Shown here piece by piece: positions 1 through 64,000 of a DNA stretch of 64,000 nucleotides (position 1 is the first letter of the stretch; each line of letters opens with the position of its first letter). A program made the position numbers and the translations under genes. The DNA is taken from assembly GCA_964625535.1 (NCBI GenBank), contig CAZVEX010000005.1, positions 3,477 through 67,476 on the forward strand, read 5' to 3'. A model generated the notes under the pieces. That model was not told the origin of the DNA, did no database searches, and saw only the letters and a list, made by a program, of their open reading frames with translations. Source of the DNA: an uncultured Gammaproteobacteria bacterium. Its GTDB lineage: Bacteria; Patescibacteriota; Microgenomatia; Daviesbacterales; UBA10151.

Positions 1-1990
1 ACACCCCATCACCAACTTGTGTTATATCAACAATATTCCATACGACTTCTTTTTTTGACTTCCATGGATCTTCGGTAATAATCTTCTTGGAAATGGTTAC
101 CAATTTTGATCTTAAAACTATATTCCAAAGATTTGTAATAAAACTATCCTTTTGTTGATCATCAGACAAAGAATTATAGTAATCCTTTGTTTTTTGGTTA
201 TCGAGAAAACCCGCTACAAAAGACCAGGAAGATGGAGTATCAGACAAAAATATAGCGACGAGATTAGTGACAGCTTGACCTAGCTGCGCTGGATCATTTA
301 GCTGATTTAGGTTTGAGATACCGCTTGGGAGTATTTCTTCTATTAGAGCTTTAGAAGTCCCTTGAATATCTTTTACTAAATTGGGGTCTGCGGTAATATA
401 CCTATCAAGAAAATCTTCACTTAAGACACCTCTATCCGAAGCACCTGCAAATCCAGAATAATAGAAGAAATTGTCGGGTGAATAATCCAAAGAAAACCTG
501 TCGTTATGGAAAGTTGGCTTAGTTTTTACCAGTTCAAAGAAAAGCGGAGCATTACTCCCAAGCTTTTTATTCATTAGGTTACTTTCCTCACCCGGAGAGT
601 TGCGTAATTGTTCTCTTTCCAATATTGCATAACGTGCTGGTTGCAGAGAATATTCCCTAAATGCTGAGTCGAACTTTTCTTGGATTAATAATACTTTAAC
701 CAACAAATCTGGATGCTCTTTCACTTCTTCCAAATTTTTTTTCAAATTGGAATTATTCTCTTCTTGTGATAAACTTTCCAACCTTGATTTGATAGTCTTC
801 AGGGAAAACAGCAGTAACTCAGTAAATCTATCTACTTCTCTTGGATTTCTATCAAGAAAGCTTATCATCAAGGTTTGTATTTGAGACTTTTGATTATCTT
901 CCAACTCTTCCAGTCGCTCTAAGTTTTTTTCCACTAAAGTCTTCATATAAATTCTATCTGTCGGTGGCACCCTCCAATAAACGTTAAACAACTTCTTGAG
1001 AAATCTCCTACCCTCTAATTCTTCTTCTATCTCGGTTTTTTCTTTATCTATTTCACCTGATTCATCTTTATAAACTAATCTCACATTTAACTGTTTACCA
1101 AGATATCTTTCAATAACTGTATGATCTCCAGTAACTACATAACTTACTTTAGGGTTCCTGAAAAAAGTTTTAAGAGAATCCAGAACAATTTTCACCCCTT
1201 CTGGGGTACAACGATCTAGGTCGTCAACGAAAACTACAACCTTTTTAAAATCATTAAGAATTTTATCAAATAATTCCTCAAACTCATCAACAGAGGTTAC
1301 TTTTATTTGAGAACGCTGTATTTTAATAAATTCTGGGAGCAAAGATAATACACCAAATAAAGATAATATAGCGGCTAAGATTGGGTGACCACTAATAAAT
1401 TTTATTATTTGTTCAGCAATATGTTTAAAAAATTGAAATATATTTATTTCACCAGTGGTAAATATTTTATAAACTGCCAAAAATAACAGAATATCCAAAA
1501 CTATCAAAATAAATAGGACGGCCATATGTTTATTAATTGAAGTCCTGGATTCATCAAATTTAAGGCGGTCTAAGAATCCCAGATTTGAAAAATAGAACTT
1601 GACTCTTCTCAAAATGTTTCTATAAGAGTTAAGAAATGAATTAAGATTATTTAGAAAGGTTCTGCGGAGCGTTTCGGCATTTTCAGTATATTGCCAAGGC
1701 CTAAACCAAATTACAGGGATGCAATTTTGTAACAGCTTTGGTTCTATCCTCTCAAGAAGATCTGTTTTACCTTCTCCCCATTTACCAGAAATAGCAAAAA
1801 TATAGCTATCTTCAAGAACTCCTAGGTTTTTTATTATTTCATCAGCTACATTTTGTGCATGTAGTTCCCTGTCTAAATAGTCTTTCTTTAATTGAAGTTC
1901 TTTATTCCAAGAACCGAGGATTAAATTCTGGCAACCTATAAGCATTTTTTTGCTCCAATAAAACATTCGTTGGGAAAATTTGTTTTTCAT
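1..1990 (-). CDS. KAP-family P-loop NTPase, 5' part (gene runs off window start; >660 aa)
   Basis: Not in ORF track (open at window edge). Reverse-strand translation from ATG at 1988-1990 is stop-free to position 1. Walker A 'AISGKWGEGKTDLL' (KAP GxWGxGKT type) and Walker B 'VVVFVDDLDRC'. ATGA start/stop overlap with hsdM stop. Confidence 0.6.
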   Translation of the reverse strand, partial: MKNKFSQRMFYWSKKMLIGCQNLILGSWNKELQLKKDYLDRELHAQNVADEIIKNLGVLEDSYIFAISGKWGEGKTDLLERIEPKLLQNCIPVIWFRPWQYTENAETLRRTFLNNLNSFLNSYRNILRRVKFYFSNLGFLDRLKFDESRTSINKHMAVLFILIVLDILLFLAVYKIFTTGEINIFQFFKHIAEQIIKFISGHPILAAILSLFGVLSLLPEFIKIQRSQIKVTSVDEFEELFDKILNDFKKVVVFVDDLDRCTPEGVKIVLDSLKTFFRNPKVSYVVTGDHTVIERYLGKQLNVRLVYKDESGEIDKEKTEIEEELEGRRFLKKLFNVYWRVPPTDRIYMKTLVEKNLERLEELEDNQKSQIQTLMISFLDRNPREVDRFTELLLFSLKTIKSRLESLSQEENNSNLKKNLEEVKEHPDLLVKVLLIQEKFDSAFREYSLQPARYAILEREQLRNSPGEESNLMNKKLGSNAPLFFELVKTKPTFHNDRFSLDYSPDNFFYYSGFAGASDRGVLSEDFLDRYITADPNLVKDIQGTSKALIEEILPSGISNLNQLNDPAQLGQAVTNLVAIFLSDTPSSWSFVAGFLDNQKTKDYYNSLSDDQQKDSFITNLWNIVLRSKLVTISKKIITEDPWKSKKEVVWNIVDITQVGDGV

Positions 1991-3522
1991 TCTCTTTTAC
2001 CTCCTAAGTATTTCTTTATTATATTTTTTTGACTTTCTAGTTCGATATCTAATTTAGTAAGTTCTTCCAAAATCTCCTTTGGGTCTCTGTGATTTTCCTC
2101 GTTTCCAGATCCTGCCGGTTTATAAGCACTGGCGGAGAGGATATAGTCATTTTCCTCTATGATCTTCCGATCTGCCCACCAGTCCTTCTCTGAGGCTTCG
2201 GACTGCGAAGCAGCATTTTTCTTTATTTCTTCCCAGCGCTCCAGAAGATGTGGCAAATCATTTTTATCCGGCTGGGGCCTTCTTTGAGTACCTTTAGAGT
2301 ACCCATCATTTTCTACCTCATAAAACCAAACTTTTTCTGTTGGTTTTCCGGTATTTTTGAATATTAAAAAGCTGGTTTTTACTCCGGCATAGGGATTAAA
2401 AACTCCCTGCGGCAAAGATACAACTGCCTGCAACTGCGTTTTATCCAAAATATATTTTCTAATTGCCATACTTGCTTTATTTCTTCCAAAAAGCACCCCT
2501 TCATTTACAATTACCCCGCAAGTTCCATTTGGTTTTAGCGCGTCAACCATTAAGCCTAAAAACAATACTGTCGAATCTTTTGCTTGAATTGGCAGTATTT
2601 GACGCAGTCTTTCAAGCGCAATATCTTTACTGGAAAATGGGGGATTGGCTAAAACAACATCAAAACTCATTGTTTCAAACGGGTCAGATACGCCGGCCAG
2701 TGAATCTCTTCTATAAACATGACTTGCATCCAGCCCATGTAAAACCATGTTCATTAGAGCAATTTTGGAAATATCAGGGGAAACATCAAAACCGTAAAAT
2801 GTATCTTTTTGCAGTTTATCCCAATCTGCCTCAGATAAATTATCGCCGTGTCCTTTAAGGTATTTAGATCCATTTTCGGCTGTTGCCTCTGCCGGTTTTT
2901 CTGAATTATTAGCTTTGATATGCTCATATGCGGCGATTAAAAATCCTGCTGTTCCGCAAGCCGGATCAAGAATAGTTTGGCCTATTTTGGGATCGACAAG
3001 TTGAACAATAGTCCGGATGATGTGACGCGGCGTTCTAAATTGGCCGTTTCTTCCCGATGTTGCCAGCTTCCCGACTAAATGCTCATAAGCGTCTCCTTTA
3101 ATGTCTGTATCTATTTGCGAAAAGTTTATGGGGCTTATTAAATCCACAACTTCACGAAGAGTGATCGCATCCGGAATCATGAAACGAACATCTCTAAAAA
3201 AACGTTTTACGTCTTCGTGGTCTTGAAGTCCTACCATAAAGACTAATACCTCATCACGAACGAATTTAAACATCTCCTCATTGTTAGGAATTTGGGACCA
3301 GGTTGAGAAACGGAATTTCTCATTATCCCCGAGAAAAATAGAATTAAATTTTTTATCGGAGATTTTTGACGCCTGCACCTTATCATCATCCCATTCCTCA
3401 AGCATTTTAAGAAAAAATAAAAAGCTAATTTGTTCTATATAACTGACAGGATTTGTCACTCCCGCGCCATTAAATTTATTAGCCAATTTATCTACAATAT
3501 TTAGAAATTCCTGTTTTGTCAT
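1987..3522 (-). CDS. hsdM: Type I restriction-modification N6-adenine DNA methyltransferase subunit (HsdM)
   Basis: 511 aa. AdoMet motif I 'LDPACGTAGFL', motif IV 'NPPF', HsdM_N-like N-terminus. Translationally coupled to hsdR upstream. Confidence 0.85.
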   Translation of the reverse strand: MTKQEFLNIVDKLANKFNGAGVTNPVSYIEQISFLFFLKMLEEWDDDKVQASKISDKKFNSIFLGDNEKFRFSTWSQIPNNEEMFKFVRDEVLVFMVGLQDHEDVKRFFRDVRFMIPDAITLREVVDLISPINFSQIDTDIKGDAYEHLVGKLATSGRNGQFRTPRHIIRTIVQLVDPKIGQTILDPACGTAGFLIAAYEHIKANNSEKPAEATAENGSKYLKGHGDNLSEADWDKLQKDTFYGFDVSPDISKIALMNMVLHGLDASHVYRRDSLAGVSDPFETMSFDVVLANPPFSSKDIALERLRQILPIQAKDSTVLFLGLMVDALKPNGTCGVIVNEGVLFGRNKASMAIRKYILDKTQLQAVVSLPQGVFNPYAGVKTSFLIFKNTGKPTEKVWFYEVENDGYSKGTQRRPQPDKNDLPHLLERWEEIKKNAASQSEASEKDWWADRKIIEENDYILSASAYKPAGSGNEENHRDPKEILEELTKLDIELESQKNIIKKYLGGKRE

Positions 3523-5747
3523 ATCAGTACGGTTTGATTCATCTCATCTAAGGCATTTTTTAAGCCCTGCTCGCCAAAAAGGGCAACTGCTTTTTGTATT
3601 CCGCCCTGTTCCCGAAGCGGGGGTTTGGTAAAATCTTCTGCCGTAACCTCTATATCTCCTGCCACAAATCTATTTTTAAGTTGTGATAAAAGCATTATTT
3701 GTTCAATGCTAAAATCTTTTTGTCTAAGCCATGAATCAAAATTTTTATTTACTCTTTCTTTTTTGGTGGGAAAAGTATATCTGCCTAAAGCTGCTTTAAT
3801 AAAATCAGCCAGTGATCCTGAAGGCTGATTGTATGCTTCTTTTAAGTTGTCTTCATTAAAGTAATCTTTAGGGCTATTTAATTTATCTGCTAATTTTTCT
3901 AACTCTTCTTGCTCCAGCTCTTTATCAGATAGGATTTTTTGAACCGTTTGATCCTCCTCCATTTTTTCTATAGTTTTCTCAAACTTTTGTGTATAGTTTT
4001 GGCGGTCTACAGCCATTCCTTCCGGGCCAATATAAATCATCTGCCTGCTTTGCATTTCATCAGACAGCTCATGTTCTTTAACTACTATAAATTCTTTTTT
4101 GTGCTTTGCTTCTTCCTCCTCAATTTTTTGAGCAAGTTCTCTTGGAAGAGCTTTTTCTCCGGGGACGGCATTTTCCAGCATCGGATCATTAAAACGCTCT
4201 GCATTTCCCACAAAATCATAAATTAAAAATGACTCCTTATTTATGCTTTTGTCTTTTCTTGAACCTCTGCCCCGCATTTGCTGGTATAAAACTACCGAAG
4301 CGGTCGGGCGCATCATTACTAAATTCTCAATGCTTGGCGCGTCAATACCGGTATCAAGCATGCCAACTGAAATTAAACAAACCGGAAATTGCTGTTTTTT
4401 AAAATCTTTTAGAATTTGTCCCGGGTTTGGAGTATCGGAAGTTATAACCTGGGCAAAGTTCCCCCGATACTCTGAAAAAACTTCATCAAAAAACCTTTTG
4501 AGCTGGGCGGCATGATTCTTGGTAACTGCAAAAAGAAGAGTTTTTCTAAGATGATCGCCTTTGCGTTGTTTTTCCATTTCTGCAAACTCCTGCACCATCA
4601 GCTTATTTCTGGATTCAATGGTAATAGTTCGCTCAAGCTCCGAGGGTTTATAGTCTACGCCATCGTAATGCACACCTTCTACCGTAATCCTGGATTTTGC
4701 TAGGTAAATTTGATAACTAGCTAGCCAGCCATCTTTTATAGCCTCTACTATACCATAGGCAAATGTAGGTTCCCCACTTTTGGTAGCATGATTCCAGCAT
4801 TTGTAAAATTCATAAGTGTTTCTGACTAATCTTTTTTCCTTCTCATTAACAAACTCATAGTGACCTAAATTTGGAGTGGCAGTCATGCCTATTTGCAGAG
4901 CGTCAAAGTGATTTAGTAAATCTCGGTAAACATTATAAATTGAGCGGTGACACTCATCAGTCACCACCAGATCAAAATGACCCGGACCAAAACGCTCAAG
5001 TTGGGAAGCAATAGTAGGCAGGGTTCCGATAACAATTTGGCCTAATTCTTTTGGCTTGCCCCCATACCAAACCTTTGAGGGTGTATCTTTTAAATACTCT
5101 GCAAAAACATCCTTTGCTTGTTCGGCAAGTTGCTTGCGGTCAACCAGAAACAAAACTCTTTGAATTAAACCTGCCTCAAATAAGCGCTTCATAGTCATGG
5201 CTATGGTAAGTGTTTTACCGGTGCCGGTTGCCATTTCAATTAAAATTCTTCTCTTGCCATTTTCTATAGCCTTATCTACAGCTTCCATGGCTTCATTTTG
5301 ATAAGGTCTAACTGTTATTTCTTCATTTAGGTAATTAAATTTAGACGGAAATTGTATTTGACTTAGAGGCTTGGTATTTTTTTGAAGGGTATTTCTTCTT
5401 TGCAAATCTTCTCTTGAGTAAAATGAATCTACAAGTCTGGCCGCGTCGTTTTTATAATCCCAAAAATATATAATTTCTCCATTGGAGAGAAAAATATAAG
5501 GAGCACTAATAGACTCTGCGTATTCTTTTGCTTGCTGTTGAGCTAAATTGGGTTCTATTGAAAATCTTTTTGCTTCAATAACTGCCAAAGGGCGGCCTTG
5601 ACTGTCTTTTAATAAATAGTCTGCTCTACCATCGGCGGCTGCTTCTTCTGTTGAGACTTGAGTTTTATCTTCAATATCCCAACCGGCTTCACGAAGAAGC
5701 CTATCTATAACTATACGGGCGTCTGTCTCTGGTCTTTTATCACTCAT
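3519..5747 (-). CDS. hsdR: Type I restriction enzyme R subunit (HsdR-like, short form, EcoEI-R-type C-terminus)
   Basis: 742 aa. N-terminal 'ETDARIVIDRLLREAGW' HsdR_N nuclease-fold motif, helicase motif I 'MATGTGKT', motif II 'DECHRS', motif VI 'QMRGRGSR', EcoEI_R_C-like tail. Confidence 0.8.
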   Translation of the reverse strand: MSDKRPETDARIVIDRLLREAGWDIEDKTQVSTEEAAADGRADYLLKDSQGRPLAVIEAKRFSIEPNLAQQQAKEYAESISAPYIFLSNGEIIYFWDYKNDAARLVDSFYSREDLQRRNTLQKNTKPLSQIQFPSKFNYLNEEITVRPYQNEAMEAVDKAIENGKRRILIEMATGTGKTLTIAMTMKRLFEAGLIQRVLFLVDRKQLAEQAKDVFAEYLKDTPSKVWYGGKPKELGQIVIGTLPTIASQLERFGPGHFDLVVTDECHRSIYNVYRDLLNHFDALQIGMTATPNLGHYEFVNEKEKRLVRNTYEFYKCWNHATKSGEPTFAYGIVEAIKDGWLASYQIYLAKSRITVEGVHYDGVDYKPSELERTITIESRNKLMVQEFAEMEKQRKGDHLRKTLLFAVTKNHAAQLKRFFDEVFSEYRGNFAQVITSDTPNPGQILKDFKKQQFPVCLISVGMLDTGIDAPSIENLVMMRPTASVVLYQQMRGRGSRKDKSINKESFLIYDFVGNAERFNDPMLENAVPGEKALPRELAQKIEEEEAKHKKEFIVVKEHELSDEMQSRQMIYIGPEGMAVDRQNYTQKFEKTIEKMEEDQTVQKILSDKELEQEELEKLADKLNSPKDYFNEDNLKEAYNQPSGSLADFIKAALGRYTFPTKKERVNKNFDSWLRQKDFSIEQIMLLSQLKNRFVAGDIEVTAEDFTKPPLREQGGIQKAVALFGEQGLKNALDEMNQTVLI

Positions 5748-5768
5748 ATTTTCTTCCCATATTAAACC

Positions 5769-7178
5769 ATGCTTCGATTCCTCAGCACAAGTACCTCAGA
5801 GGAGTTGATAAGAAATAACATTCCTTGTACCATACTTCCAGTGACTAAAAATTTTGCCGTTTTAAAATATTGTTTAATGCTTTTTTTGGGCTGGAGAATG
5901 GCTTTGCTTTTTATTGCCTATTTTGGCCTGTCCACCTTTCCCAGCCGCAACGGGCTGACAGATGAACTTTTTTTGCCCTCTGGGGATATTAGCTACTGGT
6001 TTCGCTGGTCCAACTGGGACGGGGGGCATTTCCGGGGGATTGCCGAAAACGGCTATTTGCCAGATCAAACCGTCTTTTTTCCCTTATACCCGCTGTTGAT
6101 TAAAATCTTAAACTTGACTGGTTTTGATGCCACTTGGGCCGGCCTGGCGATTTCTCATATATCTTTGATTTTTGCTTTATTTTTCCTTTATAAACTTACT
6201 GCTTTGGATTTTACAGAAGCGGTGGCCCGCCGGAGTGTTTTTGCCCTTTTGATTTTCCCCACTTCTTTTTATTTGGGAACTCTGTATTCTGAAAGCCTAT
6301 TTTTGGCCAGCACCCTGGCTGCTTTTTACTATCTCCGGACCAACAGAGCTCAACTGGGGGGAATGTTTGCTGCCGCCTCGGTGGCTACCAGACTGGCAGG
6401 GGTAGCTAGCTTTGCCGGTTTGCTGGGAGAGCGTCTGTTAAAACAAGGTGAAAATTTTAGTATTTCTCTACTTTGGAAAACCAAATTAAGACGATGGCTT
6501 TTGTGTTTGATGGCTTTATCTATTATCCTAAAATTGATTACAAAATTTACTCTTTTTTTAAAGTTCCTTTTAGTGCAGGGTTTGCTAAATTACCTATTCC
6601 AAATCACTACTTCAGCAATCCTTTTTACCTTGGTTCTGGTAGTGCTAGAATTTCTCCTTAAAAATGTCCATTTAAAAAAACTGTTCTCCTTAAAAACCTT
6701 GATCATTACCCTATCTCTTTTACCTATTCCTTTATATATGTTTTACCAGCAAGTTCTTTTTCAAAATCCTTTTGGATTTTTGACTAACGAGAGCGGGTGG
6801 AATAGACATTTTTCCCTGCCCTGGGAGCCGGTTTTAGGGTATTTAAATTATTTACAGTCAGTGGGTATTTTCCGGATAGGCAATTCAGCCGGGGTTTTGA
6901 CAGAACTGATCTTTTTTATGGGCGGCCTGGTGGGGTTAATCTTCTCCCTTTACAAATTAAGGCCGGCTTATTCTCTCTTTTATGCCTTGTCTTTAATTTT
7001 GCCTGCTTTTTCCGGCACCTTGATTGCCATGCCCAGATATATGCTGACTATTTTCCCTATTTTTATACTTTTGGGGCTGATTGAAAACGAAATCTTACAA
7101 AAAATAGGCATTATTTTTTCCCTGCTTTTGCTTTCCGCCTACACCATGCTTTTCATGGGCTGGTACTGGGTAAGTTAG
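5769..7178 (+). CDS. Integral membrane glycosyltransferase-like protein (GT-C fold; PIG-V/mannosyltransferase-like)
   Basis: 469 aa, more than 10 predicted TM helices. 'WSNWDGGHF..IAENGY' and 'FFPLYPLL' motifs resemble PIG-V/GT-C mannosyltransferases. True start codon uncertain. Confidence 0.45.
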   Translation: MLRFLSTSTSEELIRNNIPCTILPVTKNFAVLKYCLMLFLGWRMALLFIAYFGLSTFPSRNGLTDELFLPSGDISYWFRWSNWDGGHFRGIAENGYLPDQTVFFPLYPLLIKILNLTGFDATWAGLAISHISLIFALFFLYKLTALDFTEAVARRSVFALLIFPTSFYLGTLYSESLFLASTLAAFYYLRTNRAQLGGMFAAASVATRLAGVASFAGLLGERLLKQGENFSISLLWKTKLRRWLLCLMALSIILKLITKFTLFLKFLLVQGLLNYLFQITTSAILFTLVLVVLEFLLKNVHLKKLFSLKTLIITLSLLPIPLYMFYQQVLFQNPFGFLTNESGWNRHFSLPWEPVLGYLNYLQSVGIFRIGNSAGVLTELIFFMGGLVGLIFSLYKLRPAYSLFYALSLILPAFSGTLIAMPRYMLTIFPIFILLGLIENEILQKIGIIFSLLLLSAYTMLFMGWYWVS

Positions 7179-7183
7179 AACTT

Positions 7184-8182
7184 ATGATAATATTGGGAAT
7201 TGAAACTACCTGTGACGAGACAGGGGCTGCTGTCTTGCAGCAAAAAAATGACAGGATACAAATTTTATCTAATGTGGTGGCATCTTCTGCCTCTTTGCAA
7301 GCCAAATATGGCGGGATAATTCCCGAGCAGGCAGCCAGGGAACAAATAAAAAGTATTATTCCAGTTATTCAAGAAGCAATTGAAAATTGTAAATTAAAAA
7401 TTGAAAATTTAGACGCTATTAGCGTCTCTCATGGTCCGGGATTGATTGGATCGCTCCTGGTGGGAGTGGAAACAGCCAAAACTTTGGCCTTAGTATGGAA
7501 TAAACCCCTTATACCGGTTAATCATTTAATCGGACATTTTTATGCAAATTGGATTGGTCGATCTTCGCCCAAATTCCCCTGTATTGGTCTTCTGGTTTCC
7601 GGTGGCCACACTGATTTAGTTTTGTTCCAAAATCATGGTAAATATAAATATTTAGGAGGAACCCGGGATGATGCGGCAGGGGAATGTTTTGACAAATGCG
7701 CCCGGCTTTTGCGTTTGCCTTACCCGGGTGGGCCGGAAATTAGCAAATTAGCTGAAAAAGGATCTGATATTTATAAATTACCAAGGCCAATGATGGATTC
7801 GGGGGACTTTGATTTTTCCTTTTCCGGATTAAAAACTGCAGTAGCTAATCTCATTCAGAATTCAGAATTCAGAATTCAGAATTTGGCTGCGAGTATTGAA
7901 GCTGCTATTGTTGATGTTTTAGTTGCAAAAACTATCCTGGCTGGCCAAAAATATCAAGTTGAACAAATTATGGTGGCAGGCGGCGTTGCAGCAAATCAGA
8001 AACTAGTTTGTGAATTGAAATTGAAAATTGAAAATTTAAAATTGAAAATTACATTGCATGTGCCGTCTGCACATTTATGTACCGACAATGCTGCCATGAT
8101 TGCTGCCGCGGCATTTTTTATAGAACCAATTTCTGACCCTTTGAAACTCCAAGCCGATCCCAGTCTTGCGCTCAAGTATTAA
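7184..8182 (+). CDS. tsaD: tRNA N6-adenosine threonylcarbamoyltransferase TsaD (Kae1/Gcp)
   Basis: N-terminus 'MIILGIETTCDETGAAVL', 'SGG' and 'HxxGH' motifs. Contains in-frame short tandem repeats (separate features). Confidence 0.9.
   Translation: MIILGIETTCDETGAAVLQQKNDRIQILSNVVASSASLQAKYGGIIPEQAAREQIKSIIPVIQEAIENCKLKIENLDAISVSHGPGLIGSLLVGVETAKTLALVWNKPLIPVNHLIGHFYANWIGRSSPKFPCIGLLVSGGHTDLVLFQNHGKYKYLGGTRDDAAGECFDKCARLLRLPYPGGPEISKLAEKGSDIYKLPRPMMDSGDFDFSFSGLKTAVANLIQNSEFRIQNLAASIEAAIVDVLVAKTILAGQKYQVEQIMVAGGVAANQKLVCELKLKIENLKLKITLHVPSAHLCTDNAAMIAAAAFFIEPISDPLKLQADPSLALKY
7855..7877. repeat. Tandem heptamer repeat (AGAATTC/CAGAATT x3.3) inside tsaD
   Basis: 'tcagaattcagaattcagaattt'. Same repeat family as at 38480-38520. 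Confidence 0.8.
8010..8050. repeat. AT-rich short repeat 'AATTGAAAATT' tandem copies inside tsaD
   Basis: 'aattgaaattgaaaattgaaaatttaaaattgaaaatt'. Related copies at 7381-7410, 40958-40985 and 41394-41440. Confidence 0.75.
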
Positions 8183-8203
8183 AGCCAATATACTTAACCC
8201 CAT

Positions 8204-10312
8204 ATGGACAAACAGTATAATCATCAGGGAGTTGAAGAAAAATGGTACAAGTTTTGGGAGGAACAGGGCCTTTTTAAGGCCGAGCCCCAATCAAGCAAAA
8301 AACCATATTCCCTTCTTGTTCCCCCACCCAATTTAACAGGAGAGCTGCATTTGGGCCACGCCATGCAACATTCCATTATGGACGCCATTGCCCGCTTTAA
8401 AAGAATGCAAGGATATGACGTTCTGCTCCTCCCCGGAGTTGACCATGCCGGTATTGCCTTTGAAAGTACGTTAGATAAAATTCTTACCAAAGAAGGGTTA
8501 TTCAAACAAAAACTTGGCCGAGATAAATGGTTAGAACGAGCGTGGAAATTTAAGACGCAAGTTTATCAATCATTTCATCGCACATGGACAGTTTTTGGAT
8601 TATCGGCCGACTGGTCAAAAGAAGTTTTTACACTTGAGCCCAAGGTGCAAAAGGCGGTTTTTGCCCAGTTTCAAGCTTTCTGGGATCAAGATCTACTTTA
8701 TAAAGGCGCCTATATTGTCCAGTGGTGCCCTAAATGCAACACAGCGATTGAAGACATTGAGATGGAATATGACGAGCGAAAAGAAAAATTGTATTTTCTC
8801 AAATATGGTCCCCTCACTCTCGCCACGGCCAGGCCCGAAACAAAATTCGGTGACACGGCCATGGCAGTTAACCCAAAGGATAAAAGATACAAAGATTACG
8901 TCGGCAAAGAATTTGAAATAGAAACACTGGCGGGCAAGAAAAAAATGAGGGTGGTGGCTGATGAGGCAGTGGATCCCAAATTCGGCACCGGGGTGATCAA
9001 GGTGACACCGGGTCATGATTTTACCGATTATGAAATCGGCAAGCGCCATAATCTGCCAATTCTGCAAGCGATTGATAAAAACGGCAAGCTGACGGATTTG
9101 GCCGGAAAATATGCCGGTATGAAAGTTTACGAAGCAAGGGAGGCCATGCTGCCGGAGCTTAAGAAAAAAGGGGTTTTAGTAAAAGAAGAAGATTATACTC
9201 ATTCGGTGGCAGTTTGCGAAAGATGTAAAAGTGTCGTTGAACCCTTAATTTCCGAGGAATGGTTTGTCAAAATGGCGCCTTTGGCCCAAAAAGCTTTGAA
9301 AAATATCAAAAAAGTTAATTTTGTGCCCAAAAATTATTTAAAAATTTTAACGACTTGGATTAAAAATATTCACGACTGGTCAATTTCCCGTTCTCTTTGG
9401 TGGGGACATCGCATCCCTGTCTGGTATTGCCAAAAATGCAATCCTCATCATTTAGTAGGTAAGGATAAAGATATGGTAGTTTCAATGGATGAACCGGGTA
9501 AAAATTGCCAGACTTGCGGGCAAAAACATTGGGTCCAGGACCAACAAGTTCTGGATACCTGGTTTTCTTCAGGTATGTGGCCTTTATCTACTTTAGGCTG
9601 GCCTAATGAAACTAAAGAGCTTAAAAAATATTATCCCTGGGATTTTGAAACCTCTGCTCCGGAAATCAAATTTTTATGGATTGCCAGAATGATCATGTTG
9701 GGACTCTGGTTTGCCAGTGACATTCCTTTTAAAAATATGTTTTTCCATGGCATGTTACGGGATTTGCAAGGCAGAAAATTTTCCAAATCCCTGGGTAACG
9801 GCATTGATCCCAATGAATTGAGAAATCAATGGGGTACTGATGCCACCCGCATGGCTTTATACACTTATGCCATTCCTGGACGGGACGGCCGGGCCTCCCG
9901 GGAGACCATGGATGAGCGGTGTAAAAACTTCCGCAATTTTGCCACCAAGCTGTGGAACATCACCAGATTTATCTTAGCCTCGCAAGGCCCGACCTTGCGA
10001 ACTAAAAATGCCGATGATCAATGGATCAAGGATGAGCTTAATAAAACCATTAAATCTGTTACCAATAATCTGGAGGGATTTAAACTGCATCTGGCCAGCG
10101 AAGCTTTATATGATTTTATTTGGCACAAATTTGCAGATCAATATATTGAAAAATCAAAAACCCGCCGAGCCGAAGCTCAATCCACTTTAGAATATATTTT
10201 CAAAACCAGCCTGGAACTCTTGCATCCCTTTATGCCTTTTATTACAGAGGAATTATGGCAACACCTACCTCATCAGGGAAAATCAATTATGACTGCCAAA
10301 TGGCCTTCTTAA
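8204..10312 (+). CDS. valS: Valyl-tRNA synthetase (short form lacking C-terminal coiled-coil)
   Basis: 'PPPNLTGELHLGHA' (ValRS HIGH region) and 'KFSKSLGN' (KMSKS). 702 aa. Confidence 0.85.
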   Translation: MDKQYNHQGVEEKWYKFWEEQGLFKAEPQSSKKPYSLLVPPPNLTGELHLGHAMQHSIMDAIARFKRMQGYDVLLLPGVDHAGIAFESTLDKILTKEGLFKQKLGRDKWLERAWKFKTQVYQSFHRTWTVFGLSADWSKEVFTLEPKVQKAVFAQFQAFWDQDLLYKGAYIVQWCPKCNTAIEDIEMEYDERKEKLYFLKYGPLTLATARPETKFGDTAMAVNPKDKRYKDYVGKEFEIETLAGKKKMRVVADEAVDPKFGTGVIKVTPGHDFTDYEIGKRHNLPILQAIDKNGKLTDLAGKYAGMKVYEAREAMLPELKKKGVLVKEEDYTHSVAVCERCKSVVEPLISEEWFVKMAPLAQKALKNIKKVNFVPKNYLKILTTWIKNIHDWSISRSLWWGHRIPVWYCQKCNPHHLVGKDKDMVVSMDEPGKNCQTCGQKHWVQDQQVLDTWFSSGMWPLSTLGWPNETKELKKYYPWDFETSAPEIKFLWIARMIMLGLWFASDIPFKNMFFHGMLRDLQGRKFSKSLGNGIDPNELRNQWGTDATRMALYTYAIPGRDGRASRETMDERCKNFRNFATKLWNITRFILASQGPTLRTKNADDQWIKDELNKTIKSVTNNLEGFKLHLASEALYDFIWHKFADQYIEKSKTRRAEAQSTLEYIFKTSLELLHPFMPFITEELWQHLPHQGKSIMTAKWPS

Positions 10313-10344
10313 GCAACTGACTTGCCAAAATTGAAAGGTTAAGT

Positions 10345-10686
10345 ATGATTTCTAAAGAAATATTAGGGGTATTGGAAGATATAGCGGCTATACTACATAC
10401 TGGATCAACAGCAATGCCAAGCGGAGCTTATTATGTTTACGGGAAAGATGTACAAGAACAGCTAGTCCTAGTAAGAGCCAGACAAGAAACACCTACTGTA
10501 GCGATTCTTCAAGCGGAAATAGCATCCAGAGGAGGAACCAGAGCAACCCTGCAACTGCTAAATCCCACAATTAGAAGGATAGAGCGACCAGGAGATAATT
10601 GGATAAGAATATTCGGGGCTGAAGGTACTTTTTTAATAAGCCCCCAGTTGGGAGCACATATTTCTCACGGCCCACAGGGTTTATAA
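10345..10686 (+). CDS. Hypothetical protein
   Basis: 113-aa ORF in an intergenic position; no recognisable motif. Confidence 0.3.
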   Translation: MISKEILGVLEDIAAILHTGSTAMPSGAYYVYGKDVQEQLVLVRARQETPTVAILQAEIASRGGTRATLQLLNPTIRRIERPGDNWIRIFGAEGTFLISPQLGAHISHGPQGL

Positions 10687-10739
10687 TTTAAAAACAGGCA
10701 CGAATTCCCGCAAAATCACCGCAAATTAACCGCTTGGAA

Positions 10740-11486
10740 TTATTCTTTTGGGGGTTCTTTAGCTTCCTCTTGAGGCTGTTCAGCTTCAGTAGTAGCTTCG
10801 CCCTCTTCGCCCGCCGCAGCTTCAGCGGAGGCGGGTTCGGCCTCTCCTTCGGCCGGCGCAGCCTCTGCTTGAGCTTCTGCAGCTTCGGCAGCCTCCTCCT
10901 CCAGCAACTTCTCCATTTCTGCAGAAACAGCCGGAGCCAGTTTAACCACAATCTCCTCCAGGTCAGCGTGTATGGTCAATTTTTCCCTGTCAAATTCAAG
11001 TTGCCCCAAAGTTATAGCATCGTTAATTTCTTTAAGTAAACTTTGGTCAACTTCAATTTTTTCTATTAGATCCGCCGGTAGAGCTTCCACCTCCACTTCA
11101 TTTAAGGTTTGAAGAACTATAGCCTCCCCAAGGTGAACTTTTTCCGGCTCCTCCCCAATCAGTTCTATAGGAACAGGCACTTTCACCTTCTGGGATAAAT
11201 TAACCTGATAAAAATCAATATGCAAAGGGCTTCCTGAAATGGGGTCGTATTGCACTCCACGCACCAGCACAGGTCTTATTTTTTCCGCTCCGATCTTTAA
11301 ATCAATTAAACCGGTCTCCCCTGCTTCTTTAAAAGTTTTTAAGAAAGTTTTTCCGTCTACCGAAACATGCTCTGTTCCCAAGCCCTTACCAAAAACATGA
11401 GCCGGGAGTTTACCGCCCCGCCTTAAGTTCTTGACCTTTTTGCCTAAAATTTTTCGCTCTTCAGCAAGCAAACTTAATCTGTCCAT
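10740..11486 (-). CDS. rplY: 50S ribosomal protein L25 (bL25/Ctc form) with acidic Ala/Glu-rich C-terminal tail
   Basis: 'MDRLSLLAEERKILGKKVKNLRRGGKLPAHVFGKG' is a typical L25 N-terminus. The C-terminal ~55 aa is a low-complexity E/A tail. Confidence 0.85.
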   Translation of the reverse strand: MDRLSLLAEERKILGKKVKNLRRGGKLPAHVFGKGLGTEHVSVDGKTFLKTFKEAGETGLIDLKIGAEKIRPVLVRGVQYDPISGSPLHIDFYQVNLSQKVKVPVPIELIGEEPEKVHLGEAIVLQTLNEVEVEALPADLIEKIEVDQSLLKEINDAITLGQLEFDREKLTIHADLEEIVVKLAPAVSAEMEKLLEEEAAEAAEAQAEAAPAEGEAEPASAEAAAGEEGEATTEAEQPQEEAKEPPKE

Positions 11487-11545
11487 GGCTAGTTAATGTA
11501 CCACAAAATTCTCTCCCAAGCAAGCCCAAAAACTTAGCCCGTGGA

Positions 11546-12388
11546 TCAGGCCAGCCCCAAAATCACTACTCCCAGAAGAAGAATAACGGCGCCGGATAAA
11601 ACTTGCATCACCTGTTTTCTTTGAGTAATTTCCTTAAAATAATAAAGTCCCCATAAAACTGCAATCAATATTGCAGACTGACTAACAGGACCCATCTTTG
11701 ATAAACCAATCATAGAAAGCGAGATCAGCGACAGTAAATTACCAATATTCCAAATAAACCCACTTGATAAACTTTCTTTGATGGCCTCATTTTTAAATTT
11801 CACTCTCATTGCTTGTGAGATCAAAATACCTGTAATAAATATTCCCGCGCAAACAGGAAAGAAAAAATCCCGTGTAGCCACATTGCCAACTTTGATGGGT
11901 ACTAACTGGCTACCAAATATTAAACCAGCCACAATCCCTGCCAGCAGCCCTTTTTTAACATTTTGGCTGTGAGTATTACCAGTAGTACTGACTAAAATTA
12001 CTCCTAGCACTATCAGTCCTATCCCGAAAAACCCCATTGTTATGCCAGTAGGTAATTCACCAAACACTAATGCTCCCCATAAAAATGAAGATAGGATGAC
12101 AAGAGATGCTAAAAGCGGGGCCGCTCTCGAAAGCCCCAGATTTAATATAGCAACTAAGGATATGGCATTTGCGCTTGCCCATAAAACTCCGCTTAATAGG
12201 CCATACATATTTAATGTCAGAGAATAACCTAAAATCAAAGAGATCAAGAGCCCTGAAAGTCCTATTCCCACCGCCATTAAGGCCTGAAACTGAAGCAGGT
12301 TTTGAGATTTGGATATTTTAAAGGGGACCATATATGATCCCCAAAATAAAGCTGCCCCCAATGCTGCTAAAAAACCTAAATTTTCCAT
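11546..12388 (-). CDS. GRP-family (GlcU-like) sugar uptake membrane protein
   Basis: 280 aa, about 10 TM helices. N-terminal 'ALFWGSYMVPFK' is typical of the glucose/ribose porter family. Confidence 0.5.
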   Translation of the reverse strand: MENLGFLAALGAALFWGSYMVPFKISKSQNLLQFQALMAVGIGLSGLLISLILGYSLTLNMYGLLSGVLWASANAISLVAILNLGLSRAAPLLASLVILSSFLWGALVFGELPTGITMGFFGIGLIVLGVILVSTTGNTHSQNVKKGLLAGIVAGLIFGSQLVPIKVGNVATRDFFFPVCAGIFITGILISQAMRVKFKNEAIKESLSSGFIWNIGNLLSLISLSMIGLSKMGPVSQSAILIAVLWGLYYFKEITQRKQVMQVLSGAVILLLGVVILGLA

Positions 12389-15273
12389 TATTTGCTAAAT
12401 TGTACTTCAAAACTCCTGTCTTTTGACAGATCTGTAGAAATAGTTTGCTCCTGGGGCCCGATCACCCCTTGCTCTCCCTCCAGTTTATAATTGATGGGGT
12501 AGACAATCTTCCATTCCAGAGGCTCTTTCAAAGTACCCGGCTGCTTGATAATATTTAGTTTGTAAGAAGCAAGGTTGTTTTTAAAATCCAGCTTTTCCGG
12601 TAATTGATAGTCCAGAACCAAATTCTTCTGCTCCTTTGGATTTAACTCCAAAAGCATGGAATAGCCGGATCTGCCAAAATCCACAAAATTGGAAACTAAA
12701 GGGGTGATATCCGACTCACCCCACAAAGCCCTGATTAATTTGCTGCCAAAAGGCAGGTACATTCTCATTCTGTTTTTATATTTTCCTGCGGGCCAGACAT
12801 CAGATGGGCTTGCATTTAAATAGTTAATTTTCAATCTGTGGCGTATTTCCCCTTCCCTACCAACAACCGTTTCCAAATTATAATTTCGAACCAAATAATA
12901 ATTAGCCTTATTGGCTCCTAAATTGGCCTCGTTCAAGCTTAAAAAATCCTGAAAAAGACCTTCGATTTTAGCACCTGTCCGAGGCAGTGCCCCTGCCCAG
13001 TTTTCCGATACTACTAAAGAAAAAAGCTTGGGATCATCAAGATATAAAAGCATGTGTTTTTCCTCAAGAGACTGCCCCAGGGCCGACACAATCCCTGGCC
13101 AGTTTTGGCCCGATGAAAAAAAGATTTTATTTAAGGTTTGATTAACCAAGGCGGTTAAAAAGCTCTTTTTGGCTTGAGAACCGGGGAAAAAGCCTGCTTC
13201 CGCATGAGTCACTGCCCGCTCAAACAAATTCTCGTTGGTGATGATCTCGCCGTAGTCGGCCAGATCCAGCGGACCCAACACCTCCAGCAGCTTTTCCATG
13301 CCGGAAACGTCCAAAGCCACCACCCCCCAAACCTTCTCCCCTGTTTCCTTGGTATAAAACCATTCCGCCTGCCTGGCGGAGGTGGGAAAATCCGGTTCCC
13401 AGTTGCTATCGCGCAGATACCAGTTGTTTTGGCCCAGGTCTTCTTTAATTTCCTTGGGAGGCTCAACATGAATGCTTAACTGCCCGTCTATGGCATAAAC
13501 ATCATTTACTTTGAGAGTCTGCAGTTTGCCTCCCTGAAAATTGACCACCGCAAAAGATCCTATAAAACCGCCTGTGGGCCGAAGCTCCATATTGTTTTGC
13601 AGTAAAATCAGGTAGTTTTTACTCCCCTCCATAGCCACAATTTCCGGCAAAATGGCTGCGGCGGCTTTAGCCTGTTTAACCAGATCGCCGTAGAACAAAA
13701 GACTTTTCTTTAAGCTGTTAACTCTGGGGAGCAGAAAACTCGGCACTCTTTGCAAAAATTCCTCTTCACCCAGTTGCGCCTGCGCGTAAGATAAACCCTC
13801 ATAGGCTTTGGCCAGTTCCGCTTGCGAGGCGGCAAAATACTCCTTGGGTGAGGCATTAAGCTCCCCTGTAACAGCCCGCAGGCCCTGATAAAGAAGCTTT
13901 ATTCCTTCAATACTGGACCCTGCTGCGTCTGCCGATGCTTGCGCCAGGCTGGACAACTCATTCCCTAACCTAAATTGATCTTTTAAAAAACCCGCCTCTT
14001 TCAAAGGTTCAAGCTGACTAAAGACGGCTTTTGCCTCCAACGCTACCTGTTGGGCCCGGCCCGCATTTTGCAAGCTGGCTTCAAAATCTCCTTTAGACAA
14101 ATTTTCCGCAGCCCGGGAAAGCTCCATCCTAAAAGTCGACACCCCGACCCCCACCTTTAGAGCGGGCCATAAAAGAGCGTAAAAAATTAATGCCGCAATT
14201 AATAAAGGCCCTATTTTGTATTTGGCAAATTTCATCCCGGGTATTTTCAGAGGTTTTTTTGGAGCAGTCTCTTTAGCCAAATCTTTATGTTTTTCCAAAT
14301 CCTTAAACTCCTCCAGCTCCTTTTTTTTGTCACTCCCCCATTCCATATCTTTTTTAATCTCCTCTTCCTGCTCCAAATTCTCTGGCATGTCAAAACTGCG
14401 ATCCTTAAAATAGCTTAGAGTCTCTTTTAAAGCTTCAACCAGGCCTGTTTGTGGATGCCAGTTTAGAAATTGAATAGTTTTTTGCAAATTGGGAGTTGGC
14501 CAGGGCGGCAATTCCTGGGGAGTAAAACCCTTTTGGTCGTACCAGACAGGATCCAAAAGCACTTGTTTTATTTCAGTCACTTTGATCGGAGTGGGCAGTA
14601 CTCCGTCAAAGATTTTTAAAGCCGTGGCCCCGGACAGCATGCTTTTAACTGCCAAATCCACCGCATCGCCGATAAACAAACTTCTGGCGGAAAAATCCGC
14701 CACCAGCGTTTCACTTTGCAACTCCCCTTTTAAGGCAGCATAGATCAGACGGGCAATCGGATCATCCTTGGCAAAATCCATTCTGGGGCCAAAAACCGGG
14801 CCCAAACGCAGGATTCTGGCGTTTAAATGATGCTCGCTGGCAAACCCGGCGAGGCGAGCTTCCATCCTTTTTAACCAACTTAAATCCTCTGAAGTTTTAG
14901 CGTCGTACAGCTTGATGTTGGAAACCAGGAGAAAACGGCAGGTATGTTTTTTAAAATAATCAAAAATTACTCCCAAATCCCATTTTTTTTGGGGAATAAC
15001 ATAAATATAATCAAGTCTTGACAAATCAAGATCCAAACTGCTGGGAGGGGAGATAACCAGATGGAAATTTTTACTCTTGGATGATACTTGTAGATTTTCC
15101 TTTTTCCCTTCTTTAAAATCATCTACCCCCACTACCTGCAAACCTTTATCCAGCAAACGGTCAACCACGCTCGAACCCAAAAATCCCGCAGCTCCCACAA
15201 CTAAAGCTACCGGAGTGTTTCGCGAAAGTAAAATGCTTGCTTTTTGGTTGATATAATTTGGCTTTTCGTCCAC
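12388..15273 (-). CDS. NAD-dependent epimerase/dehydratase-like domain fused to a TM helix and a large extracytoplasmic domain of unknown function (DUF4012-like)
   Basis: 961 aa. N-terminal Rossmann 'VALVVGAAGFLGSSVV', a TM helix near aa 345-365, then an ~600-aa extracytoplasmic domain. ATGA-type 1-nt overlap with the upstream transporter gene. Confidence 0.5.
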   Translation of the reverse strand: MDEKPNYINQKASILLSRNTPVALVVGAAGFLGSSVVDRLLDKGLQVVGVDDFKEGKKENLQVSSKSKNFHLVISPPSSLDLDLSRLDYIYVIPQKKWDLGVIFDYFKKHTCRFLLVSNIKLYDAKTSEDLSWLKRMEARLAGFASEHHLNARILRLGPVFGPRMDFAKDDPIARLIYAALKGELQSETLVADFSARSLFIGDAVDLAVKSMLSGATALKIFDGVLPTPIKVTEIKQVLLDPVWYDQKGFTPQELPPWPTPNLQKTIQFLNWHPQTGLVEALKETLSYFKDRSFDMPENLEQEEEIKKDMEWGSDKKKELEEFKDLEKHKDLAKETAPKKPLKIPGMKFAKYKIGPLLIAALIFYALLWPALKVGVGVSTFRMELSRAAENLSKGDFEASLQNAGRAQQVALEAKAVFSQLEPLKEAGFLKDQFRLGNELSSLAQASADAAGSSIEGIKLLYQGLRAVTGELNASPKEYFAASQAELAKAYEGLSYAQAQLGEEEFLQRVPSFLLPRVNSLKKSLLFYGDLVKQAKAAAAILPEIVAMEGSKNYLILLQNNMELRPTGGFIGSFAVVNFQGGKLQTLKVNDVYAIDGQLSIHVEPPKEIKEDLGQNNWYLRDSNWEPDFPTSARQAEWFYTKETGEKVWGVVALDVSGMEKLLEVLGPLDLADYGEIITNENLFERAVTHAEAGFFPGSQAKKSFLTALVNQTLNKIFFSSGQNWPGIVSALGQSLEEKHMLLYLDDPKLFSLVVSENWAGALPRTGAKIEGLFQDFLSLNEANLGANKANYYLVRNYNLETVVGREGEIRHRLKINYLNASPSDVWPAGKYKNRMRMYLPFGSKLIRALWGESDITPLVSNFVDFGRSGYSMLLELNPKEQKNLVLDYQLPEKLDFKNNLASYKLNIIKQPGTLKEPLEWKIVYPINYKLEGEQGVIGPQEQTISTDLSKDRSFEVQFSK

Positions 15274-15324
15274 GCGTAAATCGTAGCACTAAAATCAGGT
15301 AATGCAAGAGAGAGGAATGGTATC

Positions 15325-15735
15325 TTAATAGATCCTGTCTAAGGCTTCATTGGCCAGTTGGTCGGCCCGGAAATTTTCCGATCTTGGCACATGAGAAAAG
15401 GTAACTCCGCAAAGTTCCAGAGATAAAATTTTAATTTGTTGAAATATTGGCTTTAGGTGTTTAGCCTTAATTTTAAAATTCCCTGAAAGCTGCTCTGCCA
15501 CCAGCTTGGAATCGGCAAAAAGTTCTGTCGTCTCTATCTCTTCGCTCAAGTTGTCCTTGACATACTGCAAAGCTTTTAAAACAGCTGTGTATTCGGCCAC
15601 ATTATTGGTTGTTACTCCTATGTATTTACCCTCCTGGTGGATAAGTTTTCCACTTTTTTCGGAAATAGTAAAGCCGTAAGAGGCTTTTCCGGGATTACCG
15701 CGCGAAGCTCCATCTGTGTAAATAATCAATTTCAT
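15325..15735 (-). CDS. rnhA: Ribonuclease HI
   Basis: 'MKLIIYTDGASRGNPG' RNase H1 signature. Start placed at the internal Met (the track ORF extends to 15798 into the upstream gene). Confidence 0.85.
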   Translation of the reverse strand: MKLIIYTDGASRGNPGKASYGFTISEKSGKLIHQEGKYIGVTTNNVAEYTAVLKALQYVKDNLSEEIETTELFADSKLVAEQLSGNFKIKAKHLKPIFQQIKILSLELCGVTFSHVPRSENFRADQLANEALDRIY

Positions 15736-16952
15736 TTCCTTAAGAGTATGGCTGCTTGCAGCCCCAAAATCAAGTATTCGGAAATTCCCGTAATCCAAGA
15801 AGCTGCCACATATGAATATCGGGGAATAAAAATAAAATTTAAAGCGATGTTTGTTACTAACCCCAAGCTGTAAATCAAAAGCATTTTTTTATACATTTTC
15901 TTGGCCACCATCATCCACATGAGCAGAGCGGATAAAAAATAGGCGGGTAAACCCAGGGAAAGAATCTGCAGGGAGGTCGCAGAACCCGCAAATCCCGTAC
16001 CTGTAATTAATTTAATTATGAGGGGTGATAAGTAGTAAATAACCAGTAGTATGGAAAAGGATAAAAACAAAAGTCCCAAAGCTGCCATTTTGATTTGATA
16101 ACCAAAACGGTCAATATTGTTTTTTAAGGTTTGGAGCATCATGGGATAAAAAGAGTTCATAATGAAGGTAGGTAGTACCAAAATAGACTGAAACACTTGA
16201 TAAGCCACATTATAAATACCAACTTCAGCTGAACCTTTGTAAAAGGAGATTATAAAAGCGTCAGCCCTAAAATAGATAACATTTAAAAATAGCGTTGCTG
16301 CCAGAGGAAAGCTACCTTGAAATAAAGCCACCAGATATTTTTTGCTAAAAATGGGGGAGAGTTGTTTAATAATTCTTCTGACCAGAAGTAGCAGAAGGCC
16401 GGTATAAATAAGCCATGACAAAACATAACCAACAGTCAATAAATACACAGGCGCGCGGGCGCTTGACAAATAAAAAATCAATAAAACTCCGGCCGGAGCG
16501 GACAGAAAAACAGGCCAGGTAGAATATTCATATTTTAGATTAACTTGAATTAATGCTTGAGCGCAGAAAAACAGGCTATTTAGAAAAATCGTTAACACAC
16601 CAACTAAAACAGCTAATTTAAAATCCACTAGACCGGGCGCAAAAACAAGTGGTAACACGGCTGCCAGAATTGTTAAAAATGCTCCCCAGAGAATTCTAAT
16701 TCCTAATAATTTTCTCCATTCTAAAGAGAAGTTCGACTCCTGAAGTCTTCTTAAAATATAACCGTTAAAACCGAAATCAGCTAAAACATAAAAGAAGGCT
16801 AAATAAGTCAGTGCTAAAGTAAAATCTCCTAAACCTGCTTCACCGTAATTTCTCGAAACTATCCCTAAAATAACAAATCCGCCTGAAGTGGTAACTACCT
16901 TAAAAACAGCCTGCCAAAAAGTCTGCTGGAAGATTTTTTTAACCTTTTGCAC
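15732..16952 (-). CDS. Polysaccharide biosynthesis protein / oligosaccharide flippase (Wzx-like, MOP superfamily)
   Basis: 406 aa, about 12 TM helices. N-terminal 'VTTSGGFVILGIVSRNYGEAGLGDFTLALTYLAFF' is typical of the Wzx/PST family. Confidence 0.7.
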   Translation of the reverse strand: MQKVKKIFQQTFWQAVFKVVTTSGGFVILGIVSRNYGEAGLGDFTLALTYLAFFYVLADFGFNGYILRRLQESNFSLEWRKLLGIRILWGAFLTILAAVLPLVFAPGLVDFKLAVLVGVLTIFLNSLFFCAQALIQVNLKYEYSTWPVFLSAPAGVLLIFYLSSARAPVYLLTVGYVLSWLIYTGLLLLLVRRIIKQLSPIFSKKYLVALFQGSFPLAATLFLNVIYFRADAFIISFYKGSAEVGIYNVAYQVFQSILVLPTFIMNSFYPMMLQTLKNNIDRFGYQIKMAALGLLFLSFSILLVIYYLSPLIIKLITGTGFAGSATSLQILSLGLPAYFLSALLMWMMVAKKMYKKMLLIYSLGLVTNIALNFIFIPRYSYVAASWITGISEYLILGLQAAILLRK

Positions 16953-16956
16953 AAAA

Positions 16957-18102
16957 TCATTTTAACTTTAAACGGGCTAAAGATAAACCCCAAACTAAAA
17001 ATAACAATCTGTAACCTTGAGGCAGGGTTAAAAAGTAATGGTCAAATAAACCCAGGAATAGTATGGCGTATAGGGTATAGCGTATAGAGGGTAATTTCAA
17101 AAAATAGCCAATAAGACCAATAAATCCAATTAGACCTATTATCCCGGTCTCCGAGAGCTCAAGAAGAAAAATATTGTGCACGGGCTGTAAAAATCTGCTG
17201 GGGCCAGAAACTAAATCCTGCTGGGCCGAAATAAAATTATTTAAGCCCACCCCAAAAAGAGGCGCGCTTTTAAACATTTCCCAGGCTTCAATGCTTAAAC
17301 CTTCTCTTCGCAAGATCGTTAAACTATCATAACTAAAAAGAGCCTGGAATCTGGTATAAAGAATGGGGGAAAGCAAAAGCGCTGATACCAACAAAATAAG
17401 TTGCCATTTTTTAGGTAAAGTCAGAAGCCCCAAGATAAATCCTCCCAAAATTGCCACTCTGGACATAGTTAAAACAATTATTATTCCACCAATTATCAGT
17501 AAAATTCTTGAGGAAAGCAGTGATAGAACAACTATCATGTATCCTGCCAAAACATTGGGATGAGGAAAGGTTGCGTAAGGCCGTAAAAATTGCCAGCCGA
17601 AGAAATCAAACTTGGCAATACCCGGCGTTGAAATAGAAAAAGTTCTTTCCCCTAAAATCCAAAGCCCCAGTGTCCCTCCTTTTATAAATTGTAAAATAGC
17701 CAAGCCTGCCTCAAATAAAATCCCTACAGAAAGAGGCAAAAAAATTCTATTTAAATTTTCCCATCTTTGGGATGCAAGGTAGACTCCCAAAAAACCAGCT
17801 ATTACATATTGTTCCAGCCTGACTAAACCCGCTCCGATATTTTCCGCTCCTAATAAAGATAAAGCTTGGGTTATTAAAAAAATTAGCAGCAGATTTAAGG
17901 CTAATTTATTAACTTTTGGTTTTGTTATAACCCAGGTTATTAAAAGTCCTATTACCAATATGTCCCAAAAATATAAAGTGGGGGAAAGATAGTCTATTTT
18001 TAGGGAATAAATATAGGAAAATTGTGGCCAAAAATGGCGACCAAGTTGAGTGGGTAAAAAGAGCAGGGTTAGAAAAAGAAGAATGCTCTCAATCCTCTTC
18101 AC
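16957..18102 (-). CDS. O-antigen ligase/polymerase-like membrane protein (Wzy_C family)
   Basis: 381 aa, polytopic. 'PVHNIFLLELSETGIIGLIGFIGL' Wzy_C-like motif with a conserved His. Confidence 0.65.
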   Translation of the reverse strand: MKRIESILLFLTLLFLPTQLGRHFWPQFSYIYSLKIDYLSPTLYFWDILVIGLLITWVITKPKVNKLALNLLLIFLITQALSLLGAENIGAGLVRLEQYVIAGFLGVYLASQRWENLNRIFLPLSVGILFEAGLAILQFIKGGTLGLWILGERTFSISTPGIAKFDFFGWQFLRPYATFPHPNVLAGYMIVVLSLLSSRILLIIGGIIIVLTMSRVAILGGFILGLLTLPKKWQLILLVSALLLSPILYTRFQALFSYDSLTILRREGLSIEAWEMFKSAPLFGVGLNNFISAQQDLVSGPSRFLQPVHNIFLLELSETGIIGLIGFIGLIGYFLKLPSIRYTLYAILFLGLFDHYFLTLPQGYRLLFLVWGLSLARLKLK

Positions 18103-18551
18103 TTTTGGCTTTTGACTTTAATCACAATATGTCTGTCCCGTCCCTCGCCAATGCTCTCGCTTTCAACTCCTTCCATCTCCGATACCACCATATGTACTAT
18201 TCGCCGCTGCCAGGGACTCATTGGCTCAAGTTCTAAATCCGCTCCCGTATCTAAAACCTTCGTCACCCAGCTTTTTGCGCTGGCAGCGAGCTCTTCTTCT
18301 TTTTGTTTTCTCCACCCTCCCACATCCAAAATTACTCTTTTATAATCATCTGCCATTTTTCTGGAAATCATCTGATTAACGATTAACTGCAGCCCGTCCA
18401 AAGATTGCCCTCCCGAACCAATTAAGCGGCCCGCGTCTTTGGTTTCAATCAAAACATGAAGGCCGTTTTCATCTTCCTCAATTTCATAAGAGCCTTCCAA
18501 AAGAAGCAGTCCCAAGATATAATCTAAAATGTTTGATAGTTCTTGTTCCAT
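18099..18551 (-). CDS. jag: Jag/KhpB-like KH-R3H RNA-binding protein
   Basis: R3H motif '...SPWQRRIVHMVVSEMEGVESESIGEGRDRHIVIK'. Conserved position downstream of yidC. Confidence 0.8.
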   Translation of the reverse strand: MEQELSNILDYILGLLLLEGSYEIEEDENGLHVLIETKDAGRLIGSGGQSLDGLQLIVNQMISRKMADDYKRVILDVGGWRKQKEEELAASAKSWVTKVLDTGADLELEPMSPWQRRIVHMVVSEMEGVESESIGEGRDRHIVIKVKSQK

Positions 18552-18563
18552 AAATTTTACACC

Positions 18564-19409
18564 TTACGCTTTAAATTTAAACTTTCCGGCGAAGCCGGAT
18601 AAACCTCCCCAGCCCGCCAGCCGATATTGCTGAATTATCCCCAGTATTGTATATGTATTCCAGTAAATTGCAAGCCCGATGGGAAATTGAAAGGCAAAAT
18701 AGCCTATCATGACAGGCATCAGATAAACCATTTGAGATTGGACCTGGCCCATGCTTTCTTCCAATCCCTCTTTTTCTTTTGTTTCTTTGGGGCTCTCTCC
18801 GGCATGATGCTTAATAGCCTTGGGCATGGTCATTTTTGACTGGATAAAGGTTAAGGCGGCGGTTGCAACAGGAATCAAAAGCAGGGCCGGCCCGTATTTA
18901 ACAAATTCCGACGGCTTAACCCCTAAATTCAATCCGAAGAAATTCGGGTCGGGCAAGCTCTTTAGATGCATGGAAGGGACATACAGGAGCGAATTCACCC
19001 AATCTAAATTGGCCTGACCCGTTCCGGGCAAAATATTAATAATTGCCTGGTACAACCCGATGAATACGGGGATCTGAAGAAGCGCCGGCAAACAGCCTCC
19101 GGCAGGATTAACTCCATGCTCTTTATAAAGAGCCATTTGAGCGCCGGCCAGAGCTTTTTTGTCGCCTGAATGTTTTTTCTTAAGCTCGTCCAGATGAGGT
19201 TTTAAATCGGCCATTTTTTTGGTCATTTTAATTTGAGACGACATCAACGGCCAGACCAAAAGTCTGATGGCCACGGTTAAAATAATCAGGGCAAATCCCA
19301 AGGCCCCAGGGAGGCGCAATGACTGCAAAAACTGGAATGTAATTATCAGAAGATTAATAATCGGCTGTATAAACGCGGCAATAAAAATATCCCCGATATT
19401 CATCTGCAA
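18564..19409 (-). CDS. yidC: Membrane protein insertase YidC/Oxa1
   Basis: 'GGCLPALLQIPVFIGLYQ' YidC signature. Conserved rnpA-yidD-yidC order. Confidence 0.9.
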   Translation of the reverse strand: MQMNIGDIFIAAFIQPIINLLIITFQFLQSLRLPGALGFALIILTVAIRLLVWPLMSSQIKMTKKMADLKPHLDELKKKHSGDKKALAGAQMALYKEHGVNPAGGCLPALLQIPVFIGLYQAIINILPGTGQANLDWVNSLLYVPSMHLKSLPDPNFFGLNLGVKPSEFVKYGPALLLIPVATAALTFIQSKMTMPKAIKHHAGESPKETKEKEGLEESMGQVQSQMVYLMPVMIGYFAFQFPIGLAIYWNTYTILGIIQQYRLAGWGGLSGFAGKFKFKA

Positions 19410-19600
19410 CTCCAGATTCTTTTTACGCCCATCAATACCCCTTTAATGATCCCGAAACGCATGACGCTTTGTTTGGTATATTCAGAGCAGGAAATGGGAT
19501 TTTTGCAAGCTCCTCCGGGGGCAAAAACCCGTAGCAACCCATGGTCAAAAGATAAGAATAATTGATAAAAGTTAATTAGGCTAATTAATAATCTTCTCAT
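19400..19600 (-). CDS. yidD: Membrane protein insertion efficiency factor YidD
   Basis: 66 aa with conserved 'C..P.SCSEY' and a C-terminal Cys. Confidence 0.8.
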   Translation of the reverse strand: MRRLLISLINFYQLFLSFDHGLLRVFAPGGACKNPISCSEYTKQSVMRFGIIKGVLMGVKRIWSCR

Positions 19601-19919
19601 TTCGTAACTTTTCCTCTAAATCCAAAAACACCAGACCTGATTTTACACTAAGAATACCTGCTTTGGGAAGGGCCACTATGTTTATGCCTGCAGGCAAGAT
19701 AGGAAACAGCGCCTCTACGGCCCAGGAAGTAAGCCTCTTGGCTCTATTTCTCTCTGCGGCTTTTTTAAATGATTTTCCGGAAACGGCAATGCCGATCCTG
19801 GGCTTTGCATTATCACCCGTTTTGATAAAAAGTTTTAAGTATTTAGTTTCCAGTTTCTTGCCTGCGGCAACCCGCTTAAAATCTGTTTTTAAGTTGAGTC
19901 TTTGGGATTTAGGAAGCAT
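19581..19919 (-). CDS. rnpA: Ribonuclease P protein component
   Basis: 'MLPKSQRLNLKTDFKRV...' RnpA family. Directly downstream of rpmH. Confidence 0.85.
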   Translation of the reverse strand: MLPKSQRLNLKTDFKRVAAGKKLETKYLKLFIKTGDNAKPRIGIAVSGKSFKKAAERNRAKRLTSWAVEALFPILPAGINIVALPKAGILSVKSGLVFLDLEEKLRNEKIIN

Positions 19920-19926
19920 ATTGAAG

Positions 19927-20064
19927 CTAGACCGTCAGTTTTTTCCTGCCTCTTGCCATTCTTCTTTTCAAAACCCTTCTGCCGTCGTGAGTTCTTGCCC
20001 TTTTAAGAAACCCGTGCTTTTTCGCTCTTTTTAATTTTTTGGGCTGGTATGTTCTTTTCGGCAT
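19927..20064 (-). CDS. rpmH: 50S ribosomal protein L34
   Basis: Absent from the ORF track (<60 aa). Reverse-strand translation gives '[45 protein letters not shown]'. Confidence 0.85.
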
Positions 20065-20073
20065 ACCAGTTGA

Positions 20074-21222
20074 TTATATACCAGCTCCGTTGGCGAAACA
20101 ATATTCTCTTGGCGCATCTTTTAAATTTTGGGCAAGTGCTTCAATTTGAGGCAGGCCTTTCAAAAATTCAATATTCCCCATACTATCTATATGAGATTTA
20201 AGATGAGCACAAAAATAACTCTGATATCTTACCCATACCTGCTGCTGGGTTAATCCGAACCTCTCGTGAAAAAGTCTTTCCAAATCAGCATATTTTTTAA
20301 CTTGATCCTGCTCTTGTTGATCCTTTATTCCACAACTTTGGGCAAAAGATAAAAGTACCTTCCTGTAAGCTTCAACCATGACTTTATACCACTCATCTAT
20401 AGAGGCTCCTGTCCTTGATCCATCAGCACTCAAATAACGCATGGTACTTTTTAAGTCCGGACGCCTTCTCCAAAAAAGATACATACAATCTTCTGAGGTT
20501 CGACCATTAGCTTCATAAAAAGGGTGGATTAAAATAAATGCCCATTGAAAAGCAGTAAGATAGTGGTAAACGCTGTCCCTTCGAACCTGCGGGTTGATCC
20601 CGTCTGGCGGAAAAAGCCCATCCATTTTATCCCCCAGCCTTCTTAATAAACCCGGGGTATTTTCATAACTTGCCCCTGGCAGCAAGTAATCGTAATTGTA
20701 GATTTCCGTCGGTAAAAAAAGGGGGGAACGAATAATTCCGGCAATGTCTTTTGATTTGGGATCTTCCACATAAACCTTGGCTTGTGAAGGATCAAGAACA
20801 TAATGCTCTCTGCCTTTAGTATGAGCTCTGTGTATTAAAAGAATTTGACTAACAGTATCTATACCAAACCTTTGGCAAAGGGGGAGAAGATTCCCTCTAA
20901 TACGATCTGTGGCTAAAACTCTCTGTCTTTTTGCTTCAAGAGCTAACCCCGGAGGGTGGGTAACTGTCCAAGACAGACGATCTATAAGCTTGTCACTTGT
21001 CCGCAAACCTTCAAGCATCAGCGGTACCCACAAACCTTCTTCGTCTTGACTATCACTAGCCCAAGCTAAACGATTGGAAAATACATCTAGTCCTTCCACC
21101 ACACAATCCTTCACATACTGCAGGCGGGCCTTGACACCTTGCATTATTGATCCTAGCCCGTTCCCAAAATCAATTTCATGCGACATGTCAGAGTGTTTTT
21201 CTTCGCCCTTCTGGGGGGACAT
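20074..21222 (-). CDS. Fic-domain protein with non-canonical active-site motif
   Basis: 382 aa. 'HPFYEANGRTSE' versus the canonical Fic motif HPFx[DE]GNGRxxR (Gly to Ala, final Arg to Glu). Located between rpmH and dnaA. Confidence 0.7.
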   Translation of the reverse strand: MSPQKGEEKHSDMSHEIDFGNGLGSIMQGVKARLQYVKDCVVEGLDVFSNRLAWASDSQDEEGLWVPLMLEGLRTSDKLIDRLSWTVTHPPGLALEAKRQRVLATDRIRGNLLPLCQRFGIDTVSQILLIHRAHTKGREHYVLDPSQAKVYVEDPKSKDIAGIIRSPLFLPTEIYNYDYLLPGASYENTPGLLRRLGDKMDGLFPPDGINPQVRRDSVYHYLTAFQWAFILIHPFYEANGRTSEDCMYLFWRRRPDLKSTMRYLSADGSRTGASIDEWYKVMVEAYRKVLLSFAQSCGIKDQQEQDQVKKYADLERLFHERFGLTQQQVWVRYQSYFCAHLKSHIDSMGNIEFLKGLPQIEALAQNLKDAPREYCFANGAGI

Positions 21223-21487
21223 TAAAAAGCGAAACCCCCTTAATTAATACTGCTACGGAGGCTAAAAGGAGTGTAGGACTACCAATTGCATCAGCAACAC
21301 GGAAAAGCGCATACGAGGCCAGCATATAAAACGGCCAAGTGAATCTTTCTGTAGATAATGGCTCTTCTGCCAGATCTCTGCCTACAAATTCTCCGTCAGA
21401 GGTAAACACCAGTGTTGATAGTTGACGATCTAAAGACGCTTTTCCAGGAAGGCTGCTTAGAATATGCCTTTCTGCTTCATGAATCAT
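21188..21487 (-). CDS. Small hypothetical protein overlapping the Fic gene start (possible partner)
   Basis: 99-aa ORF, 35-nt overlap with the Fic start. No canonical (S/T)xxxE(G/N) antitoxin motif found. Confidence 0.3.
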   Translation of the reverse strand: MIHEAERHILSSLPGKASLDRQLSTLVFTSDGEFVGRDLAEEPLSTERFTWPFYMLASYALFRVADAIGSPTLLLASVAVLIKGVSLFNVPPEGRRKTL

Positions 21488-21540
21488 GCAGGCATTTTAT
21501 CAGAGAGAGACAGTTAAATCAAAAATCTTGATCTATTTAT

Positions 21541-21603
21541 TTATAGTTTCTCTATATTGCCAAGACAAAAAGCGTGGATTAGATTGTGGATAAGTTTTCC
21601 ACA
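21541..21603. promoter_or_regulatory. dnaA upstream region with DnaA boxes
   Basis: 'tgtggataa' (21585-21593) is a perfect reverse-complement TTATCCACA; 'ttttccaca' lies next to it; AT-rich. Confidence 0.6.
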
Positions 21604-22920
21604 ATGGATAATCTGAAAATCTGGCACAAATTCTTAGAAACTATTAAGCCGCAGGTAAGTCCTGTCAACTTTAAAGGATGGTTTTCCCAAATAAAACTGG
21701 ATTCCATTAAAGACGATAAGATCACTTTTTCCGCGCCTCACGCTTTTATTAAAGAAACTTTAACGCAAAGGCATCTACCTCTTATGGAAAAAGCCGTTGA
21801 AGACGTGATGGGTAAAAAAATGCAAGTTGAGATCACAGTCAAAAAACAAAGTAACACCCGACCTGATGAGGAAGAAGGGTTTTTCCAACCGATTCAACCA
21901 ACAACATCCGCTCTTAATCCCAAATATACCCTGGAAAATTTTGTGGTTGGTTTATCAAATAACCTGGCTTATGCCGCAGCCCAGGCTGTGGTACAAAACC
22001 CCGGAGTCTCTTATAATCCTTTATTTGTCTACGGCGGTACAGGAGTAGGGAAAACTCATTTAATGCTGGGTATTGGTAATGCCCTGTTAAAAACAGCGTC
22101 CCACTTAAAAATAATTTACTGCTCTTCGGAAAAATTCATGAACGATTACGTGGAGGCAATTCAAACTCACCGCATGGGGAATTTAAGAACAAAATACCGC
22201 TCGGCTCATGTTTTATTAATTGACGACATCCAGTTTTTCTCCGGCAGGGAAGGCACGCAGGAAGAATTTTTCCACACTTTTAACGAGCTGCAGGGGAAAA
22301 ACTCGCAGATAGTTTTAACGTCGGACCGCCCGCCCAATGAAATTGCCAAACTGGAGGATCGTTTAAAAAGCCGGTTTGCAGGAGGATTAATGGTGGATAT
22401 TCAATTTCCGGATTTTGATACCAGAGTGGCAATTTTACAAGCCAAGTGTGCGGAGCGCGGGGAGAGCCTGCCTGAAGAATCCTTAAAACTGATTGCCTCT
22501 TCCATGGAATCAAATATCAGAGAGCTGGAGGGAAAACTAATCCAGCTTCTGCAGGCTCTTAAAACCCATAATCTTCCTCCAACTGCGGAAAATATTGCTC
22601 CTTATCTTTCCCAACAGGTTAAAAATAATCTTAAAATTGACCACAAAAAAATACTGGACAGCATCTGCGCTTTTTTTAATTTAAGCCTGAAAGATCTGGC
22701 GGGCCCTAAAAGACAAAAAGAGCTGGTTTTACCAAGACATCTCGCCATGTATATCCTCTGCGAAGAATTAAACATGACAGTGGAAAAAATAGGGCAGATC
22801 CTGGGCGGGCGGGATCACACCACAGTAATGCACGGCCGAGACAGAATTAAGCAGCTGGTTAACTCCGATAGAGAAGTACAAAGACTGCTGATAGAAGTCC
22901 GGCAAAAAGCAATTAGTTAA
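21586..22920 (+). CDS. dnaA: Chromosomal replication initiator DnaA
   Basis: Walker A 'GGTGVGKTHL', AAA+ boxes, C-terminal DNA-binding domain. The track start is GTG at 21586; ATG at 21604 ('MDNLK') is more likely. Confidence 0.95.
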   Translation: MDKFSTMDNLKIWHKFLETIKPQVSPVNFKGWFSQIKLDSIKDDKITFSAPHAFIKETLTQRHLPLMEKAVEDVMGKKMQVEITVKKQSNTRPDEEEGFFQPIQPTTSALNPKYTLENFVVGLSNNLAYAAAQAVVQNPGVSYNPLFVYGGTGVGKTHLMLGIGNALLKTASHLKIIYCSSEKFMNDYVEAIQTHRMGNLRTKYRSAHVLLIDDIQFFSGREGTQEEFFHTFNELQGKNSQIVLTSDRPPNEIAKLEDRLKSRFAGGLMVDIQFPDFDTRVAILQAKCAERGESLPEESLKLIASSMESNIRELEGKLIQLLQALKTHNLPPTAENIAPYLSQQVKNNLKIDHKKILDSICAFFNLSLKDLAGPKRQKELVLPRHLAMYILCEELNMTVEKIGQILGGRDHTTVMHGRDRIKQLVNSDREVQRLLIEVRQKAIS

Positions 22921-23100
22921 GTTATCCACCAACGCTGGGTCTTTTCCACAAGTTATCCACAAATTATAAACAGCTAATTAACATAAAAAGTTTTAAGTTT
23001 TAAGTTTTAAGTTTTAAGTTATCCACATATCCACCATACATATAAATATGACTATTATTATTAAAAAGATAGTGTATAATTCTAAAACAAAAGTGGAAAA
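22921..23100. promoter_or_regulatory. Putative oriC: DnaA-box cluster plus AT-rich unwinding element
   Basis: Perfect TTATCCACA at 22953-22961 and 23019-23027, near-perfect boxes at 22922-22930, 22942-22950 and 23028-23036, (ttttaag)x4 at 22990-23018, then an AT-rich tract. Confidence 0.65.
22990..23018. repeat. Tandem heptamer (TTTTAAG)x4 within putative oriC
   Basis: Direct reading of the sequence. Confidence 0.9.
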
Positions 23101-23102
23101 GT

Positions 23103-23555
23103 ATGGACATTAACTGGATTTTAGTTTTAATTATCCTGGCAGGACTTGTCATAGTTTATTTAATGGGTAGGTTACACGGAAAACCCAAGGCAGACATACC
23201 TTCTGATTTAATTGATTTATATAAGGGCTTGCAGGATTTACCGGCCAAAGTTTTACAGGTTATTCAGGGGTCGATTAACCCCCAAAAAGGTAAAATGGCC
23301 GAGCTTTTGACTTACGCCGAACTGCGTTATGACTATGACCGGATCATCCCTTTGGGCTGGCCGATTGATTTTATCGGCATTAAAAATAACCAGCAGATAG
23401 ATTTTATAGAGGTTAAATCCGGAGCTTCCCTCTTGACAGAAGAGGAAAAACACATTAAAAACCTAATTGCGGCCGGAAGGGTCCATTTTAGGCTGATTAA
23501 AGTAACGGAAGAAGAGGTGCACAAGTTTGTAACTACCCGGAAAGGTATGGAATGA
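23103..23555 (+). CDS. Membrane-anchored hypothetical protein with PD-(D/E)xK-like nuclease signature
   Basis: 150 aa, N-terminal TM helix. 'IDFIGIK...IDFIEVKSG' resembles a D...E.K restriction-endonuclease-fold core. Sits between dnaA and dnaN. Confidence 0.35.
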   Translation: MDINWILVLIILAGLVIVYLMGRLHGKPKADIPSDLIDLYKGLQDLPAKVLQVIQGSINPQKGKMAELLTYAELRYDYDRIIPLGWPIDFIGIKNNQQIDFIEVKSGASLLTEEEKHIKNLIAAGRVHFRLIKVTEEEVHKFVTTRKGME

Positions 23556-23556
23556 A

Positions 23557-24657
23557 ATGAAATTCCAAATATTGCAACAAGATTTGCTGCCTGCGCTGCA
23601 GGCTGCTACCCGCAGCGTGGGGGTGAGGGCTACTTTGCCGGTTTTGGAAAATATCCTTTTGTCTGTTGAGGGTGGCAAATTAAAAATTGCCGCAACCAAT
23701 TTGGAAATCGGCATTATGAAATTTGTTCGTGTAAAAGAAGCAGCGGCAGGGGAAGTGACAATTCCTGCCAAGTTATTGCTTGAGGTTGTTTCCGGCTTGG
23801 GGCCAAGCGAGGTGGAGATGGAGTCAAGTAATGAAATTTTAGTAGTAGCAAGCGGCAAGTTCAAAGCCACCTTAAATGGGATCGCCGCCGGGGAGTTCCC
23901 GGCCATACCCTTAACAGACGGCAAAGGCATAACTTTTTCCAAAGAAGTATTGTTGGGCTGCGGACAAATCCTTTTTGCTGCGGCAGTGGACGAGGGCCGG
24001 CCGGTTTTAACAGGAGTTTTGACAGACGTCGGGGAGGAGAAAATAGATTTTGTGGCCACAGATGGTTTCCGGTTAGCTCACAGGCAGGTTGGTTTGCCTA
24101 AAGGAACCAAGCCGTTTAAGAGTCTGATCCCCAAAAGAACATTTGAAGAATTGCTGCGCGTTATTGGCGAGGATGAAGCAGAATCAGTCAACATTTCTCC
24201 CTCGCAGAACCAAAACCAGATAGTTTTTTCCGTTGGTAAAACAGTAGTTTCCTCGAGGTTGATAGAGGGTTCTTTCCCCGCCTGGGAGAAAATTATTCCC
24301 AGCCAAACCGTTGGCCGGGCGCTGGTGGACAAAGACGAGTTCTCAAGGGCGCTGAAGCTGGCGGCGGTGTTTGGCAAAAACGAGGCCAATATTGTGGTTT
24401 TAACCTCCCAGGAGAATAAACTAACTTTGGCCTCGTCGGTCAAGGAAGTGGGCAGTCAGGAAAACGAGGTGGAGGCTCAAGTTGAAGGAGATAGTTTGCA
24501 AGTTGCTTTTAACACCAGGTTTTTACAAGATGTTGTTTCCGCTTCTCCTTCCAGTCAGCTGATGATTGAATTTTCCGGGGCCCTGCAACCGGCTTTAATC
24601 AAACCAGTGGGAGAAGAAGGCTTGGAATACATTGTTATGCCTGTTCGTCTGTCTTAA
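23557..24657 (+). CDS. dnaN: DNA polymerase III beta sliding clamp
   Basis: 366 aa, 'MKFQILQQDLLPALQ...' typical DnaN. Follows dnaA. Confidence 0.9.
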   Translation: MKFQILQQDLLPALQAATRSVGVRATLPVLENILLSVEGGKLKIAATNLEIGIMKFVRVKEAAAGEVTIPAKLLLEVVSGLGPSEVEMESSNEILVVASGKFKATLNGIAAGEFPAIPLTDGKGITFSKEVLLGCGQILFAAAVDEGRPVLTGVLTDVGEEKIDFVATDGFRLAHRQVGLPKGTKPFKSLIPKRTFEELLRVIGEDEAESVNISPSQNQNQIVFSVGKTVVSSRLIEGSFPAWEKIIPSQTVGRALVDKDEFSRALKLAAVFGKNEANIVVLTSQENKLTLASSVKEVGSQENEVEAQVEGDSLQVAFNTRFLQDVVSASPSSQLMIEFSGALQPALIKPVGEEGLEYIVMPVRLS

Positions 24658-25088
24658 AATCCCCGGTATTTGATGGTGCGGAAATGAAAAACTTCTTCTC
24701 TAACAAGTCTTGCCCCGCCTTCAAACTTGCTGTCCGCCATGATAAACAGGGTATAGGTAGTGCCCAGTTCGTAGGGGCTAACAGGTATGATTTTGGCGGT
24801 TTTACGGTCACCCGAAAGCTCCACTCTATAATCTGTTTTTGGTTCTATTCTTATTTTAAATTCAGGTACATTTTCCAGCGGTCTGGAAAATGTCAGCTCA
24901 ATTGTCTCGGTTGAGGAAACAATGGTTTCGTCCAGAGGATCAGGTTTGGTGGAAACTATTCTGGGAATTTCCGGCAAGGAAGAAGGAGCTGGTTTTGTTC
25001 TGTTTGATCCTTGCCTTGATCCCAATAGGACCACAACAATTATAAGTATTATAATCGTTATAAATATTATATTTTTTTTCATTGGCAA
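24654..25088 (-). CDS. Hypothetical membrane-anchored protein (last gene of the T4SS-like operon)
   Basis: 144 aa, N-terminal TM helix, beta-rich C-terminal domain. 10-nt overlap with the upstream hydrolase gene. Confidence 0.4.
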   Translation of the reverse strand: MPMKKNIIFITIIILIIVVVLLGSRQGSNRTKPAPSSLPEIPRIVSTKPDPLDETIVSSTETIELTFSRPLENVPEFKIRIEPKTDYRVELSGDRKTAKIIPVSPYELGTTYTLFIMADSKFEGGARLVREEVFHFRTIKYRGF

Positions 25089-27169
25089 AGGTTAAAATAG
25101 GTATCTGCCGGTTTGAATTCTCCATTTTCTTGGATGGTAATATGGACATGAGCCCCATAAGGGTTACTCTGGTAATATTTGCCGATTAGCTTATTTGATT
25201 GAGCTTGTGAACCCAATATTAAATCTGGCGGGATAGATTCAAGGTGAACAAACCGGATGCGATAATGTTTTCCCTCGGCAATAGTGGTAGCCACAAAATC
25301 TTCTCCACCGCCTTCGGCGTCAGATATTGTCTTGGAAGCTTCAGTCACATTCCAGGTGACCTCTTTCCCGTTGATGACGGGAAGATAGACAGAAGGAAAT
25401 GTGCCGACAATATCCACAGCCTTATCTCTGCCTGTATAGCCGGCTTCCCCCACGGTGCAGCCCTGGCTGCCATATTGTTGCACATAAGAAGGACTGCAAT
25501 GTCCTCCGGTTTCTTTTGATCCGTTGGTTATTCTACCGGCTGCTACAGGGCAGCCAATGATGTTTGTACCGGGGGCGGATGAGGCCTGACAGTTTTGCAG
25601 ATCTTGCCAGGTCTCTTCACAATAACTAAAGTTTCCATAAGCACAACTGTTATAATACCTGTTAATAGCCGTGGTAACTTGATCCTTGGTAGGTTGGGTG
25701 GTGATACCATTAGATTTTAATTTTTCAGCAGCAATCGATAAGCTTTCCGTCAGACTGCATAAATTTTTTCCAGGATTATAGACATCAATTATTTGCATTA
25801 GACCAACAGCTTTGGCAGTTCTGGCACCCTGGGCTATTTCTTCGCCGGTGCATGCTCCATCATGAGAGAACTGGCCGGATTTTTCGCAGAAAGTAGAACC
25901 TTCCTGACAATAGTTATTAGATTTAATGGCATCATGGTTATCATCTGCATTAGCCACCAAATTAGCACTTTCATGCATGGCTACACTGGCCAAAATAGCA
26001 GCCGGCACACCTGATTGGGCAGCAGCATTATTGACCCAACTCATTAGGCTGGAGCTTTTAATCGGTAAAGAATTACCGGATCTGGTAAATTTACAGTTGC
26101 TAAGATCTGCGACGGGTGTGGTAGATCCTCCTCCGGGTGAAGGGGTGGTAGTTTGGCTAGGGGGGGAGGTGATTGCCAAAAAGGCCAAAATCAGTAATAC
26201 CAGCAGGCCAAAAATTAAAAACTTTTTGCCCGGGCCGGGTATGGAAAGGCGCGAAGCTGAATTGGACAATCTGGCCCCGGCATTAATGGCTCCACTGCCC
26301 ACCCCCCCAAAAAACCTAGTCGCTCCGCCGCTTCTGATCCATGAGGGCAGCAGCGCTCCCAAGCCCCCTCCCCCTAATGCTCCCAAGGGCCCAAAACTCG
26401 CTCCGGCAATGCCGCCAATTCCCCCTGATGCCAATGTCCCAATTCTCATGGCAGTTAAATTTCTCTTGATAAAAACACCGGTTCTGGAAGCCAGATTTTT
26501 GCCGAATGATTTGATACCGGTAGGGAAATTAAACCGGGAAGCTCGCGGTATGGCATGTTCTCTGACCCCGCCTTTTTCGGCCACCCATATTTTTGATGGA
26601 GGTTTTTCTACAATTTTTCCGCTGCCGGTTGCCCTGACTAGTTTTGACGCATCCCCGGCTTCTCTGATTGCTCCTGTACTGGTGGCAGTGACCAAGTCTG
26701 ATTTGGCGCGTTCTACAATATGAATAACACGGGGGCGGCGGTAAGAAGAAATGGAAGGACCTGATGGCAAACCTATTCCAGGAAACCCTCCTGCTGCCCC
26801 TGCAGGTTGTTCTGACGGGCCGGCGGGCGGCGGCACTTCCTCTGCACCTGCTGGTTGTTCACCAACTACCTCAACCGGCTTTTCCTCCAATACTTTTGTT
26901 ATTTCGGTTTGTTGTTGAAGAGTTAAGTTTCCCAGCAGGCGTTTTATTTTATTGGGGTCTGACAGATACTTGGTGATGAACTCATCATCTTTTCCCTGAA
27001 GATCAGGGAACTGACGAAGCAAATCAAGACAATGGGTTTTATCAATAGGTATTCGTTCGCCATTCATCACCACAAAGGAAGGAATTTGTTTTAGATTGAA
27101 GCGGTTCTCCTGCAACGCTTTAAAAAATGCTTTAAGCTGTATAAAATCAACAGGCTTTAAATAATCCAT
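25079..27169 (-). CDS. VirB1-like bifunctional peptidoglycan hydrolase (lytic transglycosylase SLT domain + M23/LytM peptidase domain) with Gly/Pro-rich N-terminal region and a TM helix
   Basis: 696 aa. SLT-like 'ILASVAMHESANL' (catalytic Glu-Ser). C-terminal 'YGAHVHI' HxH motif of the M23 family. TM 'FLIFGLLVLLILAFLAI'. Gly-rich low-complexity linker. Confidence 0.65.
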   Translation of the reverse strand: MDYLKPVDFIQLKAFFKALQENRFNLKQIPSFVVMNGERIPIDKTHCLDLLRQFPDLQGKDDEFITKYLSDPNKIKRLLGNLTLQQQTEITKVLEEKPVEVVGEQPAGAEEVPPPAGPSEQPAGAAGGFPGIGLPSGPSISSYRRPRVIHIVERAKSDLVTATSTGAIREAGDASKLVRATGSGKIVEKPPSKIWVAEKGGVREHAIPRASRFNFPTGIKSFGKNLASRTGVFIKRNLTAMRIGTLASGGIGGIAGASFGPLGALGGGGLGALLPSWIRSGGATRFFGGVGSGAINAGARLSNSASRLSIPGPGKKFLIFGLLVLLILAFLAITSPPSQTTTPSPGGGSTTPVADLSNCKFTRSGNSLPIKSSSLMSWVNNAAAQSGVPAAILASVAMHESANLVANADDNHDAIKSNNYCQEGSTFCEKSGQFSHDGACTGEEIAQGARTAKAVGLMQIIDVYNPGKNLCSLTESLSIAAEKLKSNGITTQPTKDQVTTAINRYYNSCAYGNFSYCEETWQDLQNCQASSAPGTNIIGCPVAAGRITNGSKETGGHCSPSYVQQYGSQGCTVGEAGYTGRDKAVDIVGTFPSVYLPVINGKEVTWNVTEASKTISDAEGGGEDFVATTIAEGKHYRIRFVHLESIPPDLILGSQAQSNKLIGKYYQSNPYGAHVHITIQENGEFKPADTYFNLCQ

Positions 27170-27184
27170 AAGATAAAAGTATCA

Positions 27185-28963
27185 CTAAACGTTCCCTCTT
27201 GCCAGTATTTCTTGCGGATTAGAGGTAATGAGCTGATGTTCCTCCGGGGAGGCCACCACCCGCATGGCTACATGGGTGTTGCCAGCAAAAAACAAGCCTT
27301 GACCGATCCCTTCAGACAGCAACAATCTTTGTTCCCCCTCGGACAAATTAAAAACTTGGGCCAGAAGGTCAATGGAAACAGGAGCCTGTTTTAAAAGTAC
27401 CTGAATTGACGAGTTGGAAATTATTTCCTTACCCCGATCTCCACCCAGAAAATCTTCCACATCTTGAGTTATGGTGGTTAAACCCAGATAATATTTTCTG
27501 GCCCGCTTGGCCATGTCCACCAGAAAATTGGCAGAGTCTTCATTTCTCATTAAATACCAGGCTTCATCCACGATCATGATTCTTTTCTTGAGCTTGCTCC
27601 TTACCTTAGTCCAGACATAATCCAGGATCATATGCATGGCTAAAGGCCGCAGCTGATCGGCCAGGTCCCTGACGGAAAAGACCGTGAAGGAGTTAGCAAT
27701 GTCAATGTTGGATTGGGCGGAAAAAATGCCGGCTAAAGAGCCTTTAATAAACCTTTCCAGACGGACCGACAGTTCCATGGCCGCAGGTTCTTCCATGCCA
27801 ACCAGCACTTTATACAAATCTTCCATTAAGGGAGGCCCGCCTGTGCCGGGTTGGGTTTTGGGATCATCGGTAATGCCTTTTAAGGCGTAAGTTTGTTTCA
27901 AAGCCCGATCCAGCAGGGCAGCCTCTCCCGCGGAAAGTTGCCCCAAAACCAGTTTTAAAAAGGCAGTCAAAGATAAAATTTTCCTGCCCAGCTGGTTTTC
28001 GCCGGTAGTGTCTTGGGACAAGTCAAAGGGGTTGATTTTAACCGGAGAAGAAGAGGAAAAATTAATGAATTCTCCTCCCACCGCTTCGCAGAGAGGTAAA
28101 TATTCCTGTTCCGGGTCAATCACAATGATTTCCGTGCCAAACATCAAAGATCGCAAAGCTTCTAATTTTACAAAATAACTTTTTCCCGCGCCGGCTTTGG
28201 CAAAAACCACCGAATTGGCATTTTCCAGGGAGAAACGGTCAAACAGAATTAAAGAGTCATTGTGCTCATTGATGCCGTACATCACTCCCTCATTGGCAGT
28301 TAGTTCGGAGGAAGCAAAGGGAAAAGTGGTGGCCAGGGAAGTGGTGTCCATATTGTGAGTAAAATTTAAAAGGTCTGCGCCCTGGGGCAAGGTTGATTTA
28401 AAGCCGTCTTCCATTTGCAAAGTGGTGGGTTGGGTGGTAATGGAGAGCGAAGCCAGAGTGGATTCTATTAGTCTGGAGGTGTTATGCAGTTCGTCAAGAG
28501 AGGAGGCAGGTATTGTCACATACAAGGCAAAATCAAAAAACCTCTCCGCGCCCCTGACCAGCTGATCCTGCAGAGAGCGGGCATCTTCCAAAGCCACCTC
28601 CACTGCCGGGTCAATGGCTTTACCTCGCTCAAGATCGGTTTGAATGGTGGCTTCCATTTCGGCAATTTTTCTTTTCAACTCATCCAGCACTCCGGATGAA
28701 GGCGAGGGATAGATGAACATGGAAATAAGCAGGGAATGGTCAAAAGAAATTAGCGGTTCCAGCCAATTGGATTCCACAAACCTGGGATAATTTGAGACAA
28801 AATATGTGCGAAAATAGCGGTTATTGATTCTTAAATTATTAAAGTCAACCTCTATTTCAGCCGGAGACACCACATCCTCCAGAGTTAACTGGGGAGGAAT
28901 TTTTTCTTCCTGAACTTTTGTATTTTTCAATAAGCTGGGTAACTTCATAATTTTAAATTTCAA
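27185..28963 (-). CDS. virB4: VirB4/TraC-family type IV secretion ATPase, central and C-terminal part
   Basis: 592 aa. Walker A 'AKAGAGKS', Walker B 'IMIVDEAW' (VirB4-type DEAW), middle-region 'RYFRTYFVSNYPRFV' motif. Track start is TTG; ATG at 28948 is plausible. Confidence 0.8.
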   Translation of the reverse strand: MKFKIMKLPSLLKNTKVQEEKIPPQLTLEDVVSPAEIEVDFNNLRINNRYFRTYFVSNYPRFVESNWLEPLISFDHSLLISMFIYPSPSSGVLDELKRKIAEMEATIQTDLERGKAIDPAVEVALEDARSLQDQLVRGAERFFDFALYVTIPASSLDELHNTSRLIESTLASLSITTQPTTLQMEDGFKSTLPQGADLLNFTHNMDTTSLATTFPFASSELTANEGVMYGINEHNDSLILFDRFSLENANSVVFAKAGAGKSYFVKLEALRSLMFGTEIIVIDPEQEYLPLCEAVGGEFINFSSSSPVKINPFDLSQDTTGENQLGRKILSLTAFLKLVLGQLSAGEAALLDRALKQTYALKGITDDPKTQPGTGGPPLMEDLYKVLVGMEEPAAMELSVRLERFIKGSLAGIFSAQSNIDIANSFTVFSVRDLADQLRPLAMHMILDYVWTKVRSKLKKRIMIVDEAWYLMRNEDSANFLVDMAKRARKYYLGLTTITQDVEDFLGGDRGKEIISNSSIQVLLKQAPVSIDLLAQVFNLSEGEQRLLLSEGIGQGLFFAGNTHVAMRVVASPEEHQLITSNPQEILARGNV

Positions 28964-29688
28964 ATTGCATCCTCCAGTTCCTCCACCACAAAAGGGTGGG
29001 TTTTGACAATCTGGCTACTTAACGGAGGAGGATTATTAATGGCAGGTTTTTCTTGGACAGCAGGCGGCGGGGTAGGAGTGGACACAATCGGTTTAGGAGC
29101 ATTGAGTTTGACCGGTTGCGGCAGCGGAGTAAATTCTTCTCCACTACCGTTGTAAGCATTGTAAAAAAGCTCCAGTAGTTCCTTGCTTTGAAGCTGGGTG
29201 GCTTTTAGGCCAACACGGTTTAACTGTCTGATAACCTGATCGCGCCTTGGCAGAAGCACTGTTTTGACTTTTTGGTATAAGGCTTCTCTGGTAGGGATAA
29301 TCCCCAGCTCCAGCTTGGACAGAGGAATGACCACGTAGAATTTCTTATCCAACACCTCGTTTTCCTTAATGGTGGTTTGGATAAACTGGCGGTACGATGT
29401 CATCATAGCCGAAAGCAGTGGGTTGGTCTGGGCTTTTTGGGCATGATCCAGCAGGTTCAGATATGAGCTGATATTTAGTCTTTCCGACTGGATCACAATC
29501 TGAATGGCAAAGGACAGCGAATTTAACATTTGGGCAAAGCTGGCAATAATCCCTATTTGTTCTCTTTCCGATAACAGGCCAAAATTAACTGCGGAAACCT
29601 GCATTACCAGGGCGCCGCCGCCGTCTTTTAAAAGCAGTATATTGTCTTTAATATCGCTAATTAACAAATGTTCCTGGGTTGTGCTCAT
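28960..29688 (-). CDS. VirB4 N-terminal domain encoded as a separate ORF (split VirB4)
   Basis: 242 aa. 'LLLKDGGGALVMQVSAVNFGLLSEREQIGIIASFAQMLNSL..IQIVIQS' matches the VirB4 N-terminal consensus. 242 + 592 aa equals a full-length VirB4. The stop and downstream start are in different frames. Confidence 0.55.
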   Translation of the reverse strand: MSTTQEHLLISDIKDNILLLKDGGGALVMQVSAVNFGLLSEREQIGIIASFAQMLNSLSFAIQIVIQSERLNISSYLNLLDHAQKAQTNPLLSAMMTSYRQFIQTTIKENEVLDKKFYVVIPLSKLELGIIPTREALYQKVKTVLLPRRDQVIRQLNRVGLKATQLQSKELLELFYNAYNGSGEEFTPLPQPVKLNAPKPIVSTPTPPPAVQEKPAINNPPPLSSQIVKTHPFVVEELEDAI

Positions 29689-30695
29689 GATGAACTCCCT
29701 GCCGCCTTAGCTGTTATTATCAAAGGCGGTAAAACCTGACCGCCCAATTCTACCTGCAAGACATCAAAATTATATCCTTCCTTTTCCAGCTCCAGGGTAT
29801 AAGTGCCGTTGGGCAGTGGAGTTGAACCGCTAAACTGGCCCAGCTTATTGGTTTTTAGCGCGCGGACCGGTAAGCCTTCTTTATCATAAATAACCGTTAC
29901 CACCGCTTCCAGGTAATTCCCGGCAAGATCTTTAATAATGCCGTTTATTACATTGGGAAAGGTGGTCAGGGCAACTTGAGCCTGTTTGGGTTTGACAGGA
30001 ATGACTACTTTGACTTTTTCTATTGGGAGAGGGGGCAGAGGAGGGGGAGGCTTAACTTCATCAAGCCGGCTTCTTATTTGTGAAGCCTGAGACACCAGTT
30101 TTTGCAGTTCGGACATGATCTCACTGACCTGCTGGCTGTAATCAATGGGTACAGGAGAGGGTTTGGTGGCTTCATTCCGGATTTGGTGCAAAGCTCGCTC
30201 CGCCTGGATAATTCTCACCTGCAGCCCTTGGGCCTGTCTGGCCAGATCGACTGTTTTGCCAAGATCCTCGGTTGTGGGAAGAGATGGTAGAGATGGCGGG
30301 GGCGGAGCGGGGGGAGCAGATTCTTTGACCGGCTGGGGTCCCAGACTGGCAACATACATCACATAACGGCTTTTAAAAAGCGGATTTTCCCGAAAACCCT
30401 GACCCATTTTTTTCCAGGACCTTTTTGTGGGAGAATAAATCGTTTTTAAAAAAGTGGCCACCCAGTAATCCAGGGGGCGGGAGGCAAAAGGCAAAAAGGC
30501 AAAGGCCAAACCCAACAGGCTGGAGATGATAATCAGCGGCCAGGCTACTAAGGGGTAATCCTTGGCCACAGTCACAAATATAAGATAGGCAAACCCCGCG
30601 CCCCCGGCCAAATACAAAAACTGTTTTAGGGTCATATCCCCTACCAGGTGGAATTGAAAAGAGGTGACATTTTGCGGAATAGGATGCGGCTCCAT
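29685..30695 (-). CDS. VirB3-like two-TM protein with Pro-rich linker, coiled coil and C-terminal Ig-like/CarboxypepD_reg-like beta-sandwich domain
   Basis: 336 aa. Two N-terminal TM helices directly upstream of VirB4 (conserved VirB3 position), 'APPAPPPPSLPSLP' linker, C-terminal 'NGTYTLELEKEGY'-type beta-sandwich. Confidence 0.4.
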   Translation of the reverse strand: MEPHPIPQNVTSFQFHLVGDMTLKQFLYLAGGAGFAYLIFVTVAKDYPLVAWPLIIISSLLGLAFAFLPFASRPLDYWVATFLKTIYSPTKRSWKKMGQGFRENPLFKSRYVMYVASLGPQPVKESAPPAPPPPSLPSLPTTEDLGKTVDLARQAQGLQVRIIQAERALHQIRNEATKPSPVPIDYSQQVSEIMSELQKLVSQASQIRSRLDEVKPPPPLPPLPIEKVKVVIPVKPKQAQVALTTFPNVINGIIKDLAGNYLEAVVTVIYDKEGLPVRALKTNKLGQFSGSTPLPNGTYTLELEKEGYNFDVLQVELGGQVLPPLIITAKAAGSSS

Positions 30696-30993
30696 AGCTG
30701 AACTTCTTTATACCTCGTGAAAATACTATAGTCTAGGGGTACAAAATAGGTCAAAAAATGGCAATTTCAACCATTATATGAGTAACTACAATGTACTGAT
30801 ACAATATTTAGTGGGTTGACATCATCAGTTTTCCTGATATCCTGAAAGTGTGGTGTTTCACTCCGATGGTATATCGGAGAAGGAACAAAAAGGGAACTCT
30901 GTGTAAGTCAGAGACTGTGCCGCAACGGTGATTCCAGAGATACTGGATTAGTCCGGAGACCGACCACATTTTAGATCCCGTAGCAGGAGCAAT
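30696..30993. promoter_or_regulatory. Divergent promoter / long leader region between VirB3-like gene and 465-aa gene
   Basis: 298-nt non-coding gap. TTGACA at 30808-30813. Stable hairpin 'ctccgat-ggtat-atcggag' at 30861-30879. Confidence 0.3.
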
Positions 30994-32391
30994 ATGCTAG
31001 TAGAAGCGCCTCAATTTTCAACCACCCCAAAAGATTTAGCCGGTGGTCATTATGACCCTAACTTTCATTGGGAAGATACAATAGTCATTGCCAGACCAAT
31101 TGAGCGAATTTTACCCCCTCCAGAGGTTCAGGAACCGCAGTATCAACCAGTAGAGCTAGCAACCGGCTTGGTTATCAATCACCAGTTAAGAAAAGCCAAG
31201 TGGGATTCAGCCAAGGAAATAAAACGTTTTATATACGATATCAACGCAGGTTTAGAAAACGGGAATAATTTATCTGAAGCAGTCAACGCATCAGCAGGCG
31301 AGATTGTCAACAACATTGTGGCTTATTATAATGAGATTACCAGACAAAAACCCTTTTTAGTGCATACCAACAGATTTGATGAGTATAAAGGGCAAAGAAG
31401 GCTGGTGGGTAATAATGGTAGACCGGTGGTTGATGCCATCACAGCCGAGGAAAGAAAAGGCGCTGTTTTACAAGCCTCCCAAAAAATCGAAGCTGATTTA
31501 CTTGATGCTCCTAATAACTCCTTTATGGTCTTGATGAGTCCCGCCGGTTTAAATGGTTTTGTAGGTGAACATGGTCAAAGGTTGTCTCACTTAAATACCG
31601 AAGTAATGATTTTTTGGAAAAATCAAAACGGTTTGTTAAAAGGAGGTACGCTGGTTTTGGATTTAATGTACCAGCAAGCAGAAATGGTGATGGCGGATTT
31701 GGGAGTGACAAAAAAGCTCAGCGATGCAGATGAACTGGAAAGACTTGCCAATATTGTCAGAAACCCGATCTTATTTGCCTTTCCCCGCTCGGATATGACT
31801 CCTTTTGAGTATGTTTTAGATAAAATACTTGCGAGAAGAGGTAGCAGCGATTTCAGATTGCGTCAGCAAGACGGTAGCATAGAAACACGATCCATAGCAG
31901 AGGTCAGAGCCGATATCAGAGGATTTGATAAGATTTTGGAATTAACCGACGAGGAAGAAAAATGTCTTGCTGGATTCAGGCAGTTTATTTTGGATAATCA
32001 GGAAAGAGTTAACGAAAAAGGTGTTCAGCAGGCAATTATTAACAGGATGGGAAAAGCAGTCCTGATTATGGCAAGAATATATCTAGAAAGTAAAAATCCT
32101 GACCGAATGATCGCTTTTCATTCCCCCCAGCCTTCCGCATCTTATCACGAGGATAATTTTGATAGAGAAATTGCTTATCTTTTGACCAGAGCAGGTTGTC
32201 CGCCAGGGGGATCTTCAGGGTTGAGGGTTTTGAGTGGAATAAGTTTAGGTTCAGGTTTTTCCGGTTTCGGAGGAGGGGGAAAGAGTGAATGGTTTTGTAT
32301 TCGCTGTGGAGCTTGCGGAGCCTTGATTAATTGTGTGGTCAGGCCGGGAGAAAAATGCCCGGTTTGTCCGGCTGTTAGGCAATGCTCGTAA
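30994..32391 (+). CDS. Hypothetical protein with C-terminal Gly-rich segment and Cys-rich zinc-ribbon
   Basis: 465 aa. C-terminus 'CIRCGACGALINCVVRPGEKCPVCPAVRQC'. No recognisable catalytic domain. Immediately upstream of the 1400-aa gene. Confidence 0.4.
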   Translation: MLVEAPQFSTTPKDLAGGHYDPNFHWEDTIVIARPIERILPPPEVQEPQYQPVELATGLVINHQLRKAKWDSAKEIKRFIYDINAGLENGNNLSEAVNASAGEIVNNIVAYYNEITRQKPFLVHTNRFDEYKGQRRLVGNNGRPVVDAITAEERKGAVLQASQKIEADLLDAPNNSFMVLMSPAGLNGFVGEHGQRLSHLNTEVMIFWKNQNGLLKGGTLVLDLMYQQAEMVMADLGVTKKLSDADELERLANIVRNPILFAFPRSDMTPFEYVLDKILARRGSSDFRLRQQDGSIETRSIAEVRADIRGFDKILELTDEEEKCLAGFRQFILDNQERVNEKGVQQAIINRMGKAVLIMARIYLESKNPDRMIAFHSPQPSASYHEDNFDREIAYLLTRAGCPPGGSSGLRVLSGISLGSGFSGFGGGGKSEWFCIRCGACGALINCVVRPGEKCPVCPAVRQCS

Positions 32392-32460
32392 AATCAACCT
32401 CATTTCCGTCAGGATTTTGTAAGGAATAAATCAAGCACTTCGCTTGCGCTCAGTGTAAAC

Positions 32461-35400
32461 TTGTCGCAGAAATTGACAATTAGTTCACAAAAACCATACA
32501 CTAAAATGAGTAAAGAAATAATTATGGCAGAAACAGCAGAAGCGCCGGTTCAAGCTCCCGAAGGGGAGACATTCTCACCCGCAGATGCGCCGGATACGGC
32601 TGCCGGAGTTGAAAGATTTTTAAACCGAACCCCCCGTGATTTATCTGCCCTCGGGGATGTCCCTCCCGAAGATGCAGAAACTCAACCATCTGCGGATGGG
32701 GGTGGAACAGCAGCGGTAGGAGAAGGAGGAAGAGGTAGGGGTTCTGACGGCCCCGGCGGTAGAGGCCCGGAAGAACCACTTGAACCCCCAGAAGGATTCA
32801 GAAGATTTGATTGGGAGGGGCATTTAGAAGTACTGTGGAGTCCGGAGTTTAGAGCTGAAATGTGGGATACTGTAGAACAACTTAGCATAATTGAGGCTTG
32901 GCCGACGGAGCTAAAATATGATGGTGGTGAAACTGAGCGATATTCCAACGACCTTTTTAAATATTGGAAATATCTGGAATCTTTGGATAACAAAAGATCA
33001 TATGAAAGCAAACCATTTACCCCGGCAGATTTTGAGCCGATAAAGATTACTCCTGAAGTGCTGGAACAACCAGAAGACAAACTAACCGATTTACAACCAT
33101 TTAAAGTTGTGTTTGAACGTTATCAGAGTTCGCGTAATTCTGAAGGTGAAGTAAGCAGATATTTTAATGAGATGAGGAGAATGGGGCTTGTAAACGGCGT
33201 AGATGATTCTTTGAAAAGCATTTATGCCCAAATAATGCAGGGTATGGAAATGGTGACGGAGGAAGATGGTAGAGGAGCAAGGAGAAGAATGGATAAGGAT
33301 GAGATTATGGACAGGGTAGAAAAAGCCCGGGCAGCCATGGTTAGATCAGCAGAAAGAGCTCTGAAAACATTGAAGCGATCTGATTCAACGAAAGTAGATT
33401 TAGTAAAAATAGGCAAATTAGAAGGGGGATTGGAAGCCTATATTGAGCTGGGAGTTGGCAGATTTGACCTGTTGTTGACAGGTGGAGGATTGATGCAACC
33501 TCCGGGTATCGAAGGTGAATTCGACTTCAATATAGGGGATGTTGGGTCGGAAAGTGCTGTAGCCTTTAGAAGGTTGGCTGCTGAAGGAGAAATCTTCTGG
33601 CGTCCGACCTGGGCCAATTATTTTGAAGTATCTGCCAGAACTCCGCAGCAATTCCAGAGAGCAATAGAAACTTTTATCCGGTGGATGAGAACAGGTCTTG
33701 GAAAAGATCCTGAGGATCTTTTCCAAAAAGTAAACGGATTTAAAGAGGCTTTAACTGCTGCCGGTCAAAGAGCAGGCCCTGAAGCACAAGAATATACAGT
33801 AGGGTTAAGGTTGCTGCTGGAGATTTTAATGGGGGTAATAGGCGCTGATTTTTCCAATGAACAATATAAGGCTGCCAACTTCAAGGCTTTTTGGCAGTTT
33901 GCAGCAAAAAACGAAGGTCCTGACAGAATGCTTCAGCTGGCCAAAGCATTCAGAGGCATATTACCTGTAGTTTTACATAAATTTGATAAAGATATCACTA
34001 ATGAACTATTGTTTTCTCCTCATGGCTCAAGAGGGCAGTTAATGGGTAGAGAACGCAATGCTATCGAAATGGATGATCTGCAAAAGCAAAAATTGGCAAT
34101 ATTAACAGCACAGATAATGGGTATTGCTATGAAAGGTTATCATCCTGATGATGCTGAACAAATTCTGGATAGTAATATGTATAAGAGAAATTTGGCTGAA
34201 ATAACCAAGTTTAAATCAGATGAGTATTTTGAAAACTTGTATGAGGGGTTTGATCCGGCCGAGCAGGAAGCACTTCTTAGACAATTGGAAGCACACCCCC
34301 TCATACGAAATATTAAGTTTGCAAAGCTGGTTAATGAACAGGCTTTTATCGGGCCACTAACACCAGAACAAACACAATTTTATAAGGATTGGAAATCAGG
34401 CGATCTGATTAAATCTATCCAGGAAAAAGAACAAAACATCAAGTTCGCCAGATGGGTCCAAGCACAGATTGATAAAGGTGAGCAGCCTGAATTAAGCGGA
34501 AAAAGGCTACAAATTTATAATGACTGGAAAGAGAATGCATTGCCCCGTCCCCCAATTGCCTTATCACAGCTGCAAGCCTGGGAAAGACTGGATAGAGCCA
34601 GCAGGATTCAACAGTATCTGGCAGCAGGCAATGACCCCGATAAATTAACCGGAGAAGACAAAATCATGTATGAGGAGGCCAAAAATGTTGTTACTTTGGC
34701 TTATGAGCTGTATGGAGCAATGGGTGAAAAAGCCAAAAGGGGTGGAGGTGTTTTCCTGGTAGAGAGAAGCAAACCAGATGGTACTGTCATGAGAGATTTG
34801 CAGGGCCAGCCAGTGGTTGATTATATCCCGGTTCATTGGGCGGAAAAATTTGTCCATTTTGCCGAAAATTGGACCAAAGCTACTTATGGCGACCTGCCTG
34901 CAGCCGAATTGAAATATAGGGTAGACCAAGCTAGGAGAATGGCTACCTGGGCTTTAAAAACCTATGGATATGATGCAAAGCTATGGGATTTTACCCTACT
35001 CAGGAATGGTAAGCCTGTAGATCCTAATACTTTGGGTTATAGCAAATATGGTCAAGATCTTAGTAAAAGTGAAAGCGACCCAGTAGAAAGGATAGAAAGG
35101 TTTAGATATGCGCCTCCTGAAAACCCAAGAATTTTGGGTTATAACTCTAAAGGCGAGGAAGTAATCTTAGTTTTTGATGATGATGGTAGGCCTGTTGGTT
35201 TGGAGTTTGATCGAGATAACAAAGCTGTTATTTATGATAAGTTTTTTGTCAAAATAGATGAAAGAGGGAGACCTGTAGATCAAGAGGGCAATCCCGTCGC
35301 GCCTACCCAAACTAATCGTATTATTTTTGATAATTTTGATAAAGCAGAGCCAATGCTACTTAAAATACCCAGAGGGACTATAGATCCTAAGACCGGCAAA

Positions 35401-36663
35401 ATGATAGTACAGGGTGAGCCGGAGAAGGTGCATATAGGTTTTGATGCGATCACTCACCGCTTTCCCTCTCATCCTTATTCCCGCTGGACAGGTCATCCTT
35501 ATTGGGGTTATCAGGAAGAAGATACAGGATTGGTTTTAAGCCCCGAATCTTTTGATGCTGCCAGAAGAATCAAAAACGGCCAGTTGCGACCGGAAGATGC
35601 ACCGCCTCATGCAGTCCAGCTTTTAATAGTTGATCCAACTCTGGAACGCGTTGGCCATTTTGATTTAGAAAGCTTAGAAGCTGTGGTTGGCCTGGCTGCT
35701 GTAGAGGAGTCATATCAAGCTCACTGGAGAATTGGGGACGAGCTGTATATGAATTTTTTCCCTGAAGACGCTTCCCGTGTTAAAAACCGCACTGCTTATA
35801 TCTTGCAGGATCATGGCGGTTCTACTAAGCAGTGGTTTCACATTAGAGCCGAAGCTGCCCTGTGGCCTGATTCTAGAGTGAGAAGACTTAGGATTTTTAC
35901 TCCCTTTATACCTTTACCCTTTGCTTCCATGTCTGAAATGTGGGGGGCACCGGGAGGAGCGCTGGATGTTTTCAGAATGATGGGATATGAAAAGTACAAG
36001 ATGGTTGGACAGTTTGCCATGGATAAGTGGGTTAATCAAATAGATGGAGCCCAGGATGTGTACGAGAGTATAGCTGACTGGTATAGCCCACAGGAGAAGA
36101 GACTTAAAGAAGGGTTGGGTAGAAAACTTAACAATGAAGCTGATGTAAACCTAAAGAAGCATTATCAGCAGGTTGTGATAACTGGAGAACTTCAACCTGG
36201 ACCATCAACCCGTGAAGATATATATGAGCAGTATCTTGTTAGTTCCAGAGATTCATTAAATAGAGAGGAAGTTCTCCAGCAAAGAAACACGGTTCTAGGA
36301 TCTTTTATGAGGGGAGAACGTGCTCCTTTATGGCTGGAAGGTATAGATACTTTTCTAAAGGAGGACTTGGTGGACAAGAAGACCGGTAAAATTACCAAGA
36401 AGGGTGATTTTAATCCTAAAATTGATGAGATGAGAGATTCAGGTTCATCAAGACACACAAACAGGATATTTCACTATAGGTATGCCAGATTTATAAGGTC
36501 TCCAGCGGGACAAGCTTTATACCCTGATACGGCCAGGTATTATGCATTATTGGATAATCCTCTAGCTGATTATCCAAGGTTGGTTGAGGAATTTGCGGGA
36601 ACAGGGAAGAGCCCGGCACAAGTAACTGGATGGGATTGGTTAGACAGTAAAATGAATAATTAG
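32461..36663 (+). CDS. Giant hypothetical protein (1400 aa), Gly/Arg-rich disordered N-terminus, Trp/Tyr-rich, no TM helix or signal peptide
   Basis: Uninterrupted 4.2-kb ORF embedded antisense in the T4SS-like locus. N-terminal 'GGGTAAVGEGGRGRGSDGPGGRGPEEP'. No known catalytic motif recognised. Confidence 0.5.
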   Translation: MSQKLTISSQKPYTKMSKEIIMAETAEAPVQAPEGETFSPADAPDTAAGVERFLNRTPRDLSALGDVPPEDAETQPSADGGGTAAVGEGGRGRGSDGPGGRGPEEPLEPPEGFRRFDWEGHLEVLWSPEFRAEMWDTVEQLSIIEAWPTELKYDGGETERYSNDLFKYWKYLESLDNKRSYESKPFTPADFEPIKITPEVLEQPEDKLTDLQPFKVVFERYQSSRNSEGEVSRYFNEMRRMGLVNGVDDSLKSIYAQIMQGMEMVTEEDGRGARRRMDKDEIMDRVEKARAAMVRSAERALKTLKRSDSTKVDLVKIGKLEGGLEAYIELGVGRFDLLLTGGGLMQPPGIEGEFDFNIGDVGSESAVAFRRLAAEGEIFWRPTWANYFEVSARTPQQFQRAIETFIRWMRTGLGKDPEDLFQKVNGFKEALTAAGQRAGPEAQEYTVGLRLLLEILMGVIGADFSNEQYKAANFKAFWQFAAKNEGPDRMLQLAKAFRGILPVVLHKFDKDITNELLFSPHGSRGQLMGRERNAIEMDDLQKQKLAILTAQIMGIAMKGYHPDDAEQILDSNMYKRNLAEITKFKSDEYFENLYEGFDPAEQEALLRQLEAHPLIRNIKFAKLVNEQAFIGPLTPEQTQFYKDWKSGDLIKSIQEKEQNIKFARWVQAQIDKGEQPELSGKRLQIYNDWKENALPRPPIALSQLQAWERLDRASRIQQYLAAGNDPDKLTGEDKIMYEEAKNVVTLAYELYGAMGEKAKRGGGVFLVERSKPDGTVMRDLQGQPVVDYIPVHWAEKFVHFAENWTKATYGDLPAAELKYRVDQARRMATWALKTYGYDAKLWDFTLLRNGKPVDPNTLGYSKYGQDLSKSESDPVERIERFRYAPPENPRILGYNSKGEEVILVFDDDGRPVGLEFDRDNKAVIYDKFFVKIDERGRPVDQEGNPVAPTQTNRIIFDNFDKAEPMLLKIPRGTIDPKTGKMIVQGEPEKVHIGFDAITHRFPSHPYSRWTGHPYWGYQEEDTGLVLSPESFDAARRIKNGQLRPEDAPPHAVQLLIVDPTLERVGHFDLESLEAVVGLAAVEESYQAHWRIGDELYMNFFPEDASRVKNRTAYILQDHGGSTKQWFHIRAEAALWPDSRVRRLRIFTPFIPLPFASMSEMWGAPGGALDVFRMMGYEKYKMVGQFAMDKWVNQIDGAQDVYESIADWYSPQEKRLKEGLGRKLNNEADVNLKKHYQQVVITGELQPGPSTREDIYEQYLVSSRDSLNREEVLQQRNTVLGSFMRGERAPLWLEGIDTFLKEDLVDKKTGKITKKGDFNPKIDEMRDSGSSRHTNRIFHYRYARFIRSPAGQALYPDTARYYALLDNPLADYPRLVEEFAGTGKSPAQVTGWDWLDSKMNN

Positions 36664-36677
36664 AAGCGCGCCGAAAT

Positions 36678-38522
36678 TTATCCTCCCTGTTTATACGGCT
36701 TAATTTTTCCGCTGCTAGCATCCGAATAAATTTTGAATTTCTCTCTTATACTAGGTTGGTATTGAAGTGGGTTATATGTCCAGCCTGTTGGTTGGCCTGT
36801 TTTCGGATCAAACCCCGTTGGCATGTATGCAGGTGTTCCAAATAACCCTCTGGCTCTGGCAAGATTGCCGCTGGCAGCGCCAACTCCCTGCTGGGCCTGT
36901 TGGCCGTATCCTCTGCCGGCGGCAATCCCCCCTGAAATTTCCTGGCCGATCAGTTGTCCAGCTACTCCCACTCTGCCAATAGTTCTGGCAAGAATATCTG
37001 GAATAGCTGGGGTGGCAACTAATGCTCCAAAAGCCAGGAGCAGCTTGATGAAATCCAATCCCATTCCGCCAAAAAGAGGAAAGGTAAAAGTTCCTGTAAT
37101 CTCGACAGGGCCTTGAGCCCCCACTGTAGAAACTAAACCATTACTGACCGTAGCTCCACCTGAATCAGATACTTTAAATGGACCATACGGACCATTTGCA
37201 GAACCCAGCATAAAAGCCACAAAATAAAATACAGCTATCACAGCGGGGAATGCCAAAATATTAGCCAGCATATTTAATATCCAGCTGGTGGCAATCCCCT
37301 GTCTGCCTGGAAGGGCTGCTGCCAAAAATTGAAACGGGGCAGTGATTGTTAAAAATATGATGGTTAAATAAACGTTGATCAAGCGCATTAACAGTTTAAA
37401 CATGGCGTATAACAATATGGCTGTAACAACCAAAGCAAAAAGCGCACCTACTATTGCTGTGGGTCCTATAGGTCCTGTAGCTGTATTAAGAACGGCTAAG
37501 CCTTGTAGGGCTGCAATTATACCTTCACCAAATTTAGGTATAAGTTTGAGCCACTCAAAAGCCTGACCGGTTATTTGTGCACTAACTAAGGCTGCCAGTG
37601 TTACCAAAAGGCGCTGTGCATCATTATGAATATCATCCCAGAAAGAATTTAATACCTCAGTTACCTTTTCTTTATTAGCTACTGTGGCAAATTTACTAAA
37701 GATACTGATAAGATTTGGTTTGCGACCGGTGTTAGGATCCGGGGAATCTAAATCCTGAACTAAGTTTTGAGGGGTACCTCTGACAGTAGAAAAATAAGCC
37801 CCAACTATATTAGTACCAATAAAGGCTGTATCAGAAATTAAAGAGGCCAAGAAATAGGAAAAAGTGATTAAGATCAGGCCAATTACCAGGCCGGGTAAAG
37901 CGGCCTGGGCAGTAATGACTGTTTGGGGGTTGATTCTGTTTCTAAACATTACCATGAGTCCTATCACCACAAAAATAATGATCATAAATACATAAGAGAT
38001 ATTTCTGGATACCTGCCACAAAGTTAAAATCGGGTTTAACACCTGGGCTCCTGACCCGATCACCTGAGCTTTAGCCTCTTTGATAATTCCCAACCCCTGT
38101 CCCACCGATGCCAAATAATCAACCGTCCTAACAGGCGGGTTGGCATATAAAACGCCGATCAAAGAAGTGGTGGCTCCCAGTGCCCCTCCTCCCAGATTAA
38201 CCCGGGATAAAACCGGCACCGACTGTATGGCCCCTTGGGCATCTTTGGTAACCTGATAACTTAAACAGGGCTGGCCAATCACCGATGAACCAACAGACAG
38301 ACAGGAGAATGTATGGAATAAATTATGGACCAAAAGATCGGTGTAAATGGGGGAAGTAGGAGAAACGGTAGTTGGTAGGTTGTAGGTGGAGGCTTGCCCT
38401 GACGAAGGAAGGGTTTGGGCAAAAGCGGTAGGTACAAGCAGTAAGAATAAGGCAGTAAGAATAAAGCTTAAAAAAATCTTAATTCTGAATTCTAAATTCT
38501 GAATTCTAAAGTCTAAAGTCAT
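36678..38522 (-). CDS. VirB6/TrbL-like polytopic membrane protein with N-terminal signal peptide, periplasmic domain and Gly/Gln-rich C-terminal tail
   Basis: 614 aa, signal peptide, ~170-aa exported domain, at least 6 TM helices, C-terminal 'GQEISGGIAAGRGYGQQAQQGVGAASGN' tail as in TrbL. Follows the pilin array. Confidence 0.6.
   Translation of the reverse strand: MTLDFRIQNLEFRIKIFLSFILTALFLLLVPTAFAQTLPSSGQASTYNLPTTVSPTSPIYTDLLVHNLFHTFSCLSVGSSVIGQPCLSYQVTKDAQGAIQSVPVLSRVNLGGGALGATTSLIGVLYANPPVRTVDYLASVGQGLGIIKEAKAQVIGSGAQVLNPILTLWQVSRNISYVFMIIIFVVIGLMVMFRNRINPQTVITAQAALPGLVIGLILITFSYFLASLISDTAFIGTNIVGAYFSTVRGTPQNLVQDLDSPDPNTGRKPNLISIFSKFATVANKEKVTEVLNSFWDDIHNDAQRLLVTLAALVSAQITGQAFEWLKLIPKFGEGIIAALQGLAVLNTATGPIGPTAIVGALFALVVTAILLYAMFKLLMRLINVYLTIIFLTITAPFQFLAAALPGRQGIATSWILNMLANILAFPAVIAVFYFVAFMLGSANGPYGPFKVSDSGGATVSNGLVSTVGAQGPVEITGTFTFPLFGGMGLDFIKLLLAFGALVATPAIPDILARTIGRVGVAGQLIGQEISGGIAAGRGYGQQAQQGVGAASGNLARARGLFGTPAYMPTGFDPKTGQPTGWTYNPLQYQPSIREKFKIYSDASSGKIKPYKQGG
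38480..38520. repeat. Tandem heptamer repeat (GAATTCT/AAATTCT/AAAGTCT x~6) at the 5' end of the VirB6-like gene
   Basis: 'taattctgaattctaaattctgaattctaaagtctaaagtc' encodes N-terminal 'MTLDFRIQNLEFRI'. Same AGAATTC family as tsaD 7855-7877. Confidence 0.8.
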
Positions 38523-38571
38523 ATTTTAACACTAAAACAATTTTTTCTTATTTGCAACACTTCGACTAGCC

Positions 38572-38898
38572 TTATGGGTTGGGTTGGCACCATGGCAAGC
38601 CCGCTCCTCCGCAAAGCGCTCTGATATCAAAAAATGTTACTTTTACTCCGGTCACCGCTTCAATAAGCTGCAGAATTATCCAGGCTATGGCCAAAAAAAG
38701 TATCCCCAATAAAGCCCAGGTGACAGTTAAATGGGCAGCTTGTATAGCCTTGGGTTCTCCGCCTGAAGTTAAATATTTGATTCCGGCCCAGGTAAGCACG
38801 ACCAAAGAGGCAATAAAGCCCAATCCTACTATGACGGAAATGCCTTTGGAAAAAACCTCTTCAATTTGTTGCAAACCGGCAGGTGAAGGATTGAGCAT
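38572..38898 (-). CDS. TrbC/VirB2-family pilin-like protein (paralog 1)
   Basis: 108 aa, two hydrophobic helices around 'WAGIKYLTSGGEPKAIQAAH' (family motif W..Y..GGxxE/K...A). Confidence 0.55.
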   Translation of the reverse strand: MLNPSPAGLQQIEEVFSKGISVIVGLGFIASLVVLTWAGIKYLTSGGEPKAIQAAHLTVTWALLGILFLAIAWIILQLIEAVTGVKVTFFDIRALCGGAGLPWCQPNP

Positions 38899-38934
38899 AT
38901 ATTAAGGTTAGCACTAATAGGGTATAAAGATCAA

Positions 38935-39261
38935 TTATGAGGGGCTGGGGTTGGGGGTGGGGATAACAATGTTGGTTATGTTCAATCCTGTGAATTGTCC
39001 GGCCACTCTGGCCAGGGCAAAAGCCACAGCCAAAACAGCCAAGCCAATCAAGGCATTGATAATTCTATTTCTGGCCTTGCTGACGGCCTCTTTGTCTCCG
39101 CCGGAAGTAATCCATTCAAACGCTCCCCAGATTAGCATTACCAGAACTACCAGCAGTCCCAGACTAAAAGCCAGCAATAGAAAATTGCTGATAAACTCGC
39201 CCAAACTGGCATAACCTTTACCTTGGGGAGGGGTAATAGTAATGGTAGGAGCCGGACTCAT
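38935..39261 (-). CDS. TrbC/VirB2-family pilin-like protein (paralog 2)
   Basis: 108 aa, 'LIWGAFEWITSGGDKEAVSKARNRIINALIGLAVL'. Compare RP4 TrbC '[28 protein letters not shown]'. Confidence 0.6.
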   Translation of the reverse strand: MSPAPTITITPPQGKGYASLGEFISNFLLLAFSLGLLVVLVMLIWGAFEWITSGGDKEAVSKARNRIINALIGLAVLAVAFALARVAGQFTGLNITNIVIPTPNPSPS

Positions 39262-39300
39262 AATCTAATCTTATTCACAAAACTATTTACTTGTCAAGCA

Positions 39301-39837
39301 TCACTTTTGACCTTCAAAAAACTTAAAGCCGGTAAATTGTCCCAAAACCTGGATAACTGCAAAGGTAATAGCCAAAAGCAAAATTCCCACCACAGCATTA
39401 ATGATTTTTTTTCTGGCCGAATCCAGTTTTTCCTTGTCCCCCTCCGAGGTCATCCAGTCCCATCCTCCCCAAAGCAGCATGAAAATTAACACTACCCCGG
39501 CAGCTGCATAAATTAAACCTACCAGATTGGACAAAAACCTGCTGATCCCCCCGGCTCCTGTGGGATCAGGGGAGGTAAAGGGTAACAGTTCCGGAGGAGG
39601 ATTGATAGTGCCGAAGGACTTACCAACTTCTGATTTTTCACAAGTACCTCGACTAGGATCAGCCGTGAGGGGTTTACAAACCAACCCTGCTTCACAATGC
39701 CCATTGGGATCTTTTATAAAACAGAAACCCGGTTCTTTTATATGATGAGCCAATACTACGTTAGCGTTGATCCCGAAAAACAGACAAATAAAGATCAAAA
39801 GAAAAAGTTTTTTAATCATACAAGAATATATTATCAT
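39301..39837 (-). CDS. Pilin-like protein with N-terminal signal peptide and Cys-rich extracellular extension fused to TrbC/VirB2 core (paralog 3)
   Basis: 178 aa, signal peptide, six Cys in 'CFIKDPNGHCEAGLVCKPLTADPSRGTCEK', then 'LWGGWDWMTSEGDKEKLDSARKKIINAVVGILLL' pilin core. Confidence 0.6.
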   Translation of the reverse strand: MIIYSCMIKKLFLLIFICLFFGINANVVLAHHIKEPGFCFIKDPNGHCEAGLVCKPLTADPSRGTCEKSEVGKSFGTINPPPELLPFTSPDPTGAGGISRFLSNLVGLIYAAAGVVLIFMLLWGGWDWMTSEGDKEKLDSARKKIINAVVGILLLAITFAVIQVLGQFTGFKFFEGQK

Positions 39838-39907
39838 TAATTTACAAAGCGCAACAACTAGTTAATGTAATTCTATTATAGGTTTGATAAATAGATAAGA
39901 TTATGGT

Positions 39908-40615
39908 ATGATAGATAAAATTATGAAAAGAGAAAGCGAGCTTAAATCAAGGGCAATACGTATTGGAGGTACTGTTTTAGTAACTACAGTTATGGGTTTA
40001 GCATTAGAGCAAGGTGTAAAAACGGTTAATGCGGAAACTCCTACGGCTACAGCCACTCCCACCAGAACGCCTACTCCTACAGGTACGCCTACCCCGGATA
40101 TAGAAATAGTTAATAAACAAGCGACTATTACAGCTTTAAACAAACAGCTTGAAAGGGCAAGACAACTAGCAGATCTGCGGGCAACCGAAGCTGCTGTTCG
40201 CAGGGAAATAGATAAAGTTATGGGTACGCCTCCGGCTACTTCTACCCCTACTGCTCAAGAGCTAGAAAGACAGAGGATTGAGCAAGCTGCTATAAAAGAG
40301 ATTGCAGATAGGTGGGGGACTGCCACAGCCCAGGCAGAATTAAGACCAGCTACACCTACTCCCTTTCCTCTTCCCCCAAGACCGGCCGGGCCCAAACCCA
40401 AGGAAGAACATGATCCGACAGGCGGTTTGGATATAGGCGGGTTAGTCCCTTGGGTGGGAGGAGTAGCCGCGCTTGTTACAGCCGTGGTAGGTTGGTTAAA
40501 CAGGGGCAGAATTCTGGGTTTATTTAGAAGAGGCGGTGGAGACGCTGATGTAGATGTAACTCCTGATGATGATCCTTTGAGACCAGTCCCTCCTAGACCG
40601 CCAACAACTACCTGA
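39908..40615 (+). CDS. Thr/Pro-rich hypothetical protein with N- and C-terminal TM helices (only plus-strand ORF inside the pilin array)
   Basis: 235-aa ORF, 'TPTATATPTRTPTPTGTPTP' repeats, central coiled coil. The mirror minus ORF 39901-40143 is low-complexity. Coding status uncertain. Confidence 0.3.
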   Translation: MIDKIMKRESELKSRAIRIGGTVLVTTVMGLALEQGVKTVNAETPTATATPTRTPTPTGTPTPDIEIVNKQATITALNKQLERARQLADLRATEAAVRREIDKVMGTPPATSTPTAQELERQRIEQAAIKEIADRWGTATAQAELRPATPTPFPLPPRPAGPKPKEEHDPTGGLDIGGLVPWVGGVAALVTAVVGWLNRGRILGLFRRGGGDADVDVTPDDDPLRPVPPRPPTTT

Positions 40616-40985
40616 TGATTTGGAATCCGGTTATCCCAAAAAGACTGGATAGTAAGAATTGTAACACCAAAAAGGCAGACATTAAAATAAAAAAGCCGAT
40701 AATGGCATGAGTTATCATTTGCCTGGCTCCCTCCATTTCTTCTTTATTGCCTCCTGCCCGCAAATACCGGAAAGCCCCAAAAAGAAAATACATGATGACC
40801 ATTACTGCTGTTATCGAAAAGGCCGGAGTGACCAGCTTTGATGTGGCCTCGCCCAAAGAAGTAATATTGCCAAAGCCGAATTTTTCACCAATGGGAATGG
40901 GAGATTGGGCAAGAACGGGAATAACCATTAACAGGTAACTGGTGACGAGAATATAAATTTTTAATTTTAAATTTTTAATTTTCAT
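40608..40985 (-). CDS. TrbC/VirB2-family pilin-like protein with signal peptide (paralog 4)
   Basis: 125 aa, 'FGAFRYLRAGGNKEEMEGARQMITHAIIGFFIL'. The 5' end 'MKIKNLKLKI' is encoded by an AAAATT(A/G)AAAATTT repeat. Confidence 0.6.
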   Translation of the reverse strand: MKIKNLKLKIYILVTSYLLMVIPVLAQSPIPIGEKFGFGNITSLGEATSKLVTPAFSITAVMVIMYFLFGAFRYLRAGGNKEEMEGARQMITHAIIGFFILMSAFLVLQFLLSSLFGITGFQIIR

Positions 40986-41033
40986 TCAAATTTTAATATT
41001 TCAATTTTAAATGTTTAAATAACAATAAGTAAA
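40960..41033. repeat. AT-rich degenerate tandem repeats (aatttt/ttcaaatttt units) flanking the Avd-like gene, downstream side
   Basis: 'ttttaattttaaatttttaattttcattcaaattttaatatttcaattttaaatgtttaaat'. Confidence 0.7.
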
Positions 41034-41393
41034 TTACTTAGTACTAAATGCTATTTTAGAAAAAATCAAGGTCAATTCTTGTGCTTCTTGCCATAATTTT
41101 CTGCACGCCTCTCTCGTCTCATTAATTGCTTTTGCAAGCAATCTTAGCCAATATTTTGTTTCTTTTGCTTCTTTTTTGCAAATAAAAATTTTGTTTTTGA
41201 AATCTTTTTTACTGCTTGCTCCGTTTGCTTCACAATAGTTAGCGCCTATGCTTGTTCCGGCTCTTAGGAGTTGATCTACTATAGGTATAGTAACTACATT
41301 TTTAGGAACATTTTTACAAAGTTCAATTATACTCTCTGCAAATGTTGCAGTTCTTTCTTCCAGATCATATTTTTTGTTTAATATTTTCATCAT
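41034..41393 (-). CDS. Four-helix-bundle protein of the 23S rRNA intervening-sequence / DGR Avd-like family
   Basis: 119 aa. 'DLEERTATFAESIIELCKNVPK...QLLRAGTSIGANYCEANGASSKKDFKNKIFICKKEAKETKYWLRLL' matches the IVS-protein/Avd family consensus. Inserted between pilin paralogs. Confidence 0.75.
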   Translation of the reverse strand: MMKILNKKYDLEERTATFAESIIELCKNVPKNVVTIPIVDQLLRAGTSIGANYCEANGASSKKDFKNKIFICKKEAKETKYWLRLLAKAINETREACRKLWQEAQELTLIFSKIAFSTK

Positions 41394-41440
41394 TTAAATT
41401 TGATTTCAAATTTCGAATTGTAAATTTCAAATTTCTAGAA
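41394..41440. repeat. AT-rich repeats (tttcaaattt units) flanking the Avd-like gene, upstream side
   Basis: 'ttaaatttgatttcaaatttcgaattgtaaatttcaaatttctag'. Confidence 0.7.
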
Positions 41441-41758
41441 TGGTACTCCTCCTCTGCCTGGAGTAAAGATTTCCCCGGCATATTTGGCCACAAAATAGGC
41501 TATCAAGGTGACCAACAGCCCAATCAAGGCCCATCTGATTCTGGCCCTGGCCTTGGCCAAACCTTCTTTATTCCCTCCGGCCATAATATACTGCCAGGCT
41601 CCCCATACCAGCCAGTAAAAGGCCATAAAAACCACCAGATAAAAGGCAATGTTTAAAATAGCTGATAATAAAGAACCCAGATCGGTGAACTTTTCTCCCA
41701 CAGGAGAAGGTTGAGGAATGTTTCCAAAACCAGGTAGTTGAATAGCTAATTTCATAGT
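41435..41758 (-). CDS. TrbC/VirB2-family pilin-like protein (paralog 5)
   Basis: 'LVWGAWQYIMAGGNKEGLAKARARIRWALIGLLVTL'. Start moved to the internal Met 'MKLAIQLPG' to remove the 65-nt overlap of the track ORF (41435-41833). Confidence 0.55.
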   Translation of the reverse strand, partial: TMKLAIQLPGFGNIPQPSPVGEKFTDLGSLLSAILNIAFYLVVFMAFYWLVWGAWQYIMAGGNKEGLAKARARIRWALIGLLVTLIAYFVAKYAGEIFTPGRGGVPF

Positions 41759-41768
41759 GACTCTAGTT

Positions 41769-42890
41769 TCATCGTCCGAATCCCGGTATTCCCAAAATAT
41801 CAAAGCCAATGATTTGCAAAAGCAGTACTGCAAATATTACAAACAACAGTCCAATTATGGCGGAAGTTAATCTCTCTCTTCCTGCCTGCAGGGTTTCCGG
41901 ATTGCCTGCAGAGGTGAGCATCTGAAATGCTCCGAGTAGCATCATCAAAAAGGCCAAACCTCCCCCTATCCCCAGAGCAAACTTCAATACATCCGCAATC
42001 AAATCCGCAGGCTCCGTATGAATACACCCAATAGCAGTTTTAATGGAAGGCTTAGATGGATCACAACTCAAACTTACTGCAGAAGTGCAAATTACACCTT
42101 GATCGCCGCATTTTTTTGGTTGTGTAATAATACCAGGATCTATAGAGCCTGACGGGATAGGTAATGGCGAAGGAGCGTTGACATCTAATGTTATCAAACC
42201 GCCACAAGAGTTATATTTACTACTCGTATCTGTACTAGCTACTTTGATTTCTTTTATTTCTCCAGGATTTCCATCTATCGGAATATCAACGAATTCGCCG
42301 AGTCCATGTTCATCGGTAGTTATTTTTTTTTCAACCAGATTCTTTCCTCCTACTAAAATAAGATAGGTTTGATTTTCTGATCCTAAAAATCTGATAGGTA
42401 TTAAAGCATTAGGTTGAACTTTTGTGGGGAGAGAAGGGTTTATAAGACACTGGCCTCCCAGAATTCCAACTTGGAATTTGATATCTGTGCAATATGGACT
42501 AAAATCTTTATCGCTACTGGTTTTACTTATTTCAATCTTTCCATTTTTTTCTCCTCTCTCAAACAATACCCCATTTTCGGACGTTTTAGGTATCTTAATT
42601 TGAAAGCTAGTTTGGTCAGAGTTAATTTGAATATATTCTGATCCCCAATCCACACCAAACATATCCGTTCTATACCTAATGTAGGGTCCATTGCCCTGAA
42701 TATATTGAGCCCCTCCGGAAGTTAAGTCGAATGTCAAGAGCATAGGGTCTGAATTTACAAAAAAAGGTTTAGATGTAAGAGTAATTCCTGTATTAAGGTT
42801 AGAACAGGGTTTAACATCAACGGCATAAACGAAAGGCGGTAAAAATAATAAATGTAAAAGTAACAATATAGCTAGGATTATTTTGAACAT
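41769..42890 (-). CDS. Secreted protein with ~290-aa extracellular N-terminal domain fused to a C-terminal TrbC/VirB2 pilin core (paralog 6; first gene of the array)
   Basis: 373 aa, signal peptide 'MFKIILAILLLLHLLFLPPFVYA', C-terminal 'LLGAFQMLTSAGNPETLQAGRERLTSAIIGLLFVIFAVLLL'. Confidence 0.55.
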   Translation of the reverse strand: MFKIILAILLLLHLLFLPPFVYAVDVKPCSNLNTGITLTSKPFFVNSDPMLLTFDLTSGGAQYIQGNGPYIRYRTDMFGVDWGSEYIQINSDQTSFQIKIPKTSENGVLFERGEKNGKIEISKTSSDKDFSPYCTDIKFQVGILGGQCLINPSLPTKVQPNALIPIRFLGSENQTYLILVGGKNLVEKKITTDEHGLGEFVDIPIDGNPGEIKEIKVASTDTSSKYNSCGGLITLDVNAPSPLPIPSGSIDPGIITQPKKCGDQGVICTSAVSLSCDPSKPSIKTAIGCIHTEPADLIADVLKFALGIGGGLAFLMMLLGAFQMLTSAGNPETLQAGRERLTSAIIGLLFVIFAVLLLQIIGFDILGIPGFGR

Positions 42891-42967
42891 TACTTTTAGC
42901 TTAGCATAAAGAAAAGCTTGTAGCTAGTAGCTGGTAGTTAGTAGCTGGCGATGGTAAAATTAAGAAC

Positions 42968-44689
42968 ATGTTTGTCAAGAAGTTTATAGCAGTATTTTTA
43001 ATTGCTCTATCCTTACTACTTACTGCTTACTACTTACTACCAACGGTTCGGGCCGATGAAATTGAGGACTTGCAAAGACAGATTGATGAATTAAACAAGG
43101 CCCGGGAGCTTTCCGTTAAAGCTACCACCCCCCTGGAAGGTCAGCTTGATTCATTAAAGCGCCAGCTGGCCCAAATCCAAGTTCAGCTCGAAAATTTATC
43201 TTTAAACATCCAAAACAAACAAAGGCAGTTGGAAATCAGGGAAGAAAAATTAGCTTTGCAGCAGGCCCTTCTTGATAAAAGAGTCCGCTCCTATTATATC
43301 CGCTCCTACCTGGCAGACCCTTTACTGGTGATCCTTTCTTCCCTTCAATCGGGGGATCTTTTTAGGGAGCTGTCCTTCCGCCAGTCTGTGGCCAGGGAGG
43401 ATCGCCGGATCATTACCGCCGTCACTAGTGAAATGTTGGACCTGTTGACCCAAAAAGACAAACTGGAAAAAGACAAGTCTGTCATAGCCGGACTTCAGGT
43501 CGAGGTTGACAAAAATGCCAAATTTTTGGGAGGGGAAATCACCACAGCCAAAAAATACCAGGCCGAACTGTCAAGTAAAATTGCGAAGTTATCTGCCCGC
43601 CAGCAGGCCATTATTGCCCAGCGTCAGGCCAGTTTGAATCTTCCCACCTCTTTGGGGGCAGGGCCGCTTTTTTGTACGGATGATCGAAAACTGGATCCGG
43701 GCTTTTCTCCGGCTTTTGCTTTTTTCACTTTTGGCATTCCCCATCGCGTTGGCATGAACCAGTACGGAGCATACGGCCGGGCCAATGCCGGAGCAAATCA
43801 TGAGGATATTTTGCGCTCGTACTTTCAGGATTTTTCCTTTGAACAGCGGCCAAACATCAACATATCGGTTCAAGGATACGGTTCTATGCCTTTGGAAACT
43901 TATCTTTTGGGAATTTACGAGATGCCGGATTCTTTTCCGACAGAGGCCTTAAAAGCTCAAGCCATTGCTGCCCGATCTTATGCCCTGGCTTACACCAACA
44001 ATGGGGCAGGGGAAATTTGCACCACCCAACAGTGTCAGGTTTACAAAGGCGGCAATAAAGGAGGCAACTGGGAGCGGGCCGTTAATGAAACCAATGGGAA
44101 AACAATGATTTCAGGCGGATCAGTGGTTAAAGCCTGGTATTCGTCAACAGACGGAGGTTATACTTTTTCATCCGCAGATGTATGGGGATCGGGCACTTCT
44201 TTTACCAAAAGATCAAGGGATACAAACGGGGATATAGGTAGTTTCAGCGATCTTTTCTCAAAAGCTTATGACCGGGATTCGCCCTGTTTTTATGCGGCGC
44301 AGGGAGTAAGAAGCCAGTATGCCAAATCCGCTTGGCTAAAATTCGAAGAAGTAGCAGACATTGCTAATGTCATCATGCTGGTGAAGCAAGATTCCGGGGT
44401 TTCCCCACATATTTATCAGACCGATAAACCCAACCCTGAAGGTAATGAGACTTGGGATGGATCAAGAGTGAAACAGGAGCTGAAAAGCAGAGGAGGAAAC
44501 CCTTTTAACAGTGTTTCCGGAGTTTCCGTATCTGCGGATTTTGGATCGGGCATGACTACTTCGGTGACTGTTTCCGGGGACAGAGGATCAGAAACCTTTA
44601 ATGGGAGCGAATTTAAAAACTTCTTTAATCTGCGGGCCCCGGCCAATATCCAGATTGTGGGACCACTGTTTAATGTGGAGACAAAGTAG
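42968..44689 (+). CDS. SpoIID/LytB-domain peptidoglycan-active protein with N-terminal signal/TM and long coiled-coil region
   Basis: 573 aa. Coiled coil aa 30-210. SpoIID-like 'EALKAQAIAARSYALAYT...CTTQQCQVYKG'. Confidence 0.7.
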   Translation: MFVKKFIAVFLIALSLLLTAYYLLPTVRADEIEDLQRQIDELNKARELSVKATTPLEGQLDSLKRQLAQIQVQLENLSLNIQNKQRQLEIREEKLALQQALLDKRVRSYYIRSYLADPLLVILSSLQSGDLFRELSFRQSVAREDRRIITAVTSEMLDLLTQKDKLEKDKSVIAGLQVEVDKNAKFLGGEITTAKKYQAELSSKIAKLSARQQAIIAQRQASLNLPTSLGAGPLFCTDDRKLDPGFSPAFAFFTFGIPHRVGMNQYGAYGRANAGANHEDILRSYFQDFSFEQRPNINISVQGYGSMPLETYLLGIYEMPDSFPTEALKAQAIAARSYALAYTNNGAGEICTTQQCQVYKGGNKGGNWERAVNETNGKTMISGGSVVKAWYSSTDGGYTFSSADVWGSGTSFTKRSRDTNGDIGSFSDLFSKAYDRDSPCFYAAQGVRSQYAKSAWLKFEEVADIANVIMLVKQDSGVSPHIYQTDKPNPEGNETWDGSRVKQELKSRGGNPFNSVSGVSVSADFGSGMTTSVTVSGDRGSETFNGSEFKNFFNLRAPANIQIVGPLFNVETK

Positions 44690-44701
44690 TATACTTGAGC
44701 C

Positions 44702-45277
44702 ATGTTTTCCTCTTATGTGGAAAATCCGCAAAATTGCCGTTTTGAAGGTCAGGATCCGGAGGAGAAAATTCTGCTTTTATTGCGGGCTCATCCCGTCACC
44801 AATTTAGCCTGGATCATCCCGGCAGTAGCGCTTTTTTTCTTCCCCTTTTTCATGCCGAAAATTTTATCATTTTTAAACTTAAACCTTTTGGCCGTCCCCC
44901 AAACTTTTAAGATAGTGTTTTTGATCGTCAACTACCTGCTAATTTTAACCATTGCTTTTGAGGGCTTTTTGCACTGGTATTTTAATGTCTACATTGTGAC
45001 TAATAAAAATGTGGTTGATGTTGACTTTCACGCCATTCTTTTTAAAAATATTGATGTGGCCCCGCTTCGCAACATTGAAGATACCTCCTCATCCATGGGA
45101 GGAATATTAAATGCCATTTTCCACTACGGTGATGTTTATATTCAAACTGCCGGCGCCGCAGCCAGCATAGATTTAAAATCCGTGCCACGGCCCCATCATG
45201 TGGCTGATTTTATTTTGGATGAAGCACATAAACTCTACGGGAGGGGAGATCGACATGCCGACGGCCACCCCTTTTAA
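44702..45277 (+). CDS. Membrane protein with two TM helices and putative bacterial PH (YdbS/YdbT-like) domain
   Basis: 191 aa. TM pair followed by a ~100-aa beta-rich domain. Architecture typical of bPH_2 proteins. Confidence 0.35.
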   Translation: MFSSYVENPQNCRFEGQDPEEKILLLLRAHPVTNLAWIIPAVALFFFPFFMPKILSFLNLNLLAVPQTFKIVFLIVNYLLILTIAFEGFLHWYFNVYIVTNKNVVDVDFHAILFKNIDVAPLRNIEDTSSSMGGILNAIFHYGDVYIQTAGAAASIDLKSVPRPHHVADFILDEAHKLYGRGDRHADGHPF

Positions 45278-45491
45278 TTTTTTCGAACAGGAGGCAGTGC
45301 TGGTGTTTTTAAAAACCGCCACTTTGATTATTTTAGCCTTTTACGCTATATTTGCCTTGATGGTTTTAAGACAAGTAAGTTTAATGAGTAAAACTGTAAT
45401 GACCAGAGTTTCCCCCTGGCTTTCGGCTTTTTCTATTTTACATGCCGGAGTGGCTATAGGTTTAATAATACTGGCCTGGGGAATATTATAA
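45255..45491 (+). CDS. Small two-TM membrane protein
   Basis: Track ORF 45198-45491; start placed at the internal Met 'MPTATPFNFF'. Overlaps the upstream gene end in another frame. Confidence 0.3.
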   Translation: MPTATPFNFFEQEAVLVFLKTATLIILAFYAIFALMVLRQVSLMSKTVMTRVSPWLSAFSILHAGVAIGLIILAWGIL

Positions 45492-47284
45492 TGAAAATTA
45501 GTGTAGCTCAAGTCATCGGCTTAAATACGGACCAGCAAGCGGCTCAAGTGGTTTCACAGATCCAGGATTCCGAGAACGCTTTTTTAGCCTTGTTGCAGCT
45601 TACATGCGACGATGCTTTTACCAAAGGCAGGCAGGCTCTGTCCGAACTGGCTGATTTTTACTTTGATTTTGAAGGCAGTCCAGCCCAAAAACTCACTGCC
45701 GCTTTTGCCGAAGGAGTCAAAAAATTCTCCAACGAGGGCGAGTTTTCCCCCGGAGGCTGGGATTTGTGTTTGGCTGCAGTGTCGGGAAAAGTGTTGTATC
45801 TGATGGGACAGGGCCGGGCGGAAGTTTATTTAAAAAGAGGGGATAAGTTATCCTCGCTTCTTGCCGCAGGTTCAGAAGGCCAGCTAATATCGGGATTTTT
45901 GGAAGAGGGGGATAAGCTGCTGCTTGTAAGCAAAAGTTTGTCTGATTTTCTGGGCGAGGATTTGGCCAAAACAATGGATCTTCCCAAGGATGCATGGGAA
46001 GAGGAAATGAGTTCTAAAGTGGGAAGAGCGGAGAATAGCGAAGGGGGGTTGGCAGGGCTTTTTGTGCGGATAGATCAGGAAACGCAAACAAAAGAGGATG
46101 ACATTGCGGCTTTCCCGAGTTTACAGGAAGAGAGATTTGTCCCGGGTCGGACCAAAGAAATTCTATTAAATTTAATCAGATTTTTCCCTAAAAGCGGGCG
46201 GGGCAGGTTGATTTTAGCCCTGATTTTAATCCTGATTATCGGTACCGGAGTAGCGCTAAAATATAAGAGCAGCCGGGATCAGCAGCAACAGGCTGTTTTT
46301 GCCCAAACCCTGCAAGGGGCCAAAGACGATTTTAATGCTGCCAAAGGCCTTTCTTCTTTAAACCCGGCAGAGGCCAAAAACAAACTGGAAGCTGCCAAGG
46401 GAAAAGTTGACAAAGCGCTGGCTCTAAAGCGGGACGATCAGGAAGCGCAAAACTTGAAAAAACAAATCGAAGAAGAGGCTTCTTCTATTTTGCAGCAGCA
46501 AAATGTGACTGATTTTCCTCTGTTTTTAGACTTGGATCTTATAAAAAAAGACTTTAAAGCCCAAAAAATAAGTTTTTCGGCCGGTAAAATATTGGTTCTG
46601 GACAACTCGCAATATTCCCTGGCCGCAATTGACGCGGCCAAAAAAAGCAATCAAATTCTGGCTGGGAAAAGCCAGTTGGGGGAAGCTGCGCTGGCTTCAT
46701 TAAACGGCAGTCTGGCTTTTACTTACTCTCCGGACAAGGGGCTGGTTCGCACCGATGCGACAAACCAAAAACAAACCCAGGTGGCTAAAGTTGATGAGGA
46801 TTGGGGTCAGATCGCAGATCTAGTGGGTTTTGCTGGCAATGTCTATCTTTTGGATAAAGGACAAATCTGGAAGTATTTGCCCGCGGCCGAGGGCTATTCT
46901 GGTAAAAGAGAATACTTAACTCAAAATACCAAGGCGGATTTTTCCTCTGCCCTCCGAATGCAGATTGAATCTTCGGTTTATGTTTTAAAATCCGGAGGAG
47001 AGATGATGCGTTTTACCAGGGGAGAAAAAGACAATTTTTCCTATTCGGGTTTGCCTTCGCCTGTCAAAGACCCCAAAAGCTTTTTTACCTCATCGGATAC
47101 TGACAATTTGTATCTGCTGGATTCGGGTAATTCGCGCCTTCTGGTTTTGAGCAAAATCGGAGCCTACAAAGGTCAATATCAAAGCGAGCGCTTTGACCAA
47201 TTTTCCGATCTGGTGGTGGATGAAAAAGGTAAAAAAGTGTATTTGCTGGAAGGAAGTAAAATTTACTCCATGGATTTGAAATGA
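45491..47284 (+). CDS. Hypothetical membrane-anchored protein: ~230-aa cytoplasmic N-domain, single TM, extracytoplasmic repeat (beta-propeller-like) domain
   Basis: 597 aa. TM 'RLILALILILIIGTGVAL'. Repeated 'VYLLDKG../LYLLDSGNS../VYLLEGSKIY' blade-like motifs in the C-terminal half. Confidence 0.35.
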   Translation: MKISVAQVIGLNTDQQAAQVVSQIQDSENAFLALLQLTCDDAFTKGRQALSELADFYFDFEGSPAQKLTAAFAEGVKKFSNEGEFSPGGWDLCLAAVSGKVLYLMGQGRAEVYLKRGDKLSSLLAAGSEGQLISGFLEEGDKLLLVSKSLSDFLGEDLAKTMDLPKDAWEEEMSSKVGRAENSEGGLAGLFVRIDQETQTKEDDIAAFPSLQEERFVPGRTKEILLNLIRFFPKSGRGRLILALILILIIGTGVALKYKSSRDQQQQAVFAQTLQGAKDDFNAAKGLSSLNPAEAKNKLEAAKGKVDKALALKRDDQEAQNLKKQIEEEASSILQQQNVTDFPLFLDLDLIKKDFKAQKISFSAGKILVLDNSQYSLAAIDAAKKSNQILAGKSQLGEAALASLNGSLAFTYSPDKGLVRTDATNQKQTQVAKVDEDWGQIADLVGFAGNVYLLDKGQIWKYLPAAEGYSGKREYLTQNTKADFSSALRMQIESSVYVLKSGGEMMRFTRGEKDNFSYSGLPSPVKDPKSFFTSSDTDNLYLLDSGNSRLLVLSKIGAYKGQYQSERFDQFSDLVVDEKGKKVYLLEGSKIYSMDLK

Positions 47285-47721
47285 GAATAGTTAATAAAAA
47301 AGCTCTTCATAATTATCACATTTTGGAACATTTGGAGGCAGGGGTAAAGCTATCCGGAGCCGAAGTTAAATCTATCCGGGCTGGCAGAGTGGATCTGGGT
47401 CAAGCTTATGTCAAAATCTTAAACGGAGAGGCCTTTTTGGTTAATGCCAATATCCCGAAGTTTGCCCAAACTTCGACCAAAACCTATGATCCGGCTGGAT
47501 CAAGAAAATTACTTCTGCACAAAGCTCAAATCATGAGTTTAACAGGTAAAACTTCAGGTAAGGGGGTAACCCTGGTGCCTGTTTCCCTTTATGAAAAAAA
47601 TAATCTTTTTAAAATAGATATTGGTTTGGGTAAGAGTAAAAAAGAATTTGACAAAAGAGCCGTTATGAAAGAACGCGACCACAAGCGTCGCATAGAACAG
47701 GAGCTGCGGGGAAAAGAATAA
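47281..47721 (+). CDS. smpB: SsrA-binding protein
   Basis: 'MRIVNKKALHNYHILEHLEAGVKLSGAEVKSIRAG...' is a typical SmpB. Confidence 0.9.
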   Translation: MRIVNKKALHNYHILEHLEAGVKLSGAEVKSIRAGRVDLGQAYVKILNGEAFLVNANIPKFAQTSTKTYDPAGSRKLLLHKAQIMSLTGKTSGKGVTLVPVSLYEKNNLFKIDIGLGKSKKEFDKRAVMKERDHKRRIEQELRGKE

Positions 47722-47763
47722 ATACTTGCTTTTTGGGTTAATATGTGGTAATGTAATGTTTAC

Positions 47764-48162
47764 GGGGACGTACAGTTTCGATTGGATGGCACTTTAAAAA
47801 CTGCAAGCCGAATAGGAAACATTATTCGTTAAATATTGTTTCAAACAACAAACGGCAATAACCTTGTCCGTGGTGCGCAAGCACTAGCTCTGGGCCTTTT
47901 TGGTCCTGTTGCTAGACCAGCTTATCTGGTAGCTTAAAGCATCTATTTTAGAATTCTTTTTCTGGCTAGAACCTAAAGTAATGTACCCAGTCAGAATGCT
48001 GTTAATACAATTCTGATCGATCAGTATTAACAAAAGAAAGTTTGATCATTCATTAGTTTTCCTGCTAACTGGTTACAACTAATGAACAAAAATTAATTAG
48101 CTAAGCTTGTAGAAGTTTTTAATTTGTTTTTCAACACAGGGCTCACAGCCCTCGTCTCCACA
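47764..48162 (+). ncRNA. ssrA: tmRNA (SsrA), ~400 nt
   Basis: Immediately downstream of smpB. 5' 'GGGGACGUACAGUUUCGAUUGGAUGG' (tmRNA-type 5' acceptor/D region with UUCGA). 3' 'CGUCUCC-ACA' pairs with the 5' GGGGACG acceptor half. Internal ORF-like segment ends '...AYLVA-UAA'. Followed by a terminator hairpin. Confidence 0.65.
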
Positions 48163-48192
48163 AAAAACCCCGCTATCGACGGGGTTTTTGCT
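48163..48192 (+). terminator. Rho-independent terminator after tmRNA
   Basis: 'aaaaaaCCCCGctatcgaCGGGGttttt' (GC stem plus T-run). Confidence 0.65.
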
Positions 48193-48203
48193 AAAATGGT
48201 TTA

Positions 48204-48908
48204 GTGAATCTGTTTCTTGAGTTTTTATTTCCCAAAAAATGTGTAGGCTGTGGTAAGGAAAGTACATATTTTTGCAAAAATTGTATTGCGGATATTTTGC
48301 AAACAGACCTGATTTGTCCTCAATGTGATAATTTGTCAATCGGCGGGCTGACCCACCCCGGCTGTGAGAAAAGCTTTAGTTTGGACGGGTTATGGAGTTT
48401 GGGCATATATCAGGGTTCCTTAAAAAGAGCCATCCAAAAGCTAAAATATGAACCCTCGCTGGTCAAGGATTTTGCTCCTGTTCTGGCGGATATCACTGTA
48501 GAATATTGGGAGAAGCATCAACCCTATCTTTTTGATTTGATCAGAAAAGATCAGGGCAAAGACTGGGTGATTATACCTGTACCGCTGCACTGGTTTAGGG
48601 AAAACAAAAGGGGTTTTAATCAGGCAAAATTAATTGGACAAATTATATCCAAAAAACTAGGTTTGGCCTATTGTGATGGGTTAAAACGCATTCGTTATAC
48701 CAAGTCCCAGGTTAAACTGAAAAAGCATGCTCGCCGTCAAAACATCAGAGATGCTTTTGCAATTTCTTCTAACTGTAACCTGTCCCCTGAAACCTGTATC
48801 CTTTTAATAGATGATGTCTGGACCACAGGTTCAACCCTGCGGGAGTGTTGCTATGTGTTGAAAAAGCACGGAGCCCAAAAAGTCTGGGCTCTGACATTGG
48901 CTAGATAA
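48204..48908 (+). CDS. comFC: ComF family protein (double zinc-ribbon + phosphoribosyltransferase domain)
   Basis: 'CVGCGKESTYFCKNCIADI..CPQCDN' zinc ribbons. C-terminal PRTase 'LLIDDVWTTGSTL'. Confidence 0.75.
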   Translation: MNLFLEFLFPKKCVGCGKESTYFCKNCIADILQTDLICPQCDNLSIGGLTHPGCEKSFSLDGLWSLGIYQGSLKRAIQKLKYEPSLVKDFAPVLADITVEYWEKHQPYLFDLIRKDQGKDWVIIPVPLHWFRENKRGFNQAKLIGQIISKKLGLAYCDGLKRIRYTKSQVKLKKHARRQNIRDAFAISSNCNLSPETCILLIDDVWTTGSTLRECCYVLKKHGAQKVWALTLAR

Positions 48909-48909
48909 G

Positions 48910-48991
48910 CGGAGGAGGTGGGGGTCGAACCCACATGCCCTTTCAGGCCCCAGTTTTCAAGACTGGTGAGCCACCATTGCTCAACTCCTCC
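48910..48991 (-). tRNA. tRNA-Ser (anticodon TGA)
   Basis: Reverse complement folds as acceptor GGAGGAG/CUCCUCC, anticodon arm CCAGU-CUUGAAA-ACUGG, long variable arm, T-arm GUGGG-UUCGACC-CCCAC, discriminator G. Confidence 0.8.
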
Positions 48992-49017
48992 TTGTTTACA
49001 CTGAGCTTGTCGAAGTG

Positions 49018-49104
49018 CGGAGAGGGTGGGATTTGAACCCACGGTCCGATTGCTCGGACAGCGCATTAGCACTGCGCCGCACTAGGCCACTATGCGACCT
49101 CTCC
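49018..49104 (-). tRNA. tRNA-Ser (anticodon GCT)
   Basis: Reverse complement: acceptor GGAGAGG/CCUCUCC, anticodon arm GCGCA-GUGCUAA-UGCGC, long variable arm, T-loop UUCAAAU. Confidence 0.8.
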
Positions 49105-49107
49105 GTG

Positions 49108-49977
49108 AACTTAATTTTACCAGAATACTTAGGTACATGCTATCATGATTTAGTGGATTATCAGAAGATTGACCGCTGGCAAAATTTAAGCGAGCTGAAA
49201 AAACTACTTGATTTATCTACCCCGCCCAAAGACCTTTATTTTCAAGGAACTTGGAATAGTGAAATTTTTGCAAATTGCACGGCAGTGGTCGGTTCCAGAA
49301 AAATGACCGGTTATGGAGCTACCGTGGTAGAAAAAATTATCCCGCAACTGATTGCCCAGGGTCAGACAGTTGTGTCCGGTTTTATGTACGGAGTTGACCA
49401 ATATGCTCATCAGGTTTGCGTGGAGCAAGGTGGTAAGACCATTGCCGTTTTGGGCTGGGGGATCACTCATAAACTTTCAGGAGACGATTTAAAGTTAGCC
49501 AAAAAAATTATCGATGCGGGAGGGTTGTTACTCTCCGAATGGGAAGAGCAAAAACCAACCCATTGGACCTTTCCCTTAAGAAACCGTCTGGTGGCTGCGC
49601 TGTGTCAGGAAATCATTGTGGTGGAGGCGGCGGAAGGAAGCGGCTCACTGATTACTGCCAGAATTGCCGCCAGGCTGAAAAAGACAGTTTGGGCAGTACC
49701 CGGGCCGATTACCAGCCGGACCTCCAGAGGAACCAATCACTTAATTGCAGAGGGAAAAGCCAAAGTGTGGCTGGGGCAGAGTTCGGTTCAGCTGCCTCTT
49801 GCCCAGGGCAGCGATCCTCTTTTGCAAATTCTGGAGAACGAGGCTTTATCTGCTGATGAGCTGGTCAGAAAACTTAATCTGGCTGTTTCCGAGATTGGAG
49901 CCAAGCTTTCGATCTTACTGCTATCTGGTCAAATTATTGAGAAAGGGGGAAAATATTACCTAAGCGATGCTAGTTAA
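49108..49977 (+). CDS. dprA: DNA processing protein DprA/Smf
   Basis: 'AVVGSRKMTGYGATVV...VVSGFMYGVDQYAHQ..GGKTIAVLGWGI' DprA Rossmann core. The 5' end of track ORF 49015-49977 overlaps tRNA-Ser, so the real start (possibly non-ATG) lies after 49104. Confidence 0.7.
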   Translation, partial: NLILPEYLGTCYHDLVDYQKIDRWQNLSELKKLLDLSTPPKDLYFQGTWNSEIFANCTAVVGSRKMTGYGATVVEKIIPQLIAQGQTVVSGFMYGVDQYAHQVCVEQGGKTIAVLGWGITHKLSGDDLKLAKKIIDAGGLLLSEWEEQKPTHWTFPLRNRLVAALCQEIIVVEAAEGSGSLITARIAARLKKTVWAVPGPITSRTSRGTNHLIAEGKAKVWLGQSSVQLPLAQGSDPLLQILENEALSADELVRKLNLAVSEIGAKLSILLLSGQIIEKGGKYYLSDAS

Positions 49978-51517
49978 AATTCCCTCCATTGCCAATATCG
50001 GGTTGGATTCCGTCCCTGTGGATGTGGAGGTTGATGTGGCCTCAACGGGTTTTCCCGGATTTACCATTGTCGGGCTGGCCAGTAAAGCTGTAGAAGAAGC
50101 CCGGGAAAGAGTTAAAACAGCCATTGTCAATTCCAAGCTGGATTTTCCGCCCAGAAAAATTACTGTTAACCTGGCTCCGGCGGATCTGCCTAAAGACGGG
50201 GCTGCTTATGATCTGCCAATGGCTCTGGGTGTGCTGTTGGCCAGCGGACAAATCAACTTACCCGAGAATTTTGATTTAACCAAATCTTTTTTCTACGGCG
50301 AGCTTTCTCTTGACGGCACTTTAAGGCCCACCAAAGGCATTTTATTGCTGGGCCTTTTTGCCCAAAAATGCGGCCCCACTGCTACCATTTTTGTGCCATC
50401 TCCCAGCGCGCCGGAGGCAGGAATGGTGGCCGGCATAACAGTGATGCCGGTTGAAACTCTGTCTCAACTGGTTGAGTATTTACTGGGACAAAAGAAAATT
50501 CCAGCCTTAAAACTCCCACCCCGTCAGGATTTGTTGGAAGAACATGCCGTGGAGTTTGATCTGACAGAGATTGCCGGACAGGAACAGGCCAAAAGAGCTT
50601 TGATTATTGCCGCTGCCGGCGGGCATAATCTGTTGATGTGGGGCCCACCGGGCACCGGTAAAACCATGCTCTCACGAGCTTTGCCCGGTATTCTGCCTCC
50701 GCTTTCAGCAGAGGAAGCTTTGGAGGTGACCAGGATTTATTCCGTGGCCGGGTTGCTTTCACCCGGGCAAGCCATGGTAGCCTCCCGACCATTCAGGGCG
50801 CCGCATCACGGTATTTCCGGTGCCGGCATGATCGGGGGCGGCAGCAACCCTTTGCCGGGGGAGGTAAGCCTGGCCCATTTGGGAGTGCTTTTCTTGGATG
50901 AGATGCCCGAGTTCCAAAGGAGCCTGATTGAAAGCTTGAGACAGCCGATGGAGGATGGGGTGGTGGAGATTGTGCGGGTGGCCGGCCATGTCAAATATCC
51001 CGCCTCCTTTACTCTCATTGCCGCCATCAACCCCTGCCCCTGCGGTTACCTGGGTCACCCCAAAAGAGAATGTAAATGTTCCGACAAACAGATCGCCAAA
51101 TACAGACAGCGCATATCGGGTCCGATCCTAGACAGGGTTGATCTTTTTGTCCATGTCTCTGTGGTGGAAACGGACAAGTTGTCCATCACCTCAGCTTTTC
51201 AAGGGAACAGGATTTCCTCACAGGATGCCAAAAAACAGGTTGTCAGTGCCCGAAAAATTCAAAAAGAGCGTTTTCAGGGGGAGAGTCGAAACATTTACAC
51301 CAACTCCCAGATGAGAAACAGCGATGTTAAAAAGTATGGTAAATTAACTCCGGAAGCGGAAAATCTTCTTAAACTGGCCTCCGACAGGTTTGACTTTTCC
51401 GCCCGCAGCTATTTTCGTTTGATCAAAGTCTCAAGAACTATTGCTGATTTAAGCGTTAGCGATCGAATTTTGCCTGTTCATATGGCGGAGGCCCTGCAGT
51501 ACAAACAGATTATATGA
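49967..51517 (+). CDS. comM: Mg-chelatase-like AAA+ ATPase ComM/YifB
   Basis: 516 aa. N-terminal Lon-like domain, Walker A 'GPPGTGKT', Walker B 'LFLDEMPEF', C-terminal ChlI-type domain. Confidence 0.85.
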   Translation: MLVKIPSIANIGLDSVPVDVEVDVASTGFPGFTIVGLASKAVEEARERVKTAIVNSKLDFPPRKITVNLAPADLPKDGAAYDLPMALGVLLASGQINLPENFDLTKSFFYGELSLDGTLRPTKGILLLGLFAQKCGPTATIFVPSPSAPEAGMVAGITVMPVETLSQLVEYLLGQKKIPALKLPPRQDLLEEHAVEFDLTEIAGQEQAKRALIIAAAGGHNLLMWGPPGTGKTMLSRALPGILPPLSAEEALEVTRIYSVAGLLSPGQAMVASRPFRAPHHGISGAGMIGGGSNPLPGEVSLAHLGVLFLDEMPEFQRSLIESLRQPMEDGVVEIVRVAGHVKYPASFTLIAAINPCPCGYLGHPKRECKCSDKQIAKYRQRISGPILDRVDLFVHVSVVETDKLSITSAFQGNRISSQDAKKQVVSARKIQKERFQGESRNIYTNSQMRNSDVKKYGKLTPEAENLLKLASDRFDFSARSYFRLIKVSRTIADLSVSDRILPVHMAEALQYKQII

Positions 51518-51867
51518 AAGCCTTAAACCGCGAGACAGGCCGTTTAGCCGAAAACCTGGCCACGGAAGCACTAATCAAGAAGGGTTATCAGATTTTGGAG
51601 CGAAATTTCAGCAATCGTTTTGGGGAAATCGATATTATTGCCAAAGATCAGGATATTTTGGTATTTGTGGAAGTCAAGGCCAAGAAGGGAGTGGAATTTG
51701 GTATGCCCGAAGAAATGATCAATAGTTATAAATTGCAAAAAATCCGGCATATGGCCACAATTTATATGAAAGGGCAAAGTTTGCCCTGCCGGATTGATGT
51801 GGTGGCAATCGTGTTATCTCCCACCAATGATCTTGTCAGATTGAACCATTACGAGAATGTTGTATAA
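51514..51867 (+). CDS. yraN: YraN-family (UPF0102) endonuclease-fold protein
   Basis: 'GYQILERNFSNRFGEIDIIAKDQDILVFVEVKAKK' is the YraN signature. Confidence 0.8.
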   Translation: MKALNRETGRLAENLATEALIKKGYQILERNFSNRFGEIDIIAKDQDILVFVEVKAKKGVEFGMPEEMINSYKLQKIRHMATIYMKGQSLPCRIDVVAIVLSPTNDLVRLNHYENVV

Positions 51868-51878
51868 TCAAAATTACC

Positions 51879-52436
51879 ATGCCAAAGGCTAAACAACCGC
51901 CTAAAGAAAATTCACCGCTTACCCCCAAGATGATGGAGGCGGAAGAAATTAAAACTCTCCTGTCCTGGGAAGCTCCCTCCCGCCCCTTTAGAAAAAAAGA
52001 CCGCTCCTTTTATACCACGGTGGCCATCCTGGTGGTATTGCTGGTGTTGATTTTGCTTTTGGCCAGGGAGTTTTTGCTGATCGGGGCGCTTTTATCGCTT
52101 ACCTTTGTGGCTTATGTTTTGGCATTTGTGCCGCCTCATCGCATCAACTATAAAATTTCCACCCAAGGGGTCACCATTGGTGAGGATTTTTACTTCTGGC
52201 ATTTTTTGGATTCATTTTGGTTTAAAGAAAAAGATGGATCAAAGGTGTTGCATATTCAAACCAGGTTGCGCTTTCCTGCGCAACTCATGTTAGTCTTAGG
52301 TTCGCAAGAGGAGGAAAAAGCCAAAAAGACAGTGGCCCGTTTTTTGCCTTTTGTGGAGGTGCCATATAAATCCTGGATGGAAAAATGGTCAGAAGGATTG
52401 CAAAAACATTTCCCCCTGGAAAATCCACATAGATGA
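51879..52436 (+). CDS. Hypothetical two-TM membrane protein
   Basis: 185 aa, two adjacent TM helices (aa 45-95). No known motif. Confidence 0.35.
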   Translation: MPKAKQPPKENSPLTPKMMEAEEIKTLLSWEAPSRPFRKKDRSFYTTVAILVVLLVLILLLAREFLLIGALLSLTFVAYVLAFVPPHRINYKISTQGVTIGEDFYFWHFLDSFWFKEKDGSKVLHIQTRLRFPAQLMLVLGSQEEEKAKKTVARFLPFVEVPYKSWMEKWSEGLQKHFPLENPHR

Positions 52437-52459
52437 ATTCTGTGCTAAAATACCCATGT

Positions 52460-52532
52460 TGCGCCCGTAGTTCAATGGACAGAACGCATGGTTGCGGTCC
52501 ATGTGGTTGGGGGTTCGATTCCCTCCGGGCGC
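52460..52532 (+). tRNA. tRNA-Arg (anticodon GCG; unusual isoacceptor)
   Basis: Acceptor GCGCCCG/CGGGCGC, D-arm GUUC/GAAC, anticodon arm CAUGG-UUGCGGU-CCAUG, T-arm GGGGG-UUCGAUU-CCCUC. Confidence 0.6.
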
Positions 52533-52538
52533 GCTCGA

Positions 52539-52624
52539 AGGAGGCGTGTCCGAGCGGTTTATGGAAATGGTTTCGAAAACCATCGGCTCGAAAGGGCCTC
52601 GCAGGTTCGAATCCTGCCGCCTCC
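52539..52624 (+). tRNA. tRNA-Ser (anticodon CGA)
   Basis: Acceptor GGAGGCG/CGCCUCC, anticodon arm UGGUU-UCGAAAA-AACCA, long variable arm, T-loop UUCGAAU. Confidence 0.75.
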
Positions 52625-52629
52625 GCTTA

Positions 52630-52703
52630 AGCCCTCGTAGTTCAATGGACAGAACTTCTGGTTCCGGTCCAGACGGTTGGAGGTTCGACTCCTCTCGAGG
52701 GCG
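52630..52703 (+). tRNA. tRNA-Arg (anticodon CCG)
   Basis: Acceptor GCCCUCG/CGAGGGC, anticodon arm UCUGG-UUCCGGU-CCAGA, T-arm GGAGG-UUCGACU-CCUCU. Confidence 0.75.
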
Positions 52704-52709
52704 CTAACT

Positions 52710-53111
52710 ATGAAAAGAGAATTTTCGGCAGGAGGAATAGTCTTTAATAAAGCTGGTCAGGTATTGTTGACCAAGCATTCTCGAAACCATCACTGGAGTT
52801 TTCCCAAGGGTTTGATTGACCCCGGGCAAACCAGCGAGCAGGCAGCTCTGCGGGAAGTAAAAGAAGAGGGTGGGGTAGAGGCCAAAATTTTGGATAAAGT
52901 AGGGTATTCAAAATATGTCTATACCTTAAACAGGGAAAAGATTTTCAAAATTGTGACTTATTTTTTAATGAAATATGTCTCCGGTAGTCCAGAGGACCAT
53001 GACTGGGAAATGGAAGAAGCAGGATGGTATGAAGTGGAGGAGGCATTAAAAAAACTGACTTTTTCTCAAGACAAAACTTTACTCAAAAAAGCATTAGAAA
53101 TGGTAAAATAA
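52710..53111 (+). CDS. NUDIX hydrolase
   Basis: Nudix box 'GLIDPGQTSEQAALREVKEEGGVEA'. Start placed at 'MKREF' because track ORF 52677 overlaps tRNA-Arg. Confidence 0.8.
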   Translation: MKREFSAGGIVFNKAGQVLLTKHSRNHHWSFPKGLIDPGQTSEQAALREVKEEGGVEAKILDKVGYSKYVYTLNREKIFKIVTYFLMKYVSGSPEDHDWEMEEAGWYEVEEALKKLTFSQDKTLLKKALEMVK

Positions 53112-53129
53112 GCCCCGCTGCTCCTTAAA

Positions 53130-54323
53130 ATGTATAAAAACAATCTGGTAAGCTGGAAGATAGTTACCCCCATTATCGGAGATGTGCTTATTTCCCCTTG
53201 GAATTTGTTAATAGGAGGACTGCTTGTTTCCAAATTAAGCTTTCCTTATGCTTTTATTTCCATCATTGGAGGTTATATAGTTTTAAGTCTGGTTTTTTAC
53301 TATTATGGCGGGCTGGGATTTCAATTTAGAAAAAGAACCTCGGAGATTATAGAACCGGTTTTTGGCCGCGTTGGCACAAAATTATTTTTCAGCATTATTT
53401 TGGCCATGGGACAAATTGGCTGGTTTGCCATTGTTAACCAGATTGGCGGAGAATCTTTGGCAATACTGGCAGGTGTCCCTTCTTACATTGGTATCCTGAT
53501 ATATGGAGCAGCAATGGTAATCATGGCAACTCTTAATTTACACAAATTGGCAATCGTGAAATCCATGATTGTGGTTTCTTCTGTTGGCTTGTTGATTTAT
53601 TTAATTGCCATAAACAGAGCGGATTTTAATCTGACAAGACTGACGGATTTAAGTTATAACAAAGAAACAATTCTTTGGGGCATTTCAATAGTTGTAGCTT
53701 CTTTGATGTCTTTTTCCTCGGTTAGTCCTGATTTTATGTCTGGCTTAAAAACCAGAAAAGATGTTTTATTAACCATTTTAACAGGCTTATTTTTGCCGGG
53801 AGTTTTAATCTCTACTTTAGGGGCAGCGCTTTTTTTAGGTAAACCCCTAATTCTGGAGGCTATTATCGGTGTATCTTTGTTGGCCGGTTTTGGCCACTGG
53901 TTTAATGTGATAACCAACACTGATGCGGCAGTGGCAATTTATACTCCGGGTTACAGGTTAAGTTATGCTTTTGGGTGGCCATTTAAAATCTCGGTTCTCG
54001 TGGCTGCGTCTTTGGGGTCTTTATTTTCTTTGCTTAATATCAGATCTCAACTGGAAACTTGGTTGTCAATTATTGCCGGTATTTATCCGTCTTTAGTAGG
54101 GGTGACAGTGGCCCATTATTGTCTTAGATTTTTCCAGAGAAAAGCGGTTAAATACTCAAAAACAAATTGGAGATCAGTTATTATTATCCTTTTTTCTTCA
54201 ATGCTGATATTTATAATAAATATTTCTTTACTTAACTGGGTAGTTGGGTTAACCTCATTTGTTTTGTATATCGCCATGACAGGAGTGACTGTAAAGATAT
54301 ATTTTGGAAGAAATAATAAATAA
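53130..54323 (+). CDS. Polytopic membrane permease (possibly nucleobase/NCS1-like)
   Basis: 397 aa, about 12 TM helices. No decisive motif. Confidence 0.35.
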   Translation: MYKNNLVSWKIVTPIIGDVLISPWNLLIGGLLVSKLSFPYAFISIIGGYIVLSLVFYYYGGLGFQFRKRTSEIIEPVFGRVGTKLFFSIILAMGQIGWFAIVNQIGGESLAILAGVPSYIGILIYGAAMVIMATLNLHKLAIVKSMIVVSSVGLLIYLIAINRADFNLTRLTDLSYNKETILWGISIVVASLMSFSSVSPDFMSGLKTRKDVLLTILTGLFLPGVLISTLGAALFLGKPLILEAIIGVSLLAGFGHWFNVITNTDAAVAIYTPGYRLSYAFGWPFKISVLVAASLGSLFSLLNIRSQLETWLSIIAGIYPSLVGVTVAHYCLRFFQRKAVKYSKTNWRSVIIILFSSMLIFIINISLLNWVVGLTSFVLYIAMTGVTVKIYFGRNNK

Positions 54324-54325
54324 TT

Positions 54326-54919
54326 ATGTATAATTTTGTCTCCCGCGGCGGCATTAAACTTCAATCAGCCATTGAAAATTGGAAGCTAAATTTGGAAAAT
54401 TTGGTTTGCTTGGATGTGGGTTCATCAACAGGTGGATTTGTGGATTGCCTTTTGCAGAATGGAGCAGCTAAAGTTTATGCCCTTGATACTGCTTATGGGG
54501 AACTTGCCTGGAAGTTGCGAAATGACCCAAGAGTGGTGGTTATGGAACGGACAAATATTTTATATTTGGAAAGTTTACCAGAACAAGTGGATTTAGTGAC
54601 TATTGATGCAGGTTGGACCAAACTGGAACTTGTTTTGCCGGTTGTTAAAAAATTTTTAAAACCGGATGGAATAATTATTGCATTACTTAAACCCCAATAT
54701 GAAGCAGATAAGCGAAGCTTTCCTTTTCCTGGCGGAAAACGTAAAAAGGATTTAGTGAAAGGTATTTTGCCAGAGGGTATTGCCGAGAGAGTAAAAGATG
54801 AAGTGGTAGAAAGGTTACAGGTTTTAGGTTACAGGGTACAGCAAGTTATGGAATCGCCAATTCTGGGTGGGGCAGGAAATCAGGAATACTTGCTTTATTT
54901 GACTTTTCAGAAGAAATAA
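54326..54919 (+). CDS. tlyA: TlyA-like FtsJ-fold rRNA 2'-O-methyltransferase lacking the S4 domain
   Basis: 'SRGGIKLQSAIENW...LDVGSSTGGFVDCLLQNGAAKVYALD' matches the TlyA MTase core. Confidence 0.7.
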   Translation: MYNFVSRGGIKLQSAIENWKLNLENLVCLDVGSSTGGFVDCLLQNGAAKVYALDTAYGELAWKLRNDPRVVVMERTNILYLESLPEQVDLVTIDAGWTKLELVLPVVKKFLKPDGIIIALLKPQYEADKRSFPFPGGKRKKDLVKGILPEGIAERVKDEVVERLQVLGYRVQQVMESPILGGAGNQEYLLYLTFQKK

Positions 54920-55007
54920 TCTTTAGTATATTTATAGACTACTTTTTAATTTTACCTAACTCATAGTAATTTGACACGAGATGAATTTAGTCCTATAATA
55001 GCTAAAT

Positions 55008-56156
55008 ATGCCACCTGAGCTAAGAGCAAGATTAAGTATCCGTACAAAAGAAGGATTAATCTTATACAAGGCTGGTTTAAATAATAATAGTGGGGGAGAA
55101 GATTATTCTCAAAATTTTTCTCGAGATGTCCTTGAAGCTGGGATGATGGCGGGCGATACAAGGATGATTCGAGACCAGTTGATCTACGGTAACTTACATC
55201 AAGCCAAACGGCCTGATCCCCAAAAAGGTGCTGAACGTTTTAAATATCATCACCAATTACCAGGTGTAAGACTAAAGACAGGGTTGTCAACTGAATATAA
55301 CGCCTCTGATGTCAATGCTCTCTATTTAATAGGACATGCTTATTATCAAAGGATAACCGGAGACGCATCATTGACAGAAAGATTCAGAGATAATCTACGA
55401 GGGGCGGTAGAAGTTTACATCTTCTCCCACCTTAATCCAACTACAAACCAATTTGAAGAAAACCCCAAGTTTTGCGATGCAGAAGATTTTGCTCTTGACA
55501 GAACTGATTGGAAAGATTCTATGACACCGGGTCGAGATGATGGTAAAGTAATTTATCCGGTTGTCTTGCCTAATCTCCAAGCTATATACATGAGAGCATT
55601 GAGAGAAGCTGATCTAATACTTGGTAGCAGGGAGTTTACTAGTGAAGCCGTTAAGATGAGGAGAGGATTACAGGCTTTATATGATAAAAAACTGGGAACT
55701 TTCTATATTGCGGTGGATAGACTTAGTTTTATCCAAGGGATCAGCTCAGACGGATTAAATATGTTTGCCTATTTGGATTTGGAAGATTTAGCGCCAGGGC
55801 AGTGGGAAGCTATTATTAAAACTTCAAGAGTGCTCGAGACAGTGGCCGGTTATCAAAATATCGATCCTGTGATAGCTAGGACAATGTCAGATGATTACCA
55901 TGCCAGGGTTTGGCCTAAAGAAAATGCCAATATTCATAAAGGAGCTAGGAGGTTACAACAAAGAGCCAAAGAGGAAGGCTTGCATTTTCTGGTTGATGCC
56001 TTTGGTCATGTCATGGAAGTGAGTTCAAGAACTTATGCTTTTCTTGATACTTACCCTGAAACTTTAAAGGTGAAAGGTGATAATGTAGTGAAAGTGGGGT
56101 GTGATCCTCAGCTTTGGACGGTTACAGCTAAGCAATACTATAGATCCCTCTATTGA
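55008..56156 (+). CDS. Hypothetical protein (possibly alpha/alpha-toroid glycoside hydrolase-like)
   Basis: 382-aa ORF. No confident motif. Confidence 0.3.
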   Translation: MPPELRARLSIRTKEGLILYKAGLNNNSGGEDYSQNFSRDVLEAGMMAGDTRMIRDQLIYGNLHQAKRPDPQKGAERFKYHHQLPGVRLKTGLSTEYNASDVNALYLIGHAYYQRITGDASLTERFRDNLRGAVEVYIFSHLNPTTNQFEENPKFCDAEDFALDRTDWKDSMTPGRDDGKVIYPVVLPNLQAIYMRALREADLILGSREFTSEAVKMRRGLQALYDKKLGTFYIAVDRLSFIQGISSDGLNMFAYLDLEDLAPGQWEAIIKTSRVLETVAGYQNIDPVIARTMSDDYHARVWPKENANIHKGARRLQQRAKEEGLHFLVDAFGHVMEVSSRTYAFLDTYPETLKVKGDNVVKVGCDPQLWTVTAKQYYRSLY

Positions 56157-56243
56157 TGTATGAAGGCAAACACCGACCAGGTGTAATGGCAGCTTTGGTA
56201 AATGCTCCTCAACGTGGATTGAAAGATATACAGTTGTAGTTTG

Positions 56244-56489
56244 TTACTTTTTAAGATGTAAAAATTTAAGGGTATTAAAAACCACCTCTTCCAGTTGTTT
56301 GCTTCTCCAAAGATAAATTATGGGAATAATGCCAAAAAGATTAATTAAAAATATGGCTGTAAACCATAAAGTGTCTCCTTTTTTGGCAGATTTCCAAAGG
56401 CCCATGGCTTTCCAAAAAGTCTCCCAAATAATAAGCACCAAGATTCCCAAGCCTGCCGGATTAAAATTAAAACCGTTCCAGTTAAACAT
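56244..56489 (-). CDS. Small two-TM membrane protein
   Basis: 81-aa ORF, two hydrophobic helices. Confidence 0.3.
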   Translation of the reverse strand: MFNWNGFNFNPAGLGILVLIIWETFWKAMGLWKSAKKGDTLWFTAIFLINLFGIIPIIYLWRSKQLEEVVFNTLKFLHLKK

Positions 56490-56508
56490 TTATTTATTAT
56501 ACAGCATT

Positions 56509-56596
56509 TTGGCGGAGAGGGAGGGATTTGAACCCTCGATACCTTGCGGTATACGAGCTTTCCAAGCCCGCGCACTAGGCCACTATGCGACCTCTC
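56509..56596 (-). tRNA. tRNA-Ser (anticodon GGA), CCA encoded
   Basis: Reverse complement: acceptor GGAGAGG/CCUCUCC, anticodon arm CGGGC-UUGGAAA-GCUCG (one G-U), long variable arm, T-arm GAGGG-UUCAAAU-CCCUC, 3' GCCA. Confidence 0.8.
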
Positions 56597-56740
56597 CAAA
56601 ACAGCCTAAATTTTAACAGAAAAATAGATTCTTCGCTATAAACGCCTCAGCTTGTGTTGATAAGCCCGCTGAGGTTTTTTCTTGGCTATTTTATGCTCTG
56701 CATTTTTGTTAGAATTGGTTTACTCTTAATTAAAATTTCT

Positions 56741-57460
56741 ATGGAAATCTTATACATCTCGGTTCTAACCCTTGTAGCCGCCACCATTGGCACCATCACC
56801 GGTTTTGGTACCTCCACCCTGATGATTCCGGTGCTGGTGATATTTTTTCCGCCTGTCGAGGCCATATTTTTGGTGGCGATTATTCACTGGTTCGGCAACA
56901 TCTGGAAAGTGGCGCTTTTTCGCTCCGGTTTTAATTTGCGTCTGCTTATTCTTTTTGGAGTTGTCGGCTTGGCAACAAGTTATCTTGGCGCATATATCTC
57001 GCTCGGAGCAAACGAGCAAATCTTACTCCGTTTCCTCGGTGCGTTTCTGGCAGGCTACTCTATCTTTTTAATATTCCAATCTAAGTTTAAGATTCCTGCA
57101 GGAAATCTAACGGCTCTGTTAGGCGGAGCATTGTCGGGATTTTTCGCCGGCATGTTTGGTATTGGCGGAGCCATCCGCAGTCTGTTTTTGACTGCTTTTG
57201 ATTTGCCAAAAGCCACGTATATCGCCACTGCCGGGGCCATCGGGCTGTTGGTTGATTCAACCCGTATCATTACCTATTTCACCGGCGGCGCGACACTTCC
57301 AGGAAAGCTTTGGTACGGACTGCTTCTTTTTATACCTGTTTCATTTATCGGAGCGCAGATTGCCAAAAAAATTGTGGATAAAATCCCGCAAAATGAATTT
57401 CGCATAGTGATCTCTGTATTTCTTTTCGCCATCGGATTAAAATTAATTGTCTGGCCGTAA
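56741..57460 (+). CDS. TauE/SafE-family (DUF81) sulfite/anion exporter-like membrane protein
   Basis: 'TITGFGTSTLMIPVLVIFF' and second 'GIGGAIRSL' half-repeat. Start placed at 'MEILY' (track ORF starts 56654). Confidence 0.7.
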   Translation: MEILYISVLTLVAATIGTITGFGTSTLMIPVLVIFFPPVEAIFLVAIIHWFGNIWKVALFRSGFNLRLLILFGVVGLATSYLGAYISLGANEQILLRFLGAFLAGYSIFLIFQSKFKIPAGNLTALLGGALSGFFAGMFGIGGAIRSLFLTAFDLPKATYIATAGAIGLLVDSTRIITYFTGGATLPGKLWYGLLLFIPVSFIGAQIAKKIVDKIPQNEFRIVISVFLFAIGLKLIVWP

Positions 57461-57509
57461 TCCATATCCACTTGACATAACTGTTTACATATGCTAATAT
57501 GAATTTGTT

Positions 57510-57800
57510 ATGAATACTTTGAGTGTTTCTCAACTGGTTTCCATATCCGAACTGCAAAGAGGTTATGCCTCTTTGATTAAAAGAATCAAAAAAATGTCTA
57601 AGCCATTGTTACTCCTGCGCCGAAATGAACCGGAAGCGGTTTTAATTTCCGTGCCGACTTATGAAGATCTGGTGGAGAAAAAAAGACTCTATGAGGAAAA
57701 AATGGCACTGGAGGCAATTGTTGATTTTGAAAAAGAGAAAAAAGCTGGTAAACTTTTAATTGCCAAAAGGCCCGAAGATCTTTTTGGACAAGTTGAATGA
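57510..57800 (+). CDS. Phd/YefM-family type II antitoxin
   Basis: 96 aa, 'SISELQRGYASLIKRIKK..KPLLLLRRNEPEAVLISVPTYEDL' Phd/YefM fold pattern. 4-nt overlap with the downstream toxin. Confidence 0.7.
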   Translation: MNTLSVSQLVSISELQRGYASLIKRIKKMSKPLLLLRRNEPEAVLISVPTYEDLVEKKRLYEEKMALEAIVDFEKEKKAGKLLIAKRPEDLFGQVE

Positions 57801-58063
57801 AGATCAGGCAAATAGTTTATTCAAAAAGTTTTGCTAAAAAACTGGCCGGATTTTCCCAAAAAGATCAAGAAAAATTTCTTCAGAAGATTCGCCTTTTTTG
57901 GCAAGACCCGTTTACTCCTTCTTTGAAAACCCACAAATTAACAGGCAAATTAAAAAACTATTGGAGTTTTTCCGTATCTTTTAACTTAAGAGTGATGTTT
58001 CAATTTGCCAAGCAGGAAACAGTTGCCTTTATTGATATTGGCGGCCATGAGATATATAAATAA
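57797..58063 (+). CDS. RelE/ParE-family type II toxin
   Basis: 88 aa, 'LKTHKLTGKLKNYWSFSVSFNLRVMFQFAKQETVAFIDIGGHEIY' RelE/ParE signature. Confidence 0.65.
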   Translation: MKIRQIVYSKSFAKKLAGFSQKDQEKFLQKIRLFWQDPFTPSLKTHKLTGKLKNYWSFSVSFNLRVMFQFAKQETVAFIDIGGHEIYK

Positions 58064-58079
58064 CTGCCAGGTTTAAATT

Positions 58080-58667
58080 ATGACTAAAGTAAAAATTTTA
58101 ATTGAAGGTTATGCCAAAAAACTTAAAAATGGCTGGATAGCAAGTTCTACTACCTGTTTGGTAACCACAGAAAATAAAAAAATAATTACAGACCCGGGAT
58201 GTAATCGTCAAAAACTATTTGAAGCTCTAAAAAGCCAAGGTTTAACTACGGATGATATTGATTATGTTTTCTTGTCACATTGCCATCCTGACCATATTTT
58301 GCTGGCAGGGATTTATGAAAAAGCAAAATTTATCACTTTTGATACCAACTTAATGTATGACGGCGACCTAATACTGGAATTTGACAAACACATATTGGGG
58401 AAAGATATTGAAATTATGGAAACACCAGGGCATGTACTTGAACACCTCTCGCTTCTAATAAAAACTCCCAAAGGGAAAATTGCCATTGCCGGTGACGCGA
58501 TCTGGTGGATTGAGGGAGAGGAACAAGTATTTGATATAAACCAAAAAGACCATTCACAAGCAAAAGGGATGAACATGGAGGAGTTGATTGAAAGCCGAAA
58601 AAAGCTTGTAGAAACTGCTGATTACATCATTCCCGGACACGGTAAGATGTTTAAAGTTGAAAAATAA
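58080..58667 (+). CDS. MBL-fold metallo-hydrolase
   Basis: 'LSHCHPDH' (HxHxDH) and downstream His/Asp ligands. Confidence 0.7.
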   Translation: MTKVKILIEGYAKKLKNGWIASSTTCLVTTENKKIITDPGCNRQKLFEALKSQGLTTDDIDYVFLSHCHPDHILLAGIYEKAKFITFDTNLMYDGDLILEFDKHILGKDIEIMETPGHVLEHLSLLIKTPKGKIAIAGDAIWWIEGEEQVFDINQKDHSQAKGMNMEELIESRKKLVETADYIIPGHGKMFKVEK

Positions 58668-58669
58668 TT

Positions 58670-59206
58670 TTAAGATCTGTATCTTAAAAATACCTCATCT
58701 TTGATTTTTTTAACAGAAATAAGTTTAAATCTTTTAATTTTGGAGGGAGGGAACAAATAGCTTTCTACCAGGGTTAAAGTATCCTTGCTGCTGCCGAATA
58801 TTTTGGGGGAAATGGTTAAAAATATTTCATCAATTAAATCTTCTTTAAGAAAGGAGGCTAAAAGTGTGGGTCCGCCCTCCACCAAAACATTTCTATAACC
58901 TTTTTGATATAAATCACTCACTAGTTTTTTAAGATCACGGTTGGCAACCAGATAGGGGAGATGAGGATGGTGTTTTTTTAGAGATTTTAGAGTTTGCTCG
59001 CCAAATTGTCTGTATAGATTCTTGCCGTGAATTAAACAATCGGCATGCGATCGAAGTTCAAGTAGAACTTGGTGATCAGTGGAGCTGCCAATCGGCCAAT
59101 ACCCCTTTTTTCTAACCGCAGTTTTCCCGTCTAAAGTCTGAATAAAATTAGTATAAAAAAGGGGTCTGCCCTTAATTTTGGGAAAGATTAAGTTCTGGTA
59201 AAACAT
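58670..59206 (-). CDS. Dihydrofolate-reductase-like (RibD C-terminal domain family) reductase
   Basis: 'FIQTLDGKTAVRKKG...' RibD_C/DHFR-like beta-alpha core. Start trimmed to the internal Met. Confidence 0.55.
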   Translation of the reverse strand: MFYQNLIFPKIKGRPLFYTNFIQTLDGKTAVRKKGYWPIGSSTDHQVLLELRSHADCLIHGKNLYRQFGEQTLKSLKKHHPHLPYLVANRDLKKLVSDLYQKGYRNVLVEGGPTLLASFLKEDLIDEIFLTISPKIFGSSKDTLTLVESYLFPPSKIKRFKLISVKKIKDEVFLRYRS

Positions 59207-59840
59207 GTTTTGCCGCCAGAAACTTGAAGGTATGTTTGACAACTATAAATGAGACAGCTATGCCTGTTGCAAAAAGCAGTCTTTCGGAAATGACAATGGG
59301 AATCAGGCCATTCCAAACATTGGCCGGTAAATTAAATGCCCAGATCCAGGCAGCTCCGCCAACAGAGTGAGCTGTAAATGTTGCCCCTAAACTTTTTAAG
59401 AAAAGATTACTTCTGAATTTATAGGTAACAAGTGGGATTAACCAGAACATTAAGGGGTAATACCAGACCGTTCTGCCAATGGGATGAGAGAGAAAAGCGA
59501 TCATAGCCAAAATGGGTATAGCCAGTATCCATTTCCCGTTATTCTTTTTGGAGACAGTAGCAAAATAATAAACGGCAAACAGTGTTGGGAAAAGCCTGAT
59601 AATAGTACCACTGGTCCAGGGAGTCTGTTTGATCAAATTATTGGCCACTTCCACTGCCAAAACCGATCCCACTCCAAAAATTGGCCCTAAAAATGCTCCG
59701 GCTAAAGGAGCAAAAAAATCAAACAAAGTAAAAGAAACGTTGGAACCGGCCAGTTTGTTAAAGGGGATCTGCAGGGTTAAAAAACCTACCAGAGTAAAAA
59801 GAGTTAAAAACAGTAATTTTTCCCTGACAGCCTTGGACAT
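59172..59840 (-). CDS. Polytopic membrane protein (ECF-transporter S-component-like)
   Basis: 222 aa, 5-6 TM helices. Adjacent to the DHFR-like reductase, which suggests vitamin/folate-precursor uptake (inference). Confidence 0.3.
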   Translation of the reverse strand: MSKAVREKLLFLTLFTLVGFLTLQIPFNKLAGSNVSFTLFDFFAPLAGAFLGPIFGVGSVLAVEVANNLIKQTPWTSGTIIRLFPTLFAVYYFATVSKKNNGKWILAIPILAMIAFLSHPIGRTVWYYPLMFWLIPLVTYKFRSNLFLKSLGATFTAHSVGGAAWIWAFNLPANVWNGLIPIVISERLLFATGIAVSFIVVKHTFKFLAAKHVLPELNLSQN

Positions 59841-59985
59841 AAGAAGGCAAGAATAAAATAAATAGGATTAAATGTCAAGGAACAGTTGCTTTCGGGGAAA
59901 TTTTGGAGTATCATTCGTAATTAATCTCCCAAAGAAGCGGGATGAGTCTAATGGCCGCGTTTTATACGAGCGATTGGATAAAATT

Positions 59986-61755
59986 ATGGACGATAGAGAT
60001 TTAATCAAGCAGAAAATTAATATTGTTGATCTAATCCAAGAGTATCTTCCTTTAAAAAAAGCAGGGATTAATTTTAAAGCCCTTTGCCCATTCCACAGCG
60101 AAAAAACGTCTTCTTTTATAGTTTCCCCCGAGCGGCAAATTTTCAAGTGCTTTGGCTGCCAAAAAGGCGGCGATGTTTTTACTTTCTTAATGGAAAAAGA
60201 GGGCATGGAATTTAAAGAGGCGCTGGAAGTTTTGGCCAAAAAAGCAGGAGTCAGCTTAAAACGGCAGGTTGACCAAAAAGACTTCAAAGAAAGATTGTTT
60301 CAGGTAAACCTTAAAGCCCAGGAATTTTATCATTATATTTTAACCAAACACTCCCTTGGCAAGAAAGCGCTTGAGTATTTAAAGACAAGAGGATTGAGCG
60401 ATGAGTCAATAGAAACCTTTGGTTTAGGTTATGCTCCCAACTCTTGGGAATCTTTGACTAAATTTTTGCTAAAACGAGGGTTTAGCGTTTCGGAAATAGT
60501 GCTTTCCGGATTAGGTGTGGCCTCAAAAACAGGCAGTTATGATCGTTTTAGAGGCAGGGTGACTTTTCCTCTGATTGACGGTAAAGACAAGCTGCGGGGA
60601 TTTTCCGGACGGGTGCTTCATCAGCAAGAGCCAAAATATATTAATACTCCCCAAACACCCATTTTTGATAAGGGAAACATGCTTTATGGCCTCAACTTTG
60701 CCAAAGGAGAGATCAGAAGTACGCAGGAGGCAATTTTGGTGGAAGGAGAAATGGATGTGATTTTATCCCACCAGGCAGGAGTAAAAAATGTCGTGGCCCC
60801 CAAAGGCACTGCTTTAACCGAAGGTCAAATTGACCTTCTTAAAAAATACTGCCAAAATATACTGCTTTGTTTTGATATGGATTTGGCAGGGGACTCTGCT
60901 TCCAGACGGAGCATAGAAATGATAGACCGGGCCGGATTTAATATTAAAGTTATCAGGTTGGACCAGGGTAAAGACGCGGCAGAGGTCGCTCAAACAGACA
61001 TTAAACTTTGGCAAGACGCTACTTCCTCTGCCACGGCGATTTATGATTATTATCTGGAGTCAGTTTCCGGCCGGTTTGACCTGAAAAACCCGTCCCATCT
61101 TCGGGTAATTAGAGATGAGTTAGTGCCTGTTTGGGCCAAAATCAGCGATGATCTGCTGCGCGATCATTACATCCAAAAATTATCCAGTTTTTTAAAGATT
61201 GACGATACAGTTTTGCGCAGGGCCATAGAAAAAGTCAGATCCAGCGAAAAAAGAAGTTATACCCAAATCCTTCATCAGACTAAAGATGATGCAGTAGGGG
61301 TCAGCTCCCGCCGGGAATTGCTGGAAGAATACCTTATTGCTTTGCTGTTACATATTCCTCCAACCTTAAATTTTGTACCTTCTTTCCCGGAAACTATATT
61401 TGCGAAAGAAGAGTGGCGGCAGATTTATGTGTTGCTGGTGCTTTATCTTGACTCCATTTCTTTTAAGAGTAAAGAATTTAGCATTAACGAATTCATTTCT
61501 ACTTTGCCAAAAGAACAAATTAATGAGGTGGACAGGCTGTATTTAACCGAACTTGACAATAAACTTTCCGATCCTAAAATTTGGCAAAAAGAGCTGGAAC
61601 AGGTAGTTTCGGAGTTGAAAAAAGCCCTGATTAAAGCTTCACTGCAGAAGCTGTCTTTCGAGATAAAAAATGCCGAGCAATTTGGTAATATAGAAGTATT
61701 GGAAACATTAAATAAAAGATTTAGGGATCTTTCGGTCAAGCTGAAGAATCTATAA
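59986..61755 (+). CDS. dnaG: DNA primase
   Basis: CHC2 zinc finger '[14 protein letters not shown]...[15 protein letters not shown]', TOPRIM 'ILVEGEMDV'. Start placed at 'MDDRDLIKQ' (track ORF starts 59872). Confidence 0.85.
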
Positions 61756-61759
61756 ATTT

Positions 61760-62851
61760 ATGGCTAAAAAGACTAAAGAAATTATACTTGATCCTAAAAA
61801 ATTACTTAAACTTGGTAAAGAGCGGGGTTTTATTACCCAAGAGGAAATTCTGCAGGTTTTCCCTAAGCCGGAGGAAACTATTGAGGAGTTAGACGATTTT
61901 TATATCAAACTTCTTGAACTAGCAGTGGATGTATTTGAAACAACGGCCGAGGAGCTGGAGGCGGATGTTAAAGGGGCAACAGAGCTGGAAAAAGAATTAG
62001 AGCTGTTGACTACTTTAGAGGAAGGATCGGTGACCGATCCGGTCAGGCAGTATTTGCGCGATATCGGCAAAATCCCCCTGTTAACTGCCCAGGATGAAAT
62101 AGAATTGGCCAAAAAGGCGGAGAAAGGGGAGAAAAAATCCAGAGACAGATTAATTAGTGCCAATCTGCGTTTAGTTGTTTCCATAGCCAAAAAATATGTA
62201 GGTCGAGGAATGAGTTTACTCGACTTGATTGAGGAAGGAAATATCGGGCTGATGCGCGCGGTTGACAAATATGACTGGAGGAGAGGCTATAAATTTTCCA
62301 CCTACGCCACCTGGTGGATCAGGCAAGCTATTACCCGGGCCATTGCCGATCAGGCCAGAACTATCCGTATTCCCGTGCACATGGTTGAAACTATAAACCG
62401 CTTCAATAGAACTCAAAGAAAGCTCATGCAGGAGTTGGGCAGAGAACCAAATCCGGAGGAAGTGGCAGCGGTTTTAGGGATTGATCCGGCCAAAGCGAGG
62501 GAAATTGTCAAAGTTTCCCAGGAGCCGACTTCCCTGGAAACGCCGGTGGGGGACGAGGAAGACTCGCACTTGGGAGATTTTATTGCCGACCAGGGTTTGC
62601 AGCCGGATGAGCAAGCCACCAGAGAGCTTTTAAAAATTCATCTGGATGAAGTGTTGGATTCTCTTTCTCCGCGGGAAAAAAGAGTGCTGCAGCTTCGATT
62701 CGGACTGGAAGACGGAAAACAGAGAACTCTTGAAGAAGTGGGAAGGGAGTTTGGAGTGACCAGGGAGAGAATCCGCCAGATTGAAGCCAAAGCTATCAGA
62801 AAATTAAAGCACCCCACCAGAGCTAAAAAGTTAAGGGATTATTTGGAATAA
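61760..62851 (+). CDS. rpoD: RNA polymerase sigma-70 factor
   Basis: Regions 2-4: '[54 protein letters not shown]', '[29 protein letters not shown]'. Confidence 0.9.
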
Positions 62852-62855
62852 ATAA

Positions 62856-63329
62856 TTACACCCTAGATGAAAGTTGTAAAAGAGCAGGTGGGATTTCCCC
62901 TCCATTTATTTGTTGTACAAACTTAACTGCTAGACCTAAAGCTTCCTGACTGTTTTTAGCCGGTGACTCAATAATATCCTTCCCATCATACCCTCTTCTT
63001 TTCCTCCAGGTAGAAATAAACGGATTTCTATAAGAGCCTATTCCTCCTGGTTGAACAGTTATTCTCCATTCTGCGCCAGAGGTTAAAAGACTATATGTAG
63101 AAAAGCTGCCACTATCTTCTACCTCCCACAATCCTTCACCGTTTGCTCCTTGAGGTCTGTAGAATTCTCTAACACCTTTTTTGTCTGCTGAACTAGAGTT
63201 TTGATATTCTTCCCAAGAGGATAAAATCTCTCCTACAGAATTCCTTAGCAAGTCTGCAGCCCTCTTAACTTCCTCTGAGGGTAAGACTGGAGCCCTTTGC
63301 TCGGTTTCTAAAACTGCTGCATTAGTCAT
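62856..63329 (-). CDS. Hypothetical protein
   Basis: 157-aa ORF convergent with rpoD. No motif. Confidence 0.3.
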   Translation of the reverse strand: MTNAAVLETEQRAPVLPSEEVKRAADLLRNSVGEILSSWEEYQNSSSADKKGVREFYRPQGANGEGLWEVEDSGSFSTYSLLTSGAEWRITVQPGGIGSYRNPFISTWRKRRGYDGKDIIESPAKNSQEALGLAVKFVQQINGGEIPPALLQLSSRV

Positions 63330-63449
63330 CCTAATTTAAAAGTAACAGAAACTATGGGTATAGTCAATGCGAAGGATAGATTTCAGATTTATAAGCGGAG
63401 CTTTCAAACTTGTTTATTAGGTGGTAAAATTCCAAGGGTACATTGATAT

Positions 63450-63524
63450 TCCCCTGTAGCTCAATGGTAGAGCGAGATCCTGTTAAGATCGAGGTTCGTG
63501 GTTCGAATCCACGCGGGGGAGCCA
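63450..63524 (+). tRNA. tRNA-Asn (anticodon GTT), CCA encoded
   Basis: Acceptor UCCCCUG/CGGGGGA, D-arm GCUC/GAGC, anticodon loop CUGUUAA, T-arm CGUGG-UUCGAAU-CCACG, 3' GCCA. Confidence 0.75.
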
Positions 63525-63557
63525 GGTGGCACTTAATATACCAAAATAAAGATTTTT

Positions 63558-64000
63558 ATGCTGTCTTTACATCAATTTTACGAAAAGATTAATTCTGATG
63601 AGGGAAAGCAAGAAATTCTTACGGCTTTTTCAAATATTGACTACAAAAGTTCTACTCAAGCTGATGAATTTTTTCGGACTTACTGTGTAGGTCAATGGAA
63701 TGCGGATAGGCCATCAGTCATATATCACCAAAGAGATTACATAGGAAGAGTAGATTCTTATCAAGATTTACTCCTACTACTTAAAGAAAGTGACAAAGAA
63801 AAATTTAATAAGATCCACAAAGGAACCCCATATTGTTTTTTAGGGTGGTTATATATTGATGTTGGAGATTATGAGAAGGGTGTTTTTTATATTGATCTTG
63901 CCATACTTGAAGACATTAGAATGCATGGAGCTGATTGGTGCAATACTCCCGCTACAAGACTCTTGACACTGGAAGAAATAGCTCAAGATGTACCAATTCA
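63558..64000 (+). CDS. Hypothetical protein, 5' part (runs off window end)
   Basis: ORF from ATG at 63558 is open to the window end ('MLSLHQFYEKINSDEGKQEIL...'). Confidence 0.3.
   Translation, partial: MLSLHQFYEKINSDEGKQEILTAFSNIDYKSSTQADEFFRTYCVGQWNADRPSVIYHQRDYIGRVDSYQDLLLLLKESDKEKFNKIHKGTPYCFLGWLYIDVGDYEKGVFYIDLAILEDIRMHGADWCNTPATRLLTLEEIAQDVPI

What the first reader, a model, noticed from the sequence alone, without database searches (positions are those of the whole stretch)
1..5747. hsdR-hsdM followed by a KAP-family NTPase instead of hsdS
Type I systems need a specificity subunit. Here hsdM is translationally coupled (ATGA) to a >660-aa KAP P-loop NTPase, and no HsdS-like TRD gene is present in the 6 kb. 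KAP NTPases are recurrent components of defence islands. This may be a composite defence module or an R-M system whose hsdS lies upstream, beyond the window.
Basis: partly seen in the sequence, partly recalled or inferred. Interest (0 to 1): 0.55.

Follow-up and report, generated by a model that had tools for sequence, protein, structure and literature searches.

The report
Type I restriction operon carrying passenger genes
This is a complete type I restriction-modification operon whose specificity gene lies just beyond the window edge, behind three unrelated passenger genes (one a membrane KAP ATPase), an arrangement already known as "embedded" defence genes; the short repeated copies of the specificity gene's start that bound the passengers were not found described in the literature I searched.

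Summary
On the minus strand hsdR (3519-5747) overlaps hsdM (1987-3522) by ATGA, and hsdM overlaps a KAP P-loop NTPase that runs off the window start. No HsdS gene lies anywhere in the 64 kb.

The reading "KAP instead of hsdS" is wrong. The source contig (Candidatus Daviesbacteria MAG, JACPUM010000003.1) continues hsdR-hsdM-KAP(811 aa)-orf178-orf200-hsdS. An intact two-TRD hsdS starts about 1.7 kb beyond the window start.

The three inserted genes are independent passengers. Their homologues elsewhere do not travel together, and the closest KAP homologues stand alone. In 10 of 11 other distinct close-relative operons from metagenomes, hsdM and hsdS are also separated by 1.4-2.8 kb of different, defence-island-type cargo (DUF3800, OLD-family ATPase, UvrD-like helicase, ImmA/IrrE+DUF4411, HEPN).

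Genes embedded in type I R-M systems are already described (PrrC, TgvAB, Payne et al. 2024).

One feature looks new. Cargo units are bounded by direct repeats that copy the first 8-12 codons of hsdS. Each cargo type keeps the same left junction in different genomes. This points to cassette stacking by recombination at the hsdS 5' end. All of that evidence lies outside the window.

The parts
3519..5747 (-). hsdR: type I restriction subunit of the EcoAI/EcoEI (type IB-like) family, 742 aa. Nuclease motif D43...E58-x-K60 at window 5565-5621, helicase motif I MATGTGKT at 5211-5234, DECH at 4944-4958.
   Evidence: Pfam HSDR_N/ResIII/Helicase_C/EcoEI_R_C. NCBIfam restrict_EcoAI 285 bits, below its 550 cut-off. 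PADLOC REase_I 2e-75. Motif positions.
1987..3522 (-). hsdM: N6-adenine methyltransferase subunit, 511 aa. Motif I DPACGTAGF at 2941-2967, NPPF at 2635-2646. Its start overlaps the hsdR stop (ATGA, 3519-3522).
   Evidence: Pfam HsdM_N + N6_Mtase. PADLOC MTase_I 4.9e-140. Junction sequence.
1..1990 (-). First 663 of 811 codons of an embedded KAP-family P-loop NTPase. Walker A GKWGEGKT at 1763-1786, two hydrophobic (transmembrane) segments at 1445-1543 and 1319-1408, Walker B VVFVDDLDRC at 1208-1237. Its start overlaps the hsdM stop (ATGA, 1987-1990). The gene ends 446 nt beyond the window start (L001 13968).

The rest of the operon is off-window, given in L001 coordinates (window x = 13523 - L001 position):
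- hsdS-5' remnant 13965-14003
- orf178 14008-14544
- hsdS-5' remnant 14554-14580
- orf200 14577-15179
- hsdS 15190-16311
- terminator hairpin 16318-16366
- hsdS-3' remnant 16385-16484
   Evidence: Pfam KAP_NTPase 97.6 bits. Hydropathy and motif positions. Full gene and downstream genes on the source contig. Repeats. Hairpin.
5748..5840 (.). Short intergenic region between hsdR and the divergently transcribed membrane-protein gene. Presumed location of the operon promoter; no promoter is shown.
   Evidence: Gene calls on the source contig (L001 6345-7682 minus, 7776-10004 plus). The sigma-70 consensus scan was no better than shuffles, so the promoter is inferred only from position.

Best explanation
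The region is the 5' two-thirds of one complete, apparently intact type I (EcoAI/EcoEI-like) restriction-modification operon of a Candidatus Daviesbacteria (CPR/Patescibacteria) genome. The gene order is hsdR-hsdM-[KAP NTPase, orf178, orf200]-hsdS-terminator. HsdS is present, so the R2M2S1 enzyme can form in the ordinary way.

The three genes between hsdM and hsdS are passengers embedded in a cargo slot typical of this lineage of operons. They are unrelated to one another in distribution and are most likely independent single-gene accessory or defence functions:
- KAP is a membrane-anchored P-loop NTPase of the PifA/QatA kind. It probably acts as an abortive-infection-type sensor or effector (inferred).
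- orf178 is a small protein with a PD-(D/E)xK nuclease fold.
- orf200 is a widespread protein of unknown fold with an invariant RNxxxH motif. It recurs next to R-M methyltransferase or specificity genes.

Cargo units are separated by short direct repeats that are copies of the first 8-12 codons of hsdS. Each addition therefore left a truncated hsdS start behind and kept an intact one in front of hsdS. ATGA or near-abutting junctions keep every reading frame translationally linked down to hsdS.

Shown: gene content, order, intactness, the repeats, the variability of the slot, and sharing of cargo units between loci. Inferred: that the cargo is defensive, that it acts independently of the R-M enzyme, and that the repeats are the recombination substrate by which cargo is gained and lost.
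For: Operon completeness:
- HsdS has two TRD matches and conserved central and 3' regions shared with relatives at 80-93% nt identity.
- A strong hairpin plus U-run follows the hsdS stop directly (dG -23.2, z -4.2).

Independence of the passengers:
- All 7 distinct close KAP homologue loci (33-76% identity) lack hsdM, hsdS, orf178 and orf200 nearby.
- orf178 homologues (64-90% identity) and orf200 homologues (61-89% identity) occur without each other and without KAP.

The slot is variable:
- Of 12 distinct operons that show both the hsdM end and the hsdS start (this one plus 11 relatives, HsdM 49-78% identical), 11 have cargo between hsdM and hsdS. The gap is 3.7 kb here and 1.4-2.8 kb in the ten relatives, and the cargo differs from locus to locus.
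- Cargo includes DUF3644, PIG-L, DUF3800 (twice), HEPN-like (twice), a UvrD-like helicase, Peptidase_M78 + DUF4411, an AAA_15/OLD-TOPRIM ATPase and DUF2321.
- More distant relatives (32-37% identity) have hsdS directly after hsdM.

The repeats:
- TGGCCGGTGAAAAAATTA occurs 3 times in L001, with 0 expected from shuffles.
- The copies read MKNSWPVKKLGE*, MNWPVKKL* and the true start MKTSWPVKKLGEV.
- Similar remnants sit inside the slot in L104, L105, L108, L110, L113, L114 and L119.

Shared junctions:
- The orf178 unit, including both flanking remnants, is 91% nt-identical over 613 bp between L001 and L093-L097, with the same left junction.
- The orf200 unit has the same left breakpoint (after AAAAAATTA) in L001 and in an unrelated genome, L129, where it also sits directly before hsdS.

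KAP features: Walker A and B with two hydrophobic segments between them. Weak PifA, QatA and PDC-S20 hits.

orf178 fold: pLDDT 90, and the Foldseek hits are predominantly PD-(D/E)xK nucleases.

Precedent: embedded genes in type I R-M systems are documented.
Against: - No expression, methylation or phage data exist. The genome is a metagenome-assembled genome.
- Function of all three passengers is inferred. KAP similarity to PifA and QatA is far below family thresholds (QatA 58 bits against a 600 cut-off).
- The orf178 structural matches are weak (E about 3e-3, TM 0.35-0.40).
- orf200 has no structural or family match at all.
- Tight translational coupling of KAP to hsdM, and the recurrence of orf200 next to R-M genes (3 of 6 distinct contexts), could instead mean a functional tie to the R-M enzyme.
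- Repeat breakpoints differ between cargo types (position about 17 to about 45 of hsdS). This argues against a precise site-specific recombinase and leaves the insertion mechanism open.
- A 3.65-kb insert between hsdM and hsdS might reduce HsdS expression. That cannot be judged from sequence.
Confidence: 0.8

Rival explanations
1. One reading: a composite module in which the KAP NTPase replaces the specificity subunit, so that HsdR/HsdM work with KAP rather than HsdS.
For: Within the window hsdM is followed by KAP with an ATGA overlap, and no hsdS is present.
Against: An intact hsdS follows in the same operon 3.65 kb after hsdM. None of the other close-relative operons carries a KAP. The closest KAP homologues are not next to hsd genes.
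Confidence: 0.03
2. A guardian model of the PrrC type. One or more of the embedded proteins (KAP, the orf178 nuclease-fold protein, orf200) is held inactive by the type I enzyme. It is released as a suicide effector when a phage anti-restriction protein disables the enzyme.
For: - The position inside the operon and unbroken translational coupling.
- Precedent of PrrC inside EcoprrI and of R-M guardians.
- orf200 homologues lie directly before hsdS in L129/L130 and overlap the stop of a 961-aa N6_Mtase/MmeI-type gene in L131. That is 3 of 6 distinct contexts next to R-M genes.
- orf200 has an invariant RNxxxH, the form of the HEPN RNase motif.
Against: - No PrrC or other guardian model matched.
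- KAP and orf178 homologues are mostly found away from R-M genes.
- The orf200 model found no HEPN or any other fold match.
- Other loci carry quite different cargo in the same slot. This fits a permissive insertion site better than a co-adapted partner.
Confidence: 0.15
3. The slot is an integron-like cassette platform. The conserved 5' end of hsdS serves as an attachment site at which promoter-less cargo genes are captured, stacked and exchanged between operons, by homologous or short-homology recombination (pop-out or pop-in of circles, or transformation). This is compatible with the best explanation and adds a specific mechanism to it.
For: - Direct repeats of the hsdS start bound the cargo units in L001 and in at least seven relatives.
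- Each cargo type keeps its own left junction across loci: orf178 in L001 and L093, orf200 in L001 and L129, the about 200-aa TM protein in L105 and L119.
- The remnant sequence variant matches the local hsdS variant: CCGGTG/CCAGTG in L001, CCAACA in L129.
- Cargo is shared between type I slots and a repeat-bounded array without detectable hsd genes, L093.
- A remnant of a different hsdS 3' end lies after the terminator, showing allele replacement.
Against: - No recombinase is encoded in the operon.
- Homology is only about 25-40 bp.
- Breakpoints vary between cargo types.
- The sample is small (about 15 distinct loci, all metagenomic and mostly CPR).
- The repeats could be passive scars of rare illegitimate insertions followed by vertical descent and ordinary recombination between operons.
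- The exact-match scan of IMG/VR for the repeat found nothing, so no mobile vector is identified.
Confidence: 0.4
4. A decaying operon. The insertions are neutral or deleterious junk (selfish hitch-hikers) that have uncoupled hsdS from hsdM, leaving a poorly functional R-M system.
For: - Lower G+C of KAP (0.337), orf200 (0.325) and hsdS (0.329) than of hsdR/hsdM (0.385-0.388) suggests foreign origin.
- Remnants and a 3' hsdS fragment are scars.
- Payne et al. discuss a 'genomic sink' origin of embedding.
Against: - All six reading frames are intact with catalytic motifs.
- Junctions retain ATGA or near-abutting starts.
- An identical operon was recovered from a second data set, L002.
- orf178 and orf200 are highly conserved across phyla (60-90% identity), which implies purifying selection.
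Confidence: 0.1

Closest known systems
Genes embedded within type I R-M (and BREX/DISARM/Hma) operons: 'guilt-by-embedding', Payne et al. 2024 (bioRxiv 10.1101/2024.01.29.577857)
   Same: Unrelated accessory or defence genes sit between the core genes of one type I R-M system, in the same orientation. The cargo is drawn from a very diverse pool, including ATPases and nucleases.
   Different: In the text searches I ran, that paper does not mention hsdS or KAP and gives no insertion mechanism; it cites only the 'genomic sink' idea. Here the cargo lies specifically between hsdM and hsdS, is bounded by repeats of the hsdS start, and the host is a CPR bacterium.
PrrC in the EcoprrI type IC locus (and RloC / rlo genes of Campylobacter hsd loci)
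   Same: An NTPase-containing accessory gene is embedded in a type I R-M operon (rlo genes cited via ref. 66 of PMC11411939).
   Different: PrrC is an ABC-type ATPase fused to an anticodon nuclease, is almost always found embedded, and is regulated by the R-M enzyme. The KAP here is a different P-loop class with transmembrane segments, did not match PrrC models, and its closest homologues are stand-alone.
TgvAB (GmrSD-like type IV system) embedded in the Vibrio cholerae VPI-2 type I R-M cluster (PMC11411939)
   Same: Independent defence genes interrupt a functional type I R-M operon. The R-M system still methylates and restricts.
   Different: The cargo is different (DUF262/DUF1524 proteins). 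No hsdS-start repeats are reported in the passages I read.
PifA (F plasmid), QatA (Qat system) and PADLOC candidate PDC-S20: KAP-family NTPases in phage defence
   Same: KAP P-loop domain. Weak HMM similarity: PifA 4.4e-15, QatA 2e-14, PDC-S20 1e-12.
   Different: Scores are far below family cut-offs (QatA 58 bits against 600). None of the five other genes of this operon matched a Qat, Pif or any other non-R-M PADLOC model. The C-terminal 400 residues are unrelated to anything found.
Integron cassette arrays / integrative elements that carry a copy of the target gene end
   Same: Promoter-less genes are stacked in one orientation behind a fixed upstream operon, separated by a repeated boundary sequence. 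Insertion regenerates an intact target gene and leaves a partial duplicate.
   Different: There is no integrase and no attC-like folded site. The repeat is the coding 5' end of hsdS. Breakpoints are not at one fixed nucleotide, which favours homologous or short-homology recombination.
hsdS shuffling loci (pneumococcal ivr/tvr, epigenetic invertons)
   Same: Recombination in conserved hsdS segments and leftover partial hsdS copies.
   Different: Those systems exchange TRDs by inversion or excision with dedicated recombinases and inverted repeats. Here the repeats are direct and very short, and they bound non-hsdS genes.

Membership tests
Type I restriction-modification system | HsdR with an N-terminal PD-(D/E)xK nuclease and an SF2 helicase/translocase | tested here: met
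   Pfam HSDR_N, ResIII, Helicase_C, EcoEI_R_C. PADLOC REase_I 2e-75. D...ExK, motif I and DECH present.
Type I restriction-modification system | HsdM N6-adenine methyltransferase with an HsdM_N domain | tested here: met
   Pfam N6_Mtase 2e-57 + HsdM_N. PADLOC MTase_I 4.9e-140. DPACGTAGF and NPPF motifs.
Type I restriction-modification system | HsdS specificity subunit with two target-recognition domains, encoded with hsdM | tested here: met
   Not in the window, but on the source contig at L001 15190-16311. It has 373 aa and two Methylase_S stretches.
Type I restriction-modification system | Methylation of, and restriction at, a bipartite target sequence | not testable with these tools
   Needs a methylome or enzymology.
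Type IB (EcoAI/EcoEI) family | HsdR of the EcoAI/EcoEI type | tested here: inconclusive
   EcoEI_R_C domain E 3.4e-27. NCBIfam restrict_EcoAI is the best hit but scores 285 bits, below the 550 cut-off. This makes it a relative, not an equivalog. Complementation or antibody cross-reactivity, which formally define the families, is not testable.
KAP family P-loop NTPase (PF07693) | Match to the family model above the curated threshold, with Walker A and B | tested here: met
   97.6-97.8 bits against a cut-off of 20. GKWGEGKT and VVFVDDLDRC.
KAP family P-loop NTPase (PF07693) | Transmembrane segments inserted inside the P-loop domain. This is a feature of many members, recalled from Aravind et al. 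2004 and not re-read here. | tested here: met
   Two hydrophobic segments, residues 150-182 and 195-224, between Walker A (69-76) and Walker B (252-261).
QatABCD / PifA defence systems | Protein reaches the family model threshold and has the partner genes | tested here: not met
   QatA 58.4 bits against a cut-off of 600. PifA and QatA hits cover only parts of the NTPase domain. The other operon genes submitted to PADLOC gave only R-M models or no match, and orf178/orf200 have no Pfam family.
PrrC/RloC-type R-M guardian | ABC-type ATPase fused to an anticodon-nuclease domain, embedded in a type I locus | tested here: not met
   The embedded position is met, but no PrrC or RloC model matched any of the three proteins.
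HEPN RNase (for orf200) | Four-helix HEPN fold with a catalytic Rx4-6H motif | tested here: inconclusive
   R90-N91-x3-H95 is invariant in 39-40 sequences. There is no Pfam, PADLOC or NCBIfam HEPN hit and no structural match for a pLDDT-79 model.
PD-(D/E)xK nuclease superfamily (for orf178) | Restriction-endonuclease-like alpha-beta-beta-beta-alpha-beta core with acidic and Lys catalytic residues | tested here: inconclusive
   The model has pLDDT 90. Foldseek hits are predominantly PD-(D/E)xK nucleases but weak: E about 3e-3, TM 0.35-0.40. E38, E55 and K73 are invariant; D40 and S57 are nearly invariant; the canonical Lys position is Ser.
Integron | intI integrase, attI, and attC-bounded cassettes | tested here: not met
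   No integrase or recombinase domain was found in the operon or its immediate flanks. The boundary repeat is the hsdS coding start, not an attC-like site.

The most novel reading that the evidence does not exclude
In a lineage of CPR-bacterial type I R-M operons, the first roughly 30-40 bp of hsdS act as a recombination or attachment site. Promoter-less accessory or defence genes are captured, stacked and exchanged at that site. Each event regenerates an intact, translationally coupled hsdS and leaves a truncated hsdS start as the cassette boundary. This would be a recombinase-free, integron-like route by which defence genes become embedded in other defence systems. The KAP NTPase in the window is simply the first cassette of such an array.
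Probability: 0.4. Interest if true: 0.7.

Novelty: new variant of a known kind. Interest (0 to 1): 0.45.

Why it matters
As submitted, the finding resolves to something ordinary: a complete type I R-M operon with embedded passenger genes, a pattern already catalogued.

The added value is mechanistic. How defence genes come to be embedded inside other defence operons is an open point; Payne et al. offer only the 'genomic sink' idea. Here the boundaries are legible. Repeated copies of the hsdS start flank each cargo unit. The same cargo-plus-junction recurs in unrelated genomes. A whole family of operons uses the hsdM-hsdS junction as a variable slot.

If this generalises, three things follow:
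- It gives a simple sequence signature for finding cargo, and hence candidate new defence genes such as orf200, in type I loci.
- It identifies a testable recombination mechanism.
- It documents defence-island-like organisation in the small genomes of CPR bacteria.

Tried and rejected
1. hsdS elsewhere in the window. tblastn found none. The divergent 469-aa ORF at 5769-7178 is a multi-TM protein, not HsdS.

2. A conserved KAP-orf178-orf200 three-gene module. This was rejected. tblastn of all three proteins against 130 loci found no co-occurrence outside the source genome.

3. A recurrent KAP-type I R-M partnership. Among 80 genome loci with KAP relatives, only three remote ones (L051, L067, L070) have hsd genes within 10 kb. 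No close relative does.

4. orf200 as HEPN. The motif is present, but family scans and Foldseek gave nothing. Left open.

5. A profile search of orf200 for informative fusions gave 227 clusters, mostly stand-alone proteins of about 190-200 aa or fragments, with no informative fusion seen.

6. A KAP profile against PDB sequences gave no meaningful hit.

7. The sigma-70 promoter and terminator consensus scan over the operon gave counts equal to shuffles. Only the hairpin after hsdS, tested by folding, is significant.

8. An exact-match scan of IMG/VR for the hsdS-5' repeat gave 0 hits.

9. KAP's own ATG (ATGAAAAAC, overlapping the hsdM stop) may be the old hsdS start. This is suggestive, but the match is too short and the N-termini of homologues are too variable to test.

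The 89-90% identical homologues P0121 and P0241 were modelled instead.

11. The Campylobacter rlo paper (Miller 2005) is not held. It is cited only through PMC11411939.

Full report
**1. The observation**

The window's first 5.7 kb carry three minus-strand reading frames: 3519-5747 (742 aa), 1987-3522 (511 aa), and a frame open from 1990 to the window edge (663 codons).

Pfam assigns them as follows:
- The 742-aa protein is a type I R subunit, with HSDR_N, ResIII, Helicase_C and EcoEI_R_C.
- The 511-aa protein is HsdM, with HsdM_N plus N6_Mtase (E 2e-57).
- The third protein is a KAP-family P-loop NTPase, at 97.6 bits against a threshold of 20.

PADLOC and NCBIfam agree: REase_I 2e-75, MTase_I 4.9e-140, and best R-subunit family EcoAI/FtnUII. 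Both junctions are ATGA overlaps. No HsdS-like sequence exists in the 6 kb or anywhere in the 64-kb window.

**2. What lies beyond the window**

An exact-sequence look-up of HsdM found the source. It is contig JACPUM010000003.1 (339 kb) of assembly GCA_016192235.1, and NCBI names the KAP protein as from a Candidatus Daviesbacteria bacterium. An identical 7.5-kb contig comes from an independent run.

In that locus (L001; window position x = 13523 minus the L001 position) the operon reads:

| Gene | L001 coordinates |
|---|---|
| hsdR | 7776-10004 |
| hsdM | 10001-11536 |
| KAP (811 aa) | 11533-13968 |
| orf178 | 14008-14544 |
| orf200 | 14577-15179 |
| hsdS (373 aa) | 15190-16311 |

HsdS has two Methylase_S stretches (E 1.3e-36) and matches PADLOC Specificity_I at 1.7e-47. 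A strong hairpin followed by a U-run comes straight after its stop (dG -23.2 kcal/mol, z -4.2).

All catalytic motifs of HsdR and HsdM are present: D...ExK, motif I, DECH, DPACGTAGF and NPPF. So this is a complete type I operon. The only amendment is that two more genes lie between KAP and hsdS.

**3. The three inserted genes are independent passengers**

*KAP.* It has Walker A at residues 69-76 and Walker B at 252-261. Two hydrophobic segments (150-182, 195-224) lie between them, an arrangement I recall as typical of the family. It hits PifA, QatA and PDC-S20 models only weakly and far below family cut-offs.

Its close homologues (33-76% identity) are almost all from Patescibacteria. In the seven distinct close-homologue loci examined they stand alone, without hsd genes, orf178 or orf200. 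Of 80 genome loci with KAP relatives, only three remote ones have hsd genes within 10 kb. In one of them, L051, a distant KAP lies between hsdR and hsdM.

*orf178.* It has 91 homologues, 33-90% identical. A homologue modelled at pLDDT 90 gives Foldseek hits that are weak (E about 3e-3, TM 0.35-0.40). The informative ones are nonetheless PD-(D/E)xK nucleases: SduA, the R2 endonuclease domain, AF1548, Can2/Card1 and Avs3. E38, E55 and K73 are invariant, and D40 and S57 are nearly so.

*orf200.* It has more than 1000 homologues at 60-89% identity across phyla. These form 227 clusters at 50% identity, mostly stand-alone proteins of about 190-200 aa or fragments, with no informative fusion seen. 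It has no family or fold match. It does have an invariant R-N-x3-H.

The homologues of the three genes do not co-occur.

orf200 does recur next to R-M genes. It lies directly before hsdS in L129/L130, and it overlaps the stop of a 961-aa MmeI-type methyltransferase gene in L131. It is not R-M-linked in L088, L089 or L132.

**4. The hsdM-hsdS junction is a cargo slot in this lineage**

A metagenome scan with HsdM returned 26 loci. Twelve distinct operons show both the hsdM end and the hsdS start: this one plus 11 relatives with HsdM 49-78% identical. Eleven of the twelve have cargo between hsdM and hsdS. The gap is 3.7 kb here and 1.4-2.8 kb in the ten relatives. The cargo differs from locus to locus, and none of the relatives carries KAP, orf178 or orf200.

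Pfam identifies the following among the cargo:
- DUF3644
- a PIG-L deacetylase
- DUF3800 (twice)
- weak HEPN matches (twice)
- a UvrD-like helicase
- Peptidase_M78 plus DUF4411
- an AAA_15/OLD-TOPRIM ATPase with a partner gene
- DUF2321
- several proteins with no family

This is defence-island-type content. More distant relatives (32-37% identity) have hsdS directly after hsdM, often with the ATGA overlap. That overlap is the classical translationally coupled junction described for EcoKI (PMC3510504).

**5. Repeats of the hsdS start bound the cargo**

In L001 the KAP stop overlaps ATGAAAAATAGCTGGCCGGTGAAAAAATTAGGAGAATAA (MKNSWPVKKLGE*). orf178 is followed by ATGAACTGGCCGGTGAAAAAATTATGA (MNWPVKKL*), whose stop overlaps the orf200 ATG. 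The true hsdS begins ATGAAAACTAGTTGGCCAGTGAAAAAATTAGGAGAAGTT. The 18-mer core occurs three times in L001, with none expected from shuffles.

Comparable remnants lie inside the slot of L104 (two), L105, L108, L110, L113, L114 and L119 (two). They are either short dead-end mini-ORFs or fused in frame to the cargo protein.

Each cargo type keeps its own left junction in different loci:
- The orf178 unit, with both flanking remnants, is 91% identical over 613 bp between L001 and L093-L097, with the same GGAGAA|TAA-TTTATG junction.
- The orf200 unit breaks after AAAAAATTA both in L001 and in the unrelated genome of L129.
- The cassette encoding a transmembrane protein of about 200 aa has the same junction in L105 and L119.

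The remnant's sequence variant follows the local hsdS variant. L093 carries an array of such repeat-bounded units, one of them shared with the slot of L115. No hsd gene was detected on that 11.5-kb contig.

After the L001 terminator lies a 100-nt copy of an hsdS 3' end. It is closer to other loci's hsdS ends (78-79%) than to its own (73%). This is a scar of hsdS allele replacement.

**6. Interpretation**

The best-supported reading is an ordinary, probably functional type I R-M operon with embedded passenger genes. This pattern is already documented for PrrC in EcoprrI, TgvAB in V. cholerae, the Campylobacter rlo genes, and at scale by Payne et al. 2024.

That the passengers are defensive and act independently is inference. 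It rests on their families, their stand-alone homologues and the nature of the cargo in sister operons.

A PrrC-like guardian relation cannot be excluded, most plausibly for orf200.

The repeat structure suggests that cargo is stacked by recombination within the conserved hsdS 5' end. Integration of a unit carrying a short hsdS-start segment would give exactly what is seen: a truncated left copy at a cargo-specific position and an intact right copy.

Three points argue for homologous or short-homology recombination rather than a site-specific enzyme: the breakpoints vary between cargo types, no recombinase is encoded, and the homology is short. The mechanism remains a hypothesis. My text searches of Payne et al. 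found no statement of how embedding arises beyond the 'genomic sink' idea. The literature searches found no description of hsdS-start repeats at cargo boundaries.

**7. Verdict**

As stated, the finding is a new member of a known kind. The repeat-bounded cargo slot makes it, at most, a new variant of a known kind.

Interest is moderate at 0.45. The window itself holds only the ordinary part, and the more interesting evidence lies outside it and rests on about 15 metagenomic loci.

Noticed in passing
L001 13965-14003, 14554-14580 and 15190-15225 (beyond the window start; extrapolated window positions about -442 to -1702): There are three direct copies of the hsdS 5' end: two truncated remnants and the true start. 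They bound orf178 and orf200. The same kind of remnant recurs in the hsdM-hsdS interval of L104, L105, L108, L110, L113, L114 and L119, and before orf200 in L129.
   Followed up: partly
L001 16318-16366 and 16385-16484: A strong terminator hairpin lies right after hsdS (dG -23.2, z -4.2). It is followed by a 100-nt remnant of a different hsdS 3' end, encoding NYKKLLVKQKGLLKELFDSVLHKSMKGELDN*. The remnant is 73% identical to the resident hsdS end and 78-79% identical to those of L104/L105, which indicates a past hsdS allele replacement.
   Followed up: partly
L001 14577-15179; L129 900-1493; L131 6001-6567: The orf200 family has more than 1000 homologues and 227 clusters at 50% identity, with no Pfam family and an invariant RNxxxH. 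It is found directly before hsdS in two unrelated genomes. In a third it overlaps the stop of a 961-aa MmeI-type methyltransferase gene. NYN-domain genes are nearby in L129 and L131. It is a candidate R-M-associated accessory protein of unknown function.
   Followed up: partly
L093 1890-3320, L098 3153-4559 (and L094-L096, L102): A fusion protein of 468-476 aa combines a LexA DNA-binding domain, a Peptidase_S24 domain and an N6_N4 DNA methyltransferase. It sits next to HNH or Endonuclease_7 genes in CPR contigs that also carry orf178 homologues. This is an unusual domain combination, an SOS-cleavable methyltransferase.
   Followed up: no
L093 4369-7000: An array of same-strand small genes, each preceded by an hsdS-5'-like repeat. 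One unit (6357-6932, HEPN_RiboL-PSP-like) is shared with the hsdM-hsdS slot of L115. No hsdM, hsdR or hsdS was detected on the 11.5-kb contig. It may be a decayed type I locus or a free-standing cassette array.
   Followed up: partly
L051 784-9318: In an Anaerolineales MAG, a distantly related KAP NTPase (about 26-38% identity in segments) lies between an hsdR-like and an hsdM-like gene on the same strand. This is an independent instance of a KAP gene inside a type I locus.
   Followed up: no
L083 831-5683: The closest KAP homologue (76% identity) follows a 774-aa protein with a weak GHKL/HATPase_c_3 match and a 114-aa ORF. This could be a different two- or three-gene context for the same KAP subfamily.
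   Followed up: no
window 5769-7178 (+); gene call 5841-7178: A multi-pass membrane protein of 445-469 aa has no Pfam match. It is transcribed divergently from hsdR, with only 21-93 bp between the two starts, and is followed by tsaD and a class I aminoacyl-tRNA synthetase. It marks the boundary between housekeeping genes and the R-M operon.
   Followed up: no
window 1-5747 compared with the whole window: The operon is AT-richer than its surroundings. G+C is 0.385-0.388 for hsdR and hsdM, 0.337 for KAP, 0.325 for orf200 and 0.329 for hsdS, against a window mean of 0.42. This is consistent with horizontal acquisition, with the cargo and hsdS more foreign than hsdR and hsdM.
   Followed up: partly

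Follow-up and report, generated by a model that had tools for sequence, protein, structure and literature searches.

A stand-alone Fic-fold protein with a Glu-substituted signature motif, encoded between rpmH and dnaA in a Candidatus Daviesbacteria genome

Layout of the rpmH-dnaA interval

In this Candidatus Daviesbacteria genome, rpmH and dnaA are separated by two ORFs, one of 382 aa and one of 99 aa. This raises the questions of what the larger one encodes, and whether its small neighbor or its position has any bearing on what it does. In the original prediction it was a Fic protein with an AnkX- or Doc-like motif, arranged with the 99-aa ORF in the manner of a toxin-antitoxin module and inserted into the replication origin region. 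The basic arrangement is as described there. Within the window (the whole 64-kb stretch of DNA analyzed), the larger ORF (NCBI MBI3109603.1) is at 20074..21222 and the 99-aa one (NCBI HYZ06_01035) is upstream of it at 21188..21487, both on the minus strand, like rpmH (ribosomal protein L34; 19927..20064; Pfam Ribosomal_L34, E 3.6e-20). All three are divergent to dnaA (Bac_DnaA, E 2e-64), which is on the plus strand at 21586..22920, with a GTG start codon at 21586 and an alternative ATG at 21604.

Whether the 99-aa ORF overlaps the start of the larger gene, as had also been proposed, depends on the start codon chosen. The overlap of 35 nt exists solely with the longest ORF, beginning at M1. A start at M13 would give a TGA-c-ATG junction between the two. 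Gene callers working on other assemblies with the identical sequence place the start at M27 (nt 21144), for a protein of 356 aa; this codon has an AGGA Shine-Dalgarno (SD) sequence 6 nt upstream, and leaves a gap of 43 nt between the genes. On SD grounds M27 seems the more likely start, and since it is the best supported one, the overlap vanishes.

Profile and structural evidence for a Fic fold

The 382-aa ORF encodes a Fic-fold protein, in agreement with the prediction and with the NCBI name that MBI3109603.1 already bears ("Fic family protein"). The Pfam Fic profile (PF02661) matches residues 185-250 over profile positions 38-92 of 93, with a score of 24.3 bits (E 5.7e-05) against a gathering score of 24, a match that is real but marginal. 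Six other members of the same clade (see below) behave similarly, five passing with 24.2-28.4 bits and one scoring 21.9. No NCBIfam profile gave a score above its cut-off for this protein. PADLOC returned weak partial matches only, to the Fic-type defense candidates PDC-S04 (24 bits) and SoFic (13 bits); these do not amount to evidence for a defense system. A comparison of the protein designated P0025 with the PDB gave no match.

AF2 models of the Fic protein had pLDDT values of 81 and 89, with confident prediction across residues 70-382 (pLDDT 89, pTM 0.89). They include a β-hairpin flap at residues 175-182 (strands 175-176 and 181-182), followed by α3 (189-203), α4 (218-232), the signature motif (233-241), and α5 (239-252), so that the signature loop sits between α4 and α5. 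When the full model was compared with the PDB by Foldseek, the best 50 matches were all Fic proteins (probability 0.9-1.0), among them BT_2513, FICD, NmFic, EfFic, SoFic, and Beps; similarity in absolute terms was weak, with E values of 2.5e-3 to 0.4, TM scores of 0.25-0.4, and 12-17% identity. The best matches in a viral structure library were likewise Fic proteins. By sequence, the only PDB match was FICD, to which QWAFILIHPFYEANGRTSEDCMYLF was aligned by phmmer. The HPF..NGR segment thus falls within the α4-α5 active-site loop and corresponds residue for residue to that of FICD.

The signature motif and the clade it defines

The signature loop, HPFYEANGRTSED (20488..20526, minus strand; residues H233-D245), is the sole match to H.F..[AGSC][NC][GK]R in all six frames of the 64-kb window. 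It retains the catalytic His, the Mg-binding Glu, the Asn, the nest Gly, and R1. It deviates from the canonical AMPylating signature HPFx(D/E)GNGRxxR at both of the positions noted in the original prediction: in HPFYEANGRTSE the first Gly is replaced by Ala, and the terminal Arg, R2, by Glu (E244, nt 20491-20493).

A profile search of 1.84 billion representative proteins identified only 49 clusters belonging to the same clade, mainly from Microgenomates of the CPR (Daviesbacteria, Roizmanbacteria) and from Thiothrix-type Gammaproteobacteria. Residue counts given here are from 47 aligned clade members. E244 is present in every one of them, as are H233, P234, R241, S243, Q226, and D106, and the residue following E244 is always Asp or Glu. 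The His, Mg-binding Glu, Asn, and R1 positions are conserved in 40-47 of the 47, while the first-Gly position can be A, G, C, S, V, or R. Judging from this alignment, the deviation that defines the clade is the change of R2 to Glu and not that of Gly to Ala, and the clade signature can be written as Q-x6-HPFxE-x-NGR-T-S-E-[DE]. Several invariant arginines are found downstream of the motif, where there are also R270 (45/47) and a WxRRPDL segment (R253/R254). Searched against PDB sequences at E values up to 10, the clade profile matched no Fic chain; its single match, TuSp1 (2k3o_A, E 2.5), was dismissed as spurious. Full-text literature searches found no paper containing the motif strings NGRTSE or FRDANGR, and none linking Fic and CPR.

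Inhibitory helices of the form (S/T)xxxE(G/N) are carried by some 90% of Fic proteins with the canonical motif (PMC3667792). None had been seen in the window protein, and this can now be extended to the family, as a regular-expression search of 46 family proteins gave no match at a conserved offset. The only match in the window protein itself, SQDEEG (residues 58-63), is a non-conserved site in the low-confidence N-terminus. PLMLEG (residues 67-72) occupies an offset similar to that in FICD, but lacks conservation and is modeled as coil. A clade-specific insertion of ~20 residues just before the flap includes two invariant residues, E139 and Q147. E139, in an NEH segment, might be a cryptic inhibitory Glu, but the alignment to FICD, itself weak, places it in the α2-flap insertion, not in an N-terminal α-inh, and it would have no canonical partner because R2 is absent.

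Possible activities

In Fic enzymes that AMPylate, R2 clamps the γ-phosphate of ATP (PMC3667792). It also forms the salt bridge with the inhibitory glutamate. Because this arginine is systematically replaced by Glu, and because there is no inhibitory helix, a new activity can be proposed for the clade as a clearly delimited and testable possibility. The window protein belongs to a known enzyme family as an uncharacterized variant, and is probably not a canonical AMPylase. The reading that it is a stand-alone Fic-fold enzyme from a small uncharacterized clade, with a non-canonical donor and regulation as the motif suggests, is put forward here with moderate confidence. The retained catalytic core (general-base His233, Mg-binding Glu237, Asn239, anion-nest Gly240, and Arg241) would allow the enzyme to take a phosphate-linked group from a pyrophosphate-containing donor and, in a reaction dependent on the His, attach it to a hydroxyl of its target protein. 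This donor would more likely be NDP-linked, or else a nucleotide in a different binding orientation, than ATP in the canonical AMPylation-competent pose, and regulation would not involve a canonical inhibitory helix of class I, II, or III.

The best structural matches are to class II Fic AMPylases (FICD/HYPE, BT_2513, SoFic). These have the same order of elements as the window protein (α2, GxxR, β-hairpin flap, α3, α4, HPFx(D/E)xNGRTS, α5), and like it are encoded by a single gene and have additional helices on both the N- and the C-terminal side of the core. The differences are the Glu instead of Arg at R2, the lack of a conserved (S/T)xxxE(G/N) helix, the insertion with E139 and Q147, and an overall identity of just 12-17%. 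An ordinary ATP-dependent AMPylase, with R270 or R253/R254 replacing the γ-phosphate contact of R2, could also have such relatives: the closest structures include the AMPylases FICD, BT_2513, and NmFic, no other Fic activity is nearly as common as AMPylation, the motif retains its conserved His, Glu, Asn, Gly, and R1, and of the arginines that follow it the nearly invariant R270 could stand in for R2 and restore ATP binding. It seems unlikely, however, given an invariant acidic pair (E244 and the Asp or Glu at 245) at the position of the γ-phosphate clamp (PMC3667792) and the absence of the helix that accompanies most canonical motifs; subgroups with degenerate motifs have moreover been interpreted as not competent for adenylylation (PMC5033356).

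One of these, the EcFicT-like subgroup of FicTA modules (E. coli Fic/YhfG), is a precedent for the systematic replacement of a phosphate-binding motif arginine, and is presumed to have exchanged AMPylation for a newly evolved activity (PMC5033356). The two cases differ in that EcFicT has lost R1 and kept R2, which is bound by the antitoxin, whereas the window clade has kept R1, lost R2, and has no antitoxin.

The AnkX- or Doc-like character originally proposed was based on the Ala at the first Gly, and does not hold up. Doc (phage P1 Phd-Doc) is also in the Fido superfamily and its consensus, HxFx(D/N)(A/G)NKR, does allow Ala here, while AnkX of Legionella is a Fic enzyme that uses the same catalytic residues with CDP-choline as donor (PMC4177925). 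Loss of R2 would also suit a donor without a γ-phosphate at the R2 site; an AnkX-type phosphocholine transferase or a Doc-type kinase would bind its nucleotide in inverted orientation. But the Ala is variable across the clade, and the Lys that Doc has for the second Gly (NKR) is absent, the window protein having NGR. With TIGR01550 the protein scores just 12.6 bits, far below the cut-off of 38.65. Doc also consists of only ~125 aa in six helices and is paired with a Phd antitoxin, whereas the window protein has 356-382 aa, and a Pfam search found no Phd-like partner for it. AnkX needs a CMP-binding domain (D28, R30, Y41, R44) and an insert domain, both flanking its Fic core (PMC4454073), and ankyrin repeats, none of which were detected here. 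Neither AnkX nor Doc was among the PDB sequence matches (E <= 10) or the best 50 Foldseek matches, which for AnkX membership is an indirect indication. An enzyme of either type is thus highly improbable, and AnkX is best regarded as a functional analogy, showing what might follow when the γ-phosphate clamp is lost.

A hydrolase or eraser (deAMPylase-like), or a non-catalytic binding module with a Fic fold, is improbable as well. DeAMPylation of the FICD type is reported to need a glutamate positioned at the active site (PMC6826200, PMC8373988), and the invariant E244 could serve comparably in cis. Nothing specific indicates hydrolysis, however, and the complete set of residues for group transfer (His, Mg-binding Glu, Asn, R1), present in most or all clade members, favors catalysis.

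A bolder version of the stand-alone enzyme reading, possible but doubtful, is that the "GRTSE" clade forms a functional class of its own among Fic proteins, in which Glu at R2 adapts the fold to donors or chemistry undescribed for Fic, with no inhibitory module. If this is true, the donor or chemistry could involve an NDP-linked cationic head group, for instance, or a substrate bridged by a metal, and in ultra-small CPR bacteria either an endogenous housekeeping protein or one of a host cell would be modified. To our knowledge, each Fic motif variant characterized so far (Doc, AnkX) carried new chemistry. Fic is a versatile scaffold for post-translational modification, and the clade may add another activity in the CPR bacteria, whose biology is largely uncharted.

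The 99-aa gene

The 99-aa protein has no Pfam, NCBIfam, or PADLOC family, and just one homolog, 68% identical, in relative L008 (two proteins in total among 5.8 billion). A dN/dS of 0.29 between the two, with differences predominantly in third codon positions, indicates that this is a real gene rather than a chance ORF. Hydropathy suggests a hydrophobic C-terminal segment similar to a membrane segment.

Its position fits that of an antitoxin in a class I, FicTA-like module, where it would block the Fic active site: it is small, co-directional, and directly upstream, with either the 35-nt overlap (longest Fic ORF) or the TGA-c-ATG junction (M13). The comparative evidence is against this. In L008, the homolog has dnaA on one side and an ABC transporter (which has no ortholog within the window) on the other, and there is no Fic gene there. 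At 16 loci of the Fic clade, an all-against-all BLAST of ORFs found only the Fic gene itself in common; none of the 15 loci other than the present one has a 99-aa homolog, a conserved small upstream gene, or any other conserved neighbor. The 99-aa protein has no (S/T)xxxE(G/N) motif, and R2, the arginine contacted by Glu residues of the antitoxin (PMC5033356), is itself Glu here. The membrane-like C-terminus and the loss of the overlap with a start at M27 also speak against such a pair. The toxin-antitoxin arrangement suggested for these genes therefore fails, with only a minimal chance of being correct, on the grounds of the L008 homolog without Fic, the absence of a partner at the 15 other loci, and the lack of an inhibitory motif. 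The 99-aa gene is a lineage-specific, ancestral divergent neighbor of dnaA rather than a partner of the Fic gene. L008 retains both this gene and its promoter region beside dnaA; the Fic gene would have landed between this dnaA-travelling gene and rpmH.

Replication origin and transcriptional context

The suggestion that the Fic gene was inserted into the origin region is not supported either. The rpmH-dnaA interval has only two DnaA boxes, which overlap the dnaA start (21585-21603), with neither a box cluster nor an AT-rich unwinding element. A candidate oriC is instead found downstream of dnaA, on the dnaN side, at 22919..23060. It includes three AAGTTATCCAC[AC] repeats, perfect or near-perfect copies of AAGTTATCCACA, together with further DnaA boxes, and an AT-rich tract of 4x AAGTTTT. 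Since the box cluster and AT-rich repeat are there, the Fic gene does not interrupt the origin; the rpmH-dnaA linkage is in any case not conserved in this lineage. The cumulative GC-skew minimum is at ~21-22 kb.

Searches around the Fic gene for flanking repeats (direct or inverted), tRNA genes, and Rfam RNAs were all negative, and the GC content of the gene (42.2%) is close to the window mean (42.1%), so there is no evidence for a mobile element or recent transfer. A scan of viral contigs found no relatives, and hence no sign of a phage origin. Overall, no special meaning can be attached to the site beside dnaA and rpmH or to the supposed toxin-antitoxin pairing, and the value of the gene lies in its family signature rather than its locus.

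The genes do appear to be packed as in an operon, given a gap of only 9 nt from the Fic stop codon to the rpmH start and the results of a consensus scan of 19800-21800, which found no terminator-like site anywhere and only one promoter-like site, ahead of the 99-aa ORF. This site, TTGATT-17-(TG)TAAAAT (21494..21522, minus strand), is 6 nt upstream of the ATG of that ORF, and its -10 region is kept in an alignment with L008. Behind rpmH, the gene string continues with rnpA (19581-19919), yidD (19400-19600), yidC (18564-19409), and jag/KhpB (18099-18551). On the basis of these scans, the Fic gene is probably co-transcribed with rpmH-rnpA-yidD-yidC-jag, and the promoter-like site is likely to be where the transcript from the 99-aa gene through jag begins.

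The Fic fold

The 382-aa ORF between rpmH and dnaA (20074–21222, minus strand) encodes a Fic protein, and a distant one. Its motif HPFYEANGRTSED (residues 233–245, nt 20488–20526) is present as originally described and is the sole Fic-like motif in the six frames of the window. Pfam PF02661 matches residues 185–250 at 24.3 bits (E 5.7e-05), just above the gathering score of 24, a threshold that five of six other members of its small family (the clade, below) also passed. An AlphaFold2 model built from a 14-sequence family alignment is confident over residues 70–382 (trimmed model pLDDT 89, pTM 0.89), with elements in the expected order: beta-hairpin 175–182, alpha3 189–203, alpha4 218–232, motif loop, and alpha5 239–252. 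The best 50 Foldseek matches of the full model in the PDB are all Fic proteins (including BT_2513, FICD, NmFic, EfFic, SoFic, and Beps), with probabilities near 1, and Fic proteins also top the results for the trimmed model and for a viral structure library; in absolute terms the scores are weak (E from 2.5e-3, TM 0.25–0.4, identity 12–17%). The only PDB sequence match to the protein itself is FICD (E about 1). QWAFILIHPFYEANGRTSEDCMYLF is aligned to the FICD motif segment, which makes H233 the catalytic histidine and E244 the equivalent of R2, the second arginine of HPFx[DE]GNGRxxR. With the family profile, no Fic chain was found among PDB sequences at E up to 10, the sole match (TuSp1) being spurious. 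A motif outside the active-site loop, or some other fold, had been named beforehand as grounds for rejecting the Fic assignment; the motif lies in the loop between alpha4 and alpha5, and the Pfam, Foldseek, and FICD matches uphold the fold.

A rare clade with glutamate at R2

The locus as such is ordinary and its Fic annotation already known: the identical NCBI protein MBI3109603.1 is named “Fic family protein.” Its interest lies in the rare clade to which the protein belongs, which has an invariant glutamate at R2 and lacks a regulatory module. Among 5.8 billion proteins a word-indexed search picked out 14 relatives at 33–41% identity, from Daviesbacteria, Roizmanbacteria, and other Patescibacteria; a profile search run exhaustively over 1.84 billion cluster representatives found only 49; and a scan of species-representative genomes added more at 25–32% identity, in Thiothrix and other Gammaproteobacteria. 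None was encoded in the viral contigs scanned. In a 47-member alignment D106, Q226, H233, P234, R241, S243, E244, and L367 are invariant, and E139, Q147, G162, R165, F235, E237, N239, G240, T242, G268, and R270 nearly so. The deviation that defines the clade, and that bears out the motif as deviant, is the glutamate at R2, with Asp or Glu in the next position.

In the motifs of AMPylating Fic enzymes R2 clamps the gamma-phosphate of ATP, the first arginine (R1) binds the beta-phosphate, the Asn the alpha-phosphate, and the acidic residue Mg2+ (PMC3667792). R2 is also where the inhibitory glutamate makes contact, whether it comes from an antitoxin or from a helix in cis (PMC5033356). Judged from the aligned residues, the clade keeps all the residues required for holding a diphosphate and deprotonating a target hydroxyl, with two acidic residues at the expected gamma-phosphate clamp site. 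Proteins so equipped would be catalytically active, would not use ATP in the canonical pose, and could not be subject to canonical inhibition. There is precedent for reading a systematically degenerate motif subgroup in this way in the EcFicT-like proteins, which have lost R1 (PMC5033356). Ordinary AMPylation could in principle persist if the conserved post-motif arginine (R270; WxRRPDL) replaced R2. With its invariant glutamate and no regulatory module, the clade can reasonably be put forward as a candidate for an activity other than AMPylation.

The clade itself shows no conserved inhibitory motif, in keeping with the original failure to find an inhibitory helix. The window protein does contain PLMLEG (residues 67–72, nt 21007–21024) 20 residues before a conserved PPG, the same offset as that between the inhibitory TVAIEG and PG in FICD. 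This likeness is probably coincidental, since no homologue conserves PLMLEG, for which coil is predicted.

The suggested likeness to AnkX and Doc was not borne out. The alanine that prompted it is not a clade feature, since the position varies (A/G/C/S/V/R). The diagnostic Lys of Doc (NKR; PMC4177925) is absent from the window protein, which scores far below the cut-off for TIGR01550. The hallmarks of AnkX-type enzymes are a CMP-binding domain and an insert domain (PMC4454073), and no sequence or fold search run on the Fic protein gave any AnkX likeness. Among solved structures, class II AMPylases come closest; AnkX is a functional analogy only, as a Fic enzyme with an NDP-linked donor.

Several other clade members are worth recording. 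Four (P0019, P0020, P0022, and P0024; 890–920 aa) have the Fic module fused to a common N-terminal region of ~560 aa (e.g., locus L021, 8001–10706), which has no Pfam match and may serve in targeting or substrate binding. Outside this genome, the closest relative (47% identity; locus L011, 5001–5993) is in Microgenomates MAG JACOYD010000024. NCBI annotates it as a 244-aa hypothetical protein, and the tblastn match starts ~260 nt upstream of that ORF, so the gene may be frameshifted or truncated in the assembly. The most distant subclade, with motif HPFWERNGRTSEE, is on the L025 contig (features noted at 4371–4919 minus and 8001–9050 plus), where its neighbours are thrS-infC-rpmI-rplT-pheST and a gene with a weak match to DOT1-like methyltransferases; because DOT1-like proteins are eukaryote-like, this hints at a host-associated bacterium.

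Gene arrangement and the 99-aa ORF

The Fic gene belongs to a close-packed, co-directional string on the minus strand (18099–21487): jag/KhpB (18099–18551), yidC (18564–19409), yidD (19400–19600), rnpA (19581–19919), rpmH (19927–20064), the Fic gene, and the 99-aa ORF (21188–21487). Divergent from it on the plus strand are dnaA (21586–22920) and, after it, dnaN (23557–24657). GC content is 42.2% in the Fic gene and 42.1% in the window, and no repeats, tRNA genes, or Rfam RNAs were found in its flanks; it looks like a resident gene. Only 9 nt separate its end from rpmH, with no terminator-like site seen between them, and the sole good promoter-like site on the minus strand here is upstream of the 99-aa ORF. 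Co-transcription with the rpmH operon is probable, and the arrangement looks like a lineage-specific rearrangement rather than a functional association.

The 99-aa ORF (protein identical to HYZ06_01035 of a Candidatus Daviesbacteria MAG) is, on its substitution pattern, a real gene, with a homologue at 68% identity, dN/dS 0.29, and differences mostly at third codon positions. The proposal that it pairs with the Fic gene as a class-I toxin-antitoxin module is rejected. In a relative (locus L008) the homologue is likewise divergent beside dnaA, with the intergenic region conserved, and the gene after it encodes an ABC transporter, not a Fic protein. Neighbours of the clade genes at 15 other loci are unrelated (GIY-YIG, CysRS, sortase, TatD, RuvC/YebC, ABC-F), and the ORFs of the 16 loci, compared all against all, have only the Fic gene in common. 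Further against the module, the 99-aa protein lacks both an (S/T)xxxE(G/N) motif and any family match, its C-terminal segment is hydrophobic, and the ORFs overlap only if the longest Fic ORF is used: gene callers choose the M27 start, which has the best Shine-Dalgarno sequence and puts 43 nt between the two genes (356-aa product).

At three Microgenomates loci, the clade gene has small GIY-YIG genes (78–90 aa) and cysteinyl-tRNA synthetase as recurrent neighbours, no more than a few kb away (L001 5688–5939; L004 4578–5963 and 12297–12533; L022 1151–2921), probably through lineage synteny rather than a functional link; neither adjoins the window Fic gene.

Upstream of the 99-aa gene (21485–21522, minus), a -10-like TAAAAT ends 6 nt before the ATG and no Shine-Dalgarno sequence is seen. 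This arrangement, conserved in L008 (440–475), suggests a leaderless mRNA.

The replication origin

The Fic gene had been taken as an insertion into the origin region, which does not fit the distribution of DnaA boxes. The rpmH-dnaA interval has only two, overlapping the dnaA start (21585–21603), a placement that autoregulation would lead one to expect. The main cluster (22919–23060), a candidate oriC, directly follows the dnaA stop codon, with three AAGTTATCCAC[AC] 12-mers, further boxes (TTTTCCACA, ATATCCACC), and four tandem copies of AAGTTTT in an AT-rich stretch. Together with a cumulative GC-skew minimum at ~21–22 kb, this places the origin most likely on the dnaN side of dnaA, uninterrupted by the Fic gene. 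Nor is rpmH-dnaA adjacency conserved in the lineage, as L008 shows.

The longest dnaA ORF has a GTG start within a perfect DnaA box (TTATCCACA, minus strand, 21585–21593); the true start may instead be an in-frame ATG at 21604 (MDNLKIW...), which coincides with where the conserved N-terminus begins in L008. Between the box cluster and dnaN is a 150-aa ORF (23103–23555, plus) ending 1 nt before the dnaN start, with a hydrophobic N-terminal segment and a C-terminal match (E 9e-09) to PF10107, an endonuclease related to archaeal Holliday junction resolvase. It is an unusual occupant, since the dnaA-dnaN interval is usually gene-free.

What the first reader, a model, noticed from the sequence alone, without database searches (positions are those of the whole stretch)
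24654..42890. Minimal T4SS / conjugative-pilus-like locus directly abutting oriC (dnaA-dnaN)
Within 18 kb, starting immediately after dnaN, are a VirB1-like SLT+M23 hydrolase, a split VirB4 ATPase (DEAW Walker B), a VirB3-like protein, a VirB6/TrbL-like protein and seven TrbC/VirB2-family pilin paralogs. No VirD4 coupling protein, VirB11, relaxase, VirB8/9/10 homolog or integrase is visible. That argues against a classical conjugative element and for a chromosomal, reduced surface-filament/secretion apparatus. Competence genes (comFC, dprA, comM) lie 5-9 kb away, so a DNA-uptake or host-attachment role is plausible but inferred.
Basis: partly seen in the sequence, partly recalled or inferred. 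Interest (0 to 1): 0.85.

Follow-up and report, generated by a model that had tools for sequence, protein, structure and literature searches.

The report
Known Patescibacteria T4SS beside oriC
This is a real but already-published kind of chromosomal type IV secretion/pilus machine that ultrasmall Patescibacteria (here a Candidatus Daviesbacteria) keep next to their replication origin and probably use to interact with a host bacterium, not to conjugate.

Summary
Window 24654-42890 lies convergent with dnaN, about 1.6 kb from a DnaA-box cluster. It encodes:
- an Ig-like anchored protein;
- a bitopic VirB1-like hydrolase (SLT and M23 folds confirmed by structure);
- a VirB4 ATPase split into a TrsD/TraC-like N-terminal piece and a 592-aa ATPase;
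- a PrgI/VirB3-like protein;
- a polytopic VirB6-like protein (moderate structural support);
- six PF18895 VirB2-like pilins, not seven.

No relaxase, T4CP, VirB8/9/10/11 or integrase occurs anywhere in the 64 kb.

The window comes from a Candidatus Daviesbacteria MAG (GCA_016192235.1). The system is not new. Wang et al. 2023 (Cell) showed that the same gene order beside dnaA-dnaN is essential for epibiotic growth of a Saccharibacterium. Quinonero-Coronel et al. 2025 described the Patescibacteria T4SS clade: derived from MPF_FATA, with TrsD, pilin arrays, no relaxase, and dnaA/dnaN proximity in Microgenomatia. In 50 of 53 related loci dnaN lies within 6 kb of virB4.

The competence genes nearby are part of the conserved chromosomal backbone, and the published ΔcomEC result argues against an essential DNA-uptake role.

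One thing seems undescribed in the papers I read. Two soluble proteins (465 and 1400 aa) are encoded antisense between prgI and virB6. Their position is conserved, but their sequences diverge far faster than those of their neighbours.

The parts
21586..22920 (+). dnaA (context: replication origin)
   Evidence: The translation is a clear DnaA. Precomputed Pfam hits are Bac_DnaA and DnaA_N.
22922..23027 (+). DnaA-box cluster (oriC-like): two perfect TTATCCACA boxes and two with one mismatch. A further pair lies at 21585-21603.
   Evidence: Cumulative GC skew has its minimum at about 21-23 kb.
23557..24657 (+). dnaN. It is convergent with the first T4SS-locus gene and overlaps it by 4 nt.
   Evidence: dnaN lies within 6 kb downstream of virB4 in 50 of 53 related loci.
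24654..25088 (-). 144-aa protein anchored by an N-terminal TM helix, with an Ig-like (Big_5) ectodomain. It occupies the same position as the PEGA/Ig-like exported protein SEML1_0005 of Southlakia.
   Evidence: Pfam Big_5, 1.4e-7. TM helix at residues 6-24. Conserved next to dnaN in Daviesbacteria loci at 41-54% identity. Southlakia table.
25079..27169 (-). VirB1-like bitopic peptidoglycan hydrolase. It has a cytoplasmic N-terminal region of about 315 aa, one TM helix (317-335), then an SLT/lysozyme-like domain followed by an M23/LytM domain outside the cell.
27185..28963 (-). VirB4-family ATPase (the C-terminal three quarters of a canonical VirB4), with intact Walker A and Walker B motifs.
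   Evidence: NCBIfam conju_CD1110, 387 bits against a 325 cut-off. Pfam P-loop_TraG, 1.5e-26. PDB 4AG5, 2.7e-47. 57-89% identical in 80 Microgenomates loci.
28960..29688 (-). TrsD/TraC-like protein, the detached N-terminal segment of VirB4. Its stop codon overlaps the VirB4 start codon.
   Evidence: NCBIfam TrsD 1e-7; VirB4_plasma profile positions 131-281; conju_CD1110 positions 24-170. Precomputed Pfam PF26593 TraC-like. Fused to VirB4 in L050 and L021. Present in 74 of 80 loci.
29685..30695 (-). PrgI/VirB3-like membrane protein (two TM helices), followed by a Pro-rich and coiled region and a C-terminal CarboxypepD_reg-like beta-sandwich.
   Evidence: Pfam PrgI 1.3e-6, CarboxypepD_reg 2.7e-4. 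TM helices. Present in 73 of 80 loci.
30994..32391 (+). 465-aa soluble protein of unknown function with a C-terminal Gly-rich linker and a CxxC...CxxC zinc ribbon. It is encoded antisense to the T4SS operons and evolves fast.
   Evidence: No Pfam or NCBIfam hit. No TM helix. Counterparts of 448-484 aa sit in the same slot; those that can be aligned are about 30% identical, or conserve only the zinc ribbon.
32461..36663 (+). Soluble protein of unknown function, 1400 aa here (NCBI annotates 1385 aa). It is convergent with the virB6-like gene. Its position is conserved but its sequence is hypervariable.
   Evidence: No family hit. Only 5 homologues by word-indexed search. 57 clusters among 1.84 billion representatives, with no Pfam hit in the five members tested. 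Same convergent position in all 7 further contexts examined and in most of the 24 loci that hold both flanking genes. Divergence is far above that of its neighbours.
36678..38522 (-). Polytopic VirB6-like membrane protein. The true start may lie downstream of the heptamer repeat at 38473-38517.
   Evidence: Seven hydrophobic segments. AF2 model pLDDT 71; top four Foldseek PDB hits are TrwI/VirB6 of R388 (prob 0.82-0.93, E 0.08-0.15). One of 16 relatives hits Pfam TrbL at 0.0015. Same position as the VirB6-like SEML1_0013.
38572..38898 (-). VirB2-like pilin paralogue 1 (108 aa).
   Evidence: PF18895, 6.8e-7. NF045849, 1.2e-5.
38935..39261 (-). VirB2-like pilin paralogue 2 (108 aa).
   Evidence: PF18895, 1.1e-10. 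NF045849, 2.4e-6.
39301..39837 (-). VirB2-like pilin paralogue 3 (178 aa), with a signal peptide and a Cys-rich N-terminal extension.
   Evidence: PF18895, 1.5e-7. Alignment A5.
39908..40615 (+). 235-aa Pro/Thr-rich ORF inside the pilin array. It has no relatives in the loci searched and may not be a real gene.
   Evidence: No family hit. No homologue in the 80 loci.
40608..40985 (-). VirB2-like pilin paralogue 4 (125 aa).
   Evidence: PF18895, 1.8e-10.
41034..41393 (-). Four-helix-bundle protein (23S rRNA IVP / bAvd-like) embedded in the pilin array and flanked by a 46-nt AT-rich imperfect inverted repeat.
   Evidence: PF05635, 1.1e-18. TIGR02436, 6e-24. Inverted repeat 40952-40997 / 41392-41437. 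Copies of the same family recur at this locus in L003, L037, L082, L086 and L089.
41435..41755 (-). VirB2-like pilin paralogue 5. The likely start is the ATG at 41755; the longest ORF extends to 41833.
   Evidence: PF18895, 25.9 bits, just under the 26.6 cut-off. NF045849, 5.6e-6. Alignment A5.
41769..42890 (-). 373-aa pilin paralogue 6: a signal peptide, a variable ectodomain of about 270 aa, and a C-terminal VirB2-like hairpin. Candidate adhesin or tip pilin.
   Evidence: PF18895, 9.2e-11, at residues 295-361. Only the C-terminal 27-28% is conserved in L088 and L089. Long first pilins of 368-389 aa hold the same position in relatives.

Best explanation
This locus is the Candidatus Daviesbacteria (class Microgenomatia) copy of the chromosomal, vertically inherited Patescibacteria type IV secretion system, a lineage derived from the monoderm MPF_FATA conjugation machinery.

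Working model. The parts are shown by homology; how they act together is inferred from the named families.
1. The bitopic SLT+M23 hydrolase opens the cell wall locally, as VirB1, PrgK and TraG do.
2. The two-TM PrgI/VirB3-like protein, the TrsD piece and the VirB4 ATPase form the energising complex at the cytoplasmic membrane.
3. The polytopic VirB6-like protein forms the membrane platform or channel.
4. Six divergent VirB2-like pilins are inserted in the membrane. VirB4 extracts and polymerises them into an extracellular filament. The long first pilin (373 aa) and the Ig-like anchored protein probably serve as surface or adhesive modules.

There is no relaxase and no nearby coupling protein. 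The machine is therefore most likely used for contact with, and exchange of proteins or small molecules with, a host bacterium, not for conjugation. The orthologous Saccharibacteria locus is essential for epibiotic growth.

The position beside dnaA-dnaN is an ancestral, conserved feature of the class. It is not the scar of an insertion.
For: - **Component identities:**
- **Taxonomy and source:**. The proteins are 100% identical to HYZ06_00980-01010 of GCA_016192235.1.
- **Vertical, conserved synteny:** prgI-trsD-virB4 is present in 73-74 of 80 Microgenomates loci. dnaN lies within 6 kb in 50 of 53 loci with enough flank. The wider neighbourhood is collinear in two other Daviesbacteria genomes.
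- **No mobile-element genes** in any ORF scanned across the window, and no tRNA bordering the locus.
- **Published equivalents:** Southlakia epibionticum has dnaA-dnaN-recF, then an Ig-like protein, hydrolases, VirB4, a TrsD-like protein, PrgI, a large protein, a VirB6-like protein and six pilins. All but one gene are essential (PMC10633639 text and Tables S1/S2). The phylum-wide survey reports the same clade, TrsD, pilin arrays of 2-11 genes averaging 25% identity, absence of relaxase, and dnaA/dnaN proximity in Microgenomatia (PMC12102498). The pilins here are 24-30% identical to the first paralogue.
Against: - No experiment exists for any Microgenomatia member. Function is extrapolated from one Saccharibacterium.
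- The VirB6 assignment rests on weak structural matches (E about 0.1) and on position.
- No filament has been seen for this kind of T4SS.
- A T4CP or relaxase elsewhere in the genome cannot be excluded from a 64-kb window. The survey does find VirD4-like genes far from virB4 in many Patescibacteria.
- The transported substrate is unknown.
Confidence: 0.88

Rival explanations
1. DNA-uptake (competence) T4SS, like Helicobacter ComB or the archaeal Ced system. It would import host DNA or nucleotides together with the nearby comFC, dprA and comM.
For: - There is no relaxase or T4CP.
- comFC, dprA and comM lie 5-9 kb away.
- VirB4 has weak partial hits to CedB and CedD (3e-13 and 2e-5, P-loop region only).
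- Patescibacteria cannot make nucleotides (PMC10633639).
- The survey notes comF, recG and radA near the T4SS in class ABY1.
Against: - comFC is separated from the locus by SpoIID, a bPH protein, a 597-aa protein, smpB and two tRNA-Ser genes. The same backbone order holds in other Daviesbacteria. Proximity is therefore shared synteny, not an operon.
- In Southlakia, a comEC deletion abolishes transformation without affecting viability, while the T4SS is essential (PMC12857230).
- The CedB and CedD scores are far below their cut-offs.
Confidence: 0.1
2. Decayed integrative conjugative element that inserted next to oriC and lost its relaxase, T4CP and integrase.
For: - The VirB4, TrsD and PrgI genes are of the conjugative MPF_FATA type.
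- A toxin-antitoxin pair and a type I RM system occur elsewhere in the window.
- TA and AbiEii genes occupy the variable slot inside the locus in relatives.
Against: - The locus and its flanks are collinear across the class: 50 of 53 loci have dnaN within 6 kb.
- VirB4 identity is highest in other Daviesbacteria assemblies and lower in other Microgenomates groups.
- There is no integrase, no flanking direct repeats and no adjacent tRNA.
- G+C is 0.42-0.48 against 0.41-0.46 in the immediate flanks, so there is no clear island signature.
- The published VirB4 tree shows one ancient monophyletic Patescibacteria clade with rare transfer between classes.
Confidence: 0.03
3. Adhesion-only filament: the VirB4-powered pilus attaches the cell to its host, and no substrate passes through it.
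For: - Six pilins, including one with a large variable ectodomain, and an Ig-like surface protein.
- No coupling protein.
- Pilin diversification, as in the Bartonella and Anaplasma VirB2 paralogues discussed in the survey.
Against: - Patescibacteria already use type IV pili for host adhesion (PMC10633639).
- The VirB6-like channel protein is retained.
- The fast-evolving soluble proteins encoded inside the locus are easier to explain as cargo or as cytoplasmic partners.
Confidence: 0.15

Closest known systems
T4SS of Candidatus Southlakia epibionticum ML1 (SEML1_0004-0019; Wang et al. 2023, Cell, PMC10633639)
   Same: - It starts right after dnaA-dnaN.
- The gene order is the same: Ig-like exported protein, peptidoglycan hydrolase(s), VirB4, TrsD-like protein, PrgI, large protein(s), VirB6-like protein, six PF18895 pilins.
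- There is no relaxase or coupling protein in the locus.
   Different: - The class is different (Saccharimonadia, not Microgenomatia).
- The Southlakia hydrolases are lysozyme plus cysteine peptidase and a DD-peptidase protein, not SLT plus M23.
- Its VirB6-like protein is 1088 aa, against 614 aa here.
- Its middle genes (0011 and 0012, the latter NTF2-like) are on the same strand as the core genes. Here two soluble proteins are encoded antisense.
- Essentiality has been shown only there.
Patescibacteria VirB4 clade / T4SS survey (Quinonero-Coronel et al. 2025, Microb Genom, PMC12102498)
   Same: - MPF_FATA-related VirB4, with TrsD next to it.
- PrgI-type VirB3.
- VirB2 arrays of 2-11 genes at about 25% identity, especially in Microgenomatia.
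- No relaxase.
- dnaA, dnaN and rnpA nearby in Microgenomatia and Paceibacteria.
   Different: - The survey found VirB6 scarce in Microgenomatia, and only 22.6% of that class's VirB3 homologues near virB4. Here the PrgI-like gene is adjacent in 73 of 80 loci.
- Here a conserved VirB6-like family is recognisable only by fold and position.
- The antisense pair of soluble proteins is not mentioned in the survey sections I read.
Gram-positive conjugative T4SS of MPF_FATA type (pCF10 Prg/Pcf, pGO1 Trs, C. difficile CTn2 CD1110 family, Mycoplasma ICE)
   Same: - VirB4 exceeds the CD1110-family cut-off.
- TrsD, as in pGO1.
- PrgI.
- No VirB7, VirB9 or VirB10.
- All six pilins have the Mycoplasma ICE 'Mbov_0395 pilin-like' model as their best NCBIfam match.
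   Different: - No relaxase, no T4CP (PcfC/VirD4), no VirB8-like PrgL, and no PrgB-type adhesin.
- It is chromosomal and vertically inherited rather than mobile.
- It carries a six-gene pilin array.
- The pilin matches to the Mycoplasma model fall below its cut-off (16-27 bits against 40).
R388/Agrobacterium MPF_T T4SS (VirB1-B11)
   Same: VirB1, VirB2, VirB3, VirB4 and VirB6 equivalents are present. The VirB6-like model's best PDB matches are TrwI/VirB6 of R388.
   Different: There is no VirB5, B7, B8, B9, B10, B11 or D4, and no outer-membrane core complex, as expected for a monoderm.

Membership tests
Type IV secretion system (any class) | VirB4-family ATPase with intact Walker motifs | tested here: met
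   NCBIfam conju_CD1110, 387 bits against a 325 cut-off. PDB 4AG5, 2.7e-47. GAGKS and VDEAW are present in the sequence.
Patescibacteria T4SS clade (MPF_FATA-derived) | VirB4 groups with the Patescibacteria VirB4 proteins, nested in MPF_FATA | tested here: inconclusive
   I built no tree. The best curated family is the MPF_FATA CD1110 type. 594 tblastn-confirmed relatives were found; the 80 kept are 57-89% identical. Those with informative titles are Patescibacteria (mostly Microgenomates-group) assemblies; about 30 bin titles read Gammaproteobacteria or Pseudomonadales, but these bins carry the same locus. This is consistent with membership, but the phylogenetic placement comes from the paper.
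Patescibacteria T4SS clade (MPF_FATA-derived) | TrsD-like gene next to virB4 | tested here: met
   NCBIfam TrsD, 1e-7, covering profile positions 14-200 of 201. Precomputed Pfam PF26593 TraC-like. Adjacent in 74 of 80 loci.
Patescibacteria T4SS clade (MPF_FATA-derived) | PrgI/VirB3-like membrane protein | tested here: met
   Pfam PrgI, 29.3 bits against a 27 cut-off; two TM helices.
Patescibacteria T4SS clade (MPF_FATA-derived) | Array of divergent PF18895 VirB2-like pilins | tested here: met
   Five paralogues above the gathering score and one at 25.9 against 26.6 bits. 24-30% identity to the first paralogue.
Patescibacteria T4SS clade (MPF_FATA-derived) | VirB6-like polytopic protein | tested here: inconclusive
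   No Pfam, NCBIfam or PDB sequence hit. The top four Foldseek hits are TrwI/VirB6, but at E 0.08-0.15 and TM-scores 0.18-0.35. One of 16 relatives hits TrbL at 0.0015. The position matches the Southlakia VirB6-like gene.
Patescibacteria T4SS clade (MPF_FATA-derived) | No relaxase associated with the locus; chromosomal location, often near dnaA/dnaN | tested here: met
   No relaxase, T4CP or integrase in any ORF scanned across the 64 kb. dnaN is adjacent, and within 6 kb of virB4 in 50 of 53 relatives.
Conjugative element (ICE / conjugative T4SS) | Relaxase (MOB) and type IV coupling protein | tested here: not met
   None in the window. The rest of the genome was not available.
Conjugative element (ICE / conjugative T4SS) | Integrase and att repeats, variable presence among relatives | tested here: not met
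   No integrase and no flanking direct repeats. The locus is present and collinear across the class.
VirB1-like T4SS cell-wall hydrolase | Lytic transglycosylase fold, here combined with a second peptidase domain as in PrgK/TraG | tested here: met
VirB8-like (NTF2 fold) component | Bitopic protein with a periplasmic NTF2-like domain | tested here: not met
No other small bitopic ORF lies in the locus. The folds of the 465-aa, 1400-aa and 235-aa proteins were not predicted.
Diversity-generating retroelement (considered because of the bAvd-like gene) | Reverse transcriptase plus TR/VR repeat pair | tested here: not met
   No reverse transcriptase in any ORF scanned, and no repeat pair of 30 nt or more near the pilins.

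The most novel reading that the evidence does not exclude
The two soluble proteins encoded antisense between prgI and virB6 are a 465-aa zinc-ribbon protein and a 1400-aa protein from a family of only about 57 clusters among 1.84 billion representatives. They may form a conserved, Microgenomatia-specific module of this T4SS, either as its translocated cargo (effectors) or as a lineage-specific replacement for the missing coupling protein. Their extreme divergence would then reflect an arms race with the host bacterium. In the same genome pair, the 1400-aa protein's counterpart is 25% identical over 45% of its length, against 82% for VirB4. If this is right, these would be the first candidate substrates of the essential Patescibacteria T4SS.
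Probability: 0.2. Interest if true: 0.65.

Novelty: already known. Interest (0 to 1): 0.27.

Why it matters
The Patescibacteria T4SS is the first T4SS shown to be essential to the bacterium that carries it. It is also the only monoderm T4SS with a pilin array, and its substrate and mechanism are open questions. This locus adds nothing categorically new, but it is a clean Microgenomatia example in a class with no cultivated member.

Two refinements may be useful:
- A conserved VirB6-like family is recognisable by fold and position in a class where HMM surveys found VirB6 scarce.
- A gene pair encoding soluble proteins is embedded in the locus. Its position is conserved and its sequence is hypervariable. 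It is a concrete candidate for cargo or a specificity factor.

All six pilins consistently, though weakly, match the Mycoplasma ICE pilin-like family. This suggests the pilins may be native to the MPF_FATA lineage rather than borrowed from diderm systems.

Tried and rejected
1. **DGR hypothesis.** The bAvd/23S-IVP-like gene in the pilin array prompted it. I rejected it because there is no reverse transcriptase and no TR/VR repeat pair.
2. **ICE hypothesis.** Rejected on synteny and the lack of mobility genes.
3. **Local hhalign of the TrsD family against the VirB4 N-terminal region.** It gave only E 0.022 over 43 columns, which is not decisive. The question was settled by NCBIfam profile tiling and by the fused relatives.
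4. **TrsD profile against PDB sequences.** It returned only DciF prenyltransferase at E 0.004, which I treated as spurious.
5. **VirB6-family profile against PDB sequences.** No hits.
6. **Hydrolase by sequence.** No significant Pfam or PDB sequence hit, so a structure model was needed.
7. **Iterative HMM search among the large slot proteins.** The high scores for L004 and L005 arose by construction, because those proteins were in the seed. Direct BLAST shows only marginal similarity. hhalign between lineage groups found nothing (one search timed out).
8. **First representative-library job.** It failed because the profile exceeded 1200 positions. I re-ran it with a single 1200-aa fragment.
9. 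**u1400-family profile against PDB.** It gave only Cry6Aa at E 0.026. I keep this as a lead, not a finding.
10. **The look-up of encoding contigs with the TTG start of VirB4.** It failed. The annotated start is the ATG five codons downstream.
11. **A seventh pilin.** None found among ORFs of 40 aa or more in 38.5-43 kb.

Full report
**What is there.** The window is chromosomal DNA of a Candidatus Daviesbacteria MAG (class Microgenomatia, Patescibacteria/CPR). Three of its proteins (the 696-aa, 614-aa and 1400-aa ORFs) are 100% identical to HYZ06_01010, HYZ06_00980 and HYZ06_00985 on a 339,045-bp contig. An exact look-up of the VirB4 protein identifies that contig as JACPUM010000003.1 of GCA_016192235.1.

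- The left part carries rpmH-rnpA-yidD-yidC-jag on the minus strand, then dnaA, a 150-aa resolvase-like gene and dnaN on the plus strand.
- DnaA boxes cluster on both sides of dnaA (21585-21603 and 22922-23027).
- Cumulative GC skew has its minimum at about 21-23 kb.
- The locus therefore does abut the replication origin.

**Component by component (minus strand unless stated).**

- **24654-25088:** a 144-aa protein with an N-terminal TM helix and a Big_5 Ig-like domain.
- **25079-27169:** a 696-aa bitopic protein.
  - Sequence searches gave nothing significant.
  - Homologues keep the central domain but swap the C-terminal one for M23, CHAP or Amidase_2.
- **27185-28963:** VirB4. NCBIfam conju_CD1110 scores 387 bits against a 325 cut-off, covering profile positions 183-733 of 752. 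The 4AG5 VirB4 C-terminal domain matches at 2.7e-47. Walker A and B are intact.
- **28960-29688:** a TrsD/TraC-like protein.
  - It matches NCBIfam TrsD at 1e-7 and covers positions 24-170 of the same CD1110 profile. A precomputed Pfam hit calls it TraC-like.
- The two ORFs therefore tile one canonical VirB4. They are fused into a single ORF of 814-834 aa in 2 of 74 relatives.
- **29685-30695:** PrgI/VirB3-like with two TM helices and a C-terminal beta-sandwich.
- **36678-38522:** a 614-aa polytopic protein.
  - It has no sequence-family hit.
  - Its AF2 model (pLDDT 70.7) has R388 TrwI/VirB6 as its four best PDB matches (prob 0.82-0.93, E 0.08-0.15).
  - One of 16 relatives touches Pfam TrbL at 0.0015.
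  - I call it VirB6-like with moderate confidence.
- **Six pilin genes** follow: 38572-38898, 38935-39261, 39301-39837, 40608-40985, 41435-41755 and 41769-42890.
  - All carry the PF18895 hairpin with the conserved (S/A)GG(N/D)xE...AR loop.
  - They are 24-30% identical to the first paralogue.
  - I found no seventh.
  - The last is 373 aa, with a variable ectodomain of about 270 aa in front of the pilin hairpin.

No VirB5, B7, B8, B9, B10 or B11, and no T4CP, relaxase, integrase or reverse transcriptase, occurs in any of the 55 ORFs scanned across the 64 kb.

**Conservation.**

- A scan of one genome per species found 594 relatives of the VirB4. The best 80 are 57-89% identical; those with informative titles are Patescibacteria, mostly Microgenomates-group, assemblies.
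- prgI-trsD-virB4 is intact in 73-74 of the 80.
- dnaN lies within 6 kb downstream of virB4 (median 2.6 kb) in 50 of the 53 loci with at least 8 kb of flank.
- In two other Daviesbacteria genomes the whole stretch is collinear with the window: comFC, smpB, a ~600-aa protein, DUF5657, a bPH-like gene, SpoIID, the pilin array (long pilin first), VirB6-like, a large antisense protein, PrgI, TraC-like and VirB4.
- This is vertical inheritance of a chromosomal system, not an island.

**Comparison with the literature.** This is a described system.

- **Wang et al. 2023 (PMC10633639).**
  - In Candidatus Southlakia epibionticum an 'apparent T4SS (SEML1_0006-0019)' is essential for epibiotic growth and most resembles Gram-positive conjugative systems. 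It has an essential series of pilins and lacks recognisable coupling and relaxase proteins.
  - Their tables give the order dnaA, dnaN, recF, then 0004 (prealbumin-like), 0005 (PEGA/Ig exported) and 0006 (two lysozyme-like domains plus a cysteine peptidase).
  - Next come 0007 (1113 aa, DD-peptidase C-terminus), 0008 (VirB4), 0009, 0010 (PrgI) and 0011 (998 aa).
  - The locus ends with 0012 (NTF2-like, non-essential), 0013 (VirB6-like) and 0014-0019 (six PF18895 pilins).
  - That is the architecture found here.
- **Quinonero-Coronel et al. 2025 (PMC12102498).** Their survey of 3,035 genomes reports the following:
  - a monophyletic Patescibacteria VirB4 clade nested in MPF_FATA;
  - TrsD as the commonest partner;
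  - PrgI-type VirB3;
  - VirB2 arrays of 2-11 genes at about 25% identity, especially in Microgenomatia and Saccharimonadia;
  - almost no relaxases;
  - T4CP genes mostly far from virB4;
  - dnaA, dnaN and rnpA enriched near virB4 in Microgenomatia and Paceibacteria.

  Their genome table includes Daviesbacteria assemblies classed as Microgenomatia.
- **A December 2025 review (PMC12857230)** presents these systems as the 'newcomers' of the superfamily. It speculates that the T4SS and pilus form a conduit for signals or for uptake from the host.

**Mechanism.**

- *Shown here by homology or fold:* the parts list above.
- *Inferred from the named families:*
  - The hydrolase opens the wall.
  - PrgI, TrsD and VirB4 form the membrane ATPase complex.
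  - The VirB6-like protein is the platform on which VirB2-like pilins are polymerised.
  - The long pilin and the Ig-like protein are surface modules.
- *Inferred from the Southlakia genetics:* the role is in host interaction, not conjugation.

The competence idea is weak for two reasons. comFC, dprA and comM belong to the conserved backbone and are separated from the locus by unrelated genes. In Southlakia, loss of comEC abolishes transformation but not viability, whereas the T4SS is essential.

**What may be new.** Between prgI and the VirB6-like gene, on the opposite strand, lie a 465-aa and a 1400-aa ORF with no TM segment and no family match.

- In most of the 24 Microgenomates loci that hold both flanking genes, a TM-less ORF of 574-1337 aa ends within tens of bases of the VirB6-like stop codon and is convergent with it.
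- The 1400-aa protein has only 5 homologues by word-indexed search of 5.8 billion proteins. It has 57 clusters among 1.84 billion representatives, all 0.8-2.1 kaa apart from two short entries (528 and 133 aa). None of the five tested has a Pfam domain.
- In all seven further contexts examined, a large gene holds the same convergent position next to a 535-703-aa gene. Pilins or PrgI/TraC-like genes are also present wherever the contig reaches far enough.
- Its divergence is extreme.
  - In L001 it is 40% identical where VirB4, TrsD and PrgI are 89, 79 and 77%.
  - In L088 it is 25% identical over 45% of its length where VirB4, VirB6-like and smpB are 82, 64 and 77%.
  - In L089, with VirB4 at 82%, no similarity is detected.
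- The 465-aa protein has counterparts of 448-484 aa in the same slot. They share about 30% identity, or only the C-terminal Gly-rich linker and CxxC...CxxC ribbon.
- In relatives the slot also accumulates TA and AbiEii genes. It could therefore simply be a variable hotspot. I put about 0.2 on the reading that these proteins are T4SS cargo or a specificity module.

**Smaller refinements.**

- The survey reported VirB6 as scarce in Microgenomatia, and only 22.6% of that class's VirB3 homologues near virB4. Here PrgI-like genes are adjacent in 73 of 80 loci, and a conserved VirB6-like family is present but visible only by fold and position.
- All six pilins have the Mycoplasma ICE 'Mbov_0395 pilin-like' model as their only or best NCBIfam match (E 2e-6 to 9e-3, below its cut-off). 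The TrsD piece's best NCBIfam hit is the Mycoplasma ICE VirB4 model. This hints that pilin-like proteins exist within MPF_FATA itself.

**Verdict.** Interest is low to moderate. The residual value lies in the antisense hypervariable gene pair.

Noticed in passing
window 30994-36663 (+); also L004, L005, L007, L082-L089: A gene pair encoding soluble proteins (a protein of about 465 aa with a C-terminal zinc ribbon, and one of 1200-2100 aa) is encoded antisense between prgI and the virB6-like gene. Its position is conserved across Microgenomates, but it diverges much faster than any neighbour and has no known domain.
   Followed up: partly
window 41034-41393 (-), with repeat arms 40952-40997 / 41392-41437; L003, L037, L082, L086, L089: A four-helix-bundle gene (23S rRNA IVP / bAvd-like) sits inside the pilin array, flanked by a 46-nt AT-rich imperfect inverted repeat. 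Copies of the same family recur at this T4SS locus in several relatives; in L089 two copies flank the long pilin gene. There is no reverse transcriptase or TR/VR pair, so this is not a DGR. Its function is unknown.
   Followed up: partly
window 7853-7884, 7995-8051, 22983-23014, 38473-38517, 40952-41026, 41392-41437: AT-rich heptamer-like simple repeats (AATTCTG, AAATTGA, AAGTTTT, AAATTTG) lie immediately upstream of, and run into, the 5' ends of several genes. These include the virB6-like gene, pilin 4 and the IVP gene. They may be promoter or leader elements, and they may make the annotated start of the VirB6-like ORF too long.
   Followed up: no
window 23103-23555 (+): A 150-aa gene with an N-terminal TM helix and an archaeal Holliday-junction-resolvase-like nuclease domain (PF10107) lies between dnaA and dnaN. 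It is 71-78% identical in other Daviesbacteria, which is more conserved than dnaA or dnaN themselves.
   Followed up: partly
window 24654-42890 relative to oriC at about 21.5-23 kb: All core T4SS genes are on the minus strand just to the right of the origin, so they are transcribed head-on to replication. The same convergent orientation with dnaN holds in 43 of the 58 relatives with dnaN downstream of virB4, and in Southlakia.
   Followed up: partly
L050:1877-4381 and L021:390-2834: In two Microgenomates relatives the TrsD-like and VirB4 ORFs are fused into one ORF of 814-834 aa. The fusion could be ancestral, a secondary event, or an assembly frameshift.
   Followed up: partly
window 38572-42890 (the six pilins): All six pilins give the Mycoplasma ICE 'Mbov_0395 pilin-like conjugal transfer protein' model (NF045849) as their only or best NCBIfam hit, below its cut-off. 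This suggests that VirB2-like proteins exist inside the monoderm MPF_FATA lineage.
   Followed up: partly
window 2-5747 (-): A KAP-family P-loop NTPase lies next to a type I restriction-modification methylase (HsdM) and restriction subunit (HsdR). No HsdS was identified among the ORFs scanned.
   Followed up: no
window 57510-58063 (+): A Phd/YefM antitoxin and a YafQ/RelE-like toxin form a pair.
   Followed up: no
window 42968-47284 (+): A SpoIID-domain protein with an N-terminal coiled coil, a bPH_2 membrane protein and a 597-aa single-TM protein of unknown function lie directly beside the pilin array. The same order holds in other Daviesbacteria (L088, L089). They might belong to the envelope machinery.
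   Followed up: partly
u1400 family profile (alignment A7), profile positions 186-347: There is a weak match (E 0.026-0.036) to the alpha-pore-forming toxin Cry6Aa in a PDB sequence search. It is not significant and is recorded only as a lead for structure prediction.
   Followed up: no
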